Assembly (NCBI RefSeq): GCF_003018255.1
Contig: NZ_CP027440.1
Direction: 5' to 3' (one strand)
DNA: 64,000 nt
Source: Escherichia coli
GTDB lineage: Bacteria > Pseudomonadota > Gammaproteobacteria > Enterobacterales > Enterobacteriaceae
The notes beneath the pieces are model-generated. The model was not told the origin of the DNA. It worked only from the letters and a program-made list of their open reading frames with translations, and searched no databases. How positions within the stretch are numbered: position 1 is the stretch's first letter; each line of letters starts with the position of its first letter. The translations under genes were made by a program, and so were the position numbers. This document shows positions 1 to 64,000 of this stretch, piece after piece.

Positions 1-52
1 TATAGAAAATCAGATACAACAAAAATGGCAGGTAGATGATGTGAAGATAAAT

Positions 53-126
53 TGGAGCGGGCGAAGGGAATCGAACCCTCGTATAGAGCTTGGGAAGCTC
101 TCGTTCTACCATTGAACTACGCCCGC
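53..126 (-). tRNA. glyU: tRNA-Gly (anticodon CCC)
   Basis: Reverse complement reads GCGGGCGTAGTTCAATGGTAGAACGAGAGCTTCCCAAGCTCTATACGAGGGTTCGATTCCCTTCGCCCGCTCCA: acceptor stem pairs, T-arm GGTTCGATTCC, anticodon loop CTTCCCAAG, encoded CCA. Confidence 0.9.
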
Positions 127-204
127 TTCGAGATGCGTAAGGCATTATAAACCTTACGCTCTCCTTAGCAAGTGCCGCGCTGCTGACTGCTGATTAATTC
201 GCCA

Positions 205-981
205 TCAGCATTTTGGCTTGCTGCCCTGAGGCGGCAAGTAACGTAGCGGATCAATTGCCGTTGCACGGTAACGAATCTGGAAATGCAGGCGAACCGATGC
301 CGCATCAGTGCTCCCCATAGTGGCGATTTTTTGCCCAGCCTTCACGCTTTGCCCATTATTTACCAGCATCGTGTCATTATGGGCGTAAGCCGTAATGTAA
401 TCTTCACTGTGTTTAATCATGATGAGATTACCGTAGCCACGCAGCTGGTTGCCCACATACACCACCTTTCCTGCACCCGCGGCGTAAATAGGTGTACCCC
501 GTGGAGCTGAGATATCAATCCCTTTATTGCCGCCATCAGCTGTCGAATACGGCATGATAACTTTCCCTGTCGTTGGCCATAACCAACAACGTTGCCCTAC
601 TGGCGGCCAGGAAGATTTCGGTACTGCTGATGACGGTGTAACCGATGCGGTTTTGGTCGTTGATTTGGCGGTTGATTTACGTGTACTACTATTTTTCGCC
701 CCACCCAGTTTTAGTTTCTGACCAACTTCAATGGTGTAAGGGGGGGAAATGCCGTTCAGTCGCGCCAGCTCTTTTACGCTAGTTCCCGTGGTGCGCGAAA
801 TACGATATAGCGTATCCCCCCGTTTCACGGTGTAAACGGAGCCGGAATACGTTCCTGTATCGGATGATTTGCTACCCGAGCAGCCCGCCAAAAGCAGTCC
901 AATCGATAACAACATCACGATACCCAGAGATTTTTTATTCAGGCGTCCCGCACTCAAAATCTTTCCTCGCTTAAAAAACAA
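205..981 (-). CDS. ygeR: LysM-domain / M23-peptidase family lipoprotein
   Basis: ORF 258 aa; lipobox LLAGCSG, LysM-like segment YTVKRGDTLYRISRTTG, C-terminal M23-like region; exact start uncertain (K-12 protein recalled as slightly shorter). Confidence 0.8.
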   Translation of the reverse strand: MFFKRGKILSAGRLNKKSLGIVMLLSIGLLLAGCSGSKSSDTGTYSGSVYTVKRGDTLYRISRTTGTSVKELARLNGISPPYTIEVGQKLKLGGAKNSSTRKSTAKSTTKTASVTPSSAVPKSSWPPVGQRCWLWPTTGKVIMPYSTADGGNKGIDISAPRGTPIYAAGAGKVVYVGNQLRGYGNLIMIKHSEDYITAYAHNDTMLVNNGQSVKAGQKIATMGSTDAASVRLHFQIRYRATAIDPLRYLPPQGSKPKC

Positions 982-1411
982 GACGCCATATCATAGCAGC
1001 CAGCCTCTTGATACCCAATCTCTTGCTTCTGGAAAAACGCGGTAATAGAGAAAGAGGTTAATTTCATTTGGCAAAGGGAAGTATCATCAGCAAAATATTC
1101 ACTGTAGATGTATCGAATTTTCTGACTCATTTACCCTATTTCCCATCCTGATGCGTAATAATCCCAATTTATCACATTGATTTTATCGCCACTCATATTG
1201 ATACGTATCACTGCCCCTATTCAGGGTCCTGTTTCGTATCATATCTGTGTTTTTTTAACATCATCACACTTCCTTCCTCCCTTAACGCTTATCGTCGTTT
1301 CTGGCGTAAATCTTGCCTGCTTAGACTAAATCTTTGCCATAAGAACCAAATGTTCAAATCGAGGGGATTTCTATGGAAGCGCGGGAAGCAACCGCTACAG
1401 GTGAATCATGC

Positions 1412-3670
1412 ATGCGCGTAGATGCCATTGCTAAGGTCACCGGGCGGGCACGATATACTGACGATTATGTTATGGCGGGCATGTGTTACGCGAAATATGT
1501 ACGTAGCCCTATCGCACATGGTTATGCCATAAGTATTAATGATGAACAAGCCAGAAGTTTACCGGGCGTACTGGCGATTTTTACCTGGGAAGATGTGCCT
1601 GATATCCCATTCGCTACAGCTGGGCATGCCTGGACACTTGACGAAAACAAGCGCGATACCGCCGATCGCGCACTGCTAACTCGCCATGTTCGTCATCATG
1701 GTGACGCCGTTGCCATCGTCGTGGCCCGTGATGAACTCACGGCAGAAAAAGCGGCGCAATTGGTCAGCATTGAGTGGCAAGAATTACCCGTTATCACCAC
1801 GCCAGAAGCGGCGCTGGCAGATGACGCTGCACCAATCCATAACGGCGGCAATTTACTAAAACAAAGCTCGATGTCGACGGGTAATGTCCAACAAACAATC
1901 GATGCCGCCGATTACCAGGTGCAGGGGCACTATCAGACTCCCGTTATTCAACATTGTCATATGGAAAGCGTGACATCGCTGGCATGGATGGAGGATGACT
2001 CGCGAATTACCATCGTTTCCAGCACCCAGATCCCGCACATTGTTCGCCGTGTGGTTGGTCAGGCGCTGAATATTCCCTGGTCATGCGTACGAGTCATCAA
2101 ACCGTTTGTCGGTGGCGGTTTTGGTAATAAACAGGATGTACTGGAAGAGCCAATGGCGGCATTCCTGACCAGCAAGCTTGGCGGCATTCCGGTGAAAGTT
2201 TCCCTTAGCCGTGAAGAGTGTTTCCTCGCAACCCGTACCCGCCACGCTTTTACTATTGACGGGCAAATGGGCGTGAACCGCGACGGAACATTGAAAGGTT
2301 ATAGTCTGGATGTTCTGTCTAACACCGGCGCTTATGCATCTCACGGGCACTCCATCGCTTCTGCGGGCGGAAATAAAGTCGCTTACCTTTATCCTCGTTG
2401 TGCCTACGCTTACAGTTCAAAGACCTGCTATACCAACCTCCCCTCGGCTGGTGCGATGCGTGGTTATGGCGCGCCACAAGTCGTATTTGCCGTTGAGTCT
2501 ATGCTTGATGACGCCGCGACAGCGTTAGGTATTGATCCTGTTGAAATTCGTTTACGCAACGCCGCCCGCGAAGGAGATGCTAATCCGCTCACGGGCAAAC
2601 GTATTTACAGCGCAGGGTTGCCGGAGTGTCTTGAAAAAGGCCGGAAAATCTTTGAATGGGAAAAACGCCGTGCAGAGTGCCAGAACCAGCAAGGCAATTT
2701 ACGCCGCGGCGTTGGCGTCGCCTGTTTTAGCTACACCTCTAACACCTGGCCTGTCGGCGTAGAAATAGCAGGCGCGCGCCTGTTGATGAATCAGGATGGA
2801 ACCATCAACGTGCAAAGCGGCGCGACAGAAATCGGTCAGGGGGCCGACACCGTCTTCTCGCAAATGGTAGCAGAAACCGTGGGGGTTCCGGTCAGCGACG
2901 TTCGCGTTATTTCAACCCAAGATACCGACGTTACGCCGTTCGATCCCGGTGCATTTGCCTCACGCCAGAGCTATGTTGCCGCGCCTGCGCTGCGCAGTGC
3001 GGCACTGTTATTAAAGGAGAAAATCATCGCTCATGCCGCTGTCATGCTACATCAGTCAGCGATGAATCTTACCCTGATAAAAGGCCATATCGTGCTGGTT
3101 GAACGACCGGAAGAGCCATTAATGTCGTTAAAAGATTTGGCGATGGACGCCTTCTACCACCCTGAACGCGGCGGGCAGCTCTCTGCCGAAAGCTCCATCA
3201 AAACCACCACTAACCCACCAGCGTTTGGCTGTACCTTTGTTGATCTGACGGTCGATATTGCGCTGTGTAAAGTCACCATCAACCGCATCCTCAACGTTCA
3301 TGATTCGGGCCATATTCTTAATCCGCTACTGGCAGAAGGTCAGGTACACGGCGGAATGGGAATGGGCATTGGCTGGGCGCTATTTGAAGAGATGATCATT
3401 GATGCGAAAAGCGGCGTGGTCCGTAACCCCAATCTGCTGGATTACAAAATGCCGACCATGCCGGATCTGCCACAACTGGAAAGCGCGTTCGTCGAAATCA
3501 ATGAGCCGCAATCCGCATACGGACATAAGTCACTGGGTGAGCCACCAATAATTCCTGTTGCCGCTGCTATTCGTAACGCGGTGAAGATGGCTACCGGTGT
3601 TGCAATCAATACACTGCCGCTGACGCCAAAACGGTTATATGAAGAGTTCCATCTGGCAGGATTGATTTGA
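1412..3670 (+). CDS. xdhA: xanthine dehydrogenase, molybdenum-binding large subunit
   Basis: ORF in track 1373..3670; start trimmed to Met giving 752 aa (MRVDAIAKVTGRARY...), the length I recall for K-12 XdhA; aldehyde oxidase/xanthine dehydrogenase family. Confidence 0.9.
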   Translation: MRVDAIAKVTGRARYTDDYVMAGMCYAKYVRSPIAHGYAISINDEQARSLPGVLAIFTWEDVPDIPFATAGHAWTLDENKRDTADRALLTRHVRHHGDAVAIVVARDELTAEKAAQLVSIEWQELPVITTPEAALADDAAPIHNGGNLLKQSSMSTGNVQQTIDAADYQVQGHYQTPVIQHCHMESVTSLAWMEDDSRITIVSSTQIPHIVRRVVGQALNIPWSCVRVIKPFVGGGFGNKQDVLEEPMAAFLTSKLGGIPVKVSLSREECFLATRTRHAFTIDGQMGVNRDGTLKGYSLDVLSNTGAYASHGHSIASAGGNKVAYLYPRCAYAYSSKTCYTNLPSAGAMRGYGAPQVVFAVESMLDDAATALGIDPVEIRLRNAAREGDANPLTGKRIYSAGLPECLEKGRKIFEWEKRRAECQNQQGNLRRGVGVACFSYTSNTWPVGVEIAGARLLMNQDGTINVQSGATEIGQGADTVFSQMVAETVGVPVSDVRVISTQDTDVTPFDPGAFASRQSYVAAPALRSAALLLKEKIIAHAAVMLHQSAMNLTLIKGHIVLVERPEEPLMSLKDLAMDAFYHPERGGQLSAESSIKTTTNPPAFGCTFVDLTVDIALCKVTINRILNVHDSGHILNPLLAEGQVHGGMGMGIGWALFEEMIIDAKSGVVRNPNLLDYKMPTMPDLPQLESAFVEINEPQSAYGHKSLGEPPIIPVAAAIRNAVKMATGVAINTLPLTPKRLYEEFHLAGLI

Positions 3671-3680
3671 GGATAACATC

Positions 3681-4559
3681 ATGTTTGATTTTGCTTCTTA
3701 CCATCGCGCAGCAACCCTTGCCGATGCCATCAACCTGCTGGCTGACAACCCGCAGGCCAAACTGCTCGCCGGTGGCACTGACGTACTGATTCAGCTCCAC
3801 CATCACAATGACCGTTATCGCCATATTGTTGATATTCATAATCTGGCGGAGCTGCGGGGAATTACGCTGGCGGAAGATGGCTCACTACGTATCGGCTCTG
3901 CAACGACATTTACCCAGCTCATTGAAGATCCTGTAACTCAACGTCATCTCCCGGCGTTATGTGCTGCGGCCTCATCCATTGCCGGACCGCAGATCCGTAA
4001 CGTCGCTACCTACGGTGGAAATATTTGCAACGGTGCCACCAGCGCAGATTCTGCCACGCCAACGCTAATTTATGACGCGAAACTGGAGATCCACTCCCCG
4101 CGCGGTGTTCGTTTCGTCCCGATTAATGGCTTTCACACCGGGCCGGGCAAAGTGTCTCTTGAGCATGACGAAATCCTTGTCGCCTTTCATTTTCCGCCCC
4201 AGCCGAAAGAACACGCGGGCAGCGCGCATTTTAAATATGCCATGCGCGACGCAATGGATATTTCAACGATTGGCTGCGCCGCACATTGCCAACTGGATAA
4301 CGGCAATTTCAGCGAATTACGCCTGGCATTTGGTGTTGCCGCGCCAACGCCAATTCGCTGCCAACATGCCGAACAGACTGCACAAAATGCGCCATTAAAC
4401 CTGCAAACGCTGGAAGCCATCAGCGAATCAGTCCTGCAAGATGTCGCCCCGCGTTCGTCATGGCGGGCCAGTAAAGAGTTTCGTCTGCATCTCATCCAGA
4501 CGATGACCAAAAAAGTGATTAGCGAAGCCGTCGCCGCGGCGGGGGGAAAATTGCAATGA
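3681..4559 (+). CDS. xdhB: xanthine dehydrogenase, FAD-binding subunit
   Basis: 292 aa ORF directly downstream of xdhA; CO dehydrogenase flavoprotein-like; stop overlaps xdhC start (ATGA). Confidence 0.9.
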
Positions 4560-5035
4560 ATCACAGCGAAACAATTACCATCGAATGCACCATTAACGGG
4601 ATACCTTTTCAGCTTCACGCCGCACCAGGCACGCCGCTCTCGGAATTACTCCGCGAACAAGGACTGCTAAGTGTCAAACAAGGGTGCTGCGTGGGTGAAT
4701 GTGGTGCCTGTACGGTGCTGGTCGACGGCACAGCAATAGACAGTTGCTTATACCTTGCCGCCTGGGCTGAAGGAAAAGAGATCCGCACGCTGGAAGGTGA
4801 AGCGAAAGGCGGAAAACTTTCTCATGTTCAGCAGGCTTATGCGAAATCCGGCGCAGTGCAGTGCGGGTTTTGTACGCCGGGCCTGATTATGGCTACCACG
4901 GCAATGCTGGCGAAACCACGCGAGAAGCCATTAACCATTACGGAAATTCGTCGTGGACTGGCGGGAAATCTTTGTCGCTGCACGGGGTATCAGATGATTG
5001 TAAATACAGTTCTGGATTGCGAGAAAACGAAGTAA
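4556..5035 (+). CDS. xdhC: xanthine dehydrogenase, [2Fe-2S] iron-sulfur subunit
   Basis: 159 aa; 2Fe-2S cysteine motifs [11 protein letters not shown] and CGFCTPG. Confidence 0.9.
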
Positions 5036-5041
5036 AAGGAT

Positions 5042-5065
5042 ATCCGGCCTGAATTCAGGCCGGAT
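5042..5065. terminator. perfect hairpin between convergent xdhC and ygeV (likely bidirectional terminator)
   Basis: ATCCGGCCTGAATTCAGGCCGGAT is a perfect palindrome between the two convergent stops. Confidence 0.55.
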
Positions 5066-5074
5066 TCACTGAGG

Positions 5075-6853
5075 TTATGTGTTTAACAACTCATATTTCT
5101 TAATCTTGCGATAGAGCGTAGCAATGCCGATGCCCAGTTCATCAGCAACTTCCTTCTTGCTGTTATGACGTGAAAGCGCCTCGCGGATCATTTGCTTTTC
5201 CATCTCCTCCAGCGCCGTGCCGCCCGCATCATCGAGTGCCAGGTGCGCCTCACTGACCTCTGTTACATCACTTTGCTCCGTTGTGCCATTATTCAGCAGA
5301 TTTGGCGGCAATAGCGTGCTGTCGATAACTTCACCTGAAGGAACCACGTTAACCAGATATTCCATCAAATTGCTTAACTCGCGCAGGTTTCCGGGCCAAC
5401 GATGCTTACGCAATATTTCGACGACATCGGGAGCAATGCCCGGATAAACCGATCCCAGACGACGGGTATGCAGATGTAAAAAGTAATGCACCAGTAGTTC
5501 AATATCTTCCTGACGTTCACGCAGCGGTGGCAGAGTTATCGGGATAACATTAAGTCGGTAGAAGAGATCTTCGCGGAATTTACCTTCGGAAATGAACTGG
5601 GCCAAATTCTGGTTAGTTGCAGAAATGATGCGAATGTCGACTTGTATTGGGCTACTGGCACCAATCGGCAGAATTTCACGTGCCTCAATAGCGCGCAGTA
5701 ATTTAGCCTGCAACATTAATGGCATATCACCTATTTCATCGAGAAACAGCGTGCCCGTATTCGCCGCCTGAATCAACCCTGTTTTACCGTTGGCAGAAGC
5801 GCCAGTAAATGCGCCTTTAACATAACCGAACAGTTCGCTCTCCAGAAGCTGCTCCGGAATCGCGGCACAGTTGATAGCAATAAAAGGTTTATTCCGTCTT
5901 CCGCTCAACTTATGGATTGCACGGGCGACGACTTCTTTACCCGTGCCGCTTTCGCCAACCACCATAACGCTGGATGGGCTGGGTGCAATACGGCTAATGA
6001 GTCGTTTTAATTGCCGCATAACACGGCACTCGCCAACCAATTGTTCAATATGCGGTTCATCAGGTGCATTTGCTACAGAAAAACTGGTATGCGATTGGTG
6101 AAACGCCATTAAAAATAATTGTCGGCCCTGAATGTTATGCAATTGACCAATGATTAATTCACTTTTATCGTCCCACGAAACAATATGCTGCATATGTCCA
6201 TGGGTAAAATTACTCTCAAATGTTAATGGTCTGAAACGAACAGGTTTCCCAATAATATTATTTTGCACAACACCGAGTGTTTTTAAGGCAGTCTGATTAA
6301 CAAACTGAACCCGATTTTCGTCATCAACAACTAAAACGCCCTGATCCATATTATCGATCATGGTCGCGAATATTTTACTGATGTTATCTCCTGGCCCCTG
6401 ATCCTCCAGAAGTTTCGAAACAAAAATGGTGGATATATGGCGAACGTAATCAGAAAATTCGCGTAAATTATCACTGATATGTTCTTGTTGCTCGTGGGTA
6501 ACGGCAATCAAACTTATCACCCCAACACAACGATCCTGTAAAATGACAGGCGTACCCAGAAATGCTTTTTCGCGGCAATTTTCTTTACTATCGCAACCTT
6601 CACAAAGGGGATCGAAGCGAGACTGTGTCACAACTTTTTCAGTTTTCGTTTCCAGGACGTGGCGGAGCAGGCGTGAGTTGCCGCTCAACTGGCGACCAAG
6701 AAACTTCCCATACGCGCCCGTTCCGGCGACGCGACACAAGTTTTCATCAACGATCTCAACCTCAAGCTGCAAAACGCTGGCAAGCATTCTGGCAAAACGC
6801 TGAATTGTCGGTTGAATTTGCATCAATACTGACTGCGTAGTAGCAAGCTCCAT
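5075..6853 (-). CDS. ygeV: sigma-54-dependent transcriptional activator (bacterial enhancer-binding protein)
   Basis: 592 aa; Walker A GESGTGKE, sigma-54 contact motif GAFTGA, C-terminal HTH (IATLYRKIKKY), N-terminal sensory region. Confidence 0.9.
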   Translation of the reverse strand: MELATTQSVLMQIQPTIQRFARMLASVLQLEVEIVDENLCRVAGTGAYGKFLGRQLSGNSRLLRHVLETKTEKVVTQSRFDPLCEGCDSKENCREKAFLGTPVILQDRCVGVISLIAVTHEQQEHISDNLREFSDYVRHISTIFVSKLLEDQGPGDNISKIFATMIDNMDQGVLVVDDENRVQFVNQTALKTLGVVQNNIIGKPVRFRPLTFESNFTHGHMQHIVSWDDKSELIIGQLHNIQGRQLFLMAFHQSHTSFSVANAPDEPHIEQLVGECRVMRQLKRLISRIAPSPSSVMVVGESGTGKEVVARAIHKLSGRRNKPFIAINCAAIPEQLLESELFGYVKGAFTGASANGKTGLIQAANTGTLFLDEIGDMPLMLQAKLLRAIEAREILPIGASSPIQVDIRIISATNQNLAQFISEGKFREDLFYRLNVIPITLPPLRERQEDIELLVHYFLHLHTRRLGSVYPGIAPDVVEILRKHRWPGNLRELSNLMEYLVNVVPSGEVIDSTLLPPNLLNNGTTEQSDVTEVSEAHLALDDAGGTALEEMEKQMIREALSRHNSKKEVADELGIGIATLYRKIKKYELLNT

Positions 6854-7222
6854 AGCTTTACCTTCCAGACTTACTTAAAAGTCGATCATTGAAGACGTTG
6901 ATGGTTCATAGATCATGATGATATTAACTCAGGCGAAATTGGCTTTGATAAAAACATAAGATTTTTATCACTTTCTAATGAAATTATGGAAGAGATATCA
7001 CATTTCTATATCAATATGAGAATTACGGCGGTGAGTTTATCAAACTGAAGAGAGATCGCCTGTCCCTTTATCTTATTTCTGATACTTAGCAGCAAATAAA
7101 TAACGCGATAAAAAAAGCCAAACGTTTTCGTATTTTACAAACAACCAGAAGCTGGCATCAATTTGTGATCAACCCCACACATTATCCGTCAAATTAGTCT
7201 TTTGCAGCCCCGTGGATAATTC

Positions 7223-7238
7223 TGGCACACTTATTGTT
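7223..7238 (+). promoter_or_regulatory. candidate sigma-54 -24/-12 promoter upstream of ygeW
   Basis: TGGCACacttaTTGTT: exact -24 TGGCAC, correct spacing, -12 TTGT instead of TTGC; about 90 nt upstream of the ygeW ATG. Confidence 0.35.
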
Positions 7239-7328
7239 AGTCCCAGGTATAGCTGTGAAAACACCAATCACGTTGGCAAGTCACAGTGAAATAAACCACT
7301 TTGCCTGTCATTCCACTACCGGGACTTT

Positions 7329-8519
7329 ATGATGAAAACTGTTAATGAGCTGATTAAGGATATCAATTCGCTGACCTCTCACCTTCACGAGAAAGATTTT
7401 TTGTTAACGTGGGAACAGACGCCAGATGAACTGAAACAAGTACTGGACGTTGCCGCAGCATTAAAAGCACTGCGTGCTGAAAACATCTCAACCAAAGTCT
7501 TTAATAGTGGATTAGGTATTTCCGTATTCCGCGACAACTCCACCCGTACCCGCTTCTCTTATGCTTCCGCGCTTAACCTGCTCGGCCTTGCACAGCAAGA
7601 TCTCGACGAAGGCAAATCACAAATCGCTCACGGCGAAACCGTGCGTGAAACCGCCAATATGATCTCCTTCTGCGCCGACGCTATTGGTATTCGCGACGAT
7701 ATGTATCTGGGCGCAGGCAACGCCTATATGCGTGAAGTTGGCGCTGCACTTGATGACGGTTACAAGCAGGGTGTGCTGCCGCAACGTCCGGCTTTAGTGA
7801 ACCTGCAATGCGATATTGACCACCCGACTCAGTCAATGGCTGACCTGGCATGGTTACGTGAACACTTTGGTTCACTGGAAAACCTGAAAGGTAAAAAAAT
7901 CGCCATGACCTGGGCCTACTCCCCAAGCTATGGCAAACCGCTCTCTGTACCACAAGGCATCATCGGTCTGATGACTCGCTTCGGTATGGATGTCACCCTG
8001 GCCCATCCGGAAGGCTACGACCTGATCCCGGATGTCGTTGAAGTCGCTAAAAACAATGCTAAAGCCTCCGGCGGTAGCTTCCGTCAGGTCACCAGCATGG
8101 AAGAAGCCTTCAAAGACGCAGACATCGTTTATCCGAAGTCATGGGCACCTTACAAAGTGATGGAAGAGCGTACTGAATTGCTGCGTGCGAACGATCACGA
8201 AGGCTTAAAAGCACTGGAAAAACAGTGTCTGGCACAGAACGCGCAACACAAAGACTGGCATTGTACTGAAGAGATGATGGAACTGACCCGTGATGGCGAA
8301 GCCCTGTACATGCACTGCCTGCCAGCTGATATCAGCGGCGTATCCTGCAAAGAAGGTGAAGTGACTGAAGGCGTATTCGAAAAATACCGTATCGCTACCT
8401 ACAAAGAAGCCAGCTGGAAGCCTTATATCATCGCCGCGATGATCCTGTCCCGTAAATACGCCAAACCAGGTGCACTGCTCGAGCAACTGCTGAAAGAAGC
8501 GCAAGAACGCGTGAAATAA
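7329..8519 (+). CDS. ygeW: carbamoyltransferase (ornithine/aspartate transcarbamylase fold; recalled as oxamate carbamoyltransferase)
   Basis: 396 aa; carbamoyl-phosphate binding motif STRTR (NSTRTRFSYASA). Confidence 0.85.
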   Translation: MMKTVNELIKDINSLTSHLHEKDFLLTWEQTPDELKQVLDVAAALKALRAENISTKVFNSGLGISVFRDNSTRTRFSYASALNLLGLAQQDLDEGKSQIAHGETVRETANMISFCADAIGIRDDMYLGAGNAYMREVGAALDDGYKQGVLPQRPALVNLQCDIDHPTQSMADLAWLREHFGSLENLKGKKIAMTWAYSPSYGKPLSVPQGIIGLMTRFGMDVTLAHPEGYDLIPDVVEVAKNNAKASGGSFRQVTSMEEAFKDADIVYPKSWAPYKVMEERTELLRANDHEGLKALEKQCLAQNAQHKDWHCTEEMMELTRDGEALYMHCLPADISGVSCKEGEVTEGVFEKYRIATYKEASWKPYIIAAMILSRKYAKPGALLEQLLKEAQERVK

Positions 8520-8525
8520 CCCCTC

Positions 8526-8547
8526 GGGCCGATCAGCTGGTCGGCCC
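8526..8547 (+). terminator. hairpin downstream of ygeW (weak terminator or mRNA stabiliser)
   Basis: GGGCCGA-tcagctgg-TCGGCCC stem-loop right after the ygeW stop; weak T tract. Confidence 0.35.
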
Positions 8548-8576
8548 TCTATTTCCAGAGGCCAAAAGGATAGGAT

Positions 8577-9773
8577 ATGTCCGTTTTCTCATTGAAGATT
8601 GATATCGCCGATAACAAATTTTTCAACGGCGAAACATCACCGCTTTTTTCGCAAAGCCAGGCAAAACTGGCACGCCAGTTCCACCAGAAAATTGCTGGTT
8701 ATCACCCAACACCGCTTTGTGCGCTGGACGATCTCGCAAACCTGTTTGGTGTAAAGAAAATTCTCGTCAAAGACGAATCAAAACGATTCGGTCTGAACGC
8801 CTTCAAAATGCTTGGCGGTGCGTACGCCATCGCTCAATTATTGTGTGAAAAATATCATCTTGATATCGAAACGCTGTCATTTGAGCACCTGAAAAATGCC
8901 ATCGGCGAAAAAATGACTTTCGCGACTACCACCGACGGCAACCACGGGCGCGGTGTGGCATGGGCAGCACAGCAACTCGGACAGAATGCGGTGATTTACA
9001 TGCCGAAAGGTTCTGCTCAGGAACGCGTTGACGCCATTCTAAACCTCGGTGCCGAGTGCATCGTCACGGATATGAACTATGACGATACCGTTCGCCTGAC
9101 CATGCAACACGCGCAGCAGCACGGCTGGGAAGTGGTACAGGACACGGCATGGGAAGGTTACACCAAAATCCCAACCTGGATCATGCAAGGCTACGCAACA
9201 CTGGCGGATGAAGCCGTCGAGCAAATGCGTGAAATGGGCGTCACCCCGACACACGTTCTGCTGCAAGCCGGTGTCGGTGCAATGGCCGGTGGTGTGCTGG
9301 GTTATCTGGTCGACGTCTATAGCCCGCAAAATCTGCACAGCATTATTGTTGAACCTGACAAAGCTGACTGTATTTATCGCTCCGGCGTCAAAGGCGACAT
9401 CGTCAACGTTGGCGGTGATATGGCCACCATCATGGCGGGCCTGGCCTGCGGCGAACCTAACCCACTGGGCTGGGAAATCCTACGTAACTGCGCCACCCAA
9501 TTCATCTCCTGCCAGGACAGCGTTGCCGCATTAGGTATGCGCGTGCTGGGTAATCCGTATGGCAACGACCCGCGCATCATCTCCGGTGAATCCGGCGCTG
9601 TCGGTTTGGGCGTTCTCGCAGCGGTTCATTATCACCCGCAACGTCAAAGCCTGATGGAAAAACTGGCGCTGAACAAAGATGCCGTGGTGCTGGTTATCAG
9701 CACTGAAGGCGACACCGACGTGAAGCACTACCGCGAAGTTGTCTGGGAAGGCAAACACGCTGTAGCACCTTAA
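8577..9773 (+). CDS. ygeX: PLP-dependent 2,3-diaminopropionate ammonia-lyase
   Basis: 398 aa; fold-type II PLP enzyme lysine motif (NAFKMLGGAY). Confidence 0.85.
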   Translation: MSVFSLKIDIADNKFFNGETSPLFSQSQAKLARQFHQKIAGYHPTPLCALDDLANLFGVKKILVKDESKRFGLNAFKMLGGAYAIAQLLCEKYHLDIETLSFEHLKNAIGEKMTFATTTDGNHGRGVAWAAQQLGQNAVIYMPKGSAQERVDAILNLGAECIVTDMNYDDTVRLTMQHAQQHGWEVVQDTAWEGYTKIPTWIMQGYATLADEAVEQMREMGVTPTHVLLQAGVGAMAGGVLGYLVDVYSPQNLHSIIVEPDKADCIYRSGVKGDIVNVGGDMATIMAGLACGEPNPLGWEILRNCATQFISCQDSVAALGMRVLGNPYGNDPRIISGESGAVGLGVLAAVHYHPQRQSLMEKLALNKDAVVLVISTEGDTDVKHYREVVWEGKHAVAP

Positions 9774-9830
9774 TCACCCTATTGGAACTGCTCCCTGCAA
9801 AACGGGGAGTAAAAAATCTGGAGAAAAATA

Positions 9831-11042
9831 ATGGCTAAGAATATTCCATTCAAACTGATTCTTGAAAAAGCAAAAGATTACCAGGCAGACATGACTCGCT
9901 TCCTGCGCGATATGGTTGCTATTCCCAGTGAAAGCTGCGACGAGAAACGCGTAGTACATCGTATTAAAGAAGAGATGGAAAAAGTCGGCTTCGATAAAGT
10001 TGAAATCGACCCGATGGGCAACGTTCTCGGTTATATCGGCCACGGCCCGCGTCTGGTGGCAATGGACGCTCATATCGATACCGTCGGCATTGGCAACATC
10101 AAAAACTGGGACTTCGATCCGTACGAAGGCATGGAAACTGATGAGCTGATCGGTGGTCGCGGTACTTCCGACCAGGAAGGCGGCATGGCATCTATGGTTT
10201 ATGCCGGTAAAATCATTAAAGACCTCGGTCTGGAAGATGAATATACCCTGCTGGTTACCGGTACTGTGCAGGAAGAAGACTGCGACGGCCTGTGCTGGCA
10301 GTACATTATTGAACAATCCGGCATTCGCCCGGAATTTGTGGTCAGTACCGAACCAACCGACTGCCAGGTATACCGTGGTCAGCGCGGTCGTATGGAAATT
10401 CGTATTGATGTTCAGGGTGTGAGCTGCCACGGTTCTGCACCAGAACGCGGTGACAACGCCATTTTCAAAATGGGTCCGATTCTTGGCGAATTACAAGAAC
10501 TCTCCCAACGTCTGGGTTATGACGAATTCCTCGGCAAAGGCACCCTCACCGTTTCTGAAATCTTCTTCACATCCCCAAGCCGTTGCGCTGTAGCAGATAG
10601 CTGCGCCGTCTCTATTGACCGCCGTCTGACCTGGGGCGAAACCTGGGAAGGCGCGCTGGACGAAATCCGCGCCCTGCCTGCAGTACAGAAAGCTAACGCG
10701 GTTGTTTCTATGTACAACTACGACCGTCCGTCCTGGACTGGCCTGGTTTACCCAACCGAATGCTACTTCCCGACCTGGAAAGTGGAAGAAGATCACTTCA
10801 CCGTTAAAGCACTGGTGAATGCCTACGAAGGTCTGTTTGGCAAAGCGCCGGTTGTTGATAAGTGGACCTTCTCAACTAACGGCGTATCTATCATGGGCCG
10901 TCACGGCATTCCGGTGATCGGCTTTGGCCCGGGTAAAGAACCTGAAGCGCATGCACCTAACGAAAAAACCTGGAAATCTCACCTGGTGACCTGTGCCGCG
11001 ATGTACGCTGCAATCCCGTTAAGCTGGCTGGCAACCGAATAA
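9831..11042 (+). CDS. ygeY: M20-family metallopeptidase / amidohydrolase (ArgE/DapE-like)
   Basis: 403 aa; M20-type metal-ligand pattern. Confidence 0.8.
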
Positions 11043-11094
11043 TTACTCTTCACTTATTCCCCTCCGGTTCGCCGGAGGGTTTTTGGAGTTTGCT

Positions 11095-12480
11095 ATGCGC
11101 GTATTGATCAAAAACGGCACTGTCGTTAACGCAGATGGACAAGCCAAACAAGATTTGCTGATTGAGAGCGGGATTGTTCGCCAATTGGGCAGCAATATTT
11201 CGCCGCAGGTCCCGTATGAAGAAATTGATGCCACTGGCTGTTACGTTTTCCCTGGCGGCGTGGATGTCCATACGCATTTCAATATTGATGTCGGCATCGC
11301 GCGCAGTTGTGATGATTTTTTTACCGGTACCCGCGCAGCTGCGTGTGGCGGTACAACAACCATTATTGACCATATGGGATTTGGCCCGAATGGCTGCCGG
11401 TTACGCCATCAACTGGAAGTTTATCGCGGTTATGCCGCCCACAAAGCAGTCATCGACTACAGCTTTCACGGTGTCATTCAACATATCAATCACGCTATCC
11501 TCGACGAAATTCCGATGATGGTTGAGGAAGGACTGAGCAGTTTTAAACTCTATTTAACCTATCAATATAAACTCAACGATGATGAAGTGTTGCAGGCATT
11601 ACGCCGCTTGCATGAATCCGGCGCGCTGACCACCGTGCACCCGGAAAATGACGCAGCTATCGCCAGCAAGCGGGCGGAGTTTATCGCCGCAGGGTTAACC
11701 GCGCCGCGTTATCATGCCTTGAGTCGACCTCTGGAATGCGAAGCGGAAGCCATCGCCCGCATGATTAACCTGGCACAAATTGCCGGTAACGCCCCGCTCT
11801 ATATCGTGCACCTGTCTAACGGCTTAGGTCTGGATTATCTGCGTCTTGCCCGTGCGAATCACCAGCCAGTCTGGGTTGAAACCTGCCCACAATATCTCCT
11901 GTTGGACGAACGCAGTTACGATACAGAAGATGGCATGAAGTTCATTCTTAGCCCACCGCTGCGTAACGTACGCGAGCAGGACAAACTGTGGTGTGGCATC
12001 AGCGATGGTGCGATTGACGTGGTAGCGACCGATCACTGCACATTCTCGATGGCTCAACGCCTGCAAATTTCTAAAGGCGATTTCAGTCGCTGCCCAAATG
12101 GCTTACCCGGTGTGGAAAACCGCATGCAGTTACTGTTTTCCAGTGGCGTTATGACGGGACGTATAACACCGGAACGTTTTGTTGAATTAACCAGCGCGAT
12201 GCCCGCCAGGCTGTTTGGCCTGTGGCCGCAAAAAGGATTATTAGCGCCCGGTTCCGATGGCGACGTGGTGATTATCGACCCACGTCAGAGTCAACAAATT
12301 CAGCATCGCCATCTCCACGACAACGCCGACTACTCGCCATGGGAGGGTTTTACCTGTCAGGGCGCGATTGTCAGAACTTTATCCCGTGGTGAAACGATTT
12401 TCTGTGACGGCACCTTTACAGGCAAAGCCGGGCGAGGTCGTTTCCTGCGACGCAAACCGTTTGTCCCTCCCGTGCTCTAA
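11095..12480 (+). CDS. hyuA: cyclic amidohydrolase (D-hydantoinase/dihydropyrimidinase family)
   Basis: Track ORF 11083..12480; start trimmed to MRVLIKNG (461 aa); metal-binding HxH motif GGVDVHTHF. Confidence 0.85.
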   Translation: MRVLIKNGTVVNADGQAKQDLLIESGIVRQLGSNISPQVPYEEIDATGCYVFPGGVDVHTHFNIDVGIARSCDDFFTGTRAAACGGTTTIIDHMGFGPNGCRLRHQLEVYRGYAAHKAVIDYSFHGVIQHINHAILDEIPMMVEEGLSSFKLYLTYQYKLNDDEVLQALRRLHESGALTTVHPENDAAIASKRAEFIAAGLTAPRYHALSRPLECEAEAIARMINLAQIAGNAPLYIVHLSNGLGLDYLRLARANHQPVWVETCPQYLLLDERSYDTEDGMKFILSPPLRNVREQDKLWCGISDGAIDVVATDHCTFSMAQRLQISKGDFSRCPNGLPGVENRMQLLFSSGVMTGRITPERFVELTSAMPARLFGLWPQKGLLAPGSDGDVVIIDPRQSQQIQHRHLHDNADYSPWEGFTCQGAIVRTLSRGETIFCDGTFTGKAGRGRFLRRKPFVPPVL

Positions 12481-12527
12481 CCACTGCCAGGGATCTATAC
12501 ACAATCAAGAATGATGAGTGAGGAAAA

Positions 12528-13460
12528 ATGAGTAAGAAAATTGTTCTCGCCCTGGGCGGGAATGCGCTGGGCGATGACCTGGCCGGACAAATGAAAGCGG
12601 TAAAAATTACTTCTCAGGCAATTGTTGATTTAATTGCCCAGGGACATGAAGTTATCGTCACTCACGGTAACGGGCCACAGGTGGGCATGATTAACCAGGC
12701 CTTTGAAGCTGCCGCAAAAACTGAAGCGCACTCGCCAATGCTGCCGATGTCTGTCTGTGTTGCCTTAAGCCAGGGTTATATTGGTTACGATCTACAAAAC
12801 GCATTAAGAGAAGAACTGCTTTCTCGTGGCATTAATAAACCTGTAGCAACGCTGGTTACCCAGGTCGAAGTCGATGCTAACGACCCGGCATTCCTCAACC
12901 CGACCAAGCCGATCGGTTCGTTCTTTACCGAGCAGGAAGCAGAGCAACTGACAAAACAGGGTTACACTCTGAAAGAAGATGCTGGTCGCGGCTATCGCCG
13001 TGTTGTTGCCTCGCCGAAACCGGTTGATATTATTGAAAAAGAGACGGTAAAAGCGCTGGTAGAAGCAGGCCAGGTAGTGATCACCGTTGGCGGTGGTGGC
13101 ATTCCCGTTATTCGTGAAGGGAACCATCTGCGCGGTGCCAGTGCGGTTATCGATAAAGACTGGGCCAGCGCCCGTTTAGCAGAAATGATTGATGCCGATA
13201 TGCTGATCATTCTGACTGCGGTAGAAAAAGTGGCCATTAACTTCGGTAAAGAGAATGAACAGTGGCTCGATCGCCTGTCATTAAGTGATGCTGAACGCTT
13301 TATCGAAGAAGGTCATTTTGCGAAAGGTTCTATGCTGCCTAAAGTGGAAGCTGCCGCCTCGTTTGCTCGCTCTCGCGCAGGTCGTGAAGCACTGATTACC
13401 GTATTGAGCAAAGCGAAAGAAGGGATTGAAGGCAAAACCGGAACGGTGATTTGTCAGTAA
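12528..13460 (+). CDS. yqeA: carbamate kinase-like protein
   Basis: 310 aa; amino-acid kinase family N-terminus KIVLALGGNALG. Confidence 0.85.
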   Translation: MSKKIVLALGGNALGDDLAGQMKAVKITSQAIVDLIAQGHEVIVTHGNGPQVGMINQAFEAAAKTEAHSPMLPMSVCVALSQGYIGYDLQNALREELLSRGINKPVATLVTQVEVDANDPAFLNPTKPIGSFFTEQEAEQLTKQGYTLKEDAGRGYRRVVASPKPVDIIEKETVKALVEAGQVVITVGGGGIPVIREGNHLRGASAVIDKDWASARLAEMIDADMLIILTAVEKVAINFGKENEQWLDRLSLSDAERFIEEGHFAKGSMLPKVEAAASFARSRAGREALITVLSKAKEGIEGKTGTVICQ

Positions 13461-13466
13461 TTTAAA

Positions 13467-13497
13467 GGCCGGGTGGGTAATACCATCCGGCCATTTT
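13467..13497 (+). terminator. intrinsic terminator after yqeA
   Basis: GGCCGGGTGG-gtaata-CCATCCGGCC hairpin followed by ATTTTC. Confidence 0.5.
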
Positions 13498-13500
13498 CAT

Positions 13501-15126
13501 TTAAGCCACTTCCAGCACTTCTTTCGTCGCTTTAACGCCCTGATGCATCAACATCATTAACGCCTCAAGTACGCCGCCGCCAATCGCCCGGGCTTTATCA
13601 GAAACGCTGGTGAAATCAGCCGTTTCACCACGAGGATCGATATCACCAATTTTAAAACCACCGACCACTGCCAGTCCGTCGTTCAACAAGCCACGCACCA
13701 TCCCCGTCAACGGTGCTTTAATTTCATGCTCACCAATCCAGGCAATCACATCGCCCTCTTTCACCAGATCGCCTAATTTCACGTTGGATCGCATAATGCC
13801 TGCAGCAGGAGCACGGATCACCCGTCGGGTGGTATGCCCCATAATATTGCCAGGAACACCGGTATTCTCCTGCGCACAACCAGAGTAAATCACCTGACCG
13901 AGCCAGTGCCCGCGATTTGTTTCAATTACCGCATGACAATCCTTCCCTGCAGTAAAGCCCGGCCCAAGCGCGATTGTTACTGGTGCCATATCTGCCCGCG
14001 TCCCCAAATTCTGTTTCGCCAGAATAGCGTCCACCACGCAAAGCGGTTTCAGTTCATCAAGCAATGAACAGGCGGGATCTACTATCACAGGGATGAATCC
14101 GCATTCGGTAAGTTTCATCGCCTCCGCAGAGCTGGTTGCCAGGCGGGCGGTGACGCCTTCGACCGTCATTTCGCCATCGAACACGGCCTGGGCAAATGCC
14201 ACGGTACAACGAATCACTGTCGGTTTTTCCACTTCCAGCATGATCACTTTAAAACCCGCATGATACAGACGTAGCGCTACACCACTGGCGATATCCCCCG
14301 CACCACGAATCACCACCAGCTGGTGTCCGGAAGGATGAGAAGGCTTCATCATCAGCCCACCCGGCGCGTTATTTTTCACCTGTAATATTTCTGCCAGCAC
14401 GCTGATGGCGATCTCCTGCGGCGTTTCCGCACCTATGTTGTAACCAACGGGCGCATGTAAACGGGCAATATGTTCTTCAGCCACGCCTTTCTCACGCAAT
14501 TGGCGCAGGAAAAGCTGAACCTTGCGGCGACTTGCCAGCAACCCCAGCCATGCAATGGGTTGTTCAATGAGTTTGTCGAGGGCTTCACGATCCTGATTAT
14601 TCGTGGCAATCAGGACAAAATTATCAGGGCGAATATCCAGTGCTTCCACTGCCGCACCAAACGACTCAGCATGGAGAAGCGTGGTTGATGGTGGGAATAG
14701 TTCAGGATTGAGGCTTTCGCGATAAATATCGGCAACGGCGATATCAAATCCTAATAGCGCCGCACTCTGGGCTATCGCCCGGTTGACATGCCCCGCGCCA
14801 ATCAACACCAGACGTGGACGCATACCATGGACGCTGATAAATACTGACATTGCACCTCCACAATCTGACCCGACAGCATCCGCACCGTTACGAGCCATAC
14901 GTCCATGGAATAATCGCGGCTTACGTTCCTGCAATGCCTGAAGCGACTCTTCAATCACCTTCCGCTCAACCATTCCGCCACCAATTGTACCGACGATAGA
15001 GCCATCGGCGCGCACTAACATTTGTGCAGAATGGCGGGGGGTTGAGCCTCGGCTATCAACAATTTGCGCCATCGCAAACGGACAATTTTGCTCTTCGAGT
15101 TTTGCAGCCTCTGTGAAAATATTCAT
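13501..15126 (-). CDS. yqeB: XdhC/CoxI-family molybdenum-hydroxylase accessory protein
   Basis: 541 aa; Rossmann-like LVLIGAGHV; family recalled as selenium-dependent molybdenum hydroxylase system protein YqeB. Confidence 0.8.
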   Translation of the reverse strand: MNIFTEAAKLEEQNCPFAMAQIVDSRGSTPRHSAQMLVRADGSIVGTIGGGMVERKVIEESLQALQERKPRLFHGRMARNGADAVGSDCGGAMSVFISVHGMRPRLVLIGAGHVNRAIAQSAALLGFDIAVADIYRESLNPELFPPSTTLLHAESFGAAVEALDIRPDNFVLIATNNQDREALDKLIEQPIAWLGLLASRRKVQLFLRQLREKGVAEEHIARLHAPVGYNIGAETPQEIAISVLAEILQVKNNAPGGLMMKPSHPSGHQLVVIRGAGDIASGVALRLYHAGFKVIMLEVEKPTVIRCTVAFAQAVFDGEMTVEGVTARLATSSAEAMKLTECGFIPVIVDPACSLLDELKPLCVVDAILAKQNLGTRADMAPVTIALGPGFTAGKDCHAVIETNRGHWLGQVIYSGCAQENTGVPGNIMGHTTRRVIRAPAAGIMRSNVKLGDLVKEGDVIAWIGEHEIKAPLTGMVRGLLNDGLAVVGGFKIGDIDPRGETADFTSVSDKARAIGGGVLEALMMLMHQGVKATKEVLEVA

Positions 15127-15173
15127 ACCAACCTCAATGGATATCCTTTCAGTAACCCGGAATACCCGGGCCG

Positions 15174-15944
15174 CTAATTCACAAATCTGCGCGCGATTGC
15201 AGGATGTTCTTGTATATCGCCCAGCCAGATTGCCTCTACGTCGTGTTGTTGCAGCGGTTGAAGGAGCTCGCTTTGCGCAATCGCATTCTCACATTGAGAA
15301 AAACGGTTAATGAACCAGACTCGCCGACAACCTTGCGGTACGTTTTTAAACGCCCCCTGAGGGTGGCGAACCAGCGCAACGAGATCGCTCAGTTGCAAGG
15401 TTGCATCAGGTGTTAACCCGGTAATATCAGCAAACTGCGACCAGCGATGGACATTTTCTGTGCTCACTTTCGCACCCAAAATATGTCCTCCCATCACAGC
15501 AATCACGCAGCAACTGCTTTTAGGTATGCAAGGTTCGTGCTCATCAGGCGCTTTTAACGGCATTCCACGCGAGCCATCTGCCTCAATGAGAATTACGTCA
15601 CACTCTGATCGTTGTACCAGTGCATCAATCGCTTCTGGCGTAAATCCCTGCACTTTTCCCTGGTTCGCTTTCCAGCTGTGAAAACAAAATGAAATGGGGG
15701 ATATAAAAGACGCATGAGGAAGCATGGCGGGATCACGACAGAAAACCACGGGCCAGTGAGATGTTGGCATAAACATATGTGTCGTCGTAGTGATTAATAC
15801 ACGCCTGCCGCTCGCCTGGAACAGTTCTGCCAGCCAAAAAAGCAAGCTGGTTTTCCCCCCAGCACCAACAACAGAAATCACAGTGGGACGTTTCTGCGCG
15901 CCTAAATCAATGAATAATGCCGATGGGTCAATTATACTTTTCAC
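15174..15944 (-). CDS. yqeC: putative selenium-dependent molybdenum hydroxylase accessory protein (P-loop)
   Basis: 256 aa; P-loop-like VVGAGGKTSLLFWL. Confidence 0.75.
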   Translation of the reverse strand: MKSIIDPSALFIDLGAQKRPTVISVVGAGGKTSLLFWLAELFQASGRRVLITTTTHMFMPTSHWPVVFCRDPAMLPHASFISPISFCFHSWKANQGKVQGFTPEAIDALVQRSECDVILIEADGSRGMPLKAPDEHEPCIPKSSCCVIAVMGGHILGAKVSTENVHRWSQFADITGLTPDATLQLSDLVALVRHPQGAFKNVPQGCRRVWFINRFSQCENAIAQSELLQPLQQHDVEAIWLGDIQEHPAIARRFVN

Positions 15945-16047
15945 GCGTCTTTATGGACCTCTCTGGGATAAATTACCCTCAACTTAATCCATCAGGAAGT
16001 AACGCAATTATCAGGCGTTATTAGCTCCTGTAAATAATGGAATCACT

Positions 16048-16626
16048 ATGTCAGCCATCGACTGTATAATTACCGCCGCAGGATTATCATCAAGAATGGG
16101 GCAATGGAAAATGATGTTACCCTGGCAACAGGGAACAATTCTTGATACAAGTATCAAAAATGCGTTGCAGTTTTGTAGCCGAATTATTTTAGTCACCGGC
16201 TATCGTGGTAATGAACTGCACGAACGTTATGCGAACCAGAGCAATATCACTATTATCCACAACCCAGATTATGCGCAGGGTTTACTGACATCAGTAAAGG
16301 CCGCAGTACCCGCGGTGCAAACAGAACATTGTTTTCTCACCCACGGAGATATGCCAACCCTCACCATCGATATTTTTAGAAAAATCTGGTCGTTACGAAA
16401 TGATGGCGCAATACTGCCACTCCATAATGGCATCCCCGGCCATCCGATTTTAGTGTCAAAACCATGCCTGATGCAGGCAATCCAGCGACCCAATGTCACC
16501 AATATGCGTCAGGCACTCCTTATGGGAGAACATTATTCCGTCGAAATAGAAAATGCAGAAATAATTTTAGATATTGATACTCCTGACGACTTTATTACAG
16601 CGAAGAAAAGGTATACTGAAATTTAG
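16048..16626 (+). CDS. mocA: molybdenum cofactor cytidylyltransferase
   Basis: 192 aa; nucleotidyltransferase N-terminal motif ITAAGLSSRMG; divergent from yqeC. Confidence 0.85.
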   Translation: MSAIDCIITAAGLSSRMGQWKMMLPWQQGTILDTSIKNALQFCSRIILVTGYRGNELHERYANQSNITIIHNPDYAQGLLTSVKAAVPAVQTEHCFLTHGDMPTLTIDIFRKIWSLRNDGAILPLHNGIPGHPILVSKPCLMQAIQRPNVTNMRQALLMGEHYSVEIENAEIILDIDTPDDFITAKKRYTEI

Positions 16627-16677
16627 AAAACGTAGTTAAACGATTGCGTTCAAATATTTAATCCCTCCAGCACTCTT

Positions 16678-16692
16678 TATCATAATGATAAG
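16678..16692. promoter_or_regulatory. perfect 7-1-7 palindrome TTATCAT-A-ATGATAA upstream of ygfK
   Basis: Read directly from the sequence; further TGATAA/TTATCAC-type half-sites nearby (16723-16730 GTGATAAA). Confidence 0.3.
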
Positions 16693-16859
16693 GAATCACT
16701 GATTTTGAGAAAAGAGAAAAAGTGATAAATGGGCTGGCAATAATAATTTTCAGGAGTGATTTTAATTCTCATTTGGCACCTGTGAGTTCATTCACAAAAA
16801 GCCATTAAGTTTCGAGCCGCCTCACATTTTTTTATATTTCCCGCCAAACCTGGCAAGAG

Positions 16860-16875
16860 TGGTGCGATTGTTGCT
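16860..16875 (+). promoter_or_regulatory. candidate sigma-54 -24/-12 promoter upstream of ygfK
   Basis: TGGtgCGattgTTGCT: GG-N10-GC spacing with TTGC -12 element; about 75 nt upstream of the ygfK ATG. Confidence 0.35.
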
Positions 16876-16947
16876 CTATCCCCCTAAACCACCGGATTTC
16901 TCAACACCGGTCACTCAATGATATCTGTATAAGCTAAGGAGAGGGTT

Positions 16948-19900
16948 ATGGGGGATATTATGCGTCCCATTCCGTTTGAGGAACTTTTGACGCGCATATT
17001 TGATGAATACCAACAACAACGCTCAATCTTTGGTATTCCCGAGCAACAGTTTTACTCACCCGTAAAAGGTAAAACTGTTAGCGTCTTCGGTGAAACCTGT
17101 GCCACTCCCGTCGGCCCTGCCGCTGGCCCGCACACGCAGCTCGCGCAAAATATTGTCACTTCCTGGCTGACTGGCGGACGCTTCATCGAACTAAAAACCG
17201 TCCAAATTCTTGACCGCCTGGAGCTGGAAAAGCCCTGTATCGATGCCGAAGACGAGTGCTTTAACACCGAATGGTCTACCGAATTTACCCTGCTTAAAGC
17301 CTGGGATGAATACCTCAAAGCCTGGTTTGCCCTGCACCTTCTCGAAGCGATGTTCCAGCCTTCTGATTCCTGTAAATCGTTCATCTTTAATATGAGCGTC
17401 GGTTACAACCTCGAAGGTATTAAGCAACCGCCGATGCAGCAGTTCATCGACAATATGATGGACGCATCTGACCATCCGAAATTCGCTCAATACCGCGATG
17501 CACTTAATAAGCTACTCCAGGATGACGCATTTTTAGCCCGCCACGGCTTACAGGAAAAACGCGAAAGCTTGCAAGCCTTACCCGCTCGCATCCCCACCAG
17601 CATGGTACAAGGGGTTACCCTCTCCACCATGCACGGCTGTCCTCCGCATGAAATCGAAGCCATTTGCCGCTACATGCTGGAAGAAAAAGGGCTCAACACC
17701 TTTGTGAAACTCAACCCGACCTTACTGGGGTACGCGCGTGTTCGTGAGATCCTCGATGTCTGCGGTTTCGGTTACATCGGCTTAAAAGAAGAGTCATTTG
17801 ATCACGACCTCAAGCTGACGCAAGCACTGGAAATGCTGGAACGCCTGATGGCACTGGCAAAAGAAAAATCACTCGGCTTTGGCGTAAAACTGACTAACAC
17901 TCTCGGCACCATTAATAACAAAGGCGCACTGCCCGGTGAAGAGATGTATATGTCAGGCCGTGCGCTGTTCCCGCTCTCCATCAACGTTGCAGCAGTTCTC
18001 TCTCGCGCCTTTGACGGCAAACTGCCCATTTCTTATTCCGGTGGTGCCAGTCAGCTGACTATCCGCGATATTTTTGATACTGGTATTCGCCCTATTACTA
18101 TGGCAACCGACCTGCTGAAACCTGGCGGCTATCTGCGCTTAAGTGCCTGCATGCGCGAGCTGGAAGGCTCAGATGCCTGGGAGCTTAACCACGTTGACGT
18201 CGAACGACTGAACAGACTGGCAGCAGACGCGTTAACCATGGAATACACCCAGAAACACTGGAAGCCAGAAGAGCGTATTGAAGTGGCTGAAGACCTGCCG
18301 CTGACCGATTGCTACGTTGCCCCCTGTGTTACTGCCTGCGCTATCAAGCAAGATATTCCGGAATACATCCGTCTGCTTGGCGAACACCGCTATGCCGACG
18401 CGCTGGAACTCATCTATCAACGCAACGCCCTGCCCGCCATTACCGGTCATATTTGCGATCACCAGTGCCAATACAACTGTACCCGCCTGGATTACGACAG
18501 TGCGCTGAATATCCGCGAACTGAAAAAAGTCGCGCTGGAAAAAGGTTGGGATGAATATAAGCAACGCTGGCACAAACCAGCCGGTTCTGGTTCACGCCAT
18601 CCGGTTGCCGTGATTGGTGCAGGTCCGGCGGGTCTGGCAGCAGGTTACTTCCTTGCCAGAGCGGGCCATCCGGTTACGCTGTTTGAACGCGAAGCCAATG
18701 CGGGCGGCGTGGTGAAAAATATCATTCCTCAGTTCCGTATTCCTGCAGAGTTAATTCAGCACGATATCGATTTTGTTGCCGCTCACGGCGTAAAATTTGA
18801 GTATGGCTGCTCACCGGATCTGACCGTTGAACAGTTAAAAAATCAGGGCTTCCACTATGTTCTGATTGCCACCGGCACTGATAAAAATAGCGGTGTGAAA
18901 CTGGCGGGCGACAACCAAAATGTCTGGAAATCACTCCCCTTCCTGCGTGAATACAACAAGGGCACAGCGCTCAAGCTGGGCAAACATGTGGTCGTTGTCG
19001 GGGCGGGTAACACGGCAATGGACTGCGCTCGTGCGGCGTTACGCGTTCCAGGCGTAGAAAAAGCAACGGTCGTTTACCGTCGTTCACTGCAAGAGATGCC
19101 AGCATGGCGCGAAGAGTATGAAGAAGCGTTGCACGACGGCGTGGAGTTCCGTTTCCTGAATAATCCGGAACGTTTCGATGCTGATGGCACCTTAACCTTG
19201 CGCGTTATGTCGCTTGGCGAACCTGATGAGAAAGGTCGTCGCCGTCCGGTTGAAACCAACGAAACAGTAACACTGCATGTAGACAGCCTGATCACCGCCA
19301 TTGGTGAACAGCAGGATACTGAAGCCCTGAATGCGATGGGCGTGCCGCTGGACAAAAACGGCTGGCCAGACGTCGACCATAATGGCGAAACGCGTCTGAG
19401 TGACGTCTTTATGATCGGCGACGTACAGCGCGGACCATCCTCCATTGTCGCTGCTGTCGGAACCGCGCGTCGGGCGACCGATGCCATCCTGAGTCGGGAA
19501 AATATCCGTTCCCACCAGAACGATAAATACTGGAATAACGTCAATCCGGCGGAAATCTATCAACGTAAAGGCGATATCTCTGTCACTCTGGTGAACAGTG
19601 ACGATCGTGACGCGTTTGTCGCGCAGGAAGCCGCTCGCTGCCTTGAATGTAACTACGTTTGCAGCAAGTGTGTGGATGTCTGCCCGAACCGCGCCAACGT
19701 ATCCATTGCGGTCCCAGGCTTCCAGAACCGTTTCCAGACGCTGCATCTCGACGCCTACTGCAACGAATGCGGCAACTGCGCCCAATTCTGCCCGTGGAAC
19801 GGTAAACCGTACAAAGACAAAATCACCGTCTTCAGCCTGTCGCAAGACTTTGATAACAGCAGCAACCCAGGCTTCCTTGTGGAAGATTGCCGGGTACGCG

Positions 19901-20046
19901 TACGTCTGAATAACCAAAGCTGGGTGTTAAACATCGACAGCGAAGGTCAGTTCAACAACGTACCACCGGAGCTGAACGATATGTGCCGCATCATTAGCCA
20001 TGTCCACCAGCATCATCATTATCTGCTGGGCCGTGTGGAGGTGTAA
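16948..20046 (+). CDS. ygfK: large Fe-S flavoprotein oxidoreductase (glutamate synthase beta-like domain plus 4Fe-4S ferredoxin domains)
   Basis: 1032 aa; dinucleotide-binding [14 protein letters not shown]; Cys clusters CLECNYVCSKCVDVCP and CNECGNCAQFCP. Confidence 0.85.
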   Translation: MGDIMRPIPFEELLTRIFDEYQQQRSIFGIPEQQFYSPVKGKTVSVFGETCATPVGPAAGPHTQLAQNIVTSWLTGGRFIELKTVQILDRLELEKPCIDAEDECFNTEWSTEFTLLKAWDEYLKAWFALHLLEAMFQPSDSCKSFIFNMSVGYNLEGIKQPPMQQFIDNMMDASDHPKFAQYRDALNKLLQDDAFLARHGLQEKRESLQALPARIPTSMVQGVTLSTMHGCPPHEIEAICRYMLEEKGLNTFVKLNPTLLGYARVREILDVCGFGYIGLKEESFDHDLKLTQALEMLERLMALAKEKSLGFGVKLTNTLGTINNKGALPGEEMYMSGRALFPLSINVAAVLSRAFDGKLPISYSGGASQLTIRDIFDTGIRPITMATDLLKPGGYLRLSACMRELEGSDAWELNHVDVERLNRLAADALTMEYTQKHWKPEERIEVAEDLPLTDCYVAPCVTACAIKQDIPEYIRLLGEHRYADALELIYQRNALPAITGHICDHQCQYNCTRLDYDSALNIRELKKVALEKGWDEYKQRWHKPAGSGSRHPVAVIGAGPAGLAAGYFLARAGHPVTLFEREANAGGVVKNIIPQFRIPAELIQHDIDFVAAHGVKFEYGCSPDLTVEQLKNQGFHYVLIATGTDKNSGVKLAGDNQNVWKSLPFLREYNKGTALKLGKHVVVVGAGNTAMDCARAALRVPGVEKATVVYRRSLQEMPAWREEYEEALHDGVEFRFLNNPERFDADGTLTLRVMSLGEPDEKGRRRPVETNETVTLHVDSLITAIGEQQDTEALNAMGVPLDKNGWPDVDHNGETRLSDVFMIGDVQRGPSSIVAAVGTARRATDAILSRENIRSHQNDKYWNNVNPAEIYQRKGDISVTLVNSDDRDAFVAQEAARCLECNYVCSKCVDVCPNRANVSIAVPGFQNRFQTLHLDAYCNECGNCAQFCPWNGKPYKDKITVFSLSQDFDNSSNPGFLVEDCRVRVRLNNQSWVLNIDSEGQFNNVPPELNDMCRIISHVHQHHHYLLGRVEV

Positions 20047-20048
20047 TC

Positions 20049-21377
20049 ATGTTGATTCTGAAGAATGTCACCGCAGTGCAGTTACACCCAGCGAAAGTGC
20101 AGGAAGGCGTTGATATCGCCATCGAAAATGATGTGATTGTCGCTATCGGCGATGCCCTGACGCAACGCTACCCCGATGCCAGCTACAAAGAGATGCATGG
20201 TCGGATTGTGATGCCAGGAATTGTCTGCTCGCACAACCATTTTTACTCGGGGCTGTCCCGCGGAATTATGGCAAACATCGCCCCCTGCCCGGATTTCATC
20301 TCAACGCTGAAAAATCTCTGGTGGCGACTCGATCGCGCCCTTGATGAAGAGTCGCTCTATTACAGCGGACTGATTTGTTCCCTGGAAGCGATTAAGGGCG
20401 GATGTACATCGGTTATCGATCACCATGCCTCTCCGGCGTATATCGACGGGTCGCTCTCCACATTGCGCAACGCATTTTTAAAAGTTGGCCTGCGCGCGAT
20501 GACCTGTTTTGAAACTACTGACCGTAACAACGGTATCAAAGAGTTGCAGGAAGGTGTAGAAGAAAACATCCGCTTCGCCCGTCAGATTGATGATGCGAAG
20601 AAAGCGGCAACTGAACCGTATCTGGTAGAGGCTCATATTGGTGCTCACGCGCCGTTTACTGTGCCGGATGCCGGTCTGGAAATGCTGCGTGAGGCCGTGA
20701 AAGCCACAGGCCGTGGTTTACATATTCACGCTGCGGAAGACCTTTACGATGTTTCCCATAGTCATCACTGGTACGGCAAAGATCTGCTGGCACGATTAGC
20801 GCAATTCGATCTCATCGACAGCAAAACGCTGGTCGCTCATGGGCTTTATCTGTCTAAAGACGACATCGCGTTGCTCAATCAGCGTGATGCATTCCTGGTG
20901 CATAACGCCCGTTCAAACATGAACAACCATGTCGGCTACAACCATCATCTTTGCGACATCCGCAATCTGGCGTTGGGTACGGACGGTATTGGTTCAGATA
21001 TGTTTGAAGAGATGAAATTTGCCTTCTTTAAACATCGCGATGCGGGTGGTCCGCTGTGGCCTGACAGCTTTGCCAAAGCTCTGGCTAACGGCAACGAACT
21101 GATGAGCCGCAACTTTGGCGCGAAATTTGGCCTTCTGGAAGCCGGTTACAAAGCCGATTTAACCATTTGCGATTACAACTCGCCGACGCCGCTGCTGGCA
21201 GACAATATCGCCGGGCATATCGCTTTCGGTATGGGCTCAGGCAGCGTTCACAGCGTGATGGTCAATGGTGTGATGGTCTATGAAGACCGTCAGTTTAACT
21301 TCGATTGCGATTCCATTTATGCGCAAGCCAGAAAAGCCGCTGCCAGTATGTGGCGTCGGATGGATGCGCTGGCATAA
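20049..21377 (+). CDS. ssnA: amidohydrolase-superfamily aminohydrolase (chlorohydrolase-like)
   Basis: 442 aa; metal-binding HxH (CSHNHF); starts 3 nt after the ygfK stop. Confidence 0.85.
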   Translation: MLILKNVTAVQLHPAKVQEGVDIAIENDVIVAIGDALTQRYPDASYKEMHGRIVMPGIVCSHNHFYSGLSRGIMANIAPCPDFISTLKNLWWRLDRALDEESLYYSGLICSLEAIKGGCTSVIDHHASPAYIDGSLSTLRNAFLKVGLRAMTCFETTDRNNGIKELQEGVEENIRFARQIDDAKKAATEPYLVEAHIGAHAPFTVPDAGLEMLREAVKATGRGLHIHAAEDLYDVSHSHHWYGKDLLARLAQFDLIDSKTLVAHGLYLSKDDIALLNQRDAFLVHNARSNMNNHVGYNHHLCDIRNLALGTDGIGSDMFEEMKFAFFKHRDAGGPLWPDSFAKALANGNELMSRNFGAKFGLLEAGYKADLTICDYNSPTPLLADNIAGHIAFGMGSGSVHSVMVNGVMVYEDRQFNFDCDSIYAQARKAAASMWRRMDALA

Positions 21378-21427
21378 ATAACAGCTCCCCTCTTCTTTCA
21401 GAGAAGAGGGGAAATTAAGGAAAGACG

Positions 21428-22207
21428 ATGATTGAACAATTTTTCAGACCCGACTCTGTCGAACAGGCGCTGGAACTGAAGCGCCGCTACCAGGATGAAG
21501 CCGTCTGGTTCGCCGGGGGCAGCAAACTCAACGCTACACCAACCCGTACCGATAAAAAGATTGCCATTTCCTTACAGGATCTGGAACTGGACTGGGTTGA
21601 CTGGGATAACGGTGCACTGCGGATTGGCGCGATGTCTCGCTTGCAAACACTGCGTGATGCGCGATTTATTCCTGCAGCACTGCGTGAAGCTCTCGGTTTT
21701 GTTTACTCACGCCATGTTCGTAATCAGTCGACCATTGGTGGTGAAATTGCCGCCCGGCAAGAAGAGTCAGTGCTGCTTCCCGTCCTGCTGGCACTGGATG
21801 CTGAACTGGTTTTTGGCAACGGCGAAACTCTGTCAATTGAGGAGTACCTGGCCTGCCCATGCGATCGCCTGCTAACCGAAATCATCATTAAAGATCCGTA
21901 TCGCACCTGTGCGACTCGCAAAATTAGCCGTTCTCAGGCAGGTTTAACCGTCGTGACGGCAGCCGTTGCAATAACAGACCACGACGGTATGCGAATTGCG
22001 CTGGATGGCGTAGCCAGTAAAGCACTGCGTCTGCACGATGTTGAAAAACAAAACCTGGAAGGTGATGCCCTTGAACAGGCTGTCGCCAACGCCATTTTCC
22101 CGCAGGAAGATTTGCGGGGCAGCGTGGCCTATAAACGCTATATCACGGGAGTTCTGGTAGCCGACCTTTATGCCGACTGCCAACAGGCTGGGGAGGAAGC
22201 CGTATGA
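21428..22207 (+). CDS. ygfM: FAD-binding molybdopterin dehydrogenase subunit-like protein
   Basis: 259 aa; CO dehydrogenase flavoprotein-like; stop overlaps xdhD start. Confidence 0.8.
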   Translation: MIEQFFRPDSVEQALELKRRYQDEAVWFAGGSKLNATPTRTDKKIAISLQDLELDWVDWDNGALRIGAMSRLQTLRDARFIPAALREALGFVYSRHVRNQSTIGGEIAARQEESVLLPVLLALDAELVFGNGETLSIEEYLACPCDRLLTEIIIKDPYRTCATRKISRSQAGLTVVTAAVAITDHDGMRIALDGVASKALRLHDVEKQNLEGDALEQAVANAIFPQEDLRGSVAYKRYITGVLVADLYADCQQAGEEAV

Positions 22208-25074
22208 TCATCCACTTTACTTTAAATGGCACGCCCCAGGAGCTAACCGTTAATCCTGGTGAAAACGTGCAAAAGCTGTTGTTTAACATGGGAATGCACT
22301 CTGTACGCAACAGCGATGATGGCTTTGGGTTTGCCGGTTCTGACGCAATTATCTTTAACGGTAATATCGTTAACGCGTCCTTGCTTATCGCCGCACAGTT
22401 AGAGAAGGCAGATATTCGTACCGCAGAATCTCTGGGCAAATGGAATGAGTTAAGTCTGGTTCAACAGGCCATGGTTGATGTTGGCGTGGTGCAGTCTGGT
22501 TATAACGATCCAGCTGCGGCTCTGATTATCACCGATCTTCTCGATCGCATCGACGCACCTACCCGCGAAGAGATCGACGACGCGCTCTCAGGTCTGTTTA
22601 GCCGCGATGCTGGCTGGCAGCAATACTATCAGGTCATTGAACTGGCGGTTGCACGTAAAAATAATCCGCAGGCCACCATTGATATCGCTCCGACTTTCCG
22701 TGACGACCTTGAAGTCATTGGCAAGCATTATCCTAAAACTGATGCCGCGAAAATGGTGCAGGCGAAACCCTGCTATGTTGAAGATCGCGTAACGGCTGAC
22801 GCCTGCGTCATTAAAATGTTACGTAGCCCACACGCTCACGCACTGATTACTCATCTGGATGTCAGCAAAGCTGAAGCCTTACCGGGCGTCGTTCACGTTA
22901 TTACTCACCTGAATTGCCCGGATATTTACTATACCCCGGGTGGTCAGAGCGCACCGGAACCGTCACCGCTTGACCGCCGAATGTTCGGCAAGAAAATGCG
23001 TCACGTCGGCGATCGCGTTGCTGCGGTCGTCGCTGAAAGTGAAGACATTGCGCTCGAAGCACTGAAGCTCATCGACGTTGAATATGAAGTGCTTAAGCCG
23101 GTAATGTCGATTGACGAGGCAATGGCGGAAGATGCGCCTGTCGTGCACGATGAACCGGTGGTGTATGTTGCTGGTGCACCAGATACTCTGGAGGAAGATA
23201 ACTGTCATGCAGCCCAGCGCGGCGAGCATATGATCATCAACTTCCCGATCGGTTCTCGCCCACGCAAAAATATCGCTGCCAGTATTCATGGTCATATTGG
23301 TGATATGGACAAAGGCTTTGCCGATGCCGATGTGATCATTGAGCGAACCTATAACTCAACGCAGGCGCAGCAGTGCCCGACTGAAACACATATCTGCTTT
23401 ACCCGTATGGACGGCGATCGTCTGGTGATCCACGCCTCCACCCAGGTACCATGGCACTTACGCCGCCAGGTCGCGCGCCTCGTGGGCATGAAACAACATA
23501 AAGTTCATGTCATTAAAGAACGTGTAGGCGGCGGTTTTGGCTCTAAACAGGACATCCTGCTGGAAGAAGTGTGCGCCTGGGCAACTTGCGTGACCGGGCG
23601 TCCGGTACTTTTCCGCTACACCCGTGAAGAAGAGTTTATTGCTAACACCTCTCGTCACGTAGCGAAAGTCACCGTCAAACTGGGCGCGAAAAAAGATGGT
23701 CGCCTGACGGCAGTGAAGATGGATTTCCGCGCCAACACTGGTCCTTACGGTAACCACTCACTCACCGTACCGTGTAACGGACCGGCGCTGTCGCTGCCGT
23801 TATATCCATGCGATAACGTCGATTTCCAGGTCACCACCTACTACAGCAACATTTGCCCAAATGGTGCTTATCAGGGTTATGGCGCACCGAAAGGTAACTT
23901 CGCTATCACCATGGCGTTAGCGGAACTGGCGGAACAATTGCAGATCGACCAACTGGAAATTATTGAACGTAATCGTGTACACGAAGGGCAGGAGTTGAAA
24001 ATTCTCGGTGCGATTGGTGAAGGTAAAGCGCCGACATCCGTTCCTTCCGCCGCCAGCTGCGCACTGGAAGAGATCCTGCGTCAGGGTCGCGAGATGATCC
24101 AATGGTCTTCACCAAAACCGCAAAATGGTGACTGGCACATCGGTCGCGGCGTCGCCATTATCATGCAGAAATCAGGGATCCCAGATATCGATCAGGCTAA
24201 CTGCATGATCAAACTGGAATCAGACGGTACCTTTATCGTTCATTCTGGCGGTGCGGATATTGGTACTGGTTTGGATACTGTGGTGACGAAACTGGCAGCA
24301 GAAGTGCTGCACTGCCCCCCGCAGGACGTGCATGTTATCTCCGGTGATACCGATCATGCGTTGTTTGATAAAGGCGCATATGCCTCGTCCGGTACTTGCT
24401 TCTCGGGTAACGCTGCGCGTTTGGCAGCGGAAAATCTGCGGGAGAAAATCCTGTTCCACGGCGCGCAAATGTTGGGTGAGCCAGTGGCAGATGTTCAACT
24501 AGCAACGCCGGGCGTCGTTCGCGGCAAGAAAGGCGAAGTTAGTTTCGGAGAGATAGCCCATAAAGGCGAAACCGGCACCGGCTTTGGTTCACTGGTGGGA
24601 ACTGGCAGTTATATCACGCCTGATTTCGCCTTCCCGTATGGCGCAAACTTCGCTGAAGTTGCCGTCAACACGCGTACGGGTGAAATCCGCCTGGATAAAT
24701 TCTACGCCTTGCTGGACTGCGGTACACCGGTCAATCCAGAGTTAGCGCTGGGACAAATCTACGGTGCCACCCTGCGTGCTATCGGCCACAGTATGAGCGA
24801 AGAGATCATTTATGACGCCGAAGGTCACCCGTTAACGCGTGATTTACGCAGTTACGGCGCACCGAAAATTGGTGACATTCCGCGTGATTTCCGCGCTGTG
24901 CTGGTGCCGAGCGACGATAAAGTCGGCCCATTCGGGGCGAAATCGATCTCGGAAATCGGTGTAAATGGCGCCGCTCCGGCGATTGCTACCGCAATTCACG
25001 ATGCCTGCGGCATCTGGTTACGCGAATGGCATTTCACACCGGAGAAAATACTCACCGCGCTGGAAAAAATATAA
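22204..25074 (+). CDS. xdhD: molybdenum hydroxylase large subunit (xanthine dehydrogenase family) with N-terminal extension
   Basis: 956 aa; Mo-pterin hydroxylase family with a Cys-poor ferredoxin-like N-terminal region. Confidence 0.85.
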   Translation: MIIHFTLNGTPQELTVNPGENVQKLLFNMGMHSVRNSDDGFGFAGSDAIIFNGNIVNASLLIAAQLEKADIRTAESLGKWNELSLVQQAMVDVGVVQSGYNDPAAALIITDLLDRIDAPTREEIDDALSGLFSRDAGWQQYYQVIELAVARKNNPQATIDIAPTFRDDLEVIGKHYPKTDAAKMVQAKPCYVEDRVTADACVIKMLRSPHAHALITHLDVSKAEALPGVVHVITHLNCPDIYYTPGGQSAPEPSPLDRRMFGKKMRHVGDRVAAVVAESEDIALEALKLIDVEYEVLKPVMSIDEAMAEDAPVVHDEPVVYVAGAPDTLEEDNCHAAQRGEHMIINFPIGSRPRKNIAASIHGHIGDMDKGFADADVIIERTYNSTQAQQCPTETHICFTRMDGDRLVIHASTQVPWHLRRQVARLVGMKQHKVHVIKERVGGGFGSKQDILLEEVCAWATCVTGRPVLFRYTREEEFIANTSRHVAKVTVKLGAKKDGRLTAVKMDFRANTGPYGNHSLTVPCNGPALSLPLYPCDNVDFQVTTYYSNICPNGAYQGYGAPKGNFAITMALAELAEQLQIDQLEIIERNRVHEGQELKILGAIGEGKAPTSVPSAASCALEEILRQGREMIQWSSPKPQNGDWHIGRGVAIIMQKSGIPDIDQANCMIKLESDGTFIVHSGGADIGTGLDTVVTKLAAEVLHCPPQDVHVISGDTDHALFDKGAYASSGTCFSGNAARLAAENLREKILFHGAQMLGEPVADVQLATPGVVRGKKGEVSFGEIAHKGETGTGFGSLVGTGSYITPDFAFPYGANFAEVAVNTRTGEIRLDKFYALLDCGTPVNPELALGQIYGATLRAIGHSMSEEIIYDAEGHPLTRDLRSYGAPKIGDIPRDFRAVLVPSDDKVGPFGAKSISEIGVNGAAPAIATAIHDACGIWLREWHFTPEKILTALEKI

Positions 25075-25083
25075 GTAATAAAT

Positions 25084-25113
25084 GGCCGCTTCGGCGGCCT
25101 GTTTCTCTGTTTG
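25084..25113 (+). terminator. intrinsic terminator after xdhD
   Basis: GGCCGC-ttcg-GCGGCC hairpin followed by TGTTTCTCTGTTT. Confidence 0.6.
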
Positions 25114-25238
25114 AACGATGACTAAATAGTGACTGCGAAAATGAGATAAGCCGTTCTCAAGGCGTCCTGCGCCCCAAATTCGTGGGAATTTATTTTACTA
25201 ATTCAGATGATCAAATTTACTTTAAAAGGAGTGAAGGG

Positions 25239-26639
25239 ATGTCTGATATAAACCATGCAGGTTCTGACCTTATATTTGAACTGGAGGATCGCCCTCCCTT
25301 TCATCAGGCTCTCGTAGGTGCCATTACCCATCTGTTGGCAATTTTCGTTCCGATGGTAACCCCCGCGTTAATCGTGGGTGCGACCTTACAGCTTTCCGCT
25401 GAAACAACTGCCTATCTTGTTTCTATGGCGATGATCGCCTCTGGTATTGGTACCTGGTTACAAGTAAACCGCTACGGCATCGTCGGTTCTGGTCTTCTCT
25501 CAATTCAGTCAGTCAATTTTTCATTTGTTACGGTCATGATTGCGCTGGGCAGCAGCATGAAAAGCGACGGTTTTCACGAAGAGTTAATCATGTCGTCGCT
25601 CCTCGGCGTCTCCTTCGTTGGCGCATTTCTGGTTGTCGGCTCTTCTTTTATCCTGCCCTATTTACGTCGGGTTATTACGCCTACCGTCAGCGGTATTGTG
25701 GTACTGATGATCGGCTTAAGCCTGATTAAAGTCGGCATTATCGATTTTGGTGGAGGATTTGCAGCCAAAAGCAGCGGTACGTTCGGCAATTACGAACATC
25801 TCGGCGTTGGTTTATTGGTTTTAATTGTGGTGATCGGCTTTAACTGCTGTCGCAGTCCGTTGCTACGCATGGGAGGGATCGCCATTGGGCTATGTGTCGG
25901 CTATATCGCATCGTTATGCCTGGGCATGGTGGATTTCAGCAGTATGCGCAATTTGCCGTTAATCACCATCCCGCATCCGTTCAAATACGGCTTTAGTTTT
26001 AGCTTCCATCAGTTCCTGGTGGTTGGCACGATTTATCTGCTTAGCGTGCTGGAAGCAGTCGGCGATATCACCGCCACGGCAATGGTTTCCCGCCGCCCCA
26101 TTCAGGGGGAAGAGTATCAGTCCCGACTGAAAGGCGGCGTGCTGGCAGATGGTCTGGTTTCTGTTATCGCCTCCGCTGTCGGTTCATTACCATTAACCAC
26201 GTTTGCGCAAAATAATGGGGTTATTCAGATGACTGGCGTCGCTTCACGTTATGTCGGGCGAACCATCGCGGTAATGCTGGTTATCCTCGGCTTATTTCCG
26301 ATGATTGGCGGCTTCTTCACGACCATTCCCTCGGCAGTTCTGGGAGGCGCAATGACGTTGATGTTTTCCATGATTGCCATCGCTGGGATTCGCATCATCA
26401 TCACCAACGGATTAAAGCGCCGAGAAACACTTATTGTCGCCACGTCTTTAGGTTTAGGGCTTGGCGTCTCCTACGATCCCGAAATTTTTAAAATATTGCC
26501 AGCCTCTATTTATGTATTAGTTGAAAACCCTATTTGTGCTGGCGGGTTAACTGCGATTTTATTAAATATTATCCTCCCTGGTGGCTACCGACAGGAAAAC
26601 GTTCTGCCTGGTATTACCTCAGCGGAAGAGATGGATTAA
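25239..26639 (+). CDS. xanQ: xanthine permease (NCS2/NAT family)
   Basis: Track ORF 25182..26639; start trimmed to MSDINHAG (466 aa); multi-span hydrophobic transporter. Confidence 0.85.
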   Translation: MSDINHAGSDLIFELEDRPPFHQALVGAITHLLAIFVPMVTPALIVGATLQLSAETTAYLVSMAMIASGIGTWLQVNRYGIVGSGLLSIQSVNFSFVTVMIALGSSMKSDGFHEELIMSSLLGVSFVGAFLVVGSSFILPYLRRVITPTVSGIVVLMIGLSLIKVGIIDFGGGFAAKSSGTFGNYEHLGVGLLVLIVVIGFNCCRSPLLRMGGIAIGLCVGYIASLCLGMVDFSSMRNLPLITIPHPFKYGFSFSFHQFLVVGTIYLLSVLEAVGDITATAMVSRRPIQGEEYQSRLKGGVLADGLVSVIASAVGSLPLTTFAQNNGVIQMTGVASRYVGRTIAVMLVILGLFPMIGGFFTTIPSAVLGGAMTLMFSMIAIAGIRIIITNGLKRRETLIVATSLGLGLGVSYDPEIFKILPASIYVLVENPICAGGLTAILLNIILPGGYRQENVLPGITSAEEMD

Positions 26640-26653
26640 CAGTAAAGGAGTCA

Positions 26654-27973
26654 ATGATGTCAGGAGAACACACGTTAAAAGCGGTACGAGGCAGTTTTAT
26701 TGATGTCACCCGTACGGTCGATAACCCGGAAGAAATTGCCTCTGCGCTGCGGTTTATTGAGGATGGTTTATTACTCATTAAACAGGGAAAAGTGGAATGG
26801 TTTGGCGAATGGGAAGACGGAAAGCATCAAATTCCTGACACCATTCGCGTGCGCGACTATCGCGGCAAACTGATAGTACCGGGCTTTGTCGATACACATA
26901 TCCATTATCCGCAAAGTGAAATGGTGGGGGCCTATGGTGAACAATTGCTGGAGTGGTTGAATAAACACACCTTCCCTACTGAACGTCGTTATGAGGATTT
27001 AGAGTACGCCCGCGAGATGTCAGCGTTCTTCATCAAGCAGCTTTTACGTAACGGAACCACCACGGCGCTGGTGTTTGGCACTGTTCATCCACAATCCGTT
27101 GATGCGCTGTTTGAAGCCGCCAGTCATATCAATATGCGTATGATTGCCGGTAAGGTGATGATGGACCGAAACGCACCGGATTATCTGCTCGACACTGCCG
27201 AAAGCAGCTATCACCAAAGCAAAGAACTGATTGAACGCTGGCACAAAAATGGTCGTCTGTTGTATGCGATTACGCCACGCTTCGCCCCTACCTCATCTCC
27301 TGAACAGATGGCGATGGCGCAACGCCTGAAAGAAGAATATCCGGATACGTGGGTACATACCCATCTCTGTGAAAACAAAGATGAAATTGCCTGGGTCAAA
27401 TCGCTTTATCCTGACCATGATGGTTATCTGGATGTTTACCATCAGTACGGTCTGACCGGTAAAAACTGTGTCTTTGCTCACTGCGTCCATCTCGAAGAAA
27501 AAGAGTGGGATCGTCTCAGCGAAACCAAATCCAGCATTGCTTTCTGTCCGACCTCCAACCTTTACCTCGGCAGCGGCTTATTCAACTTGAAAAAAGCATG
27601 GCAGAAGAAAGTCAAAGTGGGCATGGGAACGGATATCGGTGCCGGAACAACTTTTAACATGCTGCAAACGCTGAACGAAGCCTACAAGGTATTGCAATTA
27701 CAAGGCTATCGCCTCTCGGCATATGAAGCGTTTTACCTAGCCACGCTCGGCGGAGCGAAATCTCTGGGCCTTGACGATTTGATTGGCAACTTTTTACCTG
27801 GCAAAGAGGCTGATTTCGTGGTGATGGAACCCACTGCCACTCCGCTACAGCAGCTGCGCTATGACAACTCTGTTTCTTTAGTCGACAAATTGTTCGTGAT
27901 GATGACGTTGGGCGATGACCGTTCGATCTACCGCACCTACGTTGATGGTCGTCTGGTGTACGAACGCAACTAA
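26654..27973 (+). CDS. guaD: guanine deaminase
   Basis: Track ORF 26534..27973 has a spurious 40-aa extension overlapping xanQ; true start MMSGEHTLK (439 aa) preceded by AGGAG; HxH motif FVDTHIHYP. Confidence 0.9.
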   Translation: MMSGEHTLKAVRGSFIDVTRTVDNPEEIASALRFIEDGLLLIKQGKVEWFGEWEDGKHQIPDTIRVRDYRGKLIVPGFVDTHIHYPQSEMVGAYGEQLLEWLNKHTFPTERRYEDLEYAREMSAFFIKQLLRNGTTTALVFGTVHPQSVDALFEAASHINMRMIAGKVMMDRNAPDYLLDTAESSYHQSKELIERWHKNGRLLYAITPRFAPTSSPEQMAMAQRLKEEYPDTWVHTHLCENKDEIAWVKSLYPDHDGYLDVYHQYGLTGKNCVFAHCVHLEEKEWDRLSETKSSIAFCPTSNLYLGSGLFNLKKAWQKKVKVGMGTDIGAGTTFNMLQTLNEAYKVLQLQGYRLSAYEAFYLATLGGAKSLGLDDLIGNFLPGKEADFVVMEPTATPLQQLRYDNSVSLVDKLFVMMTLGDDRSIYRTYVDGRLVYERN

Positions 27974-28008
27974 TAATAAAACTTTAACATCCTCGTGAGG
28001 ACATCATT

Positions 28009-29376
28009 ATGTCTGGAGACATCCTACAAACACCGGACGCACCAAAGCCACAGGGCGCGCTGGATAATTATTTTAAAATTACCGCTCGTGGCAGTACCAT
28101 TCGTCAGGAAGTACTGGCTGGCTTAACGACCTTTCTGGCCATGGTTTATTCCGTTATCGTCGTTCCGGGAATGCTGGGCAAAGCAGGTTTTCCTCCCGCA
28201 GCTGTGTTTGTTGCCACCTGTCTGGTCGCGGGCTTCGGCTCGTTGCTGATGGGGTTATGGGCCAATTTGCCAATGGCGATTGGTTGCGCTATTTCCTTGA
28301 CGGCGTTTACCGCATTCAGTCTGGTACTCGGGCAACAAATTAGCGTTCCTGTCGCACTGGGCGCAGTCTTTCTGATGGGCGTCATCTTCACCGCTATTTC
28401 CGTAACCGGTGTGCGTACCTGGATCTTACGTAATTTGCCGATGGGGATCGCTCACGGTACAGGTATCGGTATCGGCCTGTTTCTGCTGCTGATTGCTGCT
28501 AACGGTGTGGGAATGGTTATCAAAAACCCGATTGAAGGCTTGCCAGTGGCGCTCGGTGCGTTTACCTCCTTCCCGGTGATGATGAGCTTACTGGGGCTGG
28601 CGGTCATCTTCGGTCTGGAGAAGTGTCGCGTACCCGGCGGGATCTTGTTGGTGATTATTGCAATTTCGATCATCGGCTTAATCTTTGACCCAGCGGTGAA
28701 GTACCACGGTCTGGTGGCGATGCCAAGCCTGACTGGCGAAGATGGTAAGTCTCTGATTTTCAGCCTCGATATTATGGGCGCACTCCAGCCAACTGTACTT
28801 CCGAGTGTACTGGCATTGGTGATGACCGCAGTGTTCGACGCCACTGGCACCATCCGTGCCGTCGCCGGTCAGGCGAATTTGTTGGATAAAGACAACCAGA
28901 TCATCAACGGCGGCAAAGCCCTGACCAGTGACTCAGTAAGTTCAATATTCTCCGGCCTGGTGGGCGCAGCGCCCGCGGCGGTTTATATCGAATCAGCGGC
29001 AGGAACCGCCGCCGGGGGGAAAACCGGTTTAACCGCAGCCGTTGTTGGTGCGTTGTTCCTGATGATTCTGTTTTTATCACCGTTGTCGTTTCTGATCCCC
29101 GGTTATGCTACTGCCCCCGCTCTGATGTACGTGGGTTTGCTGATGTTAAGCAACGTCTCGAAGCTGGATTTCAACGATTTTATTGACGCAATGGCTGGCC
29201 TGGTGTGTGCCGTGTTCATCGTTCTGACTTGTAATATCGTTACCGGTATTATGCTGGGCTTTGTAACATTGGTGGTGGGTCGCGTCTTTGCGCGCGAATG
29301 GCAAAAGCTGAATATTGGTACGGTGATCATTACTGCCGCACTGGTCGCGTTTTACGCGGGTGGTTGGGCAATCTAA
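28009..29376 (+). CDS. ghxQ: guanine/hypoxanthine permease (NCS2, AzgA-like)
   Basis: 455 aa; polytopic membrane protein. Confidence 0.85.
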
Positions 29377-29382
29377 TAGATC

Positions 29383-29404
29383 CTCCGCGCCTTTCAGCGC
29401 GGAG
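29383..29404. terminator. hairpin between convergent ghxQ and ygfS (probable bidirectional terminator)
   Basis: CTCCGCGC-ctttca-GCGCGGAG, followed by ATTTCTTTC on the + strand. Confidence 0.5.
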
Positions 29405-29411
29405 ATTTCTT

Positions 29412-29903
29412 TCACAGAGGATTCTCACCGCTGGCAACAATACGCTGCTGGCGGACTCGCCTGAGTTCTCTTTCAGTAAGCAACTGCAGCGCCTGTGTTG
29501 GGCAAGATTCAACGCAGGCTGGCCCCTCTTCCCGCTGTTCACAGAGATCGCATTTCACGATTTGTTGCCGGGTATCCCCCGGCAACGACTGAATGGTGAT
29601 CATTCCAAACGGGCACGCACTGACGCAACTCTGACAGCCAATACAACGGGCAGAATTGGTCTGCACCACCTGCTCGCCCATCGTCAGCGCCCCCACGGGG
29701 CAAGCGCTAACACAAGGGGCGTTTTCACACTGATGGCACATCACCGGCGCACTGATGCTGTCCAGTCGCTGTACCTTCAGCCGGGGTAAAAAGACATCGG
29801 CATTCAACTCCTGTTCTGAAGGGTGAGCGACCACACAGGCTACTTCACAAGTACGGCAGCCAATACAGTCAGCCGGATTAACGATAATTAACGATTTCAT
29901 CAC
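29412..29903 (-). CDS. ygfS: 4Fe-4S ferredoxin-type electron-transfer protein
   Basis: 163 aa (possibly 162 from the second Met); multiple CxxCxxCxxxCP motifs. Confidence 0.85.
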
Positions 29904-31819
29904 GATGCCTTCGTATCAAACAGAGTTAACATATCGCGCGCCGCCTGCCTTCCTGCGGCCATTGCAGTGACAACCAGATCCGCGCCATGAACAGCATCAC
30001 CACCAGCAAAGACTTTTTTCAGATGCGTCTGGGTAGGTAAATACCCGACGTCACCGGTTTGAATCAGGCCCCATTTATCGAGTTTAATTCCGCTGCCCTG
30101 CAACCACGGCATGGCATGCGCCTGGAAACCAAAGGCCATAATGAGAACATCGGCGGGCAATTCAAACTCTGAACCCGCTACCGGACGAGGACGACGGCGA
30201 CCATCCGGCCCCGGCTCACCCATGGCGGTACGAATCAGGCCCACCGCAGTTAAACGCCCATCTTCGTCACAAGCGATATATTGCGGCTGAACATTGAACT
30301 GAAACTTGACACCTTCCTCGCGCGCATTGACCACCTCTTTGCGCGAGCCCGGCATACTGACTTCATCACGACGATACGCGCAGGTCACGCTGGCGGCATT
30401 GAGGCGGATGGAAGTCCGCAAACAATCCATGGTCGTATCGCCACCGCCCAATACCACGACTCGCTTACCTTCCACATCCGTCAGCGGATACTCTTCAGAC
30501 TCCGGCAACCCCATGAGCTGGCGGGTATGGGCAGTCAGGAACGGTAGAGCCTGAATGACACCGGGCGCATCTTCATGCGGCAGATCTGCTCGCATCATCC
30601 CGTAAGTCCCCACGCCGATGAAAACTGCATCATATTCAGAAGTTAAATCGCTAAAGGTAATATCGCGGCCAATTTCACAGTTAAGATGAAAGTCGATTCC
30701 CATTGCGGTGAATATCTCTCGCCGCTGGCTTAATACCGTTTTATCGAGTTTGAAAGGAGGTATGCCAAAAGTCAGCATACCGCCAATTTCTGGATGGCGA
30801 TCAAAGACATCAACCTGAACTCCTGCGCGCGCCAAAATATCAGCACACCCTAACCCTGCAGGCCCTGCGCCAATCACCGCCACTTTTTCGATACGGGGAA
30901 CAACTTTGCTGACATCGGGACGCCAGCCCATCGCCAGCGCGGTATCGGTAATGTAGCGTTCCAGATTCCCGATAGAGACTGCGCCAGAGTGATCTTTCAA
31001 AGTACATGCGCCTTCACAAAGACGGTCCTGTGGACATACCCTGCCGCAGATTTCTGGCAAGGAACTGGTCTGGTGGCAAAGTTCTGCCGCTTCAATAATC
31101 TTTCCTTCCTGCACCAGACGGATGTAATCCGGAATAGCGTTATGCAGCGGGCAATGCCAGTTGCAGTTAGCTTTTTCGGCGCAATAAACACAGCGGTCAC
31201 TCTCATAAGTCGCTTGTTGTGGATCCAGCCCGTAATAGATTTCGCCAAAGTGGGTTTTCCGTTCACTCGCTGAAATTTTATCTGCGCCTTTACGCGAGTT
31301 AACGGGGAGCAACGCTGCACTGCGAGATGGCTGAGCGTCTGATGACGCTTTTCCTGCTGCCGTTTTGCGCTGGCGGGCCACCTTTATCTGCTGCAACCCT
31401 TTATCGTCCATCAGCCGTAACGCCTGTGTTGGGCAGACTTCAATACAGGCTTGCGTGCCGGAACTGCGCTGGTTACAAAGGTCGCATTTCTGCGCAATCG
31501 TATCGACCATCTCAACGACGCCAAAGGGGCAAGCGATTGCGCATCTTTTACAACCAATACATTTTTGCTCGTCCAGTTGTACGCTATCGGGCTGGAAAGT
31601 CAGAGCATTAACCGGACAAGCCGTAACGCAAGGGGCATTGTTGCAGTGATGGCAGGCCACCGGATTCGCAGCCTGGCCTTTCCCTACAACGTGGATACGC
31701 GGTCGAAAGTCACTGTGACTCAGCGGCCAGTTTTCTTGATTATGTGCCATCGCACAGGCAATTTCACAAGCATGACAGCCTATACATTCCGCAGCTTCAG
31801 CAGCGATAAACTTATTCAT
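29900..31819 (-). CDS. ygfT: Fe-S flavoprotein oxidoreductase (N-terminal 4Fe-4S ferredoxin domain plus glutamate synthase beta-like FAD/NAD(P) domain)
   Basis: Track ORF to 31834; start trimmed to [15 protein letters not shown] (639 aa); [14 protein letters not shown] dinucleotide-binding motif. Confidence 0.8.
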
Positions 31820-32101
31820 TTGCATCCCTTTCATTTAATGAGTTATGTCTTCTCAAATTTCGCGATGCAATAAATGGGCATGTATTAGGTAGCATGGCCG
31901 ATTTAATTATAATTTTGCGACTGAGTTCAAATTATTGCCCCTCAATCTATGCAGCTTTCATTATTTCAACATTGCCGATCAAAAGAATGCTATCCAGATA
32001 AAAACGATTAAATGCGAGAGTGCGACATGCCAGAATGATTAATGAAATATCAATATGAGAAAATTACAGATAATTCCATTGTCAGGTTCTCTTCTCATTT
32101 T

Positions 32102-32116
32102 CGTGGTTTAACCACG
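32102..32116. promoter_or_regulatory. palindrome CGTGGTT-T-AACCACG in the ygfT-uacT divergent region
   Basis: 7-bp arms with 1-nt centre, read directly from the sequence; about 140 nt upstream of the uacT start. Confidence 0.3.
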
Positions 32117-32169
32117 ATTATGTGATTACCTCCGCAATTCCTGTCTCTAACTCCCCTTCCTCGCAAAAC

Positions 32170-32185
32170 TGGCACTCCACGAGCA
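32170..32185 (+). promoter_or_regulatory. weak candidate sigma-54 -24/-12 element upstream of uacT
   Basis: TGGCACtccacgaGCA: exact -24, correct GG-N10-GC spacing, -12 lacks the TT. Confidence 0.25.
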
Positions 32186-32253
32186 TGTATTTAGACAGTT
32201 TCATGAACGTAAACGGTTGCTTTTTACTCTGGCGGGCGAAAGGAGAAACACTG

Positions 32254-33702
32254 ATGAGCGCCATAGATTCCCAACTTCCCTCATCTTCTGGGCAAGACCG
32301 CCCAACTGATGAGGTTGACCGCATATTATCACCAGGAAAGCTGATCATACTCGGTCTGCAACACGTCCTTGTCATGTACGCAGGTGCAGTCGCTGTTCCT
32401 CTTATGATTGGCGACCGACTGGGCCTCTCAAAAGAAGCTATTGCGATGCTCATTAGCTCGGATCTCTTTTGCTGCGGGATCGTCACATTATTGCAATGTA
32501 TCGGTATCGGCCGCTTTATGGGGATCCGCCTGCCGGTGATTATGTCGGTGACCTTCGCCGCTGTAACACCAATGATAGCCATTGGGATGAACCCGGATAT
32601 CGGCCTGCTGGGGATATTTGGTGCCACTATCGCCGCGGGTTTTATCACCACATTATTAGCGCCACTTATCGGTCGCTTGATGCCTTTATTCCCGCCACTG
32701 GTTACCGGTGTGGTTATTACTTCTATCGGACTTAGCATCATTCAGGTGGGTATTGACTGGGCCGCAGGAGGTAAAGGGAATCCGCAATATGGTAATCCCG
32801 TTTATTTAGGTATCTCCTTTGCCGTCTTAATTTTTATCTTGCTCATTACTCGCTATGCGAAAGGATTTATGTCCAACGTCGCCGTATTACTGGGGATTGT
32901 ATTTGGCTTTTTACTTTCGTGGATGATGAATGAAGTCAATTTATCCGGGCTACATGATGCCTCGTGGTTTGCGATTGTCACCCCGATGTCGTTTGGTATG
33001 CCGATTTTTGATCCCGTTTCCATTCTGACCATGACTGCCGTGTTAATCATCGTGTTTATCGAGTCGATGGGGATGTTCCTGGCACTGGGTGAAATAGTTG
33101 GTCGTAAACTCTCTTCACACGATATTATTCGCGGGCTGCGTGTCGATGGCGTAGGGACAATGATAGGCGGAACGTTTAACAGCTTCCCCCATACGTCATT
33201 TTCACAAAACGTTGGCCTGGTTAGCGTGACGCGCGTTCATAGCCGCTGGGTGTGTATTTCTTCGGGAATTATATTAATCCTGTTTGGCATGGTGCCAAAA
33301 ATGGCGGTGCTGGTCGCCTCCATTCCGCAATTTGTGCTGGGCGGTGCTGGGCTGGTGATGTTCGGCATGGTACTGGCGACAGGGATTCGAATTCTGTCGC
33401 GCTGTAACTACACCACCAACCGTTACAACCTCTATATTGTGGCGATCAGTCTCGGCGTTGGCATGACGCCAACGCTCTCTCACGATTTCTTTTCTAAGTT
33501 ACCGGCCGTACTGCAACCGTTGCTGCATAGCGGCATTATGCTCGCAACCCTTAGCGCCGTTGTGCTGAACGTCTTCTTTAATGGCTATCAGCATCATGCT
33601 GATCTGGTGAAGGAATCCGTCTCTGATAAAGATTTAAAAGTCAGGACAGTACGTATGTGGCTTCTGATGCGCAAGCTGAAGAAAAATGAGCATGGAGAAT
33701 AA
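32254..33702 (+). CDS. uacT: uric acid (urate) transporter, NCS2/NAT family
   Basis: Track ORF 32122..33702; start trimmed to MSAIDSQLP (482 aa) preceded by AGGAGAAA. Confidence 0.85.
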   Translation: MSAIDSQLPSSSGQDRPTDEVDRILSPGKLIILGLQHVLVMYAGAVAVPLMIGDRLGLSKEAIAMLISSDLFCCGIVTLLQCIGIGRFMGIRLPVIMSVTFAAVTPMIAIGMNPDIGLLGIFGATIAAGFITTLLAPLIGRLMPLFPPLVTGVVITSIGLSIIQVGIDWAAGGKGNPQYGNPVYLGISFAVLIFILLITRYAKGFMSNVAVLLGIVFGFLLSWMMNEVNLSGLHDASWFAIVTPMSFGMPIFDPVSILTMTAVLIIVFIESMGMFLALGEIVGRKLSSHDIIRGLRVDGVGTMIGGTFNSFPHTSFSQNVGLVSVTRVHSRWVCISSGIILILFGMVPKMAVLVASIPQFVLGGAGLVMFGMVLATGIRILSRCNYTTNRYNLYIVAISLGVGMTPTLSHDFFSKLPAVLQPLLHSGIMLATLSAVVLNVFFNGYQHHADLVKESVSDKDLKVRTVRMWLLMRKLKKNEHGE

Positions 33703-33703
33703 T

Positions 33704-33829
33704 ATGAATCTTTTAATGCGCGCTATATTCAGTCTGCTGTTGATTTTTACTCTCTCTATTCCTGTCATTTCTGATTGTGTTGCAATGGCCATTGAAAGTC
33801 GCTTCAAATATATGATGCTGCTTTTTTAA
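33704..33829 (+). CDS. yqfG: small hydrophobic protein (41 aa)
   Basis: ATG 1 nt after the uacT stop; translation MNLLMRAIFSLLLIFTLSIPVISDCVAMAIESRFKYMMLLF; below the ORF-track size cutoff; identification from memory of a K-12 small protein at this position. Confidence 0.5.
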   Translation: MNLLMRAIFSLLLIFTLSIPVISDCVAMAIESRFKYMMLLF

Positions 33830-33951
33830 ATGGTTTTTACCTGTCGACATCCGCTCAAAACGGGCGGTTGTCGATAAACGCTCACTTGGTTAATCATTTC
33901 ACTCTTCTATTATCTATAATGATGAGTGATCAGAATTACATGTGAGATATT

Positions 33952-34500
33952 ATGCAAACGGAACACGTCATTTTATTGAATGCACAGGGAGTTCCCACGG
34001 GTACGCTGGAAAAGTATGCCGCACACACGGCAGACACCCTCTTACATCTCGCGTTTTCCAGTTGGCTGTTTAATGCCAAAGGGCAATTATTAGTTACCCG
34101 CCGCGCCCTTAGCAAAAAAGCGTGGCCTGGCGTGTGGACTAACTCGGTTTGTGGGCACCCACAACTGGGAGAAAGCAACGAAGACGCGGTGATCCGCCGT
34201 TGCCGTTATGAGCTTGGCGTGGAAATTACGCCTCCTGAATCTATCTATCCTGACTTCTACTATCGCGCCACCGATCCGAATGGCATTGTGGAAAATGAAG
34301 TGTGTCCGGTATTTGCCGCACGCACCACCAGTGCGTTACAGATCAACGATGATGAAGTGATGGATTATCAATGGTGTGATTTAGCAGATGTATTACACGG
34401 TATTGATGCCACGCCGTGGGCGTTCAGTCCGTGGATGGTGATGCAGGCAGCCAATAGTGAAGCAAGAAAATTGTTGTCTGCTTTCGCGCAGCACAATTAA
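33952..34500 (+). CDS. idi: isopentenyl-diphosphate delta-isomerase (type 1)
   Basis: 182 aa; Nudix-like IPP isomerase. Confidence 0.9.
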
Positions 34501-34524
34501 AAAACCCCGACATTTGCCGGGGTT
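34495..34524 (-). terminator. intrinsic terminator of lysS (hairpin shared with the idi 3' end)
   Basis: AACCCCG-acatttgc-CGGGGTT hairpin; minus strand reads hairpin then TTTTTAAT. Confidence 0.6.
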
Positions 34525-34542
34525 GTGAGCATAACGTAATGC

Positions 34543-36060
34543 TTATTTCACCGGACGCATCGCCGGGAACAGAATAACGTCGCGGATGGTATGACTGTTG
34601 GTGAACAGCATTACCATACGGTCGATACCAATTCCCAGACCTGCTGTCGGCGGTAAGCCGTGTTCCAGTGCGGTGACGTAATCTTCGTCGTAGAACATCG
34701 CTTCGTCGTCACCTGCATCTTTCGCGGCAACCTGATCCAGGAAGCGCTGCGCCTGATCTTCCGCGTCATTCAGCTCGCTAAAGCCGTTACCGATTTCACG
34801 CCCACCAATGAAGAACTCAAAGCGGTCTGTGATTTCCGGGTTAACGTCGTTACGACGCGCCAGAGGAGAAACTTCTGCCGGATATTCAGTAATGAAGGTC
34901 GGCTGGATCAGATGTGCTTCTGCCACTTCTTCGAAGATCTCGGTAACGATACGGCCCAGACCCCAGCTCTTCTCAACGTGGATGCCGATAGATTCAGCAA
35001 TCGCTTTCGCAGAGTCGAAGTTGTCCAGATCCGCCATGTCGGTTTCCGGGCGATATTTCTTGATCGCTTCACGCATGGTCAGTTTTTCGAACGGTTTACC
35101 GAAGTCCAGCGTTACGTCGCCGTAGGTCACTTCCGTCTTACCGAGAATATCCTGTGCCAGAGTACGGAACAGCGATTCGGTCAGCTCGATCAGATCTTTG
35201 TAATCTGCGTAAGCCATATAGAGTTCCATCATGGTGAACTCTGGGTTATGACGTACGGAAATACCTTCGTTACGGAAGTTACGGTTGATTTCGAATACAC
35301 GCTCGAAGCCACCGACCACCAGACGCTTGAGGTACAGTTCCGGCGCGATACGCAGGTACATGTCGAGATCCAGCGCATTATGGTGGGTGATGAACGGACG
35401 CGCAGCGGCACCGCCAGGGATCACCTGCATCATCGGCGTTTCAACTTCCATAAAGCCGCGGTTCACCATGAACTGGCGAATACCAGAGAGGATCTGCGAG
35501 CGCACTTTAAAGGTGTTGCGGGATTCATCGTTAGAGATGAGATCCAGATAACGCTGACGATAGCGCGCTTCCTGATCCTGCAAGCCGTGGAATTTATCCG
35601 GCAGCGGACGCAGTGCTTTGGTCAGCAGACGCAGCTCGGTACAGTGGATAGACAGTTCGCCGGTTTTGGTTTTGAACAGTTTACCTTTCGCGCCGAGGAT
35701 ATCGCCGAGGTCCCATTTTTTGAACTGCTCGTTGTAAACGCCTTCCGGCAGATCGTCACGGGCAACGTACAGCTGAATGCGGCCCCCCACGTCCTGCAGG
35801 GTAACGAAAGACGCTTTACCCATAATACGACGGGTCATCATGCGGCCGGCAACGGCGACTTCGATGTTCAGCGCTTCCAGTTCTTCGTTCTCTTTACCGT
35901 CGAATTCTGCGTGCAATTGGTCAGAGGTATGATCGCGACGGAAATCGTTCGGGAAGGCAATCCCCTGCTCGCGCAGGTTCGCCAGCTTCTCACGACGCGT
36001 TTTCAGTTCATTGTTAAGATCGACTACCGCGTCAGCGCCCTGTGCGTGTTGTTCAGACAT
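34543..36060 (-). CDS. lysS: lysyl-tRNA synthetase (class II)
   Basis: 505 aa; class II aaRS. Confidence 0.95.
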
Positions 36061-36069
36061 GTTGGTTCC

Positions 36070-37168
36070 TCATAACCCTGCTTTCAAACTTGCTTCGATA
36101 AATTGATCCAGGCTGCCGTCCAGCACGGCCTGCGTGTTACGGGTTTCTACCCCGGTACGCAGATCTTTAATGCGGGAGTCATCAAGGACATAAGAACGAA
36201 TCTGGCTGCCCCAGCCGATGTCGGATTTGTTATCTTCCATCGCCTGCTTCTCGGCATTTTTCTTCTGCATCTCCAGTTCATAAAGCTTCGCTTTCATCTG
36301 CTTCATGGCCTGGTCTTTGTTCTTGTGCTGGGAACGGTCGTTCTGGCACTGGGTCACGATCCCAGTTGGGATGTGAGTAATACGCACCGCAGATTCGGTA
36401 CGGTTAACGTGCTGACCGCCCGCGCCGGACGCGCGATAAACGTCAATGCGCAGATCCGCCGGGTTGATTTCGATATCAATATCATCATCAACTTCCGGGT
36501 AAACAAACGCAGAGCTGAACGACGTGTGGCGACGACCGCCGGAGTCAAACGGGCTCTTACGCACCAGGCGGTGAACGCCAGTTTCTGTACGCAGCCAGCC
36601 GTAAGCGTAATCGCCGGAGATTTTGATCGTCACGGATTTAATACCCGCCACTTCACCTTCCGACTCTTCGATGATTTCAGTTTTGAAACCACGCGATTCT
36701 GCCCAGCGCAGATACATACGCTCAAGCATGCTCGCCCAGTCCTGTGCTTCCGTACCGCCAGACCCCGCCTGAATATCGAGGTAGCAGTCGGCGCTGTCAT
36801 ATTCGCCAGAGAACATACGGCGGAACTCAAGCTGCGCCAGTTTTTCTTCCAGAGCGTCGAGTTCAGCAACGGCTTCGTTAAAGGTTTCTTCGTCGTCAGC
36901 TTCTACAGCCAGTTCCAGCAGACCAGAAACATCTTCCAGCCCCTGTTTCATTTGGTCGAGGGTATCGACAACGGCTTCGAGAGAGGAACGCTCTTTACCC
37001 AGCGCCTGTGCGCGTTCGGGTTCGTTCCAGACATCCGGCTGTTCCAGCTCGGCGTTTACTTCTTCCAGACGCTCTTTCTTGGCGTCATAGTCAAAGATAC
37101 CCCCTAAGAACGTCGGAGCGTTCCGTGAGGTCCTGAATGCGATTATTTACCGGATTAATTTCAAACAT
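36070..37168 (-). CDS. prfB: peptide chain release factor 2 (requires programmed +1 ribosomal frameshift)
   Basis: Frame 0 reads [25 protein letters not shown] then in-frame TGA at the CTT TGA C shift site; +1 frame continues DYDA... into the 293-aa track ORF; total 365 codons. Confidence 0.95.
37088..37106 (-). other. prfB +1 frameshift site with internal Shine-Dalgarno-like element
   Basis: Minus strand reads AGGGGGTATCTTTGAC: SD-like AGGGGG three nt upstream of the CTT-TGA-C slippery/stop context. Confidence 0.9.
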
Positions 37169-37258
37169 GGTCTGATTTCTTTTATTGAGCTAGTCAAAAT
37201 GCGGTGATAAGAGCGGGATTGTACCCAATCCACGCTCTTTTTTATAGAGAAGATGACG

Positions 37259-38992
37259 CTAAATTGGCCAGATATTGTCGATGATAATTTGCAGGCTGCG
37301 GTTGCCGCGAAACTCGTTGATATCGAGCTTGTAAGCCAGTTGCACTTCGCGCACGCCGTTATCCGGCCAGAGGGCGGTATCGACATTAAAAGCAATACCA
37401 TCCAGCAGCGGACCGCCGCCGACCGGCTCGACCATGACTTTCAAATGACGCTCGCCCACCAGCCGCTGTTGCAGCAGACGGAAATGACCGTCAAACAGCG
37501 GCTCCGGGAACATCTGCCCCCACGGGCCAGCATCGCGCAGCAGCTGCGCCACTTCCATAGTCATTTCGGCCGGGCTTAACGGACCGTCTGACACCACTTC
37601 GCCTTGCAATAGTGAAGGATCCAGCCACTCGGTAACCAGCTCGCCAAACCGTTGTTGAAAGAGTTCGAATTTATCCTCTTCCAGCGACAAACCCGCCGCC
37701 ATCGCATGGCCGCCAAACTTGAGCATCATGCCGGGGTAGAGTGTGTCTAATCGCTCCAGCGCATCACGCATATGCAGCCCCTGAATGGAGCGACCGGAAC
37801 CTTTCAGCGTACCGTCACCTGCTGGCGCAAACGCGATAACCGGACGGTGAAAACGCTCTTTGATGCGCGAAGCCAGAATACCGACAACGCCCTGATGCCA
37901 TTCGGGGTGGTACATTGCCAGCCCGCCGGGTAACGTGTCGCGGCTGCGCTCCAGTTTCTCGCACAGGGTCAGGGCTTCAATCTGCATTCCTTGTTCGATC
38001 TCTTTTCGCGTCTGGTTTAGCGCATCGAGTTCATTTGCCAGCACGCGCGCTTCGCCGATGTTGTCGCACAGCAACAGCGCCACACCGACGGACATATCGT
38101 CCAGTCGCCCGGCAGCATTGAGACGTGGCCCCAGCGCAAAACCTAAATCGCTGGCGGCGAGTTTTAGTGCATCACGGTTTGCCACTTCCAGCAGCGCTTT
38201 AATCCCTGGACGGCACTTTCCGGCACGGATGCGACTCATCCCCTGCCAGGTGAGGATGCGGTTATTGGCGTCCAGCGGCACGACGTCCGCCACTGTCCCC
38301 AACGCTACCAGATCCAGCAGTTCTGCCAGGTTAGGAATTGCGACGCCGCGCTCATCAAACCAGCCCTGATCGCGCAAAAAGGTGCGCAGCGCCAGCATCA
38401 GATAAAACGCCACACCCACGCCTGCCAGTGATTTCGACGGAAAATTACAGTCGCGCAAGTTAGGGTTAATGATCGCTTCCGCCGCGGGTAATGTTTCGCC
38501 CGGCAAATGGTGATCGGTAACAATAACCGGAATGCCCAACGAGCGAGCGTGTTCAACGCCCGAATGGGAGGAAATACCGTTATCCACCGTGACAATTAAC
38601 TGCGCGCCACGGGCATGGGCCTGATCGACCACTTCCGGGCTTAAGCCGTAACCGTCTTCGAAACGGTTTGGAACCAGGTAGTCGATATTGCTGCAACCAA
38701 GCGAGCGCATCGCCAGCACGCTTAGAGCCGTGCTGGTCGCACCGTCGGCGTCGAAATCACCGACCACAATAATCCGCGTTCCTTCGCGAAAAGCGTTGTA
38801 AAGGATCTCAACGGCCTTTTCGACGCCGCTCAGTTGCTGCCAGGGCAGCATGCCTTTAACACTGCGTTCCAGTTCCTGCGCGCTACGCACACCCCGGCTG
38901 GCATATAAACGGCGCAGCAAGGGAGGCAATTCAGCGGGCAAGTCGGCCGTTTCATCGACTTCTCGGCGACGAAGTTGTATCTGTTGTTTCAC
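37259..38992 (-). CDS. recJ: single-stranded-DNA-specific 5'-3' exonuclease RecJ
   Basis: 577 aa; DHH phosphoesterase motifs (DFDADGATS, VTDHHLPG). Confidence 0.95.
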   Translation of the reverse strand: MKQQIQLRRREVDETADLPAELPPLLRRLYASRGVRSAQELERSVKGMLPWQQLSGVEKAVEILYNAFREGTRIIVVGDFDADGATSTALSVLAMRSLGCSNIDYLVPNRFEDGYGLSPEVVDQAHARGAQLIVTVDNGISSHSGVEHARSLGIPVIVTDHHLPGETLPAAEAIINPNLRDCNFPSKSLAGVGVAFYLMLALRTFLRDQGWFDERGVAIPNLAELLDLVALGTVADVVPLDANNRILTWQGMSRIRAGKCRPGIKALLEVANRDALKLAASDLGFALGPRLNAAGRLDDMSVGVALLLCDNIGEARVLANELDALNQTRKEIEQGMQIEALTLCEKLERSRDTLPGGLAMYHPEWHQGVVGILASRIKERFHRPVIAFAPAGDGTLKGSGRSIQGLHMRDALERLDTLYPGMMLKFGGHAMAAGLSLEEDKFELFQQRFGELVTEWLDPSLLQGEVVSDGPLSPAEMTMEVAQLLRDAGPWGQMFPEPLFDGHFRLLQQRLVGERHLKVMVEPVGGGPLLDGIAFNVDTALWPDNGVREVQLAYKLDINEFRGNRSLQIIIDNIWPI

Positions 38993-38997
38993 GCGAA

Positions 38998-39708
38998 TTA
39001 TTTACCGCTGGTCATTTTTTGGTGTTCGTCGAGGAATTCTTTCATCTCTTTCGGCGGCTGGTAACCCGGAACAAGTGTGCCATTGCTCAGCACAATTGCC
39101 GGAGTGCCGCTAACGCCAAGCTGGACGCCAAGTGCGTAATGATCGGCAATATCCACGTCGCAGCTGGCTGGTGCGACGCTTTTACCTGCCATCACATCAT
39201 CAAACGCTTTGTTTTTATCTTTCGCACACCAGATAGCTTTCATTTCTTTCTCTGCATCGCTGTCCAGCCCCTGGCGCGGGAAAGCAAGATAACGCACGGT
39301 GATCCCCAGCGCGTTATAGTCTGCCATTTGCTCATGCAGTTTGTGGCAGTAACCACAGGTAATATCAGTAAACACGGTGATGACGTGTTTTTCCTGCGGC
39401 GCTTTATAAACGATCATCTCTTTTTCAAGCGCATTCAACTGCTTTAACAGCATCTTATTGGTGACATTGACCGGAGCCGTGCCACTAACGTCATACATTG
39501 GCCCCTGAATGATATGTTTACCATCATCGGTGATGTACAACACACCGCTGTTAGTCAGAACTGTCTTCATGCCAGCTACGGGCGCGGGCTGAATATCGCT
39601 GCTTTTGATGCCCATTTTGGCTAACGTTTGTTGAATTGCCGCGTCATCAGCCTGAACAAAGCCTGAAAACGCTGCCAACAAGGTAAATAACATAAAACCT
39701 TTCTTCAT
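38998..39708 (-). CDS. dsbC: periplasmic disulfide isomerase DsbC
   Basis: 236 aa; signal peptide; thioredoxin active site CGYC. Confidence 0.95.
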   Translation of the reverse strand: MKKGFMLFTLLAAFSGFVQADDAAIQQTLAKMGIKSSDIQPAPVAGMKTVLTNSGVLYITDDGKHIIQGPMYDVSGTAPVNVTNKMLLKQLNALEKEMIVYKAPQEKHVITVFTDITCGYCHKLHEQMADYNALGITVRYLAFPRQGLDSDAEKEMKAIWCAKDKNKAFDDVMAGKSVAPASCDVDIADHYALGVQLGVSGTPAIVLSNGTLVPGYQPPKEMKEFLDEHQKMTSGK

Positions 39709-39732
39709 AAATTTTCCTGTTCTTTTCAGACA

Positions 39733-40629
39733 TCACGCCCGCGGGTGATGCTGTTGATGAAGTTGCCGCAGACGCTCGGTAGCGACATGCGTATAAATTT
39801 GCGTGGTGGAGAGATCGCTGTGGCCCAGTAGCATCTGCACCACGCGTAAATCCGCACCATGATTTAATAAGTGAGTGGCAAAAGCGTGACGCAACACATG
39901 CGGTGACAGCTTTTCGCTGTCGATACCCGCCAGCACGGCATAATGTTTAATGCGGTGCCAGAAGGTCTGTCGCGTCATCTGCTGCGCACGCTGGCTGGGA
40001 AACAACACGTCAATTGACACACCATTCAACAGCCACGGACGCCCATGTTCCAGATAGGTTTCCAGCCAGTAAACCGCCTCTTCACCTAACGGCACCAGGC
40101 GCTCTTTGTTGCCTTTACCAATGACCCGCACTACGCCCTGACGCAGGCTGATATCACTCATTGTCAGCCCGACCAGTTCAGAGACACGCAGTCCGGTAGC
40201 ATACAACACTTCAAGCATGGCTTTATCGCGTAGCTCCAGTGGCTGATCAATTAATGGTGCCTGTAATAAACGTTCGACCTGCGCTTCGCTTAAATCTTTT
40301 GGCAAACGCTGGGGCAATTTCGGTGAAGCGAGATGCGCACTGGGATCATCTTCACGAAACTTTTCGCGATAAAGATACTGGAACAATCGGCGCACTGCAC
40401 TCAGCAAACGCGCTGAGCTGGTGGCTTTATACCCGCCCTCCAGCCGTTCTGCCAGTAATGCCTGCAAATCGTCACTTTGCGCCGTCGCCAGCGTCAACCC
40501 GCGGTGATGCAACCACTCCACCATCATTGACAGATCGCGACGGTAAGCGTTCAACGTATTTTCAGCCAGATTTTTTTCCAGCCACAGAGCATCAAGAAAC
40601 TGCTCGATGCGTGCCAGATCCTGTTTCAC
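39733..40629 (-). CDS. xerD: site-specific tyrosine recombinase XerD (chromosome dimer resolution)
   Basis: 298 aa; tyrosine recombinase catalytic region (RHAFATHLL, LGHSDLSTTQIYTHV). Confidence 0.95.
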   Translation of the reverse strand: MKQDLARIEQFLDALWLEKNLAENTLNAYRRDLSMMVEWLHHRGLTLATAQSDDLQALLAERLEGGYKATSSARLLSAVRRLFQYLYREKFREDDPSAHLASPKLPQRLPKDLSEAQVERLLQAPLIDQPLELRDKAMLEVLYATGLRVSELVGLTMSDISLRQGVVRVIGKGNKERLVPLGEEAVYWLETYLEHGRPWLLNGVSIDVLFPSQRAQQMTRQTFWHRIKHYAVLAGIDSEKLSPHVLRHAFATHLLNHGADLRVVQMLLGHSDLSTTQIYTHVATERLRQLHQQHHPRA

Positions 40630-40740
40630 TTGCGCCCCTTATGGTCACTCATTTGATCCATTATGCCTTATTGTGCCGTGACTAAAGCGATTCTGATACA
40701 CTAGCCGCAAAAGCCACAGCAGAATCGAGAAGCTTACGTT

Positions 40741-41262
40741 ATGAATATGGGTCTTTTTTACGGTTCCAGCACCTGTTACACCGAAATGGCGGCAGAAAAA
40801 ATCCGCGATATTATCGGCCCAGAACTGGTGACCTTACATAACCTCAAGGACGACTCCCCGAAATTAATGGAGCAGTACGATGTGCTCATTCTGGGTATCC
40901 CGACCTGGGATTTTGGCGAAATCCAGGAAGACTGGGAAGCCGTCTGGGATCAGCTCGACGACCTGAACCTCGAAGGTAAAATTGTTGCGCTGTATGGGCT
41001 TGGCGATCAACTGGGATACGGCGAGTGGTTCCTCGATGCGCTCGGTATGCTGCATGACAAGCTCTCGACCAAAGGCGTGAAGTTCGTCGGCTACTGGCCA
41101 ACGGAAGGATATGAGTTTACCAGCCCGAAACCGGTGATTGCTGACGGGCAACTGTTCGTGGGTCTGGCGCTGGACGAAACTAACCAATATGACCTTAGCG
41201 ACGAGCGTATTCAGAACTGGTGCGAGCAAATCCTCAACGAAATGGCAGAGCATTACGCCTGA
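40741..41262 (+). CDS. fldB: flavodoxin 2
   Basis: 173 aa; FMN-binding N-terminus [11 protein letters not shown]. Confidence 0.9.
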
Positions 41263-41301
41263 TGTCACTGACGGCTTAGCGCATATGCTTTGCCGTCATC
41301 T

Positions 41302-41968
<667 letters not shown>

Positions 41969-42198
41969 TCACGAAAATCCAGTACCTGGCTATTGTAACG
42001 TGTTTTTCGACTTCTTTTGCGGGAATATCAGTAAACACAATCGCGATCGCGAAATTAATTCACAACAATTCAAGGGCTTCATTTTTTTGGAAGTCGCCTC
42101 GCAGAAGGCACAGATCGCGTAGTGAAAGCACTTGCATTGCCTCATAGCTCTTTTACCATTAGTCATTAATACGCCGTTAAGCAACTCAGGACTCTATT

Positions 42199-43179
42199 AT
42201 GGCTTTTACACCTTTTCCTCCCCGTCAGCCTACGGCGTCTGCCCGTTTACCGCTGACGCTGATAACGCTTGATGACTGGGCGCTTGCCACCATTACTGGC
42301 GCGGACAGCGAAAAATATATGCAGGGTCAGGTGACAGCAGATGTCAGCCAGATGACAGAAAATCAGCATCTGCTCGCCGCCCATTGCGACGCCAAAGGTA
42401 AAATGTGGAGCAATTTACGTCTGTTCCGCGACGGCGATGGCTTTGCATGGATTGAACGGCGCAGTGTGCGTGAACCGCAGCTGACTGAACTGAAAAAATA
42501 TGCGGTGTTCTCTAAAGTGACCATCGCGCCGGACGATGAGCGTGTGCTGCTTGGTGTTGCCGGTTTTCAGGCGCGCGCCGCGCTGGCAAATATCTTTAGT
42601 GAACTGCCTTCGAAAGAAAAACAGGTAGTTAAAGAAGGCGCGACCACTTTGCTATGGTTTGAACACCCTGCAGAACGTTTCCTGATCGTAACCGATGAAG
42701 CCACTGCCAATATGCTGACCGATAAACTGCGCGGTGAAGCGGAACTGAACAATAGCCAACAGTGGCTGGCATTAAACATTGAAGCGGGTTTCCCGGTGAT
42801 TGATGCCGCCAACAGCGGGCAGTTTATCCCACAGGCGACCAACCTCCAGGCGCTGGGCGGCATTAGCTTTAAAAAAGGCTGCTATACCGGACAAGAGATG
42901 GTGGCGCGAGCAAAATTCCGTGGTGCCAACAAACGCGCGCTCTGGTTGCTGAAGGGTAGCGCCAGCCGACTGCCGGAAGCGGGTGAAGACTTAGAGCTGA
43001 AAATGGGCGAGAACTGGCGTCGTACCGGTACGGTGCTGGCTGCGGTCAAACTGGAAGATGGTCAGGTTGTGGTGCAGGTTGTCATGAATAACGATATGGA
43101 ACCGGACAGCATCTTCCGCGTGCGTGACGATGCGAATACATTGCGTATCGAGCCACTGCCATATTCGCTGGAAGAGTAA
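42199..43179 (+). CDS. ygfZ: folate-binding protein YgfZ (Fe-S cluster repair / tRNA modification associated)
   Basis: 326 aa; conserved KGCYTGQE motif. Confidence 0.9.
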
Positions 43180-43186
43180 ATCTCTG

Positions 43187-43243
43187 TATCGCATCAGGCA
43201 TTTATCGCCTGATGCGACACTGGTGTGTCTTTTCAGGCCTACA
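43187..43243. repeat. REP/BIME-type extragenic palindromic element
   Basis: GCCTGATGCGACactggtgtgtcTTTTCAGGCCTAC preceded by the inverted partial copy TCGCATCAGGC. Confidence 0.65.
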
Positions 43244-43255
43244 ACGACGCACCAA

Positions 43256-43918
<663 letters not shown>

Positions 43919-44078
43919 TTACTCCGGAAAAACGTACACGCACATGTATACCTCTCCAGCGTAACTGAGAATAGTTCCAGTGAACACCTGTTAGCTAAAA
44001 TAAATTCTGATTTGAGATTAATCTCCGAAAAATCATGAAATTAAATGCGAAATTTCAACTAACAGGCGTGAGTTCAAT

Positions 44079-44390
44079 TTAAAGGCATTTAAATTCAATC
44101 ACATAAAACTGTGTCTGGTCGGGATAGATGTCGGCAATGACCTTTTTCAGTTCAGTCAGGGTCATATTTTCCTGCTTTGCATGTTTTTCCGTCAGCGTAT
44201 CCAGCGTTACGGTTGAGGTTGCGGTGACTTCAATCGTGCAAAAATAACTGTCATCTTCAAACCGTCCGACACGAAGCACATCACCCGTTTTGAAGTGCGA
44301 TTCAGACTCGTCGCGGATGGTGATGGTTTTACGCCCAGCCAGAATGTCATCCTGGAAACGTTGAAAAAAAGTGATGTCGTTTGGCTGCAT
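44079..44390 (-). CDS. yqfB: ASCH-domain protein
   Basis: 103 aa. Confidence 0.85.
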
Positions 44391-44407
44391 GGTACTATTT
44401 CCTGTAA

Positions 44408-45868
<1,461 letters not shown>

Positions 45869-45877
45869 TTAGCCGAT

Positions 45878-45912
45878 GTGCCTGATGTGCTCCGCTCATC
45901 AGGCCTGGCACT
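45878..45912. repeat. REP-like palindromic element downstream of bglA
   Basis: TGCCTGATGtgctccgctCATCAGGCCTGGCA. Confidence 0.5.
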
Positions 45913-46032
45913 CTTTTAATATATTGAGCTCGCAATATTTTATATTACGCCTCAGTCGAAACACACAAAGCGCACTTTATTAACAAGCTAAAAGGCGCCG
46001 AAGCGCCTTTAGAAAATAGTCGAATCAGTGAA

Positions 46033-48906
46033 TTACTGGTATTCGCTAATCGGTACGCAGGAGCAGAACAGGTTACGGTCGCCGTAAACATCATCCAGAC
46101 GTTTCACTGTCGGCCAGTATTTGTCTGCCACGCCTGCCGGGAATACCGCAACTTCACGGCTGTACGGATGCGCCCACTCGGCGACCAGTTCGCTCTGAAT
46201 GTGCGGCGCGTTCACCAGCGGGTTATCTTCCAGCGGCCAGACACCGGCTTTCACCTGGTTAATTTCTGCGCGGATAGCCAGCATCGCGTCGATAAAGCGA
46301 TCCAGTTCCACTTTGCTTTCGGATTCGGTCGGTTCAACCATCAGCGTACCCGCCACCGGGAATGACATGGTCGGCGCGTGGAAACCGTAGTCGATCAGAC
46401 GCTTGGCAATATCCAGTTCGCTGATGCCGGTTTCTTCTTTCAGCGGACGAATATCAAGAATACATTCGTGCGCCACGCGACCGTCGCGACCGGTATACAG
46501 CACCGGGAAAGCATCCTGCAGGCGGCTGGCAATATAGTTGGCGTTAAGAATTGCCACCTGGCTTGCTTTTTTCAGCCCTTCTGCGCCCATCATGCGGATG
46601 TACATCCAGCTGATTGGCAGGATAGAGGCACTACCGAACGGTGCCGCAGAAACCGCGCCCTGACGGGTTAACATGCCTTCGATTTGCACCACGCTATGAC
46701 CCGGTACAAACGGTGCCAAATGCGCTTTCACACCGATCGGTCCCATACCTGGGCCGCCGCCACCGTGCGGAATGCAGAAAGTTTTATGCAGGTTAAGGTG
46801 CGAGACGTCCGCGCCAATAAAGCCCGGTGAGGTGATGCCGACCTGGGCGTTCATGTTCGCGCCATCAAGGTAAACCTGACCGCCGAACTGATGCACGACT
46901 TCACACACTTCACGGATCGTTTCTTCGTACACGCCGTGGGTGGAAGGATAAGTCACCATGATGCAGGAGAGATTATCGCCCGCCTGTTCCGCTTTCGCGC
47001 GCAGGTCAGTCAGATCGATGTTGCCATTTTTATCACATGCCACAACCACCACCTGCATTCCTGCCATATGTGCAGAAGCGGGGTTAGTTCCGTGCGCAGA
47101 AGCCGGGATCAGGCAGATATCGCGATGCCCTTCGTTGCGGCTTTCATGATAATGACGAATCGCCAGCAGGCCCGCATATTCGCCCTGTGCACCAGAGTTC
47201 GGCTGCATACAAACGGCGTCGTAACCGGTCAGTTTCACCAGCCAGTCAGCCAACTGCGCAATCATCTGCTGATAACCTTCTGCCTGTTCCGGCGGGCAGA
47301 ACGGGTGCAGTTCGGCAAATTCCGGCCAGGTGATGGGGATCATCTCGGCGGCGGCGTTCAGTTTCATGGTGCAGGAACCCAGCGGGATCATCGCCTGATT
47401 CAGCGCCAGATCTTTACGCTCCAGCGAGTGCATATAGCGCATCATTTCGGTTTCGCTGTGGTAGCGATTAAACACCGGATGGGTGAGGATTTCGTCGTCG
47501 CGCAACATTGCAGGCTGAATAGAGCGGCTATCGTGAGCCACGTCTTTGTCCAGCGTGTCGATGTCCAGTCCGTGGTTATCGCCCAGCAGTACGCTGAAAA
47601 GCTGCATCACGTTTTCACGCGTGGTGGTTTCATCAAGGGTGATCCCAACCGCGTTCAGAATATCGCTACGCAGGTTGATTTCAGCCGCTTCGGCACGCGC
47701 CAGTACGCCCGCTTTGTCGGCCACTTCCACACACAAAGTGTCGAAATAGTGCGCATGACGCAGTTTCAGACCTTTTTGTTGCAGGCCCGCCGCCAGGATA
47801 TCGGTCAGACGGTGGATGCGGTTAGCGATACGTTTCAGGCCCACCGGGCCGTGATAAACGGCATACAGGCTGGCGATGTTTGCCAGCAGTACCTGGGAAG
47901 TACAAATGTTGGAGTTCGCTTTCTCACGGCGAATATGTTGCTCGCGAGTCTGCATCGCCATGCGCAGAGCGGTATTGCCAGCTGCATCTTTCGATACACC
48001 GATAATACGGCCCGGCATTGAGCGTTTGTATTCATCTTTCGCCGCAAAGAATGCTGCGTGTGGGCCACCGTAGCCCATCGGCACACCGAAGCGTTGCGCC
48101 GAACCAAAGACAATATCCGCGCCCTGTTTACCAGGCGCAGTTAACAGCACCAGCGCCATAATATCGGCGGCGACACTGACCACAATTTTGCGTGATTTCA
48201 GTTCGCTGATGAGCGCAGTGTAGTCGTGGATTTCACCGGTTGTGCCAACCTGCTGTAACAGCACGCCGAAGACGTCCTGATGGTCGAGCACTTTTTGCGC
48301 GTCATCGACAATCACTTCAAAACCAAAGGTTTCGGCACGAGTACGTACCACATCCAACGTTTGCGGATGGACGTCAGAAGCAACAAAGAAGCGGTTGGCA
48401 TTTTTCAGTTTGCTGACGCGTTTAGCCATCGCCATTGCTTCGGCGGCAGCGGTGGCCTCGTCCAGAAGAGAAGCAGAGGCCATATCCAGTCCAGTCAAAT
48501 CCAGCGTTACCTGCTGGAAGTTGAGCAGTGCTTCAAGGCGGCCCTGGGAGACTTCAGGTTGATACGGAGTATACGCGGTATACCAGCCCGGATTTTCCAG
48601 CATGTTACGCAGAATAACCGGCGGTAGCTGCACGGCGGTGTAACCCATGCCGATGTAAGACGTGAAGCGTTTATTGCGACTGGCAATAGCCTTGAGTTCC
48701 GCCAGCGCGGCGTATTCGGTCGCCGGTGCGCCAACCTGCGGCGGGGTCGCAAGCTGAATATCTTTCGGCACAATCTGGCCGGTCAGCGCGTTTAACGATT
48801 GTGCGCCAACGGCATTCAGCATTTCTTGCTGTTGCGCGGCGTCCGGTCCGATATGGCGTTCAATAAAAGCGCCGCTGTTTTCAAGCTGGCTTAACGTCTG
48901 TGTCAT
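46033..48906 (-). CDS. gcvP: glycine dehydrogenase (decarboxylating), glycine cleavage P protein
   Basis: Track ORF extends to 48990; start trimmed to MTQTLSQLE (957 aa). Confidence 0.9.
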
Positions 48907-49024
48907 GAGCGATGGTTCCTGAAACGTGCAGTGAATTGTGAACCTCTCTCCTTGCGAAGAGAGTGAGGGTGAGGCGTAAAAGTTCCTCACCCTGATCCTC
49001 TCCCGCAGAAGAGGAATAAAGCCG

Positions 49025-49414
49025 TTACTCGTCTTCTAACAATGCTTCGTATGCGATCGCATCCAGCAGTGATTCCAGTTCGCTTTCATCGCTGGCTTTG
49101 ATTTTAAAGATCCAGCCACCTGCATACGGTTCGCTGTTCACCAGTTCCGGGGAATCGCTCAGTGCGTCGTTTACCGCCACGATTTCACCGCTTACTGGCG
49201 CATAAATGTCTGACGCCGCTTTTACTGACTCAGCAACCGCGCAGTCATCGCCCGCGCTAACCGTTGCGCCTACTTCCGGCAGGTCAACAAACACCATATC
49301 GCCTAACAGCTCCTGAGCGTGTTCGGTGATGCCAACGGTGTAAGTGCCGTCGGCTTCTTTACGCAGCCATTCGTGTTCTTTGCTGTATTTCAGTTCTGCT
49401 GGTACGTTGCTCAT
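49025..49414 (-). CDS. gcvH: glycine cleavage system H protein (lipoyl carrier)
   Basis: 129 aa from [10 protein letters not shown]; lipoyl-lysine region ESVKAASD. Confidence 0.95.
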
Positions 49415-49437
49415 CAATCAATCTCCAAAAAAGTAAA

Positions 49438-50532
49438 TCACGCGACGGCTTTGCCGTTACGCACAAAAACAGGTTTCGTCACTTTAACCGGCATTTCACG
49501 GTTGCGAATTTGCACAATCGCTGTTTCACCAATACCTTCCGGCACGCGCGCCAGCGCAATGCTGTAACCCAGCGTCGGGGAGAAAGTCCCGCTGGTGATA
49601 ATGCCTTCATGCTGGTTGCCCTGCGCATCAGTAAAACGTACCGGCAGTTCATTACGCAGCACGCCTTTTTCGGTCATCACCAGACCAACCAGTTTTTCTG
49701 TGCCATGCTCACGCTGCACTTCCAGGGCTTCACGACCGATGAAGTCACGATCTGCCGGTTCCCAGGCGATAGTCCAGCCCATATTGGCGGCTAAAGGAGA
49801 GATGGTTTCGTCCATCTCCTGACTATAAAGATTCATACCCGCTTCCAGACGCAGCGTGTCACGCGCGCCCAGGCCGCATGGCTTAACGCCCGCTTCCACC
49901 AGCGCGCGCCAGAAATCCGCCGCTTTTTCATTGGGCAGCGCAATTTCATAGCCCGCTTCACCGGTATAACCAGTGGTGGCAATAAACAGATCGCCCGCCT
50001 GCACGCCAAAGAACGGTTTCATCCCTTCCACCGCCTGACGCTGAGCGTCATTAAACAGTGTGGCAGCTTTTGCCTGCGCATTCGGCCCTTGCACGGCAAT
50101 CATGGAAAGGTCATCACGAACGGTAATTTCGATGCCGAAAGGTTCAGCGTGTTGGGTAATCCAGGAGAGGTCTTTTTCGCGGGTGGCGGAGTTTACAACG
50201 AGGCGGAAGAAATCTTCAGTAAAGTAGTAGACGATGAGGTCATCTATCACACCGCCAGAGGCATTCAACATCCCCGAGTAAAGGGCTTTGCCGCTTTTGG
50301 TGAGCTTCGCCACATCGTTCGCCAGCAGATAACGCAGAAACTCCCGGGTGCGGCTGCCGCGAAGATCGACGATGGTCATATGTGACACATCAAACATTCC
50401 GGCATCGGTACGTACCGCATGATGTTCGTCGATTTGCGAACCGTAATGCAGCGGCATCATCCAGCCGTGGAAATCTACCATGCGAGCGCCGCAAAGCGTG
50501 TGTTGTTCGTACAAAGGAGTCTGTTGTGCCAT
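49438..50532 (-). CDS. gcvT: aminomethyltransferase, glycine cleavage T protein
   Basis: 364 aa. Confidence 0.95.
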
Positions 50533-50870
50533 CTTGTCCTCATTGAATAAGCGGGGCTGACAACTTTTTCATGGTGAAATTATCACCACGAAACCCAGCA
50601 TCGGAGCCACTCCCGGTCCCCAACGCAATCGTTCTCTTTTGCCTGAACTTACCACCGAAACAGACTGTTAACCATAAGGTAAAATTGATCATCACATTAG
50701 CTTATGGTTAAAAAGCGCCAAAATCGCAACAGAATAAAAAACCAAAAAATGAACAAATCTCTATATAAAGATAAATAGATGAGAAAGTTAATTTGAATAA
50801 GACAACATTAAGAACTAAAAAAATGTCAAAAAACACTAAATAAAAAATTCGTAACATTAGAAAATATAAT
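50533..50870 (-). promoter_or_regulatory. gcvTHP promoter / upstream regulatory region (AT-rich)
   Basis: Strongly AT-rich tract with A-runs upstream of gcvT; known to carry GcvA, Lrp, PurR and CRP sites (individual sites not mapped here). Confidence 0.6.
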
Positions 50871-50902
50871 GCGAAATCGCAGGTGAAATTAGTTTATTTC
50901 AA

Positions 50903-50936
50903 ATGAGGAAAATCTCCCGGCGAAAAAACCGGGAGA
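50903..50936 (-). terminator. intrinsic terminator of the ubiH-ubiI transcript
   Basis: TCTCCCGG-cgaaaaaa-CCGGGAGA hairpin; minus strand follows with TTTTCCTCATTT. Confidence 0.6.
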
Positions 50937-50979
50937 TGAAAGTGTGATGGGTATCAAATAAACAGCAGAAGAGAAATTT

Positions 50980-52182
50980 TTAACGCAGCCATTCAGGCAA
51001 ATCGTTTAATCCCATTGCCTGGCGGATAAGTTGCGGCTTAACGCCTGGAAGCGTGTCGGCCAGTTTCAGACCAATATCACGCAGCAGTTTTTTCGCCGGA
51101 TTGGTACCGGAAAACAGATCGCGGAATCCCTGCATACCAGCCAGCATCAGCGCCGCACTGTGCTTACGGCTACGCTCATAGCGGCGTAGGTAAATGTACT
51201 GCCCGATGTCTTTCCCCTGACGATGCAACCGTTTCAGTTCAGCAATCAGCTCTGCAGCATCCATAAAGCCGAGATTTACCCCCTGCCCCGCGAGCGGGTG
51301 AATGGTATGCGCGGCGTCGCCCACCAGCGCCAGACGGTGCGCGGCAAACTGGCGCGCATAACGCCCCGTCAGTGGGAACACCTGACGTGCGCTCTCAACC
51401 TTGCATAAGCCCAGGCGATTATCAAAAGCGATATTTAACGCGCGATTAAATTCGTCTTCACTTGCCTGCTGCATCCGCTGCGCTTCCTCTGGCGACAGTG
51501 ACCAGACAATCGAGCAAAGATGCGGATCGCTAAGCGGTAAAAAGGCCAGAATGCCTTCGCCATGGAAAACCTGCCGCGCCACCGCATCATGCGGTTCTTC
51601 CGTGCGAATGGTCGCTACCAGCGCGTGATGCTGATAATCCCAGAAAGTCAGCGGAATATCGGCTTTGTTGCGCAACCAGGAATTAGCACCGTCCGCGCCA
51701 ATCACCAGACGCGCCGTTAACATGCTGCCATCTTTCAGCGTCAGGAAGGTTTCATTTTCTCCCCAGGCGACCTGCTGTAATTCTGCGGGGGCCAACAGAG
51801 TGATATCTGACGACTGCTGCGCTTTGTTCCACAGCGCGTAGTGAATCACTGAGTTTTCAACGATATGCCCAAGATGGCTATAGCCCATGCTTTGATCGTC
51901 AAACGAAATGTGACCAAAACTGTCTTTGTCCCACACTTCCATACCGTGATAACAACTGGCCCTACGAGAGAGAATGTCCTGCCAGACGCCAAGACGGGTG
52001 AGTAATTTTTCGCTGGCGGCATTGATAGCCGAAACGCGCAGTTGTGGTGGTGCATCCGCCGCCAGAGGTTCCGGTACGCGCTGCTCCAGTACGGCAACGC
52101 GTAAGCCGCTACCCTGCAAGCCGCAGGCAACCGCCAGCCCCACCATGCCGCCGCCAACAATGGCTACATCAACACTTTGCAT
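50980..52182 (-). CDS. ubiI: FAD-dependent monooxygenase (2-octaprenylphenol hydroxylase)
   Basis: 400 aa; VAIVGGGMVGLA FAD-binding fingerprint. Confidence 0.9.
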   Translation of the reverse strand: MQSVDVAIVGGGMVGLAVACGLQGSGLRVAVLEQRVPEPLAADAPPQLRVSAINAASEKLLTRLGVWQDILSRRASCYHGMEVWDKDSFGHISFDDQSMGYSHLGHIVENSVIHYALWNKAQQSSDITLLAPAELQQVAWGENETFLTLKDGSMLTARLVIGADGANSWLRNKADIPLTFWDYQHHALVATIRTEEPHDAVARQVFHGEGILAFLPLSDPHLCSIVWSLSPEEAQRMQQASEDEFNRALNIAFDNRLGLCKVESARQVFPLTGRYARQFAAHRLALVGDAAHTIHPLAGQGVNLGFMDAAELIAELKRLHRQGKDIGQYIYLRRYERSRKHSAALMLAGMQGFRDLFSGTNPAKKLLRDIGLKLADTLPGVKPQLIRQAMGLNDLPEWLR

Positions 52183-52204
52183 TGTTTATTCCTTAAAACC
52201 GCCT

Positions 52205-53383
52205 TCAACGCGCCACCCACCCGAGGGTGCGCTGCGCCAGCACATCGCGTGCTGGGGTGAATAATTCCATTGCCATCAGCCCGATGTTGCGCCCGACAAC
52301 CAGCGGCCCCCAACGGTTGGCAAAAAGATGTACAAGGCTGTCCGTGACGCCGATGGTTGCTTCGCGATCGCGCTGTCGACGCTGCTGATAACGGCACAAT
52401 ACGCCGTAATCACCCATGTCTTCTCCGCGCTCCTGCGCCTGAGTCAGGGTTTCCGCAAGGCTCATGACATCTCGCATACCGAGGTTGAACCCTTGCCCGG
52501 CAATCGGGTGCAGAGTTTGCGCCGCATTGCCCACCAGCACGGTACGATGGGTAATAGGTCTGGCGGCGCGGGTTAACGCCAGCGGATAAGCACTGCGTTT
52601 ACCAGCGTGGGTAATTTTCCCAAGTCGCCAACCAAAGGCCGACTGGAGTTCACGGCAAAACTTCTCGTCGCTCCAAGACAGTACCTCTTCGCGCCGTTCC
52701 AGTGGATGACACCAGACCAGCGAACAGCGTCCGTCAGACATCGGCAACATCGCCAGCGGGCCATATTGTGTAAAGCGTTCAAAAGCGCGCCCTTCATGCG
52801 CAACGGAAGTCGCAACGTTGGCAATCACAGCCAGTTGTTCGTAAGGCTCCTGCTGCCAGTCAACGCCGCACACGGTGGCTAACGCTGAATGGGTGCCATC
52901 AGCGGCTACCAGCACGCAGCCCGTCAGCGTCTCGCCACTCTCCAGCGTCACTTCAACGTGACTCTGAGTACGGGCAACGTTAGCCACGCGATCAGGACAA
53001 TGCAGCGTTACGCCAGGTGCTTTGCGCAGCAATGCAAACAGCCGTTGCCCGACATTATGCAATTCGACAACCTGCCCCAGCGCCGCCAGTTGGTAATCTT
53101 CTGCGGCGAGGGTGACGAATCCGGCATGACCACGATCGCTGACATGCACGGTAGTGATGGCGGTTGCGCAATCCGCCAGAGATTGCCAGACGCCGATGCG
53201 CGCCAGTTGCTGACAGGTACCCGCCGCCAGCGCTATCGCTCGTCCATCAAAGCCCGGATGAGCATGTGACTCTGGCGCAGTCGCTTCAATCAAATGTACC
53301 GGCAGCGCCCCGTGACTTAACCGGGAAATAGCCAGCGCCAGCGTCGCGCCCGCCATGCCGCCACCGACGATGATTACGCTCAT
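52205..53383 (-). CDS. ubiH: 2-octaprenyl-6-methoxyphenol hydroxylase (FAD-dependent)
   Basis: 392 aa; VIIVGGGMAGATLA. Confidence 0.9.
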   Translation of the reverse strand: MSVIIVGGGMAGATLALAISRLSHGALPVHLIEATAPESHAHPGFDGRAIALAAGTCQQLARIGVWQSLADCATAITTVHVSDRGHAGFVTLAAEDYQLAALGQVVELHNVGQRLFALLRKAPGVTLHCPDRVANVARTQSHVEVTLESGETLTGCVLVAADGTHSALATVCGVDWQQEPYEQLAVIANVATSVAHEGRAFERFTQYGPLAMLPMSDGRCSLVWCHPLERREEVLSWSDEKFCRELQSAFGWRLGKITHAGKRSAYPLALTRAARPITHRTVLVGNAAQTLHPIAGQGFNLGMRDVMSLAETLTQAQERGEDMGDYGVLCRYQQRRQRDREATIGVTDSLVHLFANRWGPLVVGRNIGLMAMELFTPARDVLAQRTLGWVAR

Positions 53384-54705
53384 TGCTTTCTCGCAGCAGC
53401 CATCAACGCTTCGATTTCTTCCGGCTTTTTCACCACGCTGGCGGTGAGGTTTTCGTTGCAGGTTTCGGTAATCACAATGTCGTCTTCAATACGAATGCCG
53501 ATACCGCGATATTGTTCTGGCACATCCGCATCCGGCGCGATATACAGACCAGGCTCTACGGTCAGTACCATCCCCGGTTCCAGAATGCGCGAGCGATCCT
53601 GACCATAAACGCCAACGTCATGGACATCCAGTCCTAACCAGTGGCTAAGGCCATGCATAAAGAAAGGACGATGGGCGTTCTGAGCGATCAGTTCATCAAC
53701 ATCACCCTTCAGGATGCCGAGTTTTACCAGGCCGCTAACCATGATACGCACCACTTCACCAGTGACTTCCTGCATGGAAGTTCCCGGACGATACAGGCGC
53801 AGGCTGGTTTCAAGAGACTCCAGCACAATGTCATAGATTTCACGCTGAGCCTGAGTGAATTTGCCGTTGACCGGGAAGGTGCGGGTAATGTCGCCAGCGT
53901 AACCTTTGTATTCACAACCCGCGTCAATCAACACCAGATCACCGTCACGCAGTTCACACTCGTTTTCGGTGTAGTGCAAAATGCAGCCGTTTTCACCGCT
54001 GCCAACAATGGTGTTATAGGAAGGGTAACGCGCACCGTGGCGGTTAAACTCGTGGTGAATTTCGCCTTCCAGATGGTACTCGAACATCCCCGGACGGCAT
54101 TTTTCCATCGCCCGGGTATGCGCCAGTGCGGTGATTTCACCCGCGCGGCGAAGTACGGCAATCTCTTCTGGTGATTTGAACAGGCGCATTTCATGAACAA
54201 CAGGACGCCAGTCGATCATCGTAGCCGGGGCAGTGAGATTCTGTCGCGAGCCTTTACGCAGCTTTTCCAGCGCGCTGTTCACGATTTCATCAGCATAGGT
54301 ATATTCGCCCTGAGCGTGATAAACCACATCCAGACCATTAAGCAGTTGATAAAGTTGCTGATTGATTTCGCTGAATGCCAGTGCGCGGTCAACGCCCAGT
54401 TTCTCTGGCGCGGCATCCTGGCCTAAGCGACGACCAAACCAGATCTCTGCCGTCAGGTCGCGAACGCGGTTAAACAAAACGCTGTGGTTATGAGTGTCGT
54501 CGCTTTTAATCAGCACCAGCACCGCTTCCGGTTCGTTAAAGCCGGTGAAGTACCAGAAGTCACTGTTCTGACGATAGGGGTATTCGCTGTCGGCGCTACG
54601 TGTTACTTCTGGTGCAGCAAAAATCAGCGCGGCGCTGCCGGGTTGCATTTGCTCCACCAGGGCCTGACGGCGACGCTGAAACTCTTGCCGGGATATCTCA
54701 CTCAT
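53380..54705 (-). CDS. pepP: Xaa-Pro aminopeptidase (M24)
   Basis: Track ORF extends to 54918 with a Lys/Arg-rich spurious extension; start trimmed to MSEISRQEF (441 aa). Confidence 0.9.
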   Translation of the reverse strand: MSEISRQEFQRRRQALVEQMQPGSAALIFAAPEVTRSADSEYPYRQNSDFWYFTGFNEPEAVLVLIKSDDTHNHSVLFNRVRDLTAEIWFGRRLGQDAAPEKLGVDRALAFSEINQQLYQLLNGLDVVYHAQGEYTYADEIVNSALEKLRKGSRQNLTAPATMIDWRPVVHEMRLFKSPEEIAVLRRAGEITALAHTRAMEKCRPGMFEYHLEGEIHHEFNRHGARYPSYNTIVGSGENGCILHYTENECELRDGDLVLIDAGCEYKGYAGDITRTFPVNGKFTQAQREIYDIVLESLETSLRLYRPGTSMQEVTGEVVRIMVSGLVKLGILKGDVDELIAQNAHRPFFMHGLSHWLGLDVHDVGVYGQDRSRILEPGMVLTVEPGLYIAPDADVPEQYRGIGIRIEDDIVITETCNENLTASVVKKPEEIEALMAAARKQ

Positions 54706-54730
54706 AACACTCTCCTTACGTTTTTTGTTT

Positions 54731-55309
54731 TTAGTGTAGAGTCGGTTTTTGTACTTCTGGCGCGGTCGGTTGCGGATGAGTAAAGGTGTCGTGGCATAAC
54801 AGCGCGGCAACACGAACGTATTCGATGATCTCTTCAAGCGACATTTCAAGCTCTTCCTGATCTTCGTCTTCGTCGTAGCCCAGCTGCGCGATGTTACGCA
54901 GATCGTCGATGGCTTCACCGGTTTCTCCGGTCACTTTGTCCAGCTTCGGTTGCGTAACGCCAAGACCAAGCAGGAAGTGATTGACCCAACCTGCCAGCGC
55001 ATCAGCCCGATCGAAAACGCTGACATCATCGCCATCAGGCAGATAAAGCTGAAAAAGGAAGCCGTCATCCTGCAGGGCATCGCTGGTGGCAGAGTGCATT
55101 TTACGCAGTGCCTGTGCCAGCTCATGACCGAAAGCCATGCCTTCGTTCGTCAGGTCGTGAAGTAGCGGCAGCCATGAGCTGTCATCGTTACCGCCACATA
55201 TCATCCCGCTGATTAAACCATGCATCTCAGCAGGGGTCAGACCCGTCCCTTGTTGGTTCAGATACTGGTTCATTTCGTTGTAACCAGGCATTTCGTTCTG
55301 TATAGACAT
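54731..55309 (-). CDS. ygfB: UPF0149-family protein YgfB
   Basis: 192 aa from [10 protein letters not shown]. Confidence 0.85.
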
Positions 55310-55410
55310 AAGCATTCGTCGTCAAAGGGAGGAATATTCATGATATGCTACCACTTTGGGCCCTGGTGGACCAGAAAAGGGCTTGTCTCTTCTCATCAGG
55401 GTAGCTATAG

Positions 55411-55806
<396 letters not shown>

Positions 55807-55847
55807 CACTTTTCGGTTTACTGTGGTAGAGTAACCGTGAAGACAAA

Positions 55848-56031
55848 ATTTCTCTGAGATGTTCGCAAGCGGGCCAGTCCCCTGAGCCGATATTTCATAC
55901 CACAAGAATGTGGCGCTCCGCGGTTGGTGAGCATGCTCGGTCCGTCCGAGAAGCCTTAAAACTGCGACGACACATTCACCTTGAACCAAGGGTTCAAGGG
56001 TTACAGCCTGCGGCGGCATCTCGGAGATTCC
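55848..56031 (+). ncRNA. ssrS: 6S RNA (RNA polymerase sigma-70 holoenzyme regulator)
   Basis: Matches my recollection of E. coli 6S RNA from ATTTCTCTGAGATGTTCGCAAGCGGGCCAG... to ...CATCTCGGAGATTCCCT; lies between zapA and fau; 3' end approximate to a few nt. Confidence 0.85.
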
Positions 56032-56105
56032 CTTCTTATCTGGCACCAGCCATGACGCAACTACCAGAACTCCCACTGACATTATCCCGACAAGAAATCC
56101 GCAAA

Positions 56106-56654
56106 ATGATTCGGCAACGTCGTCGTGCGTTAACGCCGGAACAACAGCAGGAAATGGGTCAACAAGCCGCTACCCGGATGATGACTTATCCCCCGGTGGT
56201 GATGGCACATACGGTCGCTGTATTCCTCTCTTTTGATGGCGAACTCGACACCCTGCCACTCATAGAACAACTCTGGCGCGCCGGTAAGCGCGTATATCTT
56301 CCAGTTTTGCATCCCTTCAGTGCCGGTAATTTGCTGTTCCTGAATTACCATCCGCAAAGCGAACTGGTGATGAACAGGTTGAAGATCCATGAGCCCAAAC
56401 TGGATGTGCGTGACGTGCTACCCCTTTCCCGATTAGACGTGTTGATCACACCGCTGGTCGCCTTTGATGAGTACGGTCAGCGCCTGGGAATGGGCGGTGG
56501 TTTTTATGATCGGACCTTACAAAACTGGCAGCACTATAAAATGCAACCGGTGGGTTATGCGCATGATTGTCAGTTGGTGGAAAAACTCCCCGTTGAAGAG
56601 TGGGATATCCCTCTTCCTGCGGTGGTTACACCGTCGAAAGTCTGGGAGTGGTGA
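56106..56654 (+). CDS. fau: 5-formyltetrahydrofolate cyclo-ligase
   Basis: Track ORF 55908..56654 runs through ssrS; start trimmed to MIRQRRRALTPEQ (182 aa). Confidence 0.85.
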   Translation: MIRQRRRALTPEQQQEMGQQAATRMMTYPPVVMAHTVAVFLSFDGELDTLPLIEQLWRAGKRVYLPVLHPFSAGNLLFLNYHPQSELVMNRLKIHEPKLDVRDVLPLSRLDVLITPLVAFDEYGQRLGMGGGFYDRTLQNWQHYKMQPVGYAHDCQLVEKLPVEEWDIPLPAVVTPSKVWEW

Positions 56655-56713
56655 GGGCGACACACCTGCATCGCCCTGATTGACATCGTTGATTCTTTAA
56701 CCTAATTTAGTGA

Positions 56714-56852
56714 GTAAGGGTAAGGGAGGATGACTCCTCCCCTGAGACTGACTGTTAATAAGCTGGGAAACTTATGAGTAACAGTACAATCAGTATGATG
56801 ACAAGTCGCATCATAACCCTTCTCCTTCAAGCCCTCGCTTCGGTGAGGGCTT
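56714..56852 (+). ncRNA. sibC: SibC antisense sRNA (type I antitoxin), approximate ends
   Basis: Fully overlaps ibsC on the opposite strand; candidate -35 TTGACA (56680-56685) and -10 TAATTT (56702-56707); 3' hairpin GCCCTC-gcttcggtg-AGGGCTTT at 56829-56852; length about 139 nt fits Sib RNAs. Confidence 0.55.
56754..56813 (-). CDS. ibsC: Ibs-family type I toxin, 19-aa hydrophobic peptide
   Basis: Minus-strand ORF ATGATGCGACTTGTCATCATACTGATTGTACTGTTACTCATAAGTTTCCCAGCTTATTAA = MMRLVIILIVLLLISFPAY; below the ORF-track size cutoff. Confidence 0.7.
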
Positions 56853-56995
56853 TACCGTTACAGCCCCATGCTGCCCTGCCATCGTAAATCCCCATTAAAT
56901 AAACACAACGCATTGATCTGACTTTGATTTATTTTCTGGAGCAGACTCGCAAAGTAGAATGCGCAATGCGGCAACGGTGTGGAGAAGGGATAAAA

Positions 56996-57029
56996 AAACG
57001 GGCAAGTCAGTGACCTGCCCGTTGATTTT
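56996..57029 (-). terminator. intrinsic terminator downstream of serA (T tracts on both sides)
   Basis: AACGGGCA-agtcagtgacc-TGCCCGTT hairpin flanked by AAAAAAA (minus-strand T run) and GATTTTCA. Confidence 0.55.
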
Positions 57030-57042
57030 CAGATAAGGGGAT

Positions 57043-58275
57043 TTAGTACAGCAGACGGGCGCGAATGGTACCCGGAATAGCTTTCATTGCCTGCAGCGCT
57101 TTTTCGGCAACGTCTTCGTCGGCTTCAATATCAATAACTACATAACCCATCTGGGCGGAAGTTTGCAGATATTGCGCGGCGATGTTGACGCCCTGCTCGG
57201 CAAAAATTTTGTTGAGCGCAGTCAGCACACCCGGACGGTTTTCGTGGATGTGCATCAGACGACGACCACCGTGCAGTGGCAGCGAGACTTCCGGGAAGTT
57301 CACCGCAGAGAGCGTTGAACCATTATCAGAATACTTGATCAATTTACCCGCAACTTCCAGACCGATATTCTCCTGCGCTTCCTGAGTCGAACCACCAATG
57401 TGTGGCGTCAGAAGGACATTGTCGAATTCACACAGCGGAGAGGTAAATGGATCGCTATTGGTCGCCGGTTCCGTCGGGAATACGTCGATTGCCGCCCCTG
57501 CCAGATGTTTGCTCGCCAGCGCGTCACACAGCGCTGGAATATCCACCACAGTACCGCGCGAAGCATTAATCAGCAGCGAGCCGGGCTTCATTAGCGAAAT
57601 CTCTTTCGCGCCCATCATATTTTTGGTGGACGGATTCTCTGGTACATGCAGACTCACCACATCGCTCATATTCAGCAGGTCAGAAAGATGCTGTACCTGA
57701 GTGGCGTTGCCCAGCGGCAGTTTGTTTTCAATATCATAAAAGTAAACATACATTCCCAGCGATTCAGCCAGAATGCCCAATTGCGTACCAATATGACCGT
57801 AGCCGATGATACCCAGCTTTTTGCCGCGCGCTTCAAAAGAACCCGCCGCCAGTTTGTTCCACACGCCACGATGCGCTTTAGCATTGGCTTCCGGCACGCC
57901 GCGCAATAGCAGCAGCAGTTCGCCAATCACCAGCTCCGCAACAGAGCGCGTATTTGAGAACGGTGCGTTAAATACCGGGATCCCGCGTTTTGCCGCCGCA
58001 TCCAGATCAACCTGGTTTGTTCCGATACAGAAACAGCCAATAGCGACCAGTTTTTCTGCGGCGTTGATCACGTCTTCAGTCAGATGGGTACGGGATCGCA
58101 GGCCGATGAAGTGGGCATCGCGGATGGATTCTTTTAATTGTTCATCATCCAGCGCGCCTTTGTGAAATTCGATGTTGGTGTAACCCGCTGCACGAAGGCT
58201 TTCCAGCGCCTTTTGGTGCACGCCTTCTACCAGCAGAAACTTAATCTTGTCTTTCTCCAGCGATACCTTTGCCAT
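57043..58275 (-). CDS. serA: D-3-phosphoglycerate dehydrogenase
   Basis: 410 aa; NAD-binding GIIGYGHIGTQLG; C-terminal ACT-like regulatory region. Confidence 0.95.
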   Translation of the reverse strand: MAKVSLEKDKIKFLLVEGVHQKALESLRAAGYTNIEFHKGALDDEQLKESIRDAHFIGLRSRTHLTEDVINAAEKLVAIGCFCIGTNQVDLDAAAKRGIPVFNAPFSNTRSVAELVIGELLLLLRGVPEANAKAHRGVWNKLAAGSFEARGKKLGIIGYGHIGTQLGILAESLGMYVYFYDIENKLPLGNATQVQHLSDLLNMSDVVSLHVPENPSTKNMMGAKEISLMKPGSLLINASRGTVVDIPALCDALASKHLAGAAIDVFPTEPATNSDPFTSPLCEFDNVLLTPHIGGSTQEAQENIGLEVAGKLIKYSDNGSTLSAVNFPEVSLPLHGGRRLMHIHENRPGVLTALNKIFAEQGVNIAAQYLQTSAQMGYVVIDIEADEDVAEKALQAMKAIPGTIRARLLY

Positions 58276-58530
58276 TTACCCAATCCTGTCTTTTGAAATG
58301 TTGTGTGCGGATTTGCATCCGCCTTTCAACATATCAAAAAATAATATTGCGGCAATATGAACGTTTGCGTCACGATATTGAGGAAATATCACGCAAAGGT
58401 ATTTCTTGGATGAATATGCTGGTTTAGAGGGTTTATTTAGAGCAATCGACAATAGCCAGGTAAAAACGTGACACATGTCACCAAATTTAATGAAGAGAAT
58501 TTTTTTAACGGGGGAGGTTCCCCCGTCAGA

Positions 58531-59190
58531 TCATTTCACAATGGTTTTGACACCGTCAGGTGTGCCAATCAGCGCAACGTCCGCGCCACGGTTAGCAAAC
58601 AAGCCAACAGTCACCACGCCAGGAATCGCATTTATGGCGTTTTCCATCGCTATCGGGTCAAGGATTTCCATGCCGTGGACGTCGAGGATCACGTTGCCGT
58701 TATCGGTCACCACGCCCTGACGGTATTCCGGACGACCGCCCAGTTTCACCAGCTGGCGCGCCACTGCACTACGTGCCATCGGGATAACTTCTACTGGCAG
58801 CGGGAATTTGCCCAGAATATCAACCTGCTTGGAGGCGTCGGCAATACAGATAAATTTTTCCGCAACCGAAGCAATGATTTTTTCACGGGTCAGCGCCGCG
58901 CCGCCGCCTTTGATCATTTGCATGTGGCCGTTGATTTCATCTGCGCCATCAACGTAGATGCCAAGGCTGTCGACTTCGTTGAGATCAAAAACGTGAATGC
59001 CGAGGCTTTTCAGTTTTTCAGTGGAAGCATCTGAACTGGAAACGGCCCCTTCAATCTGGCCTTTCATCGTGCCGAGCGCGTCAATAAAGTGTGCGGCGGT
59101 GGAACCTGTACCTACACCAACAATGGTGCCGGGCTGAACATACTGAAGTGCCGCCCATCCTACTGCTTTTTTCAATTCATCCTGCGTCAT
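58531..59190 (-). CDS. rpiA: ribose-5-phosphate isomerase A
   Basis: Track ORF to 59262; start trimmed to [18 protein letters not shown] (219 aa). Confidence 0.9.
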
Positions 59191-59571
59191 GATCGTTTCG
59201 CCTGTGGTATGAAATTTCACACGCATTATATACAAAAAAAGCGATTCAGACCCCGTTGGCAAGCCGGGTGGTTAACTCATCCATAAAATATCGCGCAATG
59301 GCGGGCATCCCCTTTCGCCCCGCAAATAAAGCATACAACGGTCTGGGTATGCCGCTCCACGATGCGAACAGAGGCAATAACGCCACGCCATTCAACACAA
59401 CCAGGGCGCGAACTCGCTGAGCGAAATGCATTAGCGCAAATCCCTGATCTTTTAAGCTGCGCGTTAACCACTGATACAAATGTTACCCGCCAACGACTTC
59501 GGTATATGCAACCTGACACAAAATTGTGTCATAGTGCAGGAAAAAGCATTTACCAGGAGCAGACAACAGCA

Positions 59572-60465
59572 ATGAAACGCCCGGACTACAGAACATTACA
59601 GGCACTGGATGCGGTGATACGTGAACGAGGATTTGAGCGCGCGGCACAAAAGCTGTGCATTACACAATCAGCCGTCTCACAGCGCATTAAGCAACTGGAA
59701 AATATGTTCGGGCAGCCGCTGTTGGTGCGTACCGTACCACCGCGCCCGACAGAACAAGGGCAAAAACTGCTGGCACTGCTACGCCAGGTGGAGTTACTGG
59801 AAGAAGAGTGGCTGGGCGATGAACAAACCGGTTCAACTCCGCTGCTGCTTTCACTGGCGGTCAACGCTGACAGTCTGGCGACGTGGTTGCTTCCGGCGCT
59901 GGCTCCTGTGTTAGCTGATTCGCCTATCCGCCTCAACTTGCAGGTAGAAGATGAAACCCGCACTCAGGAACGTCTGCGCCGCGGCGAAGTGGTCGGCGCG
60001 GTGAGTATTCAACATCAGGCGCTGCCGAGTTGCCTTGTCGATAAGCTCGGTGCGCTCGACTATCTGTTCGTCAGCTCAAAACCGTTTGCCGAAAAATATT
60101 TCCCTAACGGCGTAACGCGTTCGGCATTATTGAAAGCACCTGTGGTCGCTTTTGACCATCTTGACGATATGCACCAGGCCTTTTTGCAGCAAAACTTCGA
60201 TCTGCCTCCTGGCAGCGTACCCTGCCATATCGTTAATTCTTCGGAAGCGTTCGTGCAACTTGCTCGTCAGGGCACCACCTGCTGTATGATCCCGCACCTG
60301 CAAATCGAGAAAGAGCTGGCCAGCGGTGAACTGATTGACTTAACGCCAGGGCTATTTCAACGACGGATGCTCTACTGGCACCGCTTTGCTCCTGAAAGCC
60401 GCATGATGCGTAAAGTCACTGATGCGTTGCTCGATTATGGTCACAAAGTCCTTCGTCAGGATTAA
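59572..60465 (+). CDS. argP: LysR-type transcriptional regulator ArgP (IciA)
   Basis: Track ORF 59362..60465; start trimmed to [15 protein letters not shown] (297 aa); N-terminal HTH. Confidence 0.9.
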
Positions 60466-60478
60466 TCCATCAAATAAT

Positions 60479-60500
60479 GCCTGATAGCACATATCAGGCG
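60479..60500. repeat. hairpin / REP-like palindrome downstream of argP
   Basis: GCCTGATAGCACATATCAGGCG. Confidence 0.4.
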
Positions 60501-60668
60501 TTATCCTCACTTCTTTTTGTATTCCTTGAATCACATCACAAAATAGACAAATCTCAGGCGGCAAAAAACGACGTCTGAATGCATTTTTTTTGCTGGCGAC
60601 AAACCCACGTAAAAAGCTCACCGTAAGCGCAAATACCCTCATTTTGATTGCGTTTTACGGAGCAAATA

Positions 60669-62813
60669 ATGTCTAAGGTGCAGGAGTGGCAACAGCTTGC
60701 CAACAAGGAATTGAGCCGTCGGGAGAAAACTGTCGACTCGCTGGTTCAGCAAACCGCGGAAGGGATCGCCATCAAGCCGCTGTATACCGAAGCCGATCTC
60801 GATAATCTGGAGGTGACAGGTACCCTTCCTGGTTTGCCTCCCTACGTTCGTGGCCCGCGTGCCACTATGTATACCGCCCAACCGTGGACCATCCGTCAGT
60901 ATGCTGGTTTTTCAACAGCAAAAGAGTCCAACGCTTTTTATCGCCGTAACCTGGCCGCCGGGCAAAAAGGTCTTTCCGTTGCGTTTGACCTTGCCACCCA
61001 CCGAGGCTACGACTCCGATAACCCACGCGTGGCGGGCGACGTCGGCAAAGCGGGCGTTGCTATCGACACCGTGGAAGATATGAAAGTCCTGTTCGACCAG
61101 ATCCCGCTGGATAAAATGTCGGTTTCGATGACCATGAATGGCGCAGTACTACCAGTACTGGCGTTTTATATTGTCGCCGCAGAAGAGCAAGGTGTTACAC
61201 CCGATAAACTGACCGGCACCATTCAAAACGATATCCTCAAAGAGTATCTTTGCCGCAACACCTATATTTACCCGCCAAAACCGTCAATGCGTATTATCGC
61301 AGACATCATCGCCTGGTGTTCCGGCAACATGCCGCGATTTAATACCATCAGTATCAGCGGTTACCACATGGGTGAAGCGGGTGCCAACTGCGTGCAGCAG
61401 GTAGCATTTACGCTCGCCGATGGGATTGAGTACATCAAAGCAGCAATCTCCGCCGGGCTGAAAATTGATGACTTCGCTCCTCGTCTGTCGTTCTTCTTCG
61501 GCATTGGCATGGATCTGTTTATGAACGTCGCCATGTTGCGTGCGGCACGTTATTTATGGAGCGAAGCGGTCAGTGGATTTGGCGCACAGGATCCGAAATC
61601 ACTGGCGCTGCGTACCCACTGCCAGACCTCAGGCTGGAGCCTGACTGAACAGGATCCGTATAACAACGTTATCCGCACCACCATTGAAGCACTGGCTGCA
61701 ACGCTGGGCGGTACTCAGTCACTGCATACCAACGCCTTTGATGAAGCGCTTGGTTTGCCTACCGATTTCTCAGCACGCATTGCCCGCAATACCCAGATCA
61801 TCATTCAGGAAGAATCAGAACTCTGCCGCACCGTCGATCCACTGGCCGGATCCTATTACATTGAGTCGCTGACCGATCAAATCGTCAAACAAGCCAGAGC
61901 TATTATCCAACAGATCGACGAAGCCGGTGGCATGGCGAAAGCGATCGAAGCAGGTCTGCCAAAACGAATGATCGAAGAGGCCTCAGCGCGCGAACAGTCG
62001 CTGATCGACCAGGGCAAGCGTGTCATCGTTGGTGTCAACAAGTACAAACTGGATCACGAAGACGAAACCGATGTACTTGAGATCGACAACGTGATGGTGC
62101 GTAACGAGCAAATTGCTTCGCTGGAACGCATTCGCGCCACCCGTGATGATGCCGCCGTAACCGCCGCGTTGAACGCCCTGACTCACGCCGCACAGCATAA
62201 CGAAAACCTGCTGGCTGCCGCTGTTAATGCTGCTCGCGTTCGCGCCACCCTGGGTGAAATTTCCGATGCGCTGGAAGCCGCTTTCGACCGTTATCTGGTG
62301 CCAAGCCAGTGTGTTACCGGCGTGATTGCGCAAAGCTATCATCAGTCTGAGAAATCGGCCGCCGAGTTCGATGCCATTGTTGCGCAAACGGAGCAGTTCC
62401 TTGCCGACAATGGTCGTCGCCCGCGCATTCTGATCGCCAAAATGGGCCAGGATGGGCACGATCGCGGCGCGAAAGTGATCGCCAGCGCCTATTCCGATCT
62501 CGGTTTCGACGTAGATTTAAGCCCGATGTTCTCTACACCTGAAGAGATCGCCCGCCTGGCCGTAGAAAACGACGTTCACGTAGTGGGCGCATCCTCACTG
62601 GCTGCCGGTCATAAAACGCTGATCCCGGAACTGGTCGAAGCGCTGAAAAAATGGGGACGCAAAGATATCTGCGTGGTCGCGGGTGGCGTCATTCCGCCGC
62701 AGGATTACGCCTTCCTGCAAGAGCGCGGCGTGGCGGCGATTTATGGTCCAGGTACACCTATGCTCGACAGCGTGCGCGACGTACTGAATCTGATAAGCCA
62801 GCATCATGATTAA
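60669..62813 (+). CDS. scpA: cobalamin-dependent methylmalonyl-CoA mutase
   Basis: Track ORF 60648..62813; start trimmed to [10 protein letters not shown] (714 aa); B12-binding DxHxxG motif ([10 protein letters not shown]). Confidence 0.9.
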
Positions 62814-63801
62814 TGAAGCCAAGCTAGCAGAAAGTATTCGCCGCTTACGTCAGGGTGAGCGTGCCACGCTCGCCCAGGCCATGACGTTGGTGGAAAGCCG
62901 TCACCCGCGTCATCAGGCGCTAAGTACACAGCTGCTTGACGCCATTATGCCGTTCTGTGGTAACGCCCTGCGACTGGGCGTTACCGGCACACCCGGCGCG
63001 GGGAAAAGTACCTTTCTTGAAGCCTTTGGCATGTTGTTGATTCGTGAGGGATTAAAGGTTGCGGTTATTGCGGTCGATCCCAGCAGCCCGGTCACTGGCG
63101 GTAGCATTCTCGGGGATAAAACCCGCATGAATGACCTTGCGCGTGCCGAGGCGGCGTTTATTCGCCCGGTACCCTCCTCCGGCCATCTGGGCGGTGCCAG
63201 TCAGCGAGCGCGGGAATTAATGCTGTTATGCGAAGCGGCGGGTTATGACGTAGTGATTGTCGAAACGGTTGGCGTCGGGCAGTCAGAAACGGAAGTCGCC
63301 CGCATGGTGGACTGTTTTATCTCGTTGCAAATTGCCGGTGGCGGCGATGACCTGCAGGGCATTAAAAAGGGGCTGATGGAAGTGGCAGATCTGATCGTTA
63401 TCAACAAAGACGATGGCGATAACCATACCAATGTCGCCATTGCCCGGCATATGTACGAGAGTGCCCTGCATATTCTGCGACGTAAATACGACGAATGGCA
63501 GCCACGGGTTCTGACTTGTAGCGCACTGGAAAAACGTGGAATCGATGAGATCTGGCACGCCATCATCGACTTCAAAACCGCGCTAACTGCCAGTGGTCGT
63601 TTGCAACAAGTGCGGCAACAACAATCGGTGGAATGGCTGCGTAAACAAACCGAAGAAGAAGTACTGAATCACCTGTTCGCGAATGAAGATTTCGATCGCT
63701 ATTACCACCAGACGCTTTTAGCGGTCAAAAACAATACGCTCTCACCGCGCACCGGCCTGCGGCAGCTCAGTGAATTTATCCAGACGCAATATTTTGATTA
63801 A
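62806..63801 (+). CDS. argK: G3E-family P-loop GTPase (methylmalonyl-CoA mutase chaperone MeaB/ArgK)
   Basis: 331 aa; Walker [10 protein letters not shown]; overlaps the scpA stop by 8 nt. Confidence 0.9.
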
Positions 63802-63811
63802 AGGAATTTTT

Positions 63812-64000
63812 ATGTCTTATCAGTATGTGAACGTTGCCACTATCAACAAAGTGGCGGTCATTGAGTTTAACTATGGCCGAAAACTTAATGCCTTAAGTAA
63901 AGTCTTTATTGATGATCTTATGCAGGCGTTAAGCGATCTCAACCGGCCGGAAATTCGCTGTATCATTTTGCGCGCGCCGAGTGGATCCAAAGTCTTCTCC
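63812..64000 (+). CDS. scpB: methylmalonyl-CoA decarboxylase (crotonase fold), 5' partial at window edge
   Basis: ATG at 63812 after AAGGAA; MSYQYVNVATINKVAVIEFNYGRKLNAL...; runs off the window. Confidence 0.8.
   Translation, partial: MSYQYVNVATINKVAVIEFNYGRKLNALSKVFIDDLMQALSDLNRPEIRCIILRAPSGSKVFS

Follow-up and report, generated by a model that had tools for sequence, protein, structure and literature searches.

The glyU locus at the left edge of the window (the whole 64-kb stretch of Escherichia coli DNA analysed here) is best read as an empty island site: attB is unoccupied, the nearby slot for the ETT2 type III secretion island appears to be empty in the window's lineage, and yqeG would most likely lie approximately 316 bp from glyU, a combined reading to which we assign a probability of about 0.9 on the strength of sequence comparison. 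The locus is an island site of two unrelated kinds, namely ETT2, which lies adjacent to the tRNA gene, and integrase-bearing elements.

ARAGORN detects a single tRNA gene in the window, a minus-strand tRNA-Gly (anticodon CCC) that occupies 53-126. The Rfam tRNA model RF00005 covers 56-126 on the same strand with 71.6 bits (E=1e-13; gathering score 29), and the gene matches K-12 glyU (b2864) at 74 of 74 nucleotides, all of which bears out the original prediction that the tRNA is a minus-strand glyU with its 3' end toward the left edge. The CCA 3' end falls at position 53 and, given the strand of the gene, faces that edge, and the right-hand side holds actS (ygeR), xdhABC and ygeV in the K-12 order. 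Among 80 Enterobacteriaceae loci, located through ActS in a single genome of each species, glyU lies directly downstream of actS in 78. The glyU gene examined here is an ordinary single-copy E. coli tRNA gene. Upstream of it, a promoter-like site with 10 of 12 consensus matches, located at 20171-20144 of a relative's locus (L001) and corresponding to window 171-144, may act as the glyU promoter, as its match to the consensus suggests. Further into the window, Rfam identifies full-length 6S RNA (ssrS) and Sib antitoxin RNA at 55848-56031 and 56680-56830, both of them expected core features of this chromosomal region. The features at the left edge are as follows.

1-52, no strand assigned: native sequence 3' of glyU, forming the 52 nt nearest the tRNA within a 142-nt A+T-rich segment, assigned by identity to empty-site genomes.
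53-75, minus strand: putative attB core, the 3'-terminal 17-23 nt of glyU, duplicated on insertion of integrase-bearing elements, assigned from repeats in occupied genomes.
53-126, minus strand: glyU, tRNA-Gly(CCC) with an encoded CCA end, assigned by ARAGORN, Rfam RF00005 and identity to K-12 b2864.
144-171, minus strand: promoter-like site upstream of glyU (TTGCTA, 16 nt, TATAAT), from a consensus scan.
205-957, minus strand: actS (ygeR), which is conserved as the gene upstream of glyU, from the annotation of an identical sequence.

The 52 bp to the left of the tRNA are A+T-rich, as had been noted at the outset, with 71.2% A+T versus 48.6% across the window, a richness reached by just 0.9% of all 52-nt segments. 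They belong to the 142-nt A+T-rich segment that lies between glyU and the ETT2 slot, and they are 100% identical, with 0 mismatches, to the flanks of five empty-site complete genomes. Because the 142-nt flank is common to ETT2-carrying and ETT2-free genomes, positions 1-52 are not island DNA, and by this comparison the A+T-rich stretch is the native flank of the tRNA gene. No structured glyU terminator was found in the A+T-rich flank, where the RNA of the minus strand folds less stably than shuffled sequences do (z = +1.9), and a terminator scan of a relative's spacer returned only the plus-strand terminator of yqeG. The latter is a strong intrinsic terminator with a 16-bp stem 3' of yqeG (L001 19747-19781), which in relatives falls approximately 255-220 nt leftward of position 1 of the window, within the 174 nt of the spacer nearest yqeG.

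That tRNA 3' ends serve as integration targets, as the original prediction had it, is evident at glyU from integrases and 17-23-nt repeats in other E. coli and in other Enterobacteriaceae. A tyrosine recombinase gene is found approximately 60-300 nt beyond the glyU 3' end in 15 of the 78 species loci; the integrase ORFs at glyU fall into P4-type (about 400 aa), 520-540-aa (approximate) and 650-aa classes, with eight confirmed by Pfam, and five of the integrase loci, in Klebsiella, Citrobacter, Kosakonia and Enterobacter, have a perfect second copy of the 3'-terminal 17-23 nt of glyU 5.4-9.1 kb away. Within E. coli, a 60-nt junction probe retrieved genomes in which the native flank adjoins an additional, incomplete copy of glyU. 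The element at glyU in strain 104 is 6.4 kb long and encodes a 543-aa integrase, whose gene abuts the tRNA, together with DUF4145 and Rha genes, and its far side is marked by an exact repeat of 17 nt, TGGAGCGGGCGAAGGGA (23 nt if 2 mismatches are allowed), beyond which come the native flank and yqeG; 124 E. coli genomes contain 80% or more of the element. Strain 2014C-3338 has a 13.4-kb P4-like satellite at glyU, with an 18-nt repeat that has one deleted base and genes for a 404-aa P4-type integrase (Arm-DNA-bind_3, Phage_int_M and Phage_integrase domains), an AlpA-type regulator, an Icd-like protein, a DUF927 primase, SSB, ProQ, PerC and Q, and its integrase-plus-junction sequence recurs in 81 genomes. 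Each of the two element types, 6.4-kb and 13.4-kb P4-like, is carried by approximately 1.5-2.3% of E. coli genomes. In Salmonella Typhi, glyU likewise harbours a 6.5-kb island, known as SPI-15 (PMC7143636).

In all occupied examples examined, island DNA begins right at the tRNA 3' end, with the integrase gene approximately 60-300 nt off, and in strains 104 and 2014C-3338 the segment that matches the window flank is found at the far side of the integrated element. In the window the native flank still abuts the tRNA and the attB core is present once, and the tRNA attachment site of this genome is therefore shown to be unoccupied, as read from the window's own sequence. The alternative, in which an SPI-15-like or P4-like integrase-bearing island sits at glyU and runs leftward out of the window, draws on the use of glyU by such elements in E. 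coli and on the polymorphic occupancy of the site, with some genomes that are 99.8% identical to the window over 10.9 kb carrying a P4-like element. We nevertheless consider it extremely unlikely, as occupied sites have island DNA at the tRNA 3' end whereas the window has native flank without a single mismatch, and as positions 1-52 differ from the island-side flank of P4-like elements at 36-38 of 52 positions and are also unlike the island-side flank of the strain 104 element. An element using the tRNA 3' end is contradicted by the window sequence; an insertion further left in the spacer, for example of an IS, is possible.

Several further observations concern the diversity of elements at this attachment site. 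P4-like satellites are found at glyU in L093 and L095-L098 (approximately 11070-20750), genomes that encode an ActS identical to that of the window, and in L099 (1170-14578). The satellite cargo varies and includes a DUF927 or D5-type primase, Phage_ASH, AntA/Rha, ProQ, PerC and antiterminator Q. In strain PV0838 (L087 1632-29189), a degraded ETT2 lies beside an integrase element of the strain 104 type that measures 9.1 kb and is interrupted by ISCro1, and yqeG is followed by ETT2, native flank, partial tRNA repeat, integrase element and glyU; since this strain carries both, with the native 142-nt flank and the repeat between them, the two slots are independent. A 36-nt match to the native flank plus the glyU 3' end resides on the colicin-type plasmid pEC26-3 (NZ_CP060882.1; L088 4001-4036), where it adjoins IS1 copies and a DUF6998 gene, and the junction probe matched 58 plasmid places in all. 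In E. coli SCPM-O-B-8794 (L009 6121 onward), the sequence just past glyU matches neither the native flank nor ETT2.

The second slot is defined by the spacer between yqeG and glyU, which is present as a whole, at 316 bp, in 1217 of 5426 complete E. coli genomes (22%). In the remaining genomes the spacer is interrupted at 174/175, which places the ETT2 slot 142 nt from the tRNA and, in window coordinates, approximately 90 nt leftward of position 1, and ETT2 is found between yqeG and glyU in approximately 78% of complete genomes. In O157:H7 TW14359, the ETT2 island spans 27.5 kb with 35.8% G+C and starts 142 nt from glyU. K-12 holds an 11.9-kb ETT2 remnant (yqeH to ygeQ) and an IS2 between yqeG and glyU, so that the remnant that the original prediction placed beyond the glyU 3' end in K-12 is indeed there. 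The position of ETT2 beside glyU is documented, as is the lack of any ETT2 elements in phylogroup B2/ST131 (PMC3977695, PMC7058095), and E. albertii is reported to carry an intact ETT2 at glyU (PMC4700944).

The ETT2 island of O157 has neither an annotated integrase nor a copy of the tRNA 3' end, and the classic marks of a tRNA island, namely insertion in the tRNA 3' end, an integrase and direct repeats, are absent from ETT2. Border repeats were considered, and both the repeat search and the junction alignment gave only chance-level A+T-rich matches at otherwise clean junctions. By these comparisons ETT2 is tRNA-adjacent and not demonstrably tRNA-integrated. In K-12-like genomes approximately 78 bp of the glyU flank are deleted and approximately 10 nt of the window's 52-nt flank are left; the region of flank loss is visible in the comparison of window 1-43 with K-12 (L002 33970-33985). 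An AAGATAA repeat was entertained as the border of this 78-bp deletion and dropped, as its end points do not fit. Likewise, we rejected the 52-nt flank haplotype as a marker for ETT2, as 2318 genomes match the 60-nt probe at 99% identity or more, which exceeds the 1217 with an empty slot.

A separate ETT2-free configuration is seen in the cryptic-clade Escherichia sp. MOD1-EC7003, in which yqeG lies 289 bp from glyU and the junction is unlike the empty allele of E. coli (L006 10909-11025, compared with L005 1776-1822 and 29368-29437). This strain keeps 47 bp of the ETT2 left end and is without approximately 72 nt of the glyU-proximal flank. The retained 47 bp imply that its seemingly empty allele arose by a separate deletion of ETT2, and the end points, which differ from those of the E. 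coli empty allele, indicate that the deletion was an independent one.

For the DNA to the left of position 1, we turned to the nearest relatives of the window as proxies, comparing its first 3 kb and first 25 kb by megablast with the 5426 complete E. coli genomes. Four complete genomes match the 3-kb query at 100% identity; over the first 25 kb the best matches, JNE23-011 and JNE112863, reach 99.6%, and only 6 of the 5426 genomes are at least 99% identical. On this sampling, the window's strain is a member of a sparsely sampled lineage. Positions 1-126 occur exactly in five complete genomes (JNE120442, JNE23-011, JNE112863, 21F61 and DETEC-S792), and in all five the core permease gene yqeG stops 316-317 bp short of glyU, with no annotated feature in the interval, and is followed by yqeF, kduI, kduD and araE. 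Neither ETT2 genes (eiv/epa/epr, ygeH and others) nor an integrase are found between yqeG and glyU in any of the five; O157 and K-12, the controls for ETT2 gene presence, were both positive. Furthermore, no second copy of the glyU 3' 16-mer, with up to 3 mismatches allowed, is present in 43 kb of JNE120442, and none of the glyU 3' end in the 35-43-kb stretches of JNE120442, O157 and K-12, in a repeat search whose controls were positive in strains 104 and 2014C-3338 and in five other species.

These results bear directly on the original prediction, which held that the window begins at a known island integration site, that any island would lie outside its left edge, and that a leftward extension should be searched for integrase genes and a direct repeat of the glyU 3' end. 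Whereas glyU is a known hotspot, an island to the left of this particular window finds no support, with yqeG 316-317 bp off in five relatives, and the extension by proxy yielded no integrase in these genomes and no glyU 3' repeat in the 43 kb of JNE120442. What the five nearest complete genomes present is core genome upstream of the site with no tRNA-derived repeat, the very state that the prediction had named as speaking against it.

We also drew on draft and complete genomes that encode an ActS identical to that of the window, retrieved by exact-protein match. The closest of them differ from the window at 20 or more positions in 10.9 kb (99.8% identity), and two empty-site types (L090 and L091) have yqeG adjoining glyU. 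None of the proteins encoded up to 10 kb from glyU is unique to the window, as most of the differences from these relatives form a cluster of synonymous SNPs in ygeW. There, 18 substitutions with 0 protein changes are concentrated at window 7679-8072 relative to the closest relatives, with hardly any difference elsewhere in the 10.9 kb, and the cluster looks like a short recombination patch. Since such patches occur in the region, neighbouring genomes are imperfect proxies for the source genome.

It is against this background that the presence of ETT2, or of a K-12-like remnant, just outside the window and starting approximately 90 nt to the left of position 1 has to be weighed. K-12 and O157 carry ETT2 at precisely that position, and the 142-nt flank that includes the window's 52 nt is common to both states, so that the window alone cannot exclude the island. 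However, the five complete genomes with the exact 126-nt sequence are all without ETT2, the L090 and L091 types with identical ActS have yqeG beside glyU, and the window flank differs from that of O157 at several aligned positions while being identical to the ETT2-free flank. We therefore regard a nearby ETT2 as very unlikely. The ETT2 slot of the source genome is almost certainly empty as well, judging from all close relatives, and the DNA to the left of position 1 presumably matches theirs.

We propose the following model for the locus. Transcription of glyU would run leftward from the sigma-70-like promoter suggested by the consensus match at 171-144, and the last 17-23 nt of the gene serve as attB for several families of tyrosine-recombinase elements. 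Integration restores the tRNA gene, brings island DNA into direct contact with its 3' end and relocates the native flank, together with an incomplete copy of the tRNA, to the element's other end. Independently of attB, a slot at 142 nt from the tRNA holds ETT2, a type III secretion island, in the majority of E. coli; in the window's lineage this slot would be empty, with yqeG predicted to begin approximately 265 bp to the left of position 1.

Compared with known systems, the window shares with the K-12 glyU locus the tRNA, its orientation and the right-hand neighbours actS/ygeR, xdhABC and ygeV, but K-12 differs in its 11.9-kb ETT2 remnant with IS2 and its flank deletion of approximately 78 bp, neither of which is found in the window's lineage. 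The yqeG-glyU spacer of 316 bp without ETT2 in the window's relatives corresponds to the ETT2-free B2/ST131 layout, a likeness of locus layout alone and not a phylogroup assignment of the window's strain. SPI-15 of Salmonella Typhi and the 6.4-kb element of strain 104, which we liken to each other by size and tRNA target only, share their tRNA target with the window, which contains the sequence duplicated in these insertions; the window differs in having the unoccupied target alone, with no integrase or repeat. The P4-like satellite found at glyU in 2014C-3338 and in close relatives of the window's strain is absent from the window, whose flank is native.

Nothing in the locus is new, as its biology is already known, and the practical outcome of finding both slots empty is that a false island call at the window edge is avoided, with little import beyond correct annotation. 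The accompanying survey, on the other hand, distinguishes two cases often treated in the literature as a single "island at glyU": ETT2, 142 nt off and with neither integrase nor repeat, and true site-specific elements, which duplicate the last 17-23 nt of the tRNA gene. As strain PV0838 demonstrates, ETT2 and a site-specific element can coexist in one genome. A more speculative thought, which we hold to be rather doubtful on the junction sequences at hand, is that the ETT2-free allele of the window's lineage might represent an ancestral, never-occupied site and not a deletion scar. If so, ETT2 would have entered 142 nt from glyU by an integrase-free route and been spread or replaced via recombination in the flanks, and junction alleles could then serve to order the gain and loss of ETT2 across the genus.

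Follow-up and report, generated by a model that had tools for sequence, protein, structure and literature searches.

The sigma-54 promoter of the Escherichia coli xdhABC operon and a shared upstream dyad box that may bind the enhancer-binding protein YgeV

The glnAp2 promoter and its activator NtrC form the classical enhancer-dependent system, and the region upstream of xdhA in Escherichia coli resembles it in its -24/-12 element, in a pair of candidate dyad sites for an activator that share one helical face over 100 bp upstream, in having no obligatory IHF site and in a closed complex that would persist until ATP-dependent remodelling. It differs in the sequence of the boxes and in a -24 element that reads TGGCGT rather than TGGCAC in all 28 orthologous loci compared here, while the presumed activator, YgeV, carries GAF-like and PAS sensory domains and, unlike NtrC, no phosphorylated receiver domain. 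By gene set, the xdhABC cluster can also be likened to the DioR regulon of the Clostridiales, in a different phylum, where an enhancer-binding protein and sigma-54 control homologous dpaL, ygeW-ygfK-ssnA-ygeY and yqeB genes; of the DioR motif the published account says no more than that it differs from other motifs (Nie et al. 2019, PMC6615313). The nearest described system is xdhAp, the promoter of xdhABC in K-12, and it is this very element: K-12 MG1655 and the window (the whole 64,000-nucleotide stretch of E. coli DNA analysed here) do not differ in the 17-mer, in either upstream box or in the leader, and the intergenic region as a whole is 98% identical. Because promoter and boxes are the same, promoter data from K-12 transfer to the window, which comes from a non-K-12 strain and differs only in a RefSeq xdhA start 39 nt further upstream and in nothing else of substance. 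A 601-bp segment around the motif is matched in 5,411 of 5,426 complete E. coli genomes, at 100% in several non-K-12 strains.

The candidate sigma-54 promoter that a sequence-only reading of the window had placed upstream of xdhA is this known xdhAp, predicted in 2001, supported by expression data in 2009 and by ChIP-seq in 2015, so that the observation was correct but not new. PRECISE-1K credits the sigma-54 promoters of xdhABC and ygeWXY to Reitzer & Schneider 2001. Expression of xdhA rose 4.9-fold 5 min after induction of sigma-54 and was 2.1-fold lower when rpoN was deleted, in a study that gives the same promoter sequence at -110 to -93 (Zhao 2009, PMC2831329). The exact 17-mer is the sigma-54 ChIP-seq site OS29, classed as intergenic and sense, upstream of xdhA, with a fold above threshold of 11, a peak centred 6 bp from the middle of the motif and a mark for experimental confirmation in EcoCyc (Bonocora 2015, PMC4591121); the ChIP signal was present although the operon is silent in the minimal glucose medium used. 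A discordant result comes from genomic SELEX with the sigma-54 holoenzyme, which recovered the ygeV/ygeW spacer and not the xdhA site. A full-text literature search for the 17-mer returned, among experimental papers, exactly these two. Sigma-54 occupancy and rpoN-dependent expression, which answer two of the checks that the sequence-only reading proposed for its candidate, have thus been shown by others, and together with the conservation described below they bear the promoter out. We consider it very likely that the element is the sigma-54 promoter of xdhABC, opened by an enhancer-binding ATPase, most probably YgeV, which we propose acts from the upstream dyad boxes.

In the window the -24/-12 element, CTGGCGTAAATCTTGCC, occupies 1301-1317 on the plus strand, with GG at 1303-1304 and GC at 1315-1316. 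Positions 1298-1319 read tttCTGGCGTAAATCTTGCCtg, in which TGGC lies at 1302-1305 and TTGC at 1313-1316, and TGGCGT-AAATC-TTGC at 1302-1316 falls in the canonical TGGCAC-N5-TTGC register, the G of GG standing 11 positions from the G of GC as the sigma-54 frame demands. The frame, the exact spacing and the TTGC -12 element claimed earlier are therefore all in place; the 17-mer then quoted, cTGGCGTAAATCTTGCc, is present as written and only its start had slipped by a base, position 1302 being the T of TGGC. The distance of about 95 nt to the xdhA ATG is likewise right for the K-12-type start at 1412, which the end of the motif precedes by 95 nt, whereas the start used for this strain by RefSeq and PGAP, at 1373, is only 55 nt away. 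We scored the window with a 17-column sigma-54 matrix built from 130 of the 135 ChIP-seq motifs of Bonocora 2015, the five sites in the window's own region being left out. The xdhA site reaches 15.4 bits, the best match in the 64 kb on either strand, and stands at the 70th percentile of the 130 training sites, within the range of bound sites.

The same element is deeply conserved. Searching representative genomes for XdhA gave 32 loci. Upstream DNA was usable in 28, whose XdhA proteins are 70-98% identical and which come from 11 genera: Escherichia, Citrobacter, Kluyvera, Atlantibacter, Buttiauxella, Hafnia, Enterobacillus, Yokenella, Klebsiella (Klebsiella indica), Trabulsiella and Pluralibacter. 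In every one of the 28 the orthologous element is the top matrix match in the 500 bp upstream of xdhA (13.5-16.6 bits), with the K-12-type ATG 77-108 nt further on. No locus departs from TGGCGT or TTGC, the non-consensus GT that replaces the AC of TGGCAC included, while the spacer and the flanks vary; in an alignment of 19 sequences, 10 of the 17 columns of the element are invariant, against 0 of 31 in the upstream flank and 0 of 42 in the downstream flank.

The gene context is taken from the RefSeq record of an identical strain, whose coordinates are those of the window. It reads tRNA-Gly, actS (minus strand), xdhA, xdhB, xdhC, ygeV (minus strand), ygeW, dpaL, ygeY and hyuA, continuing to ygfK, xdhD, ygfT and uacT. 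Open reading frames, the RefSeq annotation and synteny in the orthologous loci define the xdhA-xdhB-xdhC operon at 1373-5035 (+), downstream of the sigma-54 promoter. The placement of ygeV directly downstream of xdhC was also read correctly: xdhC ends at 5035, ygeV runs convergently at 5075-6853 (-), and the gap is 39 bp.

Further upstream, two 13-bp dyad boxes, both candidate YgeV enhancer sites, lie at 1170-1182 on the plus strand (box 1, TATCACATTGATT, centred at about -152, with 7 of 13 columns invariant in 19 sequences) and at 1191-1203 on the minus strand (box 2, which in its minus-strand reading is TATCAATATGAGT, centred at about -131, with 6 of 13 columns invariant). Their consensus is TATCA-N3-TGAKA. 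The two centres are 21 bp apart, which places the boxes on one face of the helix; if they bind an activator, both would lie where the enhancer of a sigma-54 promoter is expected (~80-250 bp upstream). The pair is present in 28/28 loci at about -151 to -154 (box 1, in 27 of the 28) and -129 to -132, with an offset of ~20 bp, or two helical turns, in Hafnia; box positions are held within ~2 bp even where the DNA between boxes and promoter has decayed to random-level identity.

Nor is the box peculiar to xdhA. The window contains 11 copies of TATCA-N3-TGA where 1.4 would be expected, a count reached in 0 of 100 shuffles, and nine of the 11 copies sit in the four intergenic regions with a sigma-54 ChIP site, those of xdhA, ygeV/ygeW, ygfK and ygfT/uacT. 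The boxes at ygeW (7009-7021) and ygfT/uacT (32048-32060) share one 13-mer exactly, TATCAATATGAGA, which matches xdhA box 2 at 12 of 13 bases. A point against reading the box as an activator site is that its 5-bp arms are only 8 bp apart from centre to centre, closer than in the sites of most characterised enhancer-binding proteins. Our search of the open-access literature, with subscription papers and curated databases outside its scope, found no description of the box motif. This shared, position-locked box is the sole item of the present analysis that is possibly new, the promoter itself being known. From its placement we infer that the pair at xdhA is the YgeV enhancer, and more generally we are inclined, with some reservation, to read TATCA-N3-TGAKA as the hitherto undefined DNA-binding site of YgeV/IsrR, of which xdhA would have two phased copies and ygeW, ygfK and ygfT/uacT one or two each, at about -200 to -235.

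A further conserved block, a T-tract followed by ATCACA at 1250-1269 (+), is centred at about -66; it has five invariant columns, with TCAC invariant in the 19 sequences, amid neighbouring sequence at random-level identity. An intrinsic bend and a half-site for the CRP/FNR family are candidate readings of it. A full CRP/FNR site was considered for this block and rejected, as only the half-site TCACA fits. We also considered IHF for the two boxes and rejected it, as the TTR part of the IHF consensus is missing and the conserved TGA lies outside the IHF motif. Between the boxes and the promoter (1204-1300) there is no match to the IHF consensus WATCAANNNNTTR with up to one mismatch, and the sole near-match overlaps box 1.

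YgeV shows every hallmark of an enhancer-binding protein. Its 592 residues include a Sigma54_activat domain (PF00158, E 2.5e-70) followed by AAA_lid_14 (PF25601) and a C-terminal Fis-type helix-turn-helix, HTH_8 (PF02954), with Walker A GESGTGK at residue 300 and GAFTGA at residue 347. Pfam finds a PAS domain (E 1.7e-6) and a faint GAF match (E 0.03) at the N-terminus, and no Response_reg match in the protein. YgeV was called an 'orphan RR' when it was renamed IsrR (PMC9426417); we reject the reading as a response regulator, since the N-terminal receiver domain is absent and the label accordingly does not fit. The helix-turn-helix AADELGIGIATLYRKIKKYEL is invariant across genera even as whole-protein identity falls to 68%, and ygeV follows xdhC in most of the orthologous loci. 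Activation of xdhABC by YgeV is a standing hypothesis, for which PRECISE-1K cites Reitzer & Schneider 2001; in the open-access literature we found no direct test of YgeV binding at xdhA or of the effect of a ygeV mutation on xdhA. The earlier suggestion that xdhABC may be under enhancer-dependent control through ygeV gains indirect support from this domain content and from the presence of the dyad box at the four sigma-54 regions around ygeV, both of which are consistent with it at the level of sequence.

Taken together, these elements suggest a mechanism in which sigma-54 RNA polymerase would bind the -24 GG/-12 GC element and wait there as a closed complex even while the operon is silent. 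Transcription would start near 1328 only after an enhancer-binding ATPase, most probably YgeV (IsrR), had remodelled that complex. To this end YgeV would oligomerise on the two phased dyad boxes at about -152 and -131 and contact the polymerase by DNA looping, possibly aided by the T-tract/ATCACA block at about -66, whereupon ATP hydrolysis acting through its GAFTGA loop would open the promoter and allow xdhABC to be transcribed. The shared box at ygeW, ygfK and ygfT/uacT would join the purine/uric-acid catabolic cluster into a single YgeV/sigma-54 regulon.

The sister promoters OS30-OS32 resemble xdhA in having TATCA-N3-TGAKA upstream, in lying in one chromosomal cluster and in belonging to one iModulon, the 'YgeV iModulon' of PRECISE-1K, in which xdhABC co-varies with ygeW, ygfK, ygfT and uacT. 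They differ in that their boxes lie farther upstream, at about -199 to -235 as against -152 and -131. The ygeW promoter, CTGGCACACTTATTGTT at 7222-7238 (+), is ChIP-seq site OS30, has boxes at 7009-7021 and 7038-7050, and is conserved in 14 sequences with a box held at -235. The ygfK promoter at 16859-16875 (+) is OS31, scores 14.2 bits and has a palindromic box, TATCATAATGATA, at 16678-16690 (about -202). The ygfT site at 31866-31882 (-), OS32 in K-12, is weak, and its box, TATCAATATGAGA at 32048-32060 (about -199), is held in common with the divergent uacT. This ygfT site reads CATGCCCATTTATTGCA here (5.3 bits) and TATGCCCGTTTATTGCA in K-12, and is weak in both strains. Upstream of uacT by 70 nt, CTGGCACTCCACGAGCA at 32169-32185 (+) has GG and GC in sigma-54 register with a poor -12 element (5.9 bits); the ygfT box, which lies about -142 from this uacT candidate site, may serve uacT as well, acting bidirectionally.

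An alternative to YgeV is that a true sigma-54 promoter is served by some other activator, such as NtrC under nitrogen limitation, with the boxes binding another factor. In its favour, the genomic SELEX study reported an NtrC peak between xdhB and xdhC, within the operon itself. Expression of xdhA also responded within 5 min to overproduction of sigma-54 when no purines had been added, so that some activator was active, or bypassed, in ordinary medium. Moreover, no ygeV-like gene lies within 10 kb of xdhABC in three loci from Kluyvera and one each from Hafnia and Enterobacillus, and these three genera nonetheless retain the xdhA sigma-54 promoter and both boxes. Set against this, the xdhA boxes are unlike the NtrC site, TGCACC-N5-GGTGCA, the same box stands at all four sigma-54 sites surrounding ygeV, xdhABC belongs to the YgeV iModulon, and the helix-turn-helix of YgeV shares the invariance of the box. 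We judge an activator other than YgeV to be improbable and continue to prefer YgeV.

Whether the element fires at all bears on a second alternative, in which it is an 'orphan' site that holds polymerase and is never productive, with xdhABC transcribed from another promoter. A sigma-54 binding site need not be a productive promoter, and many of the 135 ChIP sites are perhaps not promoters (Bonocora 2015, PMC4591121). The start of xdhA is a predicted one, for we found no mapped start in the open-access literature, and xdhABC is almost never expressed under laboratory conditions. Following the Bonocora convention (motif centre + 19), the predicted start falls at 1328 (+) (K-12 NC_000913.3 ~3000261), in agreement with the 84 nt given from predicted start to K-12 xdhA ATG (PMC4591121, Table 1 footnotes; 1412 - 84 = 1328). 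Yet the element is intergenic and sense, with this predicted start 45-84 nt from the start codon; 11 genera retain it along with enhancer-like boxes whose distance from it is fixed; xdhA expression depends on rpoN; and a sigma-70 scan of 940-1420 gave a single weak match at chance level and no credible promoter. A site that never fires thus seems very unlikely to us, and we retain the reading of a productive sigma-54 promoter.

The two distances to the start codon reflect two annotations. An AGGGGA Shine-Dalgarno sequence and an ATG at 1373 (together 1360-1375, +) are kept in nearly all genera, PGAP uses this start, and across genera the stretch from 1373 to 1412 changes in length by multiples of three. 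From this conservation, the true xdhA start is probably the one at 1373, 13 codons upstream of the K-12 annotation, which would give a protein of 765 aa rather than 752 aa. The predicted xdhA leader shows no unusual folding (z-score 0.38), and the only Rfam family in 1-8000 is tRNA-Gly.

How much the motif alone can carry is best seen from its background frequency. The loose pattern TGGC-N7-TTGC occurs six times in the window against 4.3 expected, and such a count, not being enriched, is uninformative. In first-order Markov simulations with the dinucleotide statistics of the window, matches of at least 15.4 bits arise 1.1 times per simulated 64 kb, with at least one in 63% of simulations; since about one such match is expected in any random 64 kb, a match by itself proves nothing, and the xdhA site is raised above chance by its position (intergenic and sense), its conservation and its published in vivo sigma-54 occupancy. 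These frequencies are all that speaks for a chance match to a low-information motif, a reading to which we give next to no credence and which is already refuted by the conservation of the element in 11 genera with randomised flanks and by the published ChIP data (OS29), with rpoN-dependent xdhA expression also against it.

The cluster of xdh, ygeW, ygfK, ygfT and uacT is the gut-bacterial route of anaerobic purine and uric-acid breakdown, of relevance to gout, and a 2025 paper describes the regulation of these genes as poorly understood. Published work ties urate/purines, indole and ethanol each to the regulon, and any of them may be its signal. If our reading is true, the box would be the cis-regulatory code of the regulon through which enterobacteria degrade purines and uric acid anaerobically. 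Knowledge of a YgeV box and its fixed geometry would then offer a direct handle on the inducing signal, would allow urate-degrading probiotics to be engineered without promoter replacement, and would permit prediction of the regulon in other Enterobacterales.

Several smaller observations concern the neighbourhood of these sites. The ygeW promoter has conserved CRP-like and PurR-like sites, which xdhA lacks. In the ygeV-ygeW spacer, the block AGCCAAACGTTTTCGT at 7116-7131 resembles the PurR operator, ACGCAAACGTTTTCTT, and is kept in all genera but Buttiauxella; a 2015 computational paper places ygeW within a putative PurR regulon cluster. The conserved CRP-like site, TGTGATCAACCCCACA at 7164-7179, is centred at about -77.5 from the predicted ygeW start, and the 2025 paper speaks of a native Crp site there. 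Two strong matches to the sigma-54 matrix lie inside genes, in xdhD at 23926-23942 (+) (CTGGCGGAACAATTGCA, 14.1 bits) and in ssnA at 20787-20803 (+) (13.5 bits), and are absent from the high-stringency sigma-54 ChIP-seq tables consulted. A palindrome with perfect arms that matches the box, TATCATCTTGATA, lies inside the coding region of dpaL (ygeX) at 8853-8865. Among the orthologous loci, Kluyvera has a second xdhA paralogue downstream (31% identical), and in Citrobacter sp. NCU1 (locus L034, 6701-11235) a YgeV paralogue, 39% identical and with a similar helix-turn-helix, stands beside dpaL-like and ygeY-like genes near actS.

Follow-up and report, generated by a model that had tools for sequence, protein, structure and literature searches.

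The xdhA–uacT Cluster of Escherichia coli: Purine Uptake, Reductive Urate Degradation and Predicted DioR-Type Enhancers

Introduction

What does E. coli gain from a block of some 32 kb in which nucleobase transporters lie beside molybdenum enzymes, amidohydrolases and a carbamate kinase? The question is raised by positions 1373–33702 of a 64,000-nucleotide stretch of contig NZ_CP027440.1 (assembly GCF_003018255.1), here called the window. With a probability of roughly 0.93, this locus is the E. coli xdhA–uacT cluster, serving purine import, conversion to urate and the anaerobic, reductive degradation of urate via 2,8-dioxopurine. Locus and pathway are already known, and the biochemistry was worked out by others between 2023 and 2025. 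The cluster is real and of medical relevance. Its route yields pyruvate, ammonia and ATP from purines and uric acid. The present analysis adds predicted DioR-type enhancers in front of all four known sigma54 promoters.

The original prediction, made from the sequence, is partly supported: it recognized the type of cluster, but its central chemistry was wrong. The proposed anaerobic purine/urate catabolic system centred on molybdenum enzymes is borne out by reconstitutions published in 2025, and its mention of recent reports on anaerobic urate degradation was correct. Neither the identification of the locus nor its core pathway is contradicted by any result, and weak points are confined to the inferred parts.

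Identity and Conservation of the Locus

The window contains 22 intact genes from xdhABC through uacT, all of them present as uninterrupted reading frames in the predicted order and orientation. Their products are 97.3–100% identical to those of E. coli K-12, whose annotated gene order is the same. The xdhA reading frame begins at a K-12-style ATG at 1412, or at 1373 in RefSeq for the closest genome, and position 33702 is the last base of the uacT stop codon. The locus was found in 5331–5407 of 5426 E. coli genomes, and at a coverage of at least 80% the block is kept in 5150–5159 of the 5426 complete genomes (about 95%). Homologs of ygeV, ygeX, ygeW, ygeY, ygfK, yqeA, ssnA, hyuA, uacT and xdh also adjoin each other in Sedimentibacter, Clostridium, Ruthenibacterium and Propionigenium. 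Because the block is kept within the species and its homologs are neighbours in other genera, the clustering of the 22 genes is not due to chance.

Gene families were assigned by NCBIfam profile searches with curated cut-offs, and agree with the predicted names, mostly at equivalog level, except for GhxQ, YgeV and YgfS. A specific equivalog or hypothetical-equivalog model was reached by XdhA, XdhB, XdhC, YgeW, the diaminopropionate ammonia-lyase, YgeY, the D-hydantoinase and the carbamate kinase, as well as by YqeB, YqeC, MocA, YgfK, SsnA, YgfM, XdhD, the guanine deaminase and YgfT. XanQ and UacT exceed the cut-off for general NCS2 or xanthine-permease models only. YgeV and YgfS show family-level matches below the cut-off (a sigma54 AAA+ core and a HydN-like ferredoxin, respectively), and GhxQ, matched by no NCBIfam model, is named from its 99.3% identity to K-12 GhxQ.

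Purine Uptake and Conversion to Urate

Three transporters import the substrates, as others have demonstrated for the K-12 proteins: the xanthine:H+ symporter XanQ (25239..26639, plus strand; NCS2 family model above cut-off; 99.8% identity to K-12), the guanine/hypoxanthine transporter GhxQ (28009..29376, plus; RefSeq name) and the urate:H+ symporter UacT (32254..33702, plus; TIGR03173, 510 bits; 100% identity to K-12). Guanine is deaminated to xanthine by GuaD (26657..27973, plus; TIGR02967, 634 bits), and hypoxanthine and xanthine are oxidised to urate by the xanthine dehydrogenase XdhABC. This enzyme consists of the molybdenum subunit XdhA (1373..3670, plus; NF007426, 1483.7 bits against a cut-off of 916), the FAD subunit XdhB (3681..4559, plus; NF007427, 532 bits; 99.0% identity to K-12) and the [2Fe-2S] subunit XdhC (4556..5035, plus; NF007387, 340 bits). 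XdhABC converts hypoxanthine and xanthine to urate and can also run in reverse, from urate to xanthine, for salvage; deletion of xdhA in K-12 abolishes xanthine consumption (Li et al. 2025, PMC12507026).

Reductive Degradation of Urate

Hydroxylation followed by ring cleavage had been predicted for the next steps, but XdhD–YgfM acts reductively. With NADH, this molybdenum enzyme strips the 6-oxo group from urate, yielding 2,8-dioxopurine. XdhD (22204..25074, plus; TIGR03313, 2117 bits) is the Mo/Fe-S subunit responsible for this 6-dehydroxylation and retains Glu606. YgfM (21428..22207, plus; TIGR03312, 486 bits) is its FAD subunit, and XdhD purifies together with a protein of about 30 kDa that is putatively YgfM (Li et al. 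2025, PMC12507026). YgfK (16948..20046, plus; TIGR03315, 1780 bits), initially taken for a generic electron module, is a flavin/Fe-S reductase that dearomatises 2,8-dioxopurine with NAD(P)H; in domain searches its core is Fer4_20 plus Pyr_redox_2, similar to DPD, NfnA and GltD. It reduces the pyrimidine ring before SsnA (20049..21377, plus; TIGR03314, 737 bits) opens it; SsnA is a ring-opening amidohydrolase and not a further deaminase.

Database names preserve an older reading, in which ygfK-ssnA-ygfM-xdhD form a selenate reductase system ('putative selenate reductase subunit YgfK', 'Se_sel_red_Mo' in RefSeq/NCBIfam), and these four genes do co-occur with selenium-utilisation markers. Recombinant YgfK, however, neither needs selenate nor gains activity from it and is selective for 2,8-dioxopurine (Liu et al. 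2025), while XdhD–YgfM converts urate to that same compound (Li et al. 2025, PMC12507026). For the selenium link, a labile selenium cofactor of the molybdenum enzymes is the better explanation, and the selenate reading, largely refuted, is highly unlikely.

In the reductive route, HyuA (11095..12480, plus; TIGR02033, 675 bits), a hydantoinase that opens hydantoin or dihydrouracil rings, then opens the remaining hydantoin to give 2,3-diureidopropionate. The knotted carbamoyltransferase YgeW (7332..8519, plus; NF005538, 825 bits) carries the predicted STRTR motif intact at residue 70 and HPTQ at 164. By phosphorolysis it transfers one carbamoyl group of 2,3-diureidopropionate to phosphate, and the carbamate kinase YqeA/ArcC (12528..13460, plus; TIGR00746, 386 bits) forms ATP from carbamoyl phosphate and ADP. 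The remaining ureido group is hydrolysed by the M20 amidohydrolase YgeY (9831..11042, plus; TIGR03526, 722 bits; 100% identity to K-12), and the resulting 2,3-diaminopropionate is cleaved to pyruvate and two ammonia by the PLP-dependent diaminopropionate ammonia-lyase YgeX/DpaL (8577..9773, plus; TIGR03528, 651 bits).

The pathway has been reconstituted with E. coli XdhD–YgfM, YgfK, SsnA, YgeW, YgeY and YgeX, the HyuA step being carried out with the protein of C. difficile (Li et al. 2025, PMC12507026), and in a second, independent study (Liu et al. 2025, bioRxiv 10.1101/2025.04.24.650524). The latter also demonstrated ATP formation in vitro by E. coli YgeW and YqeA, as had been anticipated from the gene content. 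The two studies differ as to the ureido group removed by YgeW and as to whether YgfK uses NADH besides NADPH. Formation of labelled acetate is blocked in every single-gene mutant.

Molybdenum hydroxylases, amidohydrolases and a selenium linkage give the locus a surface likeness to classical clostridial purine fermentation, in which xanthine is hydrolysed to 4-ureido-5-imidazolecarboxylate and further to formiminoglycine and glycine; the original prediction drew this parallel. The intermediates detected, however, are 2,8-dioxopurine, ureidomethylhydantoin, 2,3-diureidopropionate, mono-ureido diaminopropionate and diaminopropionate, without imidazole derivatives (Li et al. 2025, PMC12507026; Liu et al. 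2025), and the 22 genes include none for a formiminotransferase, a glycine reductase or a formyl-THF enzyme. Li et al. (2025, PMC12507026) themselves set the reductive route apart from this xanthine-hydrolase/formiminoglycine route, the 'xanthinase pathway', which is extremely unlikely to be encoded here. The reductive pathway of the E. coli cluster is the same as that of C. sporogenes and C. difficile.

Proposed Cofactor and Electron Supply

MocA (16048..16626, plus; TIGR03310, 216 bits) is the molybdenum cofactor cytidylyltransferase for the MCD cofactor of Xdh-type enzymes and would supply the cytidine-dinucleotide form of the cofactor. A labile selenium ligand would be installed by YqeB (13501..15126, minus strand; TIGR03309, 414 bits), a putative maturation factor of the XdhC type with a link to the labile selenium cofactor, and YqeC (15174..15944, minus; TIGR03172, 238 bits), encoded by a putative marker gene for selenium-cofactor biosynthesis. 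The role proposed for YqeB draws on its co-occurrence with SelD and on a genetic requirement in C. difficile (Liu et al. 2025, bioRxiv 10.1101/2025.04.24.650524). The dependence of the pathway on selenium and SelD reported in the same study concerns C. sporogenes, and thus Clostridia rather than E. coli.

YgfS (29412..29900, minus) is a HydN-type poly-ferredoxin with two CxxCxxCxxxC motifs and a putative role in electron transfer; its best matches, all below the NCBIfam cut-off, are the N-termini of AegA and YgfT, and HydN. YgfT (29900..31819, minus; NF009451, 1500 bits) combines a ferredoxin domain with a GltD-like NAD(P)-flavoprotein. Its gene is strongly induced by urate and, by the genetic work of Iwadate and Kato (2019), is linked to formate-dependent urate use. 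Electrons from formate might reach the two reductive steps via YgfS and YgfT; that the YgfT paralog AegA neither interacted with FDH-H nor affected its activity is a weak point of this route. Among the genes that had been called poorly defined, reactions have since been assigned to YgfK and YgeY, whereas YqeB/YqeC and YgfS/YgfT are indeed weakly defined, as is YgeV.

Promoters, Candidate Enhancers and Transcription Units

Scanning recovered sigma54 promoters identical to ChIP-seq sites (Bonocora 2015) for xdhABC (CTGGCGTAAATCTTGCC, 1301..1317, plus; OS29; identical in K-12), for ygeWXY-hyuA-yqeA (CTGGCACACTTATTGTT, 7222..7238, plus; OS30) and for ygfK-ssnA-ygfM-xdhD (GTGGTGCGATTGTTGCT, 16859..16875, plus; OS31). 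The site of ygfTS (CATGCCCATTTATTGCA, 31866..31882, minus) is weak and differs by two mismatches from the ChIP-seq site before ygfT, OS32, whose own motif score is low at 4.5. An RpoN gSELEX peak lies in the ygeV/ygeW spacer. A native Crp site has been described in this spacer, and the pathway is repressed by glucose (Li et al. 2025, PMC12507026). The CRP-like candidate TGTGATCAACCCCACA at 7164..7179, read from the sequence, may be this site, through which CRP would add glucose repression.

A TTATCA-N3-TGATAA-type palindrome is found 117–199 bp upstream of each of these four sigma54 promoters. It corresponds to the motif that had been predicted in 2019 as the enhancer for DioR, a regulator of Clostridia. 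A position weight matrix (PWM) trained only on published clostridial DioR sites was scanned over the 64 kb, and each leader was tested by shuffling; the four leaders rank 1, 2, 3 and 5, with shuffle fractions of 0.0005–0.06 per leader. The top candidate upstream activating sequence (UAS), AAATATCAATATGAGAAAA (32045..32063; score 17.2; shuffle fraction 0.002), occupies the spacer between the divergent ygfT and uacT, at a distance of 163 bp from the sigma54 site of ygfT. Its 15-mer core recurs in the second-ranked candidate, CTATATCAATATGAGAATT (7006..7024; score 15.5; 0.0035), 198 bp upstream of the ygeW element, where a weaker second candidate occupies 7035–7053. The third, CTTTATCATAATGATAAGG (16675..16693; score 15.2; 0.0005), 166 bp upstream of the ygfK element, has a perfect TTATCA-N3-TGATAA core and matches the C. 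botulinum CBO2885 site at 18 of 19 bases. The candidate in the xdhA leader, ATTTATCACATTGATTTTA (1167..1185; rank 5, score 10.05), 117 bp (from the end of the UAS to the start of the motif) upstream of its sigma54 element, is the weakest of the four and marginal, with a shuffle fraction of 0.0585, and is identical in K-12. A high-scoring copy inside yqeC (15284–15302) has no downstream sigma54 element, so some motif matches may be chance.

Hairpins probably mark several boundaries of transcription units. Where the converging xdhC and ygeV meet, a hairpin (5042..5065; 10-bp stem, 7 GC pairs), detected by consensus scan only, is probably a two-way terminator. A terminator hairpin lies 3' of yqeA (13467..13492, plus; 10-bp stem, 8 GC pairs, then a T-tract; sequence scan) and in K-12 is duplicated around a REP insertion. 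A GC-rich hairpin 3' of xdhD (25084..25099; sequence scan) is a likely operon boundary.

These several transcription units could suggest a mere neighbourhood of separate modules, namely purine salvage (xdhABC, guaD, transporters), D-hydantoinase/carbamoylase, diaminopropionate detoxification and cofactor genes. The xanQ-guaD-ghxQ genes, mocA and yqeCB indeed carry no sigma54/UAS signals and lie outside the reported YgeV iModulon, so that the 32 kb do not form a single regulatory unit; moreover, XdhABC is able to divert urate to xanthine for salvage, and for C. tetani the prediction is that DioR controls only dpaL. Yet the enzymes are joined via common intermediates in the stepwise reconstitution, each single-gene mutant fails to form labelled acetate, and synteny is kept across phyla. 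The iModulon, comprising xdhABC, ygeWXY, hyuA, ygfK, ssnA, ygfM, xdhD, ygfT and uacT, reflects co-expression, and the sigma54 promoters have one enhancer motif in common. Separate modules are thus very unlikely, in favour of one pathway from purines through urate.

YgeV as a Probable DioR-Type Activator

YgeV (5075..6853, minus) is a sigma54 enhancer-binding protein with a faint GAF-like N-terminus, a PAS domain, an AAA+ domain carrying GAFTGA at residue 347 and a Fis-type HTH (Pfam). Full-length homologs adjoin pathway genes in other phyla, and beside them the order UAS, sigma54 promoter, ygeX or xdh recurs in Bacillota, Fusobacteriota and Citrobacter, hence in three phyla. Since the palindrome matches the DioR motif and this layout recurs beside YgeV homologs, YgeV is probably the E. 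coli DioR. It would activate the xdhABC, ygeW-yqeA, ygfK-xdhD and ygfTS promoters via the candidate enhancers. Expression of ygfT is reportedly lowered in a ygeV mutant. The recognition helix LGIGIATLYRKI is common to the YgeV homologs with this layout, with one substitution in Ruthenibacterium and one in Citrobacter.

The Known Cluster and What the Window Adds

The 22-gene cluster from xdhA to uacT (1373–33702) is real, important and already known, and the original prediction located it correctly. It has been described genetically, biochemically and in vivo, and the pathway it encodes was solved largely with the same E. coli proteins. About a third of urate is cleared via the gut, where cluster-bearing bacteria degrade it. 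Because humans have no uricase, the pathway matters for gout, hyperuricaemia and disease of the kidney; in mice, E. coli Nissle overexpressing the cluster lowered serum urate (PMC12507026). With its importance recognised and its chemistry published, the window therefore adds no pathway-level biology. The least understood layer is the native regulation, i.e., the sigma54 activator YgeV, its enhancer sites, its effector and repression via CRP, which engineers bypass with synthetic promoters. The only new item presented here is the computational assignment of YgeV/DioR enhancer sites, which refines the regulation and is no discovery about the system itself; the candidate sites provide the exact bases for mutation or for a switch that responds to the urate pathway.

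Identity and Conservation of the Locus

The window is a piece of E. coli chromosome, of which bases 1412–21412 match 5331 of the 5426 complete E. coli genomes (5150 at ≥80% of the length) and bases 16000–34000 match 5407 of them (5159 at ≥80%). At least one fifth of the cluster is missing in about 5% of these genomes (~270 of 5426), a few of which keep the idi flank only. The nearest record is strain JNE23-011 with 99.3–99.8% identity, most other strains reaching about 97.5–98.5%. The collection contains no genome identical to the window, the top match having 99.8% identity in the first half and 99.3% in the second.

Gene order is alike in JNE23-011 and in the RefSeq annotation of K-12 MG1655: glyU, actS, xdhABC, ygeV(−), ygeW, ygeX/dpaL, ygeY, hyuA, yqeA/arcC, yqeB(−), yqeC(−), mocA, ygfK, ssnA, ygfM, xdhD, xanQ, guaD, ghxQ, ygfS(−), ygfT(−) and uacT, followed by yqfG, yqfH, idi, lysS, prfB and recJ. 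All 22 genes that had been named from the sequence are present as intact ORFs, with 97.3–100% protein identity to K-12. The proposed bounds, 1412 and 33702, are the K-12-style ATG of xdhA and the stop codon of uacT; RefSeq annotation of the closest strain calls a longer xdhA ORF from 1373. The predicted names also agree with NCBIfam, which provides a fitting family for every cluster protein except GhxQ, whose identification rests on 99.3% identity to the K-12 protein. Most proteins pass the specific equivalog cut-off, XanQ and UacT are above cut-off in general permease models only, and YgeV and YgfS match general models only, with scores under the cut-off.

The same locus, with its genes in identical order and orientation, is known in K-12 as the uricolytic cluster; Li et al. 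2025 (Life Metab) and Liu et al. 2023 and 2025 describe its pathway as 'reductive uric acid degradation' or as the '2,8-dioxopurine' pathway. Between K-12 and the window, the sigma54 promoters and candidate enhancers show no difference or 1–2 base changes, and the two differ at strain level only. The yqeA–yqeB spacer, for example, has 40 bp in the window (13461–13500) versus 220 bp in K-12 (15895–16114 of the K-12 locus L002), where a REP/BIME insertion of about 180 bp has a copy of the terminator hairpin GGCCGGGTGGGTAATACCATCCGGCC on either side, in contrast to the single hairpin of the window.

A Reductive Route from Urate to Pyruvate

K-12 converts labelled urate into acetate anaerobically (Liu et al., 2022 preprint). 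The xanthine oxidiser in vivo is XdhABC, as a ΔxdhA strain does not consume xanthine, while a ΔxdhD strain piles up urate (PMC12507026). Purified XdhD, together with a co-purifying protein of about 30 kDa taken as YgfM, catalyses the NADH-driven conversion of urate to 2,8-dioxopurine ('yanthine'), from which YgfK and SsnA with NAD(P)H produce ureidomethylhydantoin and a small amount of 5-ureidodihydrouracil (Li et al. 2025, PMC12507026). Ring opening by HyuA, assayed with the C. difficile enzyme, leads to 2,3-diureidopropionate; YgeW with phosphate removes one ureido group, and YgeY and YgeX then yield pyruvate (PMC12507026). The same scheme was reached independently by Liu et al. 2025 (bioRxiv 10.1101/2025.04.24.650524), who named XdhAC/XdhD '2,8-dioxopurine dehydrogenase' and YgfK 'NADPH:2,8-dioxopurine oxidoreductase'. 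Their work also demonstrated ATP formation from 2,3-diureidopropionate, ADP and Mg2+ by E. coli YgeW and YqeA in vitro, the requirement of C. sporogenes molybdenum enzymes for selenium and SelD, and a fitness advantage provided by the pathway in gnotobiotic mice. The older annotation of YgfK, YgfM and XdhD as a selenate reductase is rejected, since selenate neither supports nor enhances YgfK activity (10.1101/2025.04.24.650524).

These reconstitutions agree with the original prediction of a molybdenum-centred anaerobic purine/urate catabolism with an ATP-yielding carbamate end, and its statement that the cluster had recently been reported is right. Its interpretation is nevertheless only partly supported. 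The proposed order of import, deamination, hydroxylation and ring cleavage misses the two reductive steps that define the route: XdhD 6-dehydroxylates urate, and YgfK carries out a dearomatisation. Both proteins, previously read as a hydroxylase and an electron module, respectively, are reductive enzymes in the published assays, and SsnA opens a ring instead of acting as a deaminase. The suggested resemblance to clostridial purine fermentation fails as well: Li et al. set the reductive route apart from the classical 'xanthinase' route, the published intermediates differ (PMC12507026), and none of the 22 cluster genes belongs to the formiminoglycine, glycine reductase or formyl-THF enzyme families. 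Among the proteins listed as poorly defined, YgfK and YgeY now have assigned reactions, so that the extent of the list was overstated, but YqeB/YqeC and YgfS/YgfT are indeed still weakly defined, as is YgeV.

The two 2025 papers are at odds on which ureido group of 2,3-diureidopropionate is the target of YgeW. According to Li et al., the 2-ureido group is removed and the product albizziin is taken to pyruvate by YgeY and YgeX (PMC12507026), whereas in the scheme of Liu et al. the 3-ureido group is the one removed and 3-amino-2-ureidopropanoate is the product (10.1101/2025.04.24.650524). Knotted N-acyl-ornithine transcarbamylases use the distal nitrogen and ArgE/DapE-type M20 enzymes cleave Nα-acyl groups; by analogy, this would favour the 3-ureido group. 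The papers also differ on whether YgfK accepts NADH beside NADPH.

In the window, XdhD scores 2117 bits with TIGR03313 (cut-off 1102), is 99.4% identical to the assayed K-12 enzyme and carries at position 606 the active-site Glu proposed to orient urate; its FAD partner YgfM reaches 486 bits (cut-off 241). The ygfK gene (TIGR03315, 1780 bits) adjoins ssnA (TIGR03314, 737 bits) with a gap of 2 bp. Neither the N-terminal ~450 nor the C-terminal ~140 residues of YgfK find a match among Pfam or PDB sequences; the function of the protein is already assigned by published models and assays. HyuA, YgeW, YgeY and YgeX all exceed their curated cut-offs and are encoded in a single co-oriented operon with spacers of 47–57 bp. 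YgeW contains the carbamoyl-phosphate binding motifs HPTQ at residue 164 and STRTR at residue 70, the latter intact as predicted, and shares its operon with the ArcC-type kinase YqeA (TIGR00746, 386 bits, cut-off 358). The selenium-hydroxylase markers YqeB (TIGR03309, 414 bits) and YqeC (TIGR03172, 238 bits), plus MocA (TIGR03310, 216 bits), adjoin the molybdenum enzymes, and selD is located beyond the window. With 97–100% identity to the K-12 enzymes, the strain of the window would be expected to convert urate via 2,8-dioxopurine to diaminopropionate and pyruvate.

Relation to Other Degradation Pathways

The uric acid clusters of C. sporogenes and C. difficile share the chemistry of SsnA, HyuA, YgeY and YgeX with E. 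coli. They likewise form 2,8-dioxopurine with a molybdenum enzyme linked to selenium, and include YqeB/YqeC and the sigma54 activator DioR with the same enhancer motif. Unlike E. coli XdhD–YgfM, the clostridial molybdenum enzyme does without the FAD subunit YgfM and without NAD(P)H. In C. difficile, the PydA-like UacX replaces YgfK, and the hydrolase UacY replaces YgeW and YqeA, so that no ATP is gained at that step.

The logic of reducing a uracil-type ring and then opening it by hydrolysis is shared with reductive pyrimidine degradation by PydA (dihydropyrimidine dehydrogenase), PydB (dihydropyrimidinase) and PydC; the YgfK core aligns with DPD/GltD/NfnA, and HyuA scores as a dihydropyrimidinase. 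In contrast to the Pyd route, the E. coli substrate is a purine that requires prior loss of the 6-oxo group and contains two rings and two ureido groups, and the end product is diaminopropionate instead of a beta-amino acid. YgeW and YqeA resemble the ornithine carbamoyltransferase and carbamate kinase of the arginine deiminase pathway, in which ureido phosphorolysis likewise yields carbamoyl phosphate and, by substrate-level phosphorylation, ATP. YgeW belongs to the knotted subfamily (NF005538), however, and its substrate is 2,3-diureidopropionate instead of citrulline.

Candidate YgeV Enhancers

Palindromes of the type TATCA-N3-TGA can be read upstream of the sigma54 elements in the operon leaders, and the 15-mer ATATCAATATGAGAA is identical in the ygeV/ygeW and ygfT/uacT spacers. 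As this motif was picked post hoc by eye, an independent test was sought with published clostridial sites. Nie et al. 2019 (PMC6615313) predicted the clostridial sigma54 activator DioR, with its function listed as 'Unknown', and as its targets dpaL-pyrC-argE, ygeW-ygfK-ssnA-ygeY, yqeB, pbuX, yqeC-ygfJ-yqeB-xdhC and xdhABC. The DioR enhancer sites resemble ATTTATCATAATGATAAGG and are located 100–250 bp upstream of the promoters (PMC6615313). A symmetrised position weight matrix was built exclusively from 17 of these sites, from C. botulinum, C. tetani and C. difficile, and used to scan the full 64 kb with the intergenic composition as background.

The three best positions of the window are found in the ygfT/uacT spacer (32045–32063, score 17.2), the ygeV/ygeW spacer (7006–7024, 15.5) and the mocA–ygfK spacer (16675–16693, 15.2), followed by a copy inside yqeC (15284–15302, 14.1) and one in the xdhA leader (1167–1185, 10.05); all remaining positions score 8.8 or less. 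The ygfK site shares 18 of 19 bases with the site of the C. botulinum ygeW operon. In dinucleotide shuffles (2000 per leader), scores as high as the observed one occurred at a fraction of 0.0005 for ygfK, 0.002 for ygfT/uacT, 0.0035 for ygeW and 0.0585 for xdhA. In the four leaders, the distance between the candidate enhancer (UAS) and the sigma54 element is 117–199 bp, inside the range of Nie et al., and the K-12 copies are identical to those of the window, except for one base in the ygfK site.

YgeV, encoded at 5075–6853 (−), consists of a faint GAF-like N-terminus, a PAS domain, an AAA+ domain (Pfam Sigma54_activat, 2.5e-70) with GAFTGA at residue 347, and a Fis-type HTH (HTH_8, 5.7e-13). 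We regard YgeV as the probable E. coli counterpart of DioR and the four leader palindromes as its candidate binding sites; no paper linking DioR to YgeV or describing a YgeV binding site was found in the searchable literature. As in E. coli, the clostridial DioR regulon combines an enhancer-binding protein encoded beside dpaL/ygeW/ygfK/ssnA/yqeB/xdh genes with TTATCA-N3-TGATAA 100–250 bp upstream of −24/−12 promoters, but it was defined in Clostridiales only and before the pathway was known.

The copy inside yqeC, CATTCTCACATTGAGAAAA (15284–15302, 14.1 bits), precedes the start of yqeB by about 160 bp and is the same in K-12. The sequence between this copy and the yqeB start contains no GG-N10-GC sigma54 element, and yqeB is therefore not claimed as a YgeV target. 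Since DioR is predicted to control yqeB in C. difficile (Nie et al. 2019, PMC6615313), the yqeC copy may be a functional internal site or a chance match.

Sigma54 Promoters and Transcription Units

A scan of the window with the sigma54 consensus TGGCAC-N5-TTGC, permitting two mismatches, returned 85 matches versus 84.9 expected by chance. The scan thus carries no weight alone and becomes informative once it is limited to operon leaders and published ChIP-seq sites. The elements in the xdhA (~1301), ygeW (~7222) and ygfK (~16859) leaders correspond base for base to OS29, OS30 and OS31, respectively, of the ChIP-seq study of Bonocora et al. 2015, and the weak fourth site, OS32 before ygfT, is present at 31866–31882 (−) with two substitutions. 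RpoN holoenzyme binding at the ygeV/ygeW spacer was also detected by gSELEX.

The sigma54-like sequence CTGGCACTCCACGAGCA (32169–32185) is not counted as a promoter because no ChIP-seq peak is reported for it. The shared UAS is 106 bp upstream of it and the start of uacT 69 bp farther on; uacT is a member of the YgeV iModulon.

A putative CRP site, TGTGATCAACCCCACA (7164–7179), precedes the sigma54 element of ygeW by about 45 bp. For the ygeV/ygeW spacer, a native Crp site has been mentioned by Li et al. 2025, along with repression of urate degradation by glucose (PMC12507026).

Strong hairpins follow xdhC (5042–5065), yqeA (13467–13492), xdhD (25084–25099) and ghxQ (29383–29404). The likely transcription units are xdhABC, ygeV, ygeWXY-hyuA-yqeA, yqeCB, mocA, ygfK-ssnA-ygfM-xdhD, xanQ-guaD-ghxQ, ygfTS and uacT. 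The YgeV iModulon, a published co-expressed gene set, comprises xdhABC, ygeWXY, hyuA, ygfK, ssnA, ygfM, xdhD, ygfT and uacT, and leaves out xanQ-guaD-ghxQ, mocA and yqeBC. The 32 kb therefore represent one metabolic system and not one regulon.

The Activator Module in Other Phyla

A search for YgeV across genome contigs was dominated by matches to the generic AAA+ peptide FLDEIGDM and returned at least 600 stretches. Among the matches listed, there were no close enterobacterial orthologs and about 12 full-length homologs with 33–38% identity, several of which adjoin pathway genes; these distant homologs were used for comparison in place of footprinting within Enterobacterales. Pathway neighbours are ygeX-ygeW-ygeY-ygfK-yqeA-ssnA-uacT in Sedimentibacter (L005), ygeX, ygeY, ssnA, uacT and hyuA in Propionigenium maris (L013, Fusobacteriota), ygeX in Ruthenibacterium (L007), ygfK-ssnA and xdhC-xdhA in Clostridium thailandense (L011), and ygeX and an M20 hydrolase in Citrobacter werkmanii (L004).

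In L005, L007, L011 and L013, ygeV is followed by 2–3 strong UAS (up to 21 bits), a canonical TTGGCA-N7-TTGCT promoter and the first pathway gene. The UAS is mostly single per promoter in E. coli, in contrast to 2–3 copies in Clostridia and Propionigenium. In L004, the paralog of YgeV (38% identity) is transcribed divergently from ygeX and the M20 hydrolase only, and the divergent spacer (9600–10005) contains the sigma54 element CTGGTAAGCATTTTGCTC and DioR-type palindromes. The full arrangement is absent from YgeV-like loci lacking pathway genes, although a Bacillota MAG (L008) has a UAS-like pair and a sigma54 site at a locus where no neighbouring pathway gene was detected. The recognition helix LGIGIATLYRKI is common to E. 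coli YgeV and the homologs of L005, L011 and L013, and the helices of L007 and L004 are each one residue off. The same helix also occurs in two loci without the arrangement (L003 and L006), and the remaining YgeV homologs carry LGIS(R/K)xTLYRKL.

The gene most consistently first behind the promoter is dpaL/ygeX. For C. tetani, dpaL is the sole predicted target of DioR (Nie et al. 2019, PMC6615313), and together with the Citrobacter layout, this hints at diaminopropionate catabolism as the core target of the YgeV/DioR family.

Possible Electron Supply and Proposed Circuit

YgfT is a HydN-type ferredoxin fused with a GltD-like flavoprotein, and its gene is strongly induced by urate (Liu et al. 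2022 preprint). Iwadate & Kato, as cited by later authors, tie YgfT to formate-dependent urate use. The pathway requires four electrons per urate (PMC12507026), and this demand makes a relay via YgfS/YgfT from formate to NAD(P)H, or from formate to an enzyme, plausible. The YgfT paralog AegA, however, showed no interaction with FDH-H.

In the circuit that we propose, YgeV, as the ortholog of DioR, would bind the UAS at 1167–1185, 7006–7024, 16675–16693 and 32045–32063 and drive four sigma54 promoters, those of xdhABC (urate formation), ygfK-xdhD (urate reduction and ring opening), ygeW-yqeA (C3 release and ATP) and ygfTS (electron supply). The activator–enhancer–promoter module would be attached to the pathway throughout Pseudomonadota, Bacillota and Fusobacteriota. 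Instead of urate, YgeV may have as its effector a compound from late in the pathway, for instance diaminopropionate or one of its ureido derivatives, given that dpaL/ygeX is so consistently the first gene and that DioR of C. tetani is assigned to dpaL alone. YgfS/YgfT would bring electrons from formate to the two NAD(P)H-dependent reductions. For this reading as a whole, including the late-intermediate effector and the formate route, we estimate a probability of roughly 0.55.

Further Features of the Window

The putative oxidoreductase gene ygfF (b2902, 744 bp), located between bglA and gcvP in K-12, is absent from the window, where a 163-bp spacer with a REP-like hairpin (45879–46041) separates the two genes. 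Other features are ordinary for E. coli and include, as detected with Rfam, tRNA-Gly (glyU, 56–126), 6S RNA (ssrS, 55848–56031) and the antitoxin RNA SibC (56680–56830), which lies opposite the toxin gene ibsC, as well as prfB (36070–37168, minus strand), which is annotated with its programmed frameshift.

Follow-up and report, generated by a model that had tools for sequence, protein, structure and literature searches.

The window, that is, the whole 64-kb stretch of Escherichia coli DNA analysed here, carries the purine/urate cluster of this species, from xdhABC (1373–5035) through ygfK (16948) and including ygeX, ygeY, and hyuA. The ygeV gene (5075–6853, minus strand) encodes a σ54 enhancer-binding protein with PAS, AAA+ Sigma54_activat, and HTH_8 domains, and this protein is the sole σ54 activator in the cluster. 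The adjacent ygeW gene (7329/7332–8519, plus strand) is divergent from ygeV, and the inverted repeat under study is located in the spacer shared by the two genes. YgeV (= IsrR) controls the anaerobic purine/uric-acid breakdown cluster of E. coli, a pathway that is being studied with a view to urate disposal in the gut and to probiotics engineered against gout. Links of YgeV to indole signalling, and to virulence in EHEC and Citrobacter, have also been described. YgeV has been proposed as the activator of these σ54 operons (PMC10602906); no operator or other DNA target of YgeV is defined in the searchable literature.

The σ54 promoter of ygeW, CTGGCACACTTATTGTT (7222–7238, plus strand), is conserved in all the orthologues. 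Bonocora et al. (PMC4591121) mapped the identical sequence by ChIP-seq as σ54 site OS30, and the promoter is also within a gSELEX σ54 peak (PMC8743547). Further ChIP-seq σ54 sites in the former study (PMC4591121) are those of xdhA (CTGGCGTAAATCTTGCC, window position 1301), ygfK (GTGGTGCGATTGTTGCT, window position 16859), and ygfT (about 31883–31867, minus strand).

A perfect 9-bp inverted repeat, TGATAAAAA-N7-TTTTTATCA, is found at 6946–6970. The initial annotation had reported this repeat with a span (6945–6969) that was off by one base. The left arm TGATAAAAA (6946–6954, plus strand) and the right arm TTTTTATCA (6962–6970, plus strand) flank the 7-nt sequence CATAAGA (6955–6961), which is not conserved. 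No second copy of this 9-N7-9 dyad occurs in the window, even when three mismatches are allowed. An equal or better repeat, defined by perfect arms of at least 9 bp separated by at most 20 nucleotides, is present in 4.3% of dinucleotide-preserving shuffles of the ygeV–ygeW spacer (475 bp, 37% G+C), and about a dozen comparable inverted repeats, judged by the same criterion, are located elsewhere in the window. Thus, the repeat is real, but taken alone it is only modestly beyond chance.

The centre of the repeat is 266 bp upstream of the GG in the −24/−12 promoter of ygeW, which is roughly the distance previously given as about 280 bp. The repeat is therefore placed as an upstream activator sequence (UAS) should be, at least about 80 bp upstream of a supported −24/−12 promoter and with the activator gene adjacent. 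The TATCAC-containing repeats that had been pointed out nearby are present at 6964–6973 (TTTATCACTT) and 6994–7005 (GATATCACATTT), but the C of the former (6971) is a minority allele. The sequence is TATCAT instead in K-12 and in 2666 of 5177 E. coli genomes, as well as in Citrobacter, Salmonella, Atlantibacter, and Trabulsiella. Though "TTTATCAC" was first taken as the motif shared in this region, it was dropped, because its C is polymorphic and because the shared unit proved to be TATCA-N3-TGA.

A 13-bp dyad, TATCA-N3-TGA(T/G)A, recurs upstream of all four σ54 promoters (xdhA, ygeW, ygfK, and ygfT). The pattern TATCANNNTGA is matched 11 times in the window, compared with 1.44 ± 1.24 times in shuffled sequences, and a count of 11 is not reached in any of 100 shuffles. 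Of nine distinct sites, seven are located upstream of the four ChIP-seq σ54 promoters, at distances of 105–209 bp from the −24 elements. An unbiased screen of all 4-N(0–12)-4 dyads gave only eight dyads common to all four upstream regions, each of which is a sub-word of TATCA-N3-TGA(T/G)A. A position weight matrix was built from sites selected with the regular expression; it is circular for the core positions and was used for the flanks only.

The sites upstream of the other three promoters are arranged as follows. In the xdhA enhancer, two convergent sites, TATCACATTGATT (1170–1182, plus strand) and TATCAATATGAGT (1191–1203, minus strand), are 22 bp apart and 105–127 bp upstream of the −24 element. 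In the ygfK enhancer, the perfect palindrome TATCATAATGATA (16678–16690) is 177 bp upstream of the −24 element, and an isolated half-site, TTTTGAGAAAA, with TGAGA at 16706–16710, is located 24 bp from the palindrome in seven genera. In the ygfT–uacT spacer, TATCAATATGAGA (32048–32060, plus strand) is about 174 bp upstream of the ygfT σ54 site. The inverted repeat, at 266 bp from the −24 element, is farther out than the sites of xdhA, ygfK, and ygfT (105–177 bp). YgeV appears to be the protein that binds TATCA-N3-TGA(T/G)A, often followed by a run of A.

The ygeV–ygeW spacer, aligned across nine genera, contains discrete conserved blocks. The conservation score used below counts how many of the eight genera other than Escherichia have the E. 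coli base. The strongest candidate YgeV palindrome of the ygeW enhancer is site A, TATCAATATGAGA (7009–7021, plus strand). Its conservation is 7.5/8, it is unchanged in seven divergent E. coli strains, and it becomes a perfect TATCAATATGATA in Kluyvera and Intestinirhabdus. Site B, TATCAAACTGAAG (7038–7050, plus strand), is a weaker second candidate, and the centre-to-centre distance of 29 bp between A and B is fixed in all nine genera; in the alignment, the conserved block of site B is at 7036–7048. A half-site-like element with a poor second half, A′ (TATCACATTTCTA, 6996–7008, plus strand), abuts site A. In its block, (A)TCACATTT, TCACA-TT is invariant in the nine genera (conservation of 6.5/8), and AAATTATGGAAGAG, (A)TCACATTT, and site A together form a conserved block at 6981–7023. 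A further full match to the pattern, TATCATCATGATC (6911–6923, minus strand), overlaps a −10-like block described below, and only its TATCAT part is conserved. Across sites A′ to B there is also a 20-codon ORF (6986–7048), whose frame stays open in several of the genera. It was judged to be a by-product of the fixed site spacing, since it is without a Shine–Dalgarno sequence and its conservation is not codon-periodic.

The relationship between the inverted repeat and this motif is in the half-sites. Both arms are the extended half-site TGATAAAAA, that is, TGATA with an A-rich 3′ flank, the left one facing outward towards ygeV and the right one facing ygeW. At N3, both arms are without a partner pentamer; the sequences there, ATTGG (left) and TCTAA (right), match at one or two of five positions. 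The repeat is therefore not a copy of the regulon palindrome. The two pentamers face outward with 15 bp between them, and TGATA-N15-TATCA is confined to this position in the orthologous spacers of five genera. The junction between sites A and B is TGAkA-N16-TATCA, where the first pentamer is TGATA in four distant genera and TGAGA in E. coli. From this similarity, the repeat resembles a pair of neighbouring sites, 28 bp apart from centre to centre, in which the inner halves are intact and the outer halves look degenerate. The half-site pattern TGA[GT]AA[AT][AT] occurs eight times in the four upstream regions against an expectation of 0.49, and the density of half-sites is 19–22 per kb in three of these regions and 11.5 per kb in that of ygfT, compared with 6.9 per kb in AT-rich controls. 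The isolated half-site of ygfK is a precedent within the regulon for a conserved orphan half-site near a full palindrome.

The suggestion in the initial annotation that the repeat may be a UAS thus holds in part. The repeat is within a σ54 control region that has enhancer-type sites, and its arms carry the TGATA/TATCA pentamer with the A-rich flank. The 9-N7-9 arrangement, on the other hand, is not a regulon-wide unit; the shared dyad is TATCA-N3-TGA(T/G)A at 7009–7021 and 7038–7050.

Orthologues of the locus were collected from representatives at 50% identity and with the Buttiauxella orthologue as a second query. A protein search seeded with E. coli YgeV gave only E. coli variants of at least 99% identity among the matches listed. 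A contig scan with YgeV was dominated by a conserved AAA+ peptide and gave homologues of at most 50% best-segment identity, with no enterobacterial orthologue; some of these loci served in the comparison of distant homologues below. In the twelve orthologous loci obtained (eleven genera or lineages), ygeV adjoins ygeWXY-hyuA-yqeA, xdh, and ygfK, and it is divergent from ygeW in 11 of the 12. The identities to E. coli YgeV are 88% (Citrobacter amalonaticus), 87% (Salmonella), 80% (Atlantibacter), 77% (Trabulsiella), 74% (Klebsiella aerogenes and Kluyvera), 72% (Pluralibacter), 71% (Intestinirhabdus), and 52% (Buttiauxella). Those in three metagenomic contigs, which represent two lineages, are 50% (two near-identical contigs) and 45%. 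TATCA-N3-TGA(T/G)A is found at the same positions upstream of the ygeW, xdh, and ygfK σ54 promoters across all 12 loci. In the three genera without xdhABC at this position, ygeV is followed by an MFS transporter gene, and the motif is also upstream of that gene. Where C-termini were compared, in ten enterobacterial orthologues, all have the same recognition helix, ELGIGIATLYRKIKKY.

More distant homologues (about 36–38% identity) with the helix LGIGIATLYRK are found among Firmicutes and Fusobacteria, in Sedimentibacter, Clostridium thailandense, and Propionigenium. These three have triple perfect TATCA-N3-TGATA palindromes, often followed by AAAAA, and the triple arrays are 105–135 bp upstream of a canonical TGGCAyA...TTGCT promoter. 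The 9-mer TGATAAAAA itself follows perfect palindromes in the arrays of C. thailandense (L009) and Propionigenium maris (L011). The motif is absent near six homologues with different helices, including that of Citrobacter werkmanii with the near-identical LGISIATLYRK. Near a seventh (L007, LGISRATLYRK) there is a single match just after the gene. No motif is present in the DNA examined around two homologues with matching helices, namely, that of Eubacterium yurii (L001, LGIGIATLYRK) and a second one of C. thailandense (L004, MGIGIATLYRK). Although indirect, the co-occurrence of helix and motif in the distant homologues is good evidence for the palindrome as the recognition site of the YgeV family.

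The arrays of P. maris (L011), C. thailandense (L009), and Sedimentibacter hydroxybenzoicus (L003) share with the E. coli repeat the pentamers with the A-rich flank (TGATAAAAA), the outward TGATA...TATCA junction between sites, and the recognition helix. They differ in that the palindromes are complete and perfect, 19–21 bp apart, and 105–135 bp from the promoter, whereas the E. coli repeat is without outer halves, has an implied spacing of 28 bp, and is 266 bp from the promoter.

The core of the repeat and its spacing are kept in five of the nine genera (Escherichia, Citrobacter, Salmonella, Atlantibacter, and Trabulsiella). The other four, in which ygeV, ygeW, and the σ54 promoter are retained, are without the dyad in the spacer alignment. 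Klebsiella aerogenes and Kluyvera lack it, Pluralibacter has the left arm only, and Intestinirhabdus has only a shifted right arm. The repeat is thus dispensable for the control of ygeW. The left arm scores 5.3/8 over all genera and 3.9/4 in the closest four (95th percentile of 9-bp windows) but is at the 36th percentile in the four distant ones; the corresponding values of the right arm are 5.6/8, 3.4/4 (79th percentile), and the 66th percentile. The loop scores 1.9/8, the spacer as a whole 4.2/8 on average, and the σ54 promoter 7.5/8. Conservation in orthologous spacers, which the initial annotation had named as a check, is therefore found for the arms over the loop in five genera, while the dyad is lost or shifted in four. 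The part that is conserved is TTGATAAA...TTTATCA, and of the right arm the relatives keep only TTTATCA. The A5/T5 extension of the arms that makes up nine pairs is specific to E. coli, and the complementarity in relatives is 7 bp.

Within E. coli, the two most frequent haplotypes (K-12 type, 2666 genomes; window type, 908 genomes) both have an unbroken repeat, and most of the haplotype variation around it falls outside the arms. In an O145 lineage (27 genomes), the right arm is broken to TATAA. Exact matches to the 61-bp haplotype of the window number 908 of 4966 genomes for the block with the repeat and 3779 of 5177 for the block with sites A and B. The alignment of seven E. coli strains contains too few substitutions for footprinting the repeat.

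These observations bear on whether the repeat is a chance dyad in an AT-rich spacer, conserved only through shared ancestry, that may provide only A-tract curvature, an UP-element-like tract for ygeV, or binding of nucleoid proteins. The frequency of such repeats in shuffled spacers of this low G+C content, the loss of the dyad in four genera, the restriction of the A5/T5 part to E. coli, the lineage with a broken arm, and the higher polymorphism around the repeat than in the A/B block are in line with this explanation, and the conservation among the closest genera does owe something to short divergence time. However, the contrast between arms and loop is unexpected under neutral decay. The stretch from the repeat to sites A and B is without indels in the five genera, so that the spacing is fixed, although the rest of the spacer is rich in indels and substitutions. 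In addition, both arms exactly match the half-site of the family. We therefore regard a chance origin as rather improbable.

The same alignment bears on whether the repeat acts as a hairpin, either a DNA cruciform or a stem–loop in a long ygeV leader RNA. Folded as single-stranded DNA, the 9-bp stem reaches −5.0 to −5.4 kcal/mol, with a z of about −3.6 relative to shuffled sequences, and a σ70-like TTGATG-18-TAAAAT (7161–7132, minus strand) would put the repeat in a ygeV leader transcribed from this distal site. The stem is, however, very weak, because it consists of eight A–T pairs and one G–C pair. The inner pairs are simply lost in relatives, with no compensatory changes between the arms in the nine genera, and the distal promoter-like site is not conserved. 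Matches to Rfam are at noise level only, and terminator features are lacking, as the stem is not G+C-rich, no T-run follows, and no terminator is called. The hairpin, terminator, and RNA readings were rejected on these grounds, and a hairpin function appears highly improbable. Conserved arms with a variable loop and without compensatory changes favour contacts with a protein.

Which protein would make these contacts depends partly on the ygeV side of the spacer. About 105 bp separate the repeat from the downstream ATG of ygeV, and about 20–35 bp separate it from a conserved −10-like block, ATGATAcTAc (6918–6928; TAATAT/TAGTAT on the ygeV strand), which is possibly the σ70 promoter of ygeV. No recognisable −35 element was found beside this block. 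The centre of the repeat would be near −44 of the presumptive ygeV start. Accordingly placed, the 25-bp dyad could be bound by a dimer of a different factor, as an operator or activator site of the ygeV σ70 promoter; the factor behind the indole induction of ygeV/isrR would be an example. ygeV is strongly induced by indole (PMC9426417) and is outside the YgeV iModulon (PMC10602906), indicating that it is regulated separately from the YgeV targets. The proximity of the repeat to a −10-like block without a −35, and the pattern of conserved arms and variable loop, which suits any dimeric DNA-binding protein, are also consistent with this alternative.

On the other hand, the −44 placement is a guess, and the dyad is missing in four genera that retain the −10-like block. 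The exact identity of the arms with the extended half-site of the YgeV family would have to be a coincidence. The consensus sequences of FNR, CRP, Fur, IHF, RcsB, CpxR, and ArgR give no convincing match. To our knowledge, neither the repeat nor site A convincingly fits any such consensus, including T-N11-A of the LysR type. The ygfK palindrome has ATAATGATAA in common with the Fur box, which we take to be coincidence. Binding of another factor at the repeat therefore seems unlikely to us.

Our preferred reading, which we hold with about even confidence on the basis of the sequence, is that the two arms serve YgeV as accessory half-sites and form the edge, on the ygeV side, of an enhancer of about 105 bp, a UAS array extending over approximately 6946–7050. 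The interest of the region would then lie mostly in the candidate YgeV operator, in which the repeat is a minor, lineage-restricted part. The following mechanism is proposed. YgeV dimers would bind the strong palindromes A and B via the Fis-type HTH. After these are occupied, the low-affinity half-sites of the repeat would be filled cooperatively and would help to build the active hexamer. The complex would then loop to Eσ54 at 7222–7238, across a CRP site. Since the repeat abuts the −10-like block of ygeV, its occupancy may also regulate ygeV, damping or tuning its transcription as with PspF and NorR. The autoregulatory role that the initial annotation had offered as an alternative is thus possible.

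This arrangement can be compared with those of known σ54 systems. As in NtrC at glnAp2 and UAS1–UAS2 of XylR/DmpR, dyads for a Fis-type HTH are located 100–300 bp upstream of a −24/−12 promoter. In those systems one face of the helix carries several sites, cooperative occupancy of the weak ones allows the hexamer to assemble, and a bending or architectural site is located between the enhancer and the promoter; here, the counterpart of the latter would be the CRP site. The sequence TATCA-N3-TGATA is unrelated to the NtrC and XylR sites, and the inverted repeat corresponds to two outward half-sites, not to a full site. Nor is YgeV a response regulator; its N-terminal sensory region contains a PAS domain. 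The gene order resembles those of pspF–pspA and norR–norVW, where the activator gene is divergent from its σ54 target and the enhancer in the shared spacer is next to the σ70 promoter of the activator gene, so that the bound protein can repress its own synthesis. However, NorR has GT-N7-AC as its site, present in three copies, and the UAS of PspF differs as well. Moreover, the ygeV-proximal elements are half-sites only, and both the ygeV promoter and autoregulation of ygeV are putative.

A bolder version of the preferred reading is that the repeat is a bifunctional switch. The orphan half-sites would be filled by YgeV only at high occupancy, which would complete the oligomer for ygeW and at the same time set the level of ygeV through the −35/−45 region. 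We consider this version doubtful. If it is true, this addition, specific to the clade of the five genera, could be where other inputs, such as the indole induction of ygeV/isrR, meet the control of purine catabolism.

The operator model given here, a core of TATCA-N3-TGA(T/G)A with accessory half-sites including those of the repeat, is testable, as it predicts the bases to be mutated in promoter fusions. The motif could also be used to predict regulons of the YgeV family in gut Firmicutes and Fusobacteria.

Two further elements are located between the enhancer and the ygeW promoter. A CRP-type site, TGTGATCAACCCCACA (7164–7179, plus strand), keeps TGTGA...C.CA in the nine genera, and a Crp site in the ygeV–ygeW spacer is mentioned in PMC12507026. 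A PurR-box-like sequence, AAGCCAAACGTTTTCGTA (7115–7132), is found in five genera.

Each of the cluster's four σ54 promoters identified by ChIP-seq (xdhA, ygeW, ygfK, and ygfT; PMC4591121) is preceded by the candidate YgeV-family operator, TATCA-N3-TGA(T/G)A, at window positions 1170-1203, 7009-7050, 16678-16690, and 32048-32060. We found no description of this operator in the searchable literature. Triple perfect palindromes adjoin the distant YgeV homologues of Sedimentibacter (locus L003, 11852-12003), Clostridium thailandense (L009, 9043-9140), and Propionigenium (L011, 12110-12220), where they are located upstream of σ54 promoters, and the recognition helix LGIGIATLYRK is common to the three homologues accompanied by these palindromes.

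The region upstream of ygfK also contains GAGTGATTTTAATTCTCATTT (16754-16774), which is nearly invariant across seven genera. This element reads as TGAtt-N5-TCTCA, with half-sites facing outward at a centre-to-centre distance of 10 bp, and the right half of site A (7009-7021) in the ygeW enhancer recurs here as TGAGAATTA on the minus strand. Downstream of the ygfK palindrome and ahead of the ygfK σ54 promoter, at 16781-16796, is a perfect CRP consensus, TGTGA-GTTCAT-TCACA, that six of seven genera retain. At ygeW, a similar CRP-type site (7164-7179) has the same relative position. This arrangement suggests that catabolite control is built into both the ygeW and ygfK σ54 promoters. At both xdhA (1264-1271) and ygfK (16820-16827), a conserved TCACA(C/T)TT element precedes the −24 element by approximately 35-40 bp; this element, which could represent one half of a CRP-like site, is also present in the ygeW enhancer as block A' (6998-7005).

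Other elements of the ygeV-ygeW spacer should be noted. Between the ygeW enhancer and the ygeW CRP site, Escherichia, Citrobacter, Salmonella, Atlantibacter, and Trabulsiella share a conserved PurR-box-like sequence, AAGCCAAACGTTTTCGTA (7115-7132), which in our own comparison agrees with the PurR-box sequence ACGCAAACGTTTGCGT at 13 of 16 positions. All nine genera aligned have kept the block AAAT(T/A)ATGGAAGAG (6981-6995), which is flanked by the inverted repeat at 6946-6970 and site A'. A 20-codon ORF (MEEISHFYINMRITAVSLSN, 6986-7048) begins inside this block and remains open, with its stop codon unchanged, in Citrobacter amalonaticus and Atlantibacter. The ORF has no Shine-Dalgarno sequence and is probably a by-product of the fixed site spacing. 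The window is not K-12 DNA. Among E. coli genomes, the segment 6780-7400 is identical to that of strain DETEC-S792 and 98.9% identical to that of BW25113; the spacer has no match in 245 of 5426 complete genomes of the species.

A σ54-like sequence with GG-N10-GC spacing, TGGCACTCCACGAGCA (32170-32185), is located approximately 70 bp upstream of the likely start of uacT (ygfU), with the TATCAATATGAGA site approximately 117 bp farther upstream, and does not appear in the part of the ChIP-seq σ54 site table consulted. A full YgeV-type palindrome, ATATCATCTTGATAT, is found at 8851-8867 within the coding sequence of ygeX, which encodes a PLP-dependent enzyme, and is kept in C. amalonaticus (L090, 7999-8015). 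This palindrome may be an intragenic site or may merely reflect coding constraint. The position downstream of ygeV is occupied not by xdhABC but by an MFS transporter gene in Kluyvera, Klebsiella aerogenes, and Intestinirhabdus. This gene is preceded by CGTATCACTCTGAGAGC (L091, 11811; L092, 11785; L096, 11792), and therefore the regulon motif tracks the gene replacement.

Follow-up and report, generated by a model that had tools for sequence, protein, structure and literature searches.

Sigma-54 at ygeW and the closest described systems

The sigma-54 site upstream of ygeW in Escherichia coli is already known, both as a published binding site and as a predicted promoter. It was listed as OS30 in Table 1 of Bonocora et al. 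(2015; PMC4591121), with a ChIP-seq peak at 3004190 and the motif CTGGCACACTTATTGTT on the + strand, 80 bp upstream of ygeW, and because it carried no EcoCyc status, it was new as of 2015. Its enrichment was among the lowest of the intergenic sites (fold-above-threshold (FAT) of 3; 26 for ygfK and 11 for xdhA), and the authors cautioned that a sigma-54 binding site need not be a promoter. A genomic SELEX peak of the RpoN holoenzyme, with 53-55% relative height, was obtained in vitro in the ygeV/ygeW spacer (Shimada et al. 2021; PMC8743547), and ygeW (b2870) was among the sigma-54 promoters predicted by Francke et al. (2011). As cited by Lamoureux et al. (2023), Reitzer and Schneider (2001) placed sigma-54 promoters upstream of xdhABC and ygeWXY. 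Lamoureux et al. (2023) also defined a YgeV iModulon (xdhABC, ygeWXY, hyuA, ygfK, ssnA, ygfM, xdhD, ygfT and uacT), whose membership covers ygeW plus the downstream genes ygeX/dpaL, ygeY, hyuA and yqeA/arcC. In the literature, we found neither a mapped start site for ygeW nor data on its rpoN or ygeV dependence or from reporters.

The product of ygeW has an enzymatic role in reductive uric acid degradation (PMC12507026). The ygeW operon is the lower part of the reductive uric acid/purine degradation pathway and, together with its neighbours, belongs to the recently solved anaerobic uric acid degradation of gut bacteria, which is being engineered for gout therapy (PMC12507026).

The arrangement of ygeV and ygeW resembles that of norR-norVW, hycA/hypA-fhlA and prpR-prpBCDE, in which the gene of an enhancer-binding protein is divergent from its neighbour and the activator sites are in the common spacer. 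The prpR-prpBCDE system is reportedly positively dependent on CRP-cAMP. For the pathway itself, the closest case is in Clostridiales, where the sigma-54 activator of the DioR regulon (Nie et al. 2019) was predicted to act over the homologues of dpaL, ygeW-ygfK-ssnA-ygeY, yqeB/yqeC and pbuX, so that the same pathway is under sigma-54 control in another phylum. However, DioR differs from YgeV in its activator lineage and its upstream motif, and the Firmicutes ygeW loci that we examined are generally without a sigma-54 motif directly upstream.

The ygeW core element and its conservation

We analyzed a 64-kb stretch of E. coli DNA (hereafter, the window) from a strain other than K-12. The motif TGGCACACTTATTGTT is located at 7223-7238 (+), 93 nt 5' of the E. 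coli ygeW start codon. The 17-mer at 7222-7238 is identical to that of OS30 and lies on the same strand upstream of the same gene; the two are thus the same object, with two substitutions in the flanking 67 nt. The original prediction was of a candidate sigma-54 promoter with an exact -24 TGGCAC and canonical spacing to a near-consensus -12 TTGT, placed in a 475-bp divergent ygeV-ygeW spacer, and each of these points was confirmed. TGGCAC at 7223-7228 is an exact -24 match, with GG in the TGGCAC context, and the spacing of TGGCAC-N5-TTGC is kept exactly, the sole departure from the consensus being T for C at -12 (GT replaces GC). The spacer is 478 bp to the annotated start of ygeW at 7332, and 475 bp if counted to the first ATG, which is in frame at 7329. 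The features of this region are as follows.

5075-6853, - strand: ygeV, annotated as a sigma-54 interaction domain protein and the divergent neighbour of ygeW
7222-7238, + strand: predicted sigma-54 core promoter CTGGCACACTTATTGTT, with -24 GG at 7224-7225 and -12 GT at 7236-7237
7246-7250, + strand: predicted transcription start, with +1 at about 7249 from the -24/-12 geometry
7332-8519, + strand: ygeW, encoding a knotted carbamoyltransferase, as the first gene in the transcribed unit
8577-13460, + strand: ygeX/dpaL, ygeY, hyuA and yqeA/arcC, co-oriented downstream of ygeW according to the gene order

The upstream side of the ygeV-ygeW locus is occupied by xdhABC. On the downstream side, ygeX/dpaL, ygeY, hyuA and yqeA/arcC are probably co-transcribed with ygeW, at least in part. 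G+C-rich hairpins were found at 8526-8547 after ygeW, at 11060-11079 after ygeY (with a T-run) and at 13467-13492 after yqeA, the last of these between the convergent yqeA and yqeB, and they suggest partial termination inside the ygeW-yqeA gene string. With initiation some 12 nt past the -12 element, as is typical of sigma-54 promoters, the -24/-12 geometry predicts a leader of ~83 nt ahead of ygeW. An Rfam scan of the spacer and the leader gave sub-threshold noise and no family match, and therefore we do not propose a riboswitch for the ygeW leader.

To score the site, we used a 17-column matrix built from 38 intergenic ChIP-bound sites (Bonocora et al.), from which ygeW and three other sites of the window were left out. 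Such scoring had been suggested with the original prediction, and the ygeW site came out as the top match of the window on both strands (16.3 bits; runner-up, 13.7 bits). The same value is the training median, and 41 published sites evaluated with the 38-site matrix have this median as well. TGGCACN5TTGY has a single match in the 64 kb, where 0.5 are expected by chance over both strands, and hence the consensus count alone is not significant. The probability of a 16.3-bit score was 1.8e-6 per position under an iid model, and first-order Markov simulations gave 0.63 such scores per 64 kb on both strands. One such match per window, counting both strands, is therefore unremarkable in itself, and the match alone would be insufficient against the view that it is a chance agreement with the consensus. 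However, in the 478-bp spacer the Markov expectation on the sense strand is about 0.002, the motif is conserved in all 19 proteobacterial loci described below, and binding has been published. The position, orientation and conservation place the ygeW site beyond chance; a chance match is refuted by the conservation together with the published ChIP-seq data, and we give it practically no credence.

A scan for YgeW with one genome per species gave 80 loci, including 19 proteobacterial ones (18 gammaproteobacterial and one from Rhodocyclaceae). These represent Edwardsiella, Pluralibacter, Serratia, Enterobacter, Hafnia, Kosakonia, Cedecea, Erwinia, Aeromonas, Photobacterium, the Rhodocyclaceae genome and an E. 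coli control. A sense-strand sigma-54 motif (12.9-17.1 bits) is present upstream of ygeW in 19/19 proteobacterial loci, at a distance of 68-112 nt from the gene, or 231 nt in one Photobacterium. In each of the 19 loci, the antisense control scored below the sense strand (antisense median about 4 bits; maximum 13.9 bits, in Erwinia). Endozoicomonas carries TTGGCACGCAAGTTGGC, which has a low matrix score. In the loci from Bacteroidota, Firmicutes, Spirochaetota and other groups, the motif was not found, except for one 13.1-bit match in a Lachnospiraceae locus. The alignment of 15 ygeV-ygeW spacers showed discrete conserved blocks, the sigma-54 element being the most conserved. Within the species, a 1-kb segment around the motif matches >5,000 complete E. 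coli genomes with 95-100% identity (5,175 of 5,426 genomes contain the segment), and GG and TTGTT are invariant in five diverse E. coli strains, with TGGCAT in one strain.

The non-consensus base at -12 is itself a conserved feature. In sigma-54 promoters generally, the G of the -12 element hardly varies, and the C is common without being essential. Among 49 published E. coli intergenic sites, the -12 base is C in 43 and T or A in six, including the confirmed pspA and pspG promoters, whereas C is found in none of the 19 orthologous ygeW sites (T in 11, A in seven and G in one), although the spacer sequence varies. Replacement by C would bring the ygeW site to 20.1 bits, as against 16.1 bits. 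In Pseudomonas putida, a large screen performed in vitro recovered TTGAAT and TTGCAT at -12, and the strongest templates had TTGCAT only. T at -12 is compatible with function, since the confirmed promoters of E. coli pspA and pspG have it. These PspF-dependent promoters have the same -12 TTGT as ygeW, but they differ from it in their activator and upstream sites and in their stronger binding in vivo (FAT of 21 and 15 versus 3). Because of the conserved non-C base, sigma-54 is expected to bind ygeW more weakly than it would bind a consensus promoter, and the conservation may represent tuning towards low sigma-54 occupancy, which would be consistent with the FAT of 3.

It is conceivable that sigma-54 binds at this position and that ygeW is nevertheless transcribed from elsewhere or hardly at all, and several observations agree with such a situation. 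The ChIP enrichment is low, the authors' own caution on binding sites and promoters applies (PMC4591121), and the -12 is non-consensus. Furthermore, ygeW is missing from the rpoN microarray table (deletion or overexpression) of Zhao et al. (2010), in which xdhA and ygfK respond, and the YgeV iModulon was seldom active across 1035 RNA-seq samples. However, laboratory silence is expected, because the pathway is anaerobic, uric-acid-related and glucose-repressed. A non-functional site is unlikely to be kept at a near-constant distance, together with the palindrome described below and an intact YgeV, from Escherichia to Aeromonas, Photobacterium and Rhodocyclaceae, and ygeWXY co-varies with xdhABC and ygfK, which likewise carry sigma-54 sites. 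No alternative ygeW promoter is visible either: the sigma-70 scan gave no acceptable promoter before ygeW, and its sole candidate on the + strand of the spacer (7305-7333) overlaps the start codon. We regard this explanation as improbable, and we conclude with good confidence that 7222-7238 is the RpoN promoter of the ygeW operon, probably activated by YgeV from upstream palindromes, with a CRP-like box in between.

A second sigma-54-like sequence, TGGCATCAATTTGT at 7153-7166, was rejected as an element of its own: its spacer is one base short, it is unconserved, and it was missed by the matrix. This look-alike overlaps the CRP-like box.

YgeV and a conserved palindrome in the spacer

The second part of the original prediction, a gene for an enhancer-binding protein beside its target operon, agrees with the composition of YgeV. 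The 592 aa of this protein comprise an N-terminal sensor region that matches PAS, a Sigma54_activat AAA+ domain (E = 2.5e-70), an AAA lid and a C-terminal HTH_8, and both the Walker A motif (GESGTGKE) and the GAFTGA loop are intact in the translation. A receiver domain is absent. With these domains and motifs intact and without a receiver domain, YgeV is a complete enhancer-binding protein controlled by a ligand or another signal. Since the comparison with NCBIfam gave no equivalog above the cut-off, this database did not reveal the ligand. In the proteobacterial loci, ygeV adjoins ygeW in 15 of 19 cases (14 of these divergent, with the remaining ygeV directly 5' of ygeW in the same orientation) and is absent within the DNA examined in three.

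In the alignment of the 15 spacers, the strongest conserved block besides the core promoter is a palindrome, TATCA-N3-TGATA, of which we found no description in the literature. The palindromes and related sequences of the ygeW spacer are as follows.

6911-6923: distal palindrome-like site GATCATGATGATA, with ATGATA conserved
6996-7008: adjacent half-site block TATCACATTTCTA, with ATCACA conserved in the 15-spacer alignment and two mismatches to the palindrome
7009-7021: candidate YgeV upstream activator site 1, TATCAATATGAGA, TATCA-N3-TGATA, centred at -234 and strongly conserved in 15 spacers
7038-7050: candidate upstream activator site 2, TATCAAACTGAAG, centred at -205, 29 bp after site 1, with TTATCAnnnTG conserved

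Further TGATA half-sites are located in the spacer at 6917-6921 and 6946-6950. With one mismatch or less, the palindrome occurs six times in the window (1.35 expected), and none of 100 shuffles reached six. Five of the six occurrences lie within four sigma-54 spacers, namely those of xdhA (1170), ygeW (6911 and 7009), ygfK (16678) and ygfT (32048); the ygfK palindrome is perfect, and that of ygfT is the same 13-mer as TATCAATATGAGA of ygeW. At ygeW, ygfK, xdhA and ygfT, the palindrome precedes the sigma-54 promoter by 140-235 nt; relative to the predicted starts, the palindromes are centred at -152 (xdhA), -234 (ygeW), -202 (ygfK) and -199 (ygfT). The 388 kb of orthologous loci contain 59 palindromes, of which 28 are located 120-260 nt upstream of a sigma-54 match, versus about 2% by chance; these counts are phylogenetically non-independent, but they span three different promoters. 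At ygfK, the palindrome-core distances cluster at 139/140, 160/161 and 181/182 nt, which corresponds to increments of two helical turns. At ygeW, the distances range from 154 to 234 nt across genera without clean classes, and hence we do not claim helical phasing there.

From these associations in the sequence, TATCA-N3-TGATA is likely to be the binding site of YgeV. The candidate sites of 13 bp are unlike the TGT-N10-12-ACA type of many enhancer-binding proteins, and they are unusually far upstream of ygeW (-205 to -250). The palindrome is nearer to ygeV than to ygeW and could be an autoregulatory ygeV operator, additionally or instead, and the distal site GATCATGATGATA (6911-6923) could equally be assigned to the ygeV promoter. 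In the spacers of Cedecea sulfonylureivorans (L017) and Erwinia mallotivora (L018), both arms are changed to give TCTCA-N3-TGAGA, and the YgeV sequences of these two loci are the most divergent among the Enterobacterales loci (52-54% identity). Symmetric changes of this kind would be expected to be tolerated by a dimeric binding protein. A perfect palindrome inside ygeX (TATCATCTTGATA, 8853-8865) was rejected as a binding site; since other genera have near matches at the corresponding codons, it probably reflects coding constraint.

The layout also bears on whether a sigma-54-dependent ygeW promoter might be served by an activator other than YgeV. The three loci in which ygeV is absent within the DNA examined, and the links made elsewhere between YgeV and phenotypes of an unrelated kind, including indole and LEE expression, would fit another activator. 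Against this stand the 15 of 19 loci in which the two genes adjoin and the specificity of the palindrome for the purine/uric acid gene cluster within the window, and uric acid degradation was reportedly impaired by mutation of ygeV (Iwadate and Kato 2019, as described in a citing paper). We consider a different activator very improbable.

The CRP-like box and the proposed YgeV regulon

Between the palindrome and the core is a third conserved feature of the ygeW spacer.

7164-7179: CRP-like box TGTGATCAACCCCACA, with one mismatch to TGTGA-N6-TCACA and the centre at -77.5 relative to the predicted +1

The box lies 42 nt upstream of the sigma-54 motif. In 16 of the 19 orthologous ygeW loci, including Aeromonas, a box with two mismatches or fewer is found either at -76.5 to -78.5 or at -67.5, which is exactly one turn nearer. 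The ygfK promoter has a perfect CRP box, TGTGAGTTCATTCACA, at -97.5, which is kept in most genera, and a weaker second box at -67.5. At xdhA and ygfT, CRP-like boxes with two mismatches are located at -67.5 and -68.5; these are individually weak and were identified post hoc. The positions -67.5, -77.5 and -97.5 are fixed relative to the core. A native Crp-binding site in the ygeV-ygeW spacer, as well as repression by glucose of uric acid degradation by wild-type E. coli, has been reported (PMC12507026).

The conserved box 42 nt upstream of the motif and the glucose repression of uric acid degradation could also be taken to mean that a CRP-activated sigma-70 promoter drives ygeW and that the sigma-54 match is incidental. 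However, there is no acceptable -35/-10 pair downstream of 7164-7179, the candidate at 7305-7333 being the one that overlaps the start codon, and the positions that class I (+61.5 or +71.5) and class II (+41.5) activation from the box would require are devoid of a -10-like hexamer. Relative to the sigma-54 start, the centre of the box is at -77.5 or -67.5, and the sigma-54 element is the most conserved block of the spacer and is bound in vivo and in vitro. A sigma-70 promoter of this kind is thus highly improbable, and the RpoN promoter activated by YgeV is retained as the preferred reading.

As in glnAp2, dctA and Pu, the CRP site at ygeW is upstream of the sigma-54 core, between the enhancer and the polymerase. 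At those promoters CRP inhibits, as do all the CRP effects on sigma-54 promoters listed in PMC3900584, whereas glucose repression points to a positive or permissive role at ygeW; a positive role would therefore be unusual. The ygeW-type box is also unlike those of glnAp2, dctA and Pu in having fixed positions in four promoters. The IHF consensus WATCAR-N4-TTR had no match between the enhancer and the core in any of the four promoters, and we accordingly do not propose IHF. CRP probably supplies the bend between the enhancer and the ygeW promoter, and this is the least certain step of the hypothesis; a bend supplied by CRP fits the glucose repression and the absence of IHF consensus sites. Alternatively, glucose repression could be indirect rather than an effect of CRP at the ygeW box.

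The remaining promoters of the window with this layout are as follows.

1301-1317, + strand: xdhA sigma-54 promoter CTGGCGTAAATCTTGCC, ChIP site OS29, with palindrome-like sequences at 1170-1182 and 1191-1203
16859-16875, + strand: ygfK sigma-54 promoter GTGGTGCGATTGTTGCT, ChIP site OS31, with a palindrome at 16678-16690 and a perfect CRP box at 16781-16796
31866-31882, - strand: ygfT weak sigma-54 site CATGCCCATTTATTGCA, ChIP site OS32 in K-12, with a palindrome at 32048-32060

At ygfK, ygeW, xdhA and ygfT, the palindrome and the sigma-54 core are found together, also at the orthologues. Because the layout of palindrome, CRP-like box and core recurs, we infer that the four promoters form one YgeV regulon, the assignment to YgeV itself being drawn from the associations above.

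Some additional observations were made at these promoters and their surroundings. The ygfK promoter mirrors that of ygeW: in every genus, its -12 is the consensus TTGCT, and its -24 (TGGTGY or TGGCGT) deviates from the consensus. The ygfT site CATGCCCATTTATTGCA is two positions off the OS32 of K-12, TATGCCCGTTTATTGCA, and each has one G only of the -24 GG. In several genera, a sigma-54-like (G/A)GGGCACGAACCTTGCA of 14-16 bits is located inside the sense strand of yqeC, upstream of yqeB, at 18347 in locus L002, 18285 in L004, 18253 in L007, 18227 in L009, 20973 in L011 and 19404 in L014 (all on the minus strand). The E. coli counterpart at 15527-15543 (minus), TGAGCACGAACCTTGCA, has a degraded GG and scores 8.7 bits. 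This motif could be an internal yqeB promoter, or merely conserved codons.

PurR-like sequences were also observed. A box at 7116-7131 of the ygeW spacer, AGCCAAACGTTTTCGT, between the candidate enhancer and the CRP-like box, agrees with ACGCAAACGTTTGCGT at 13 of 16 positions; it is invariant in the five E. coli strains and not kept in other genera. The two PurR-like matches, versus 0.62 expected, are not significant alone. A half-PurR-like block, TAAACGATTGCGTTCA, at about 16640-16655, just 5' of the ygfK enhancer, is kept in Edwardsiella, Hafnia and Serratia oryzae. A bioinformatic paper placed ygeW in a predicted PurR cluster.

We propose the following course of events at ygeW. The sigma-54 RNA polymerase binds the -24 TGGCAC and the -12 TTGT, as published from ChIP-seq and SELEX, and would rest there as a closed complex. 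YgeV would bind the TATCA-N3-TGATA cluster about 205-250 bp upstream of the core and, on a signal that is probably related to purine or uric acid, assemble as the active AAA+ oligomer. This oligomer would contact the polymerase through a DNA loop and open the promoter by ATP hydrolysis, and transcription would then begin near 7249, into ygeW and at least partly into ygeX-ygeY-hyuA-yqeA. CRP-cAMP at -77.5 may aid the loop and would thereby tie expression to cAMP.

A more general arrangement can be put forward tentatively, and we hold it to be somewhat less probable than its opposite. At ygeW, ygfK, xdhA and ygfT, a palindromic enhancer, a CRP box at a fixed position (-67.5/-77.5/-97.5, about one turn apart) and a deliberately sub-consensus core might act together, with CRP-cAMP as a positive architectural co-activator that replaces IHF. 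If true, this would be natural positive CRP control at sigma-54 promoters, unlike the inhibitory cases in PMC3900584, and CRP co-activation would account for the repression by glucose of uric acid degradation in bacteria.

The promoter itself adds nothing new to the published record; the added value is in the conserved enhancer motif, the fixed CRP-like box and the conserved sub-consensus core, which give a testable model of the YgeV regulon in uric acid degradation. These native controls, that is, the weak sigma-54 core, the candidate YgeV sites and the CRP-like box, may help to explain the silence of the pathway in the laboratory and to guide its induction or rewiring.
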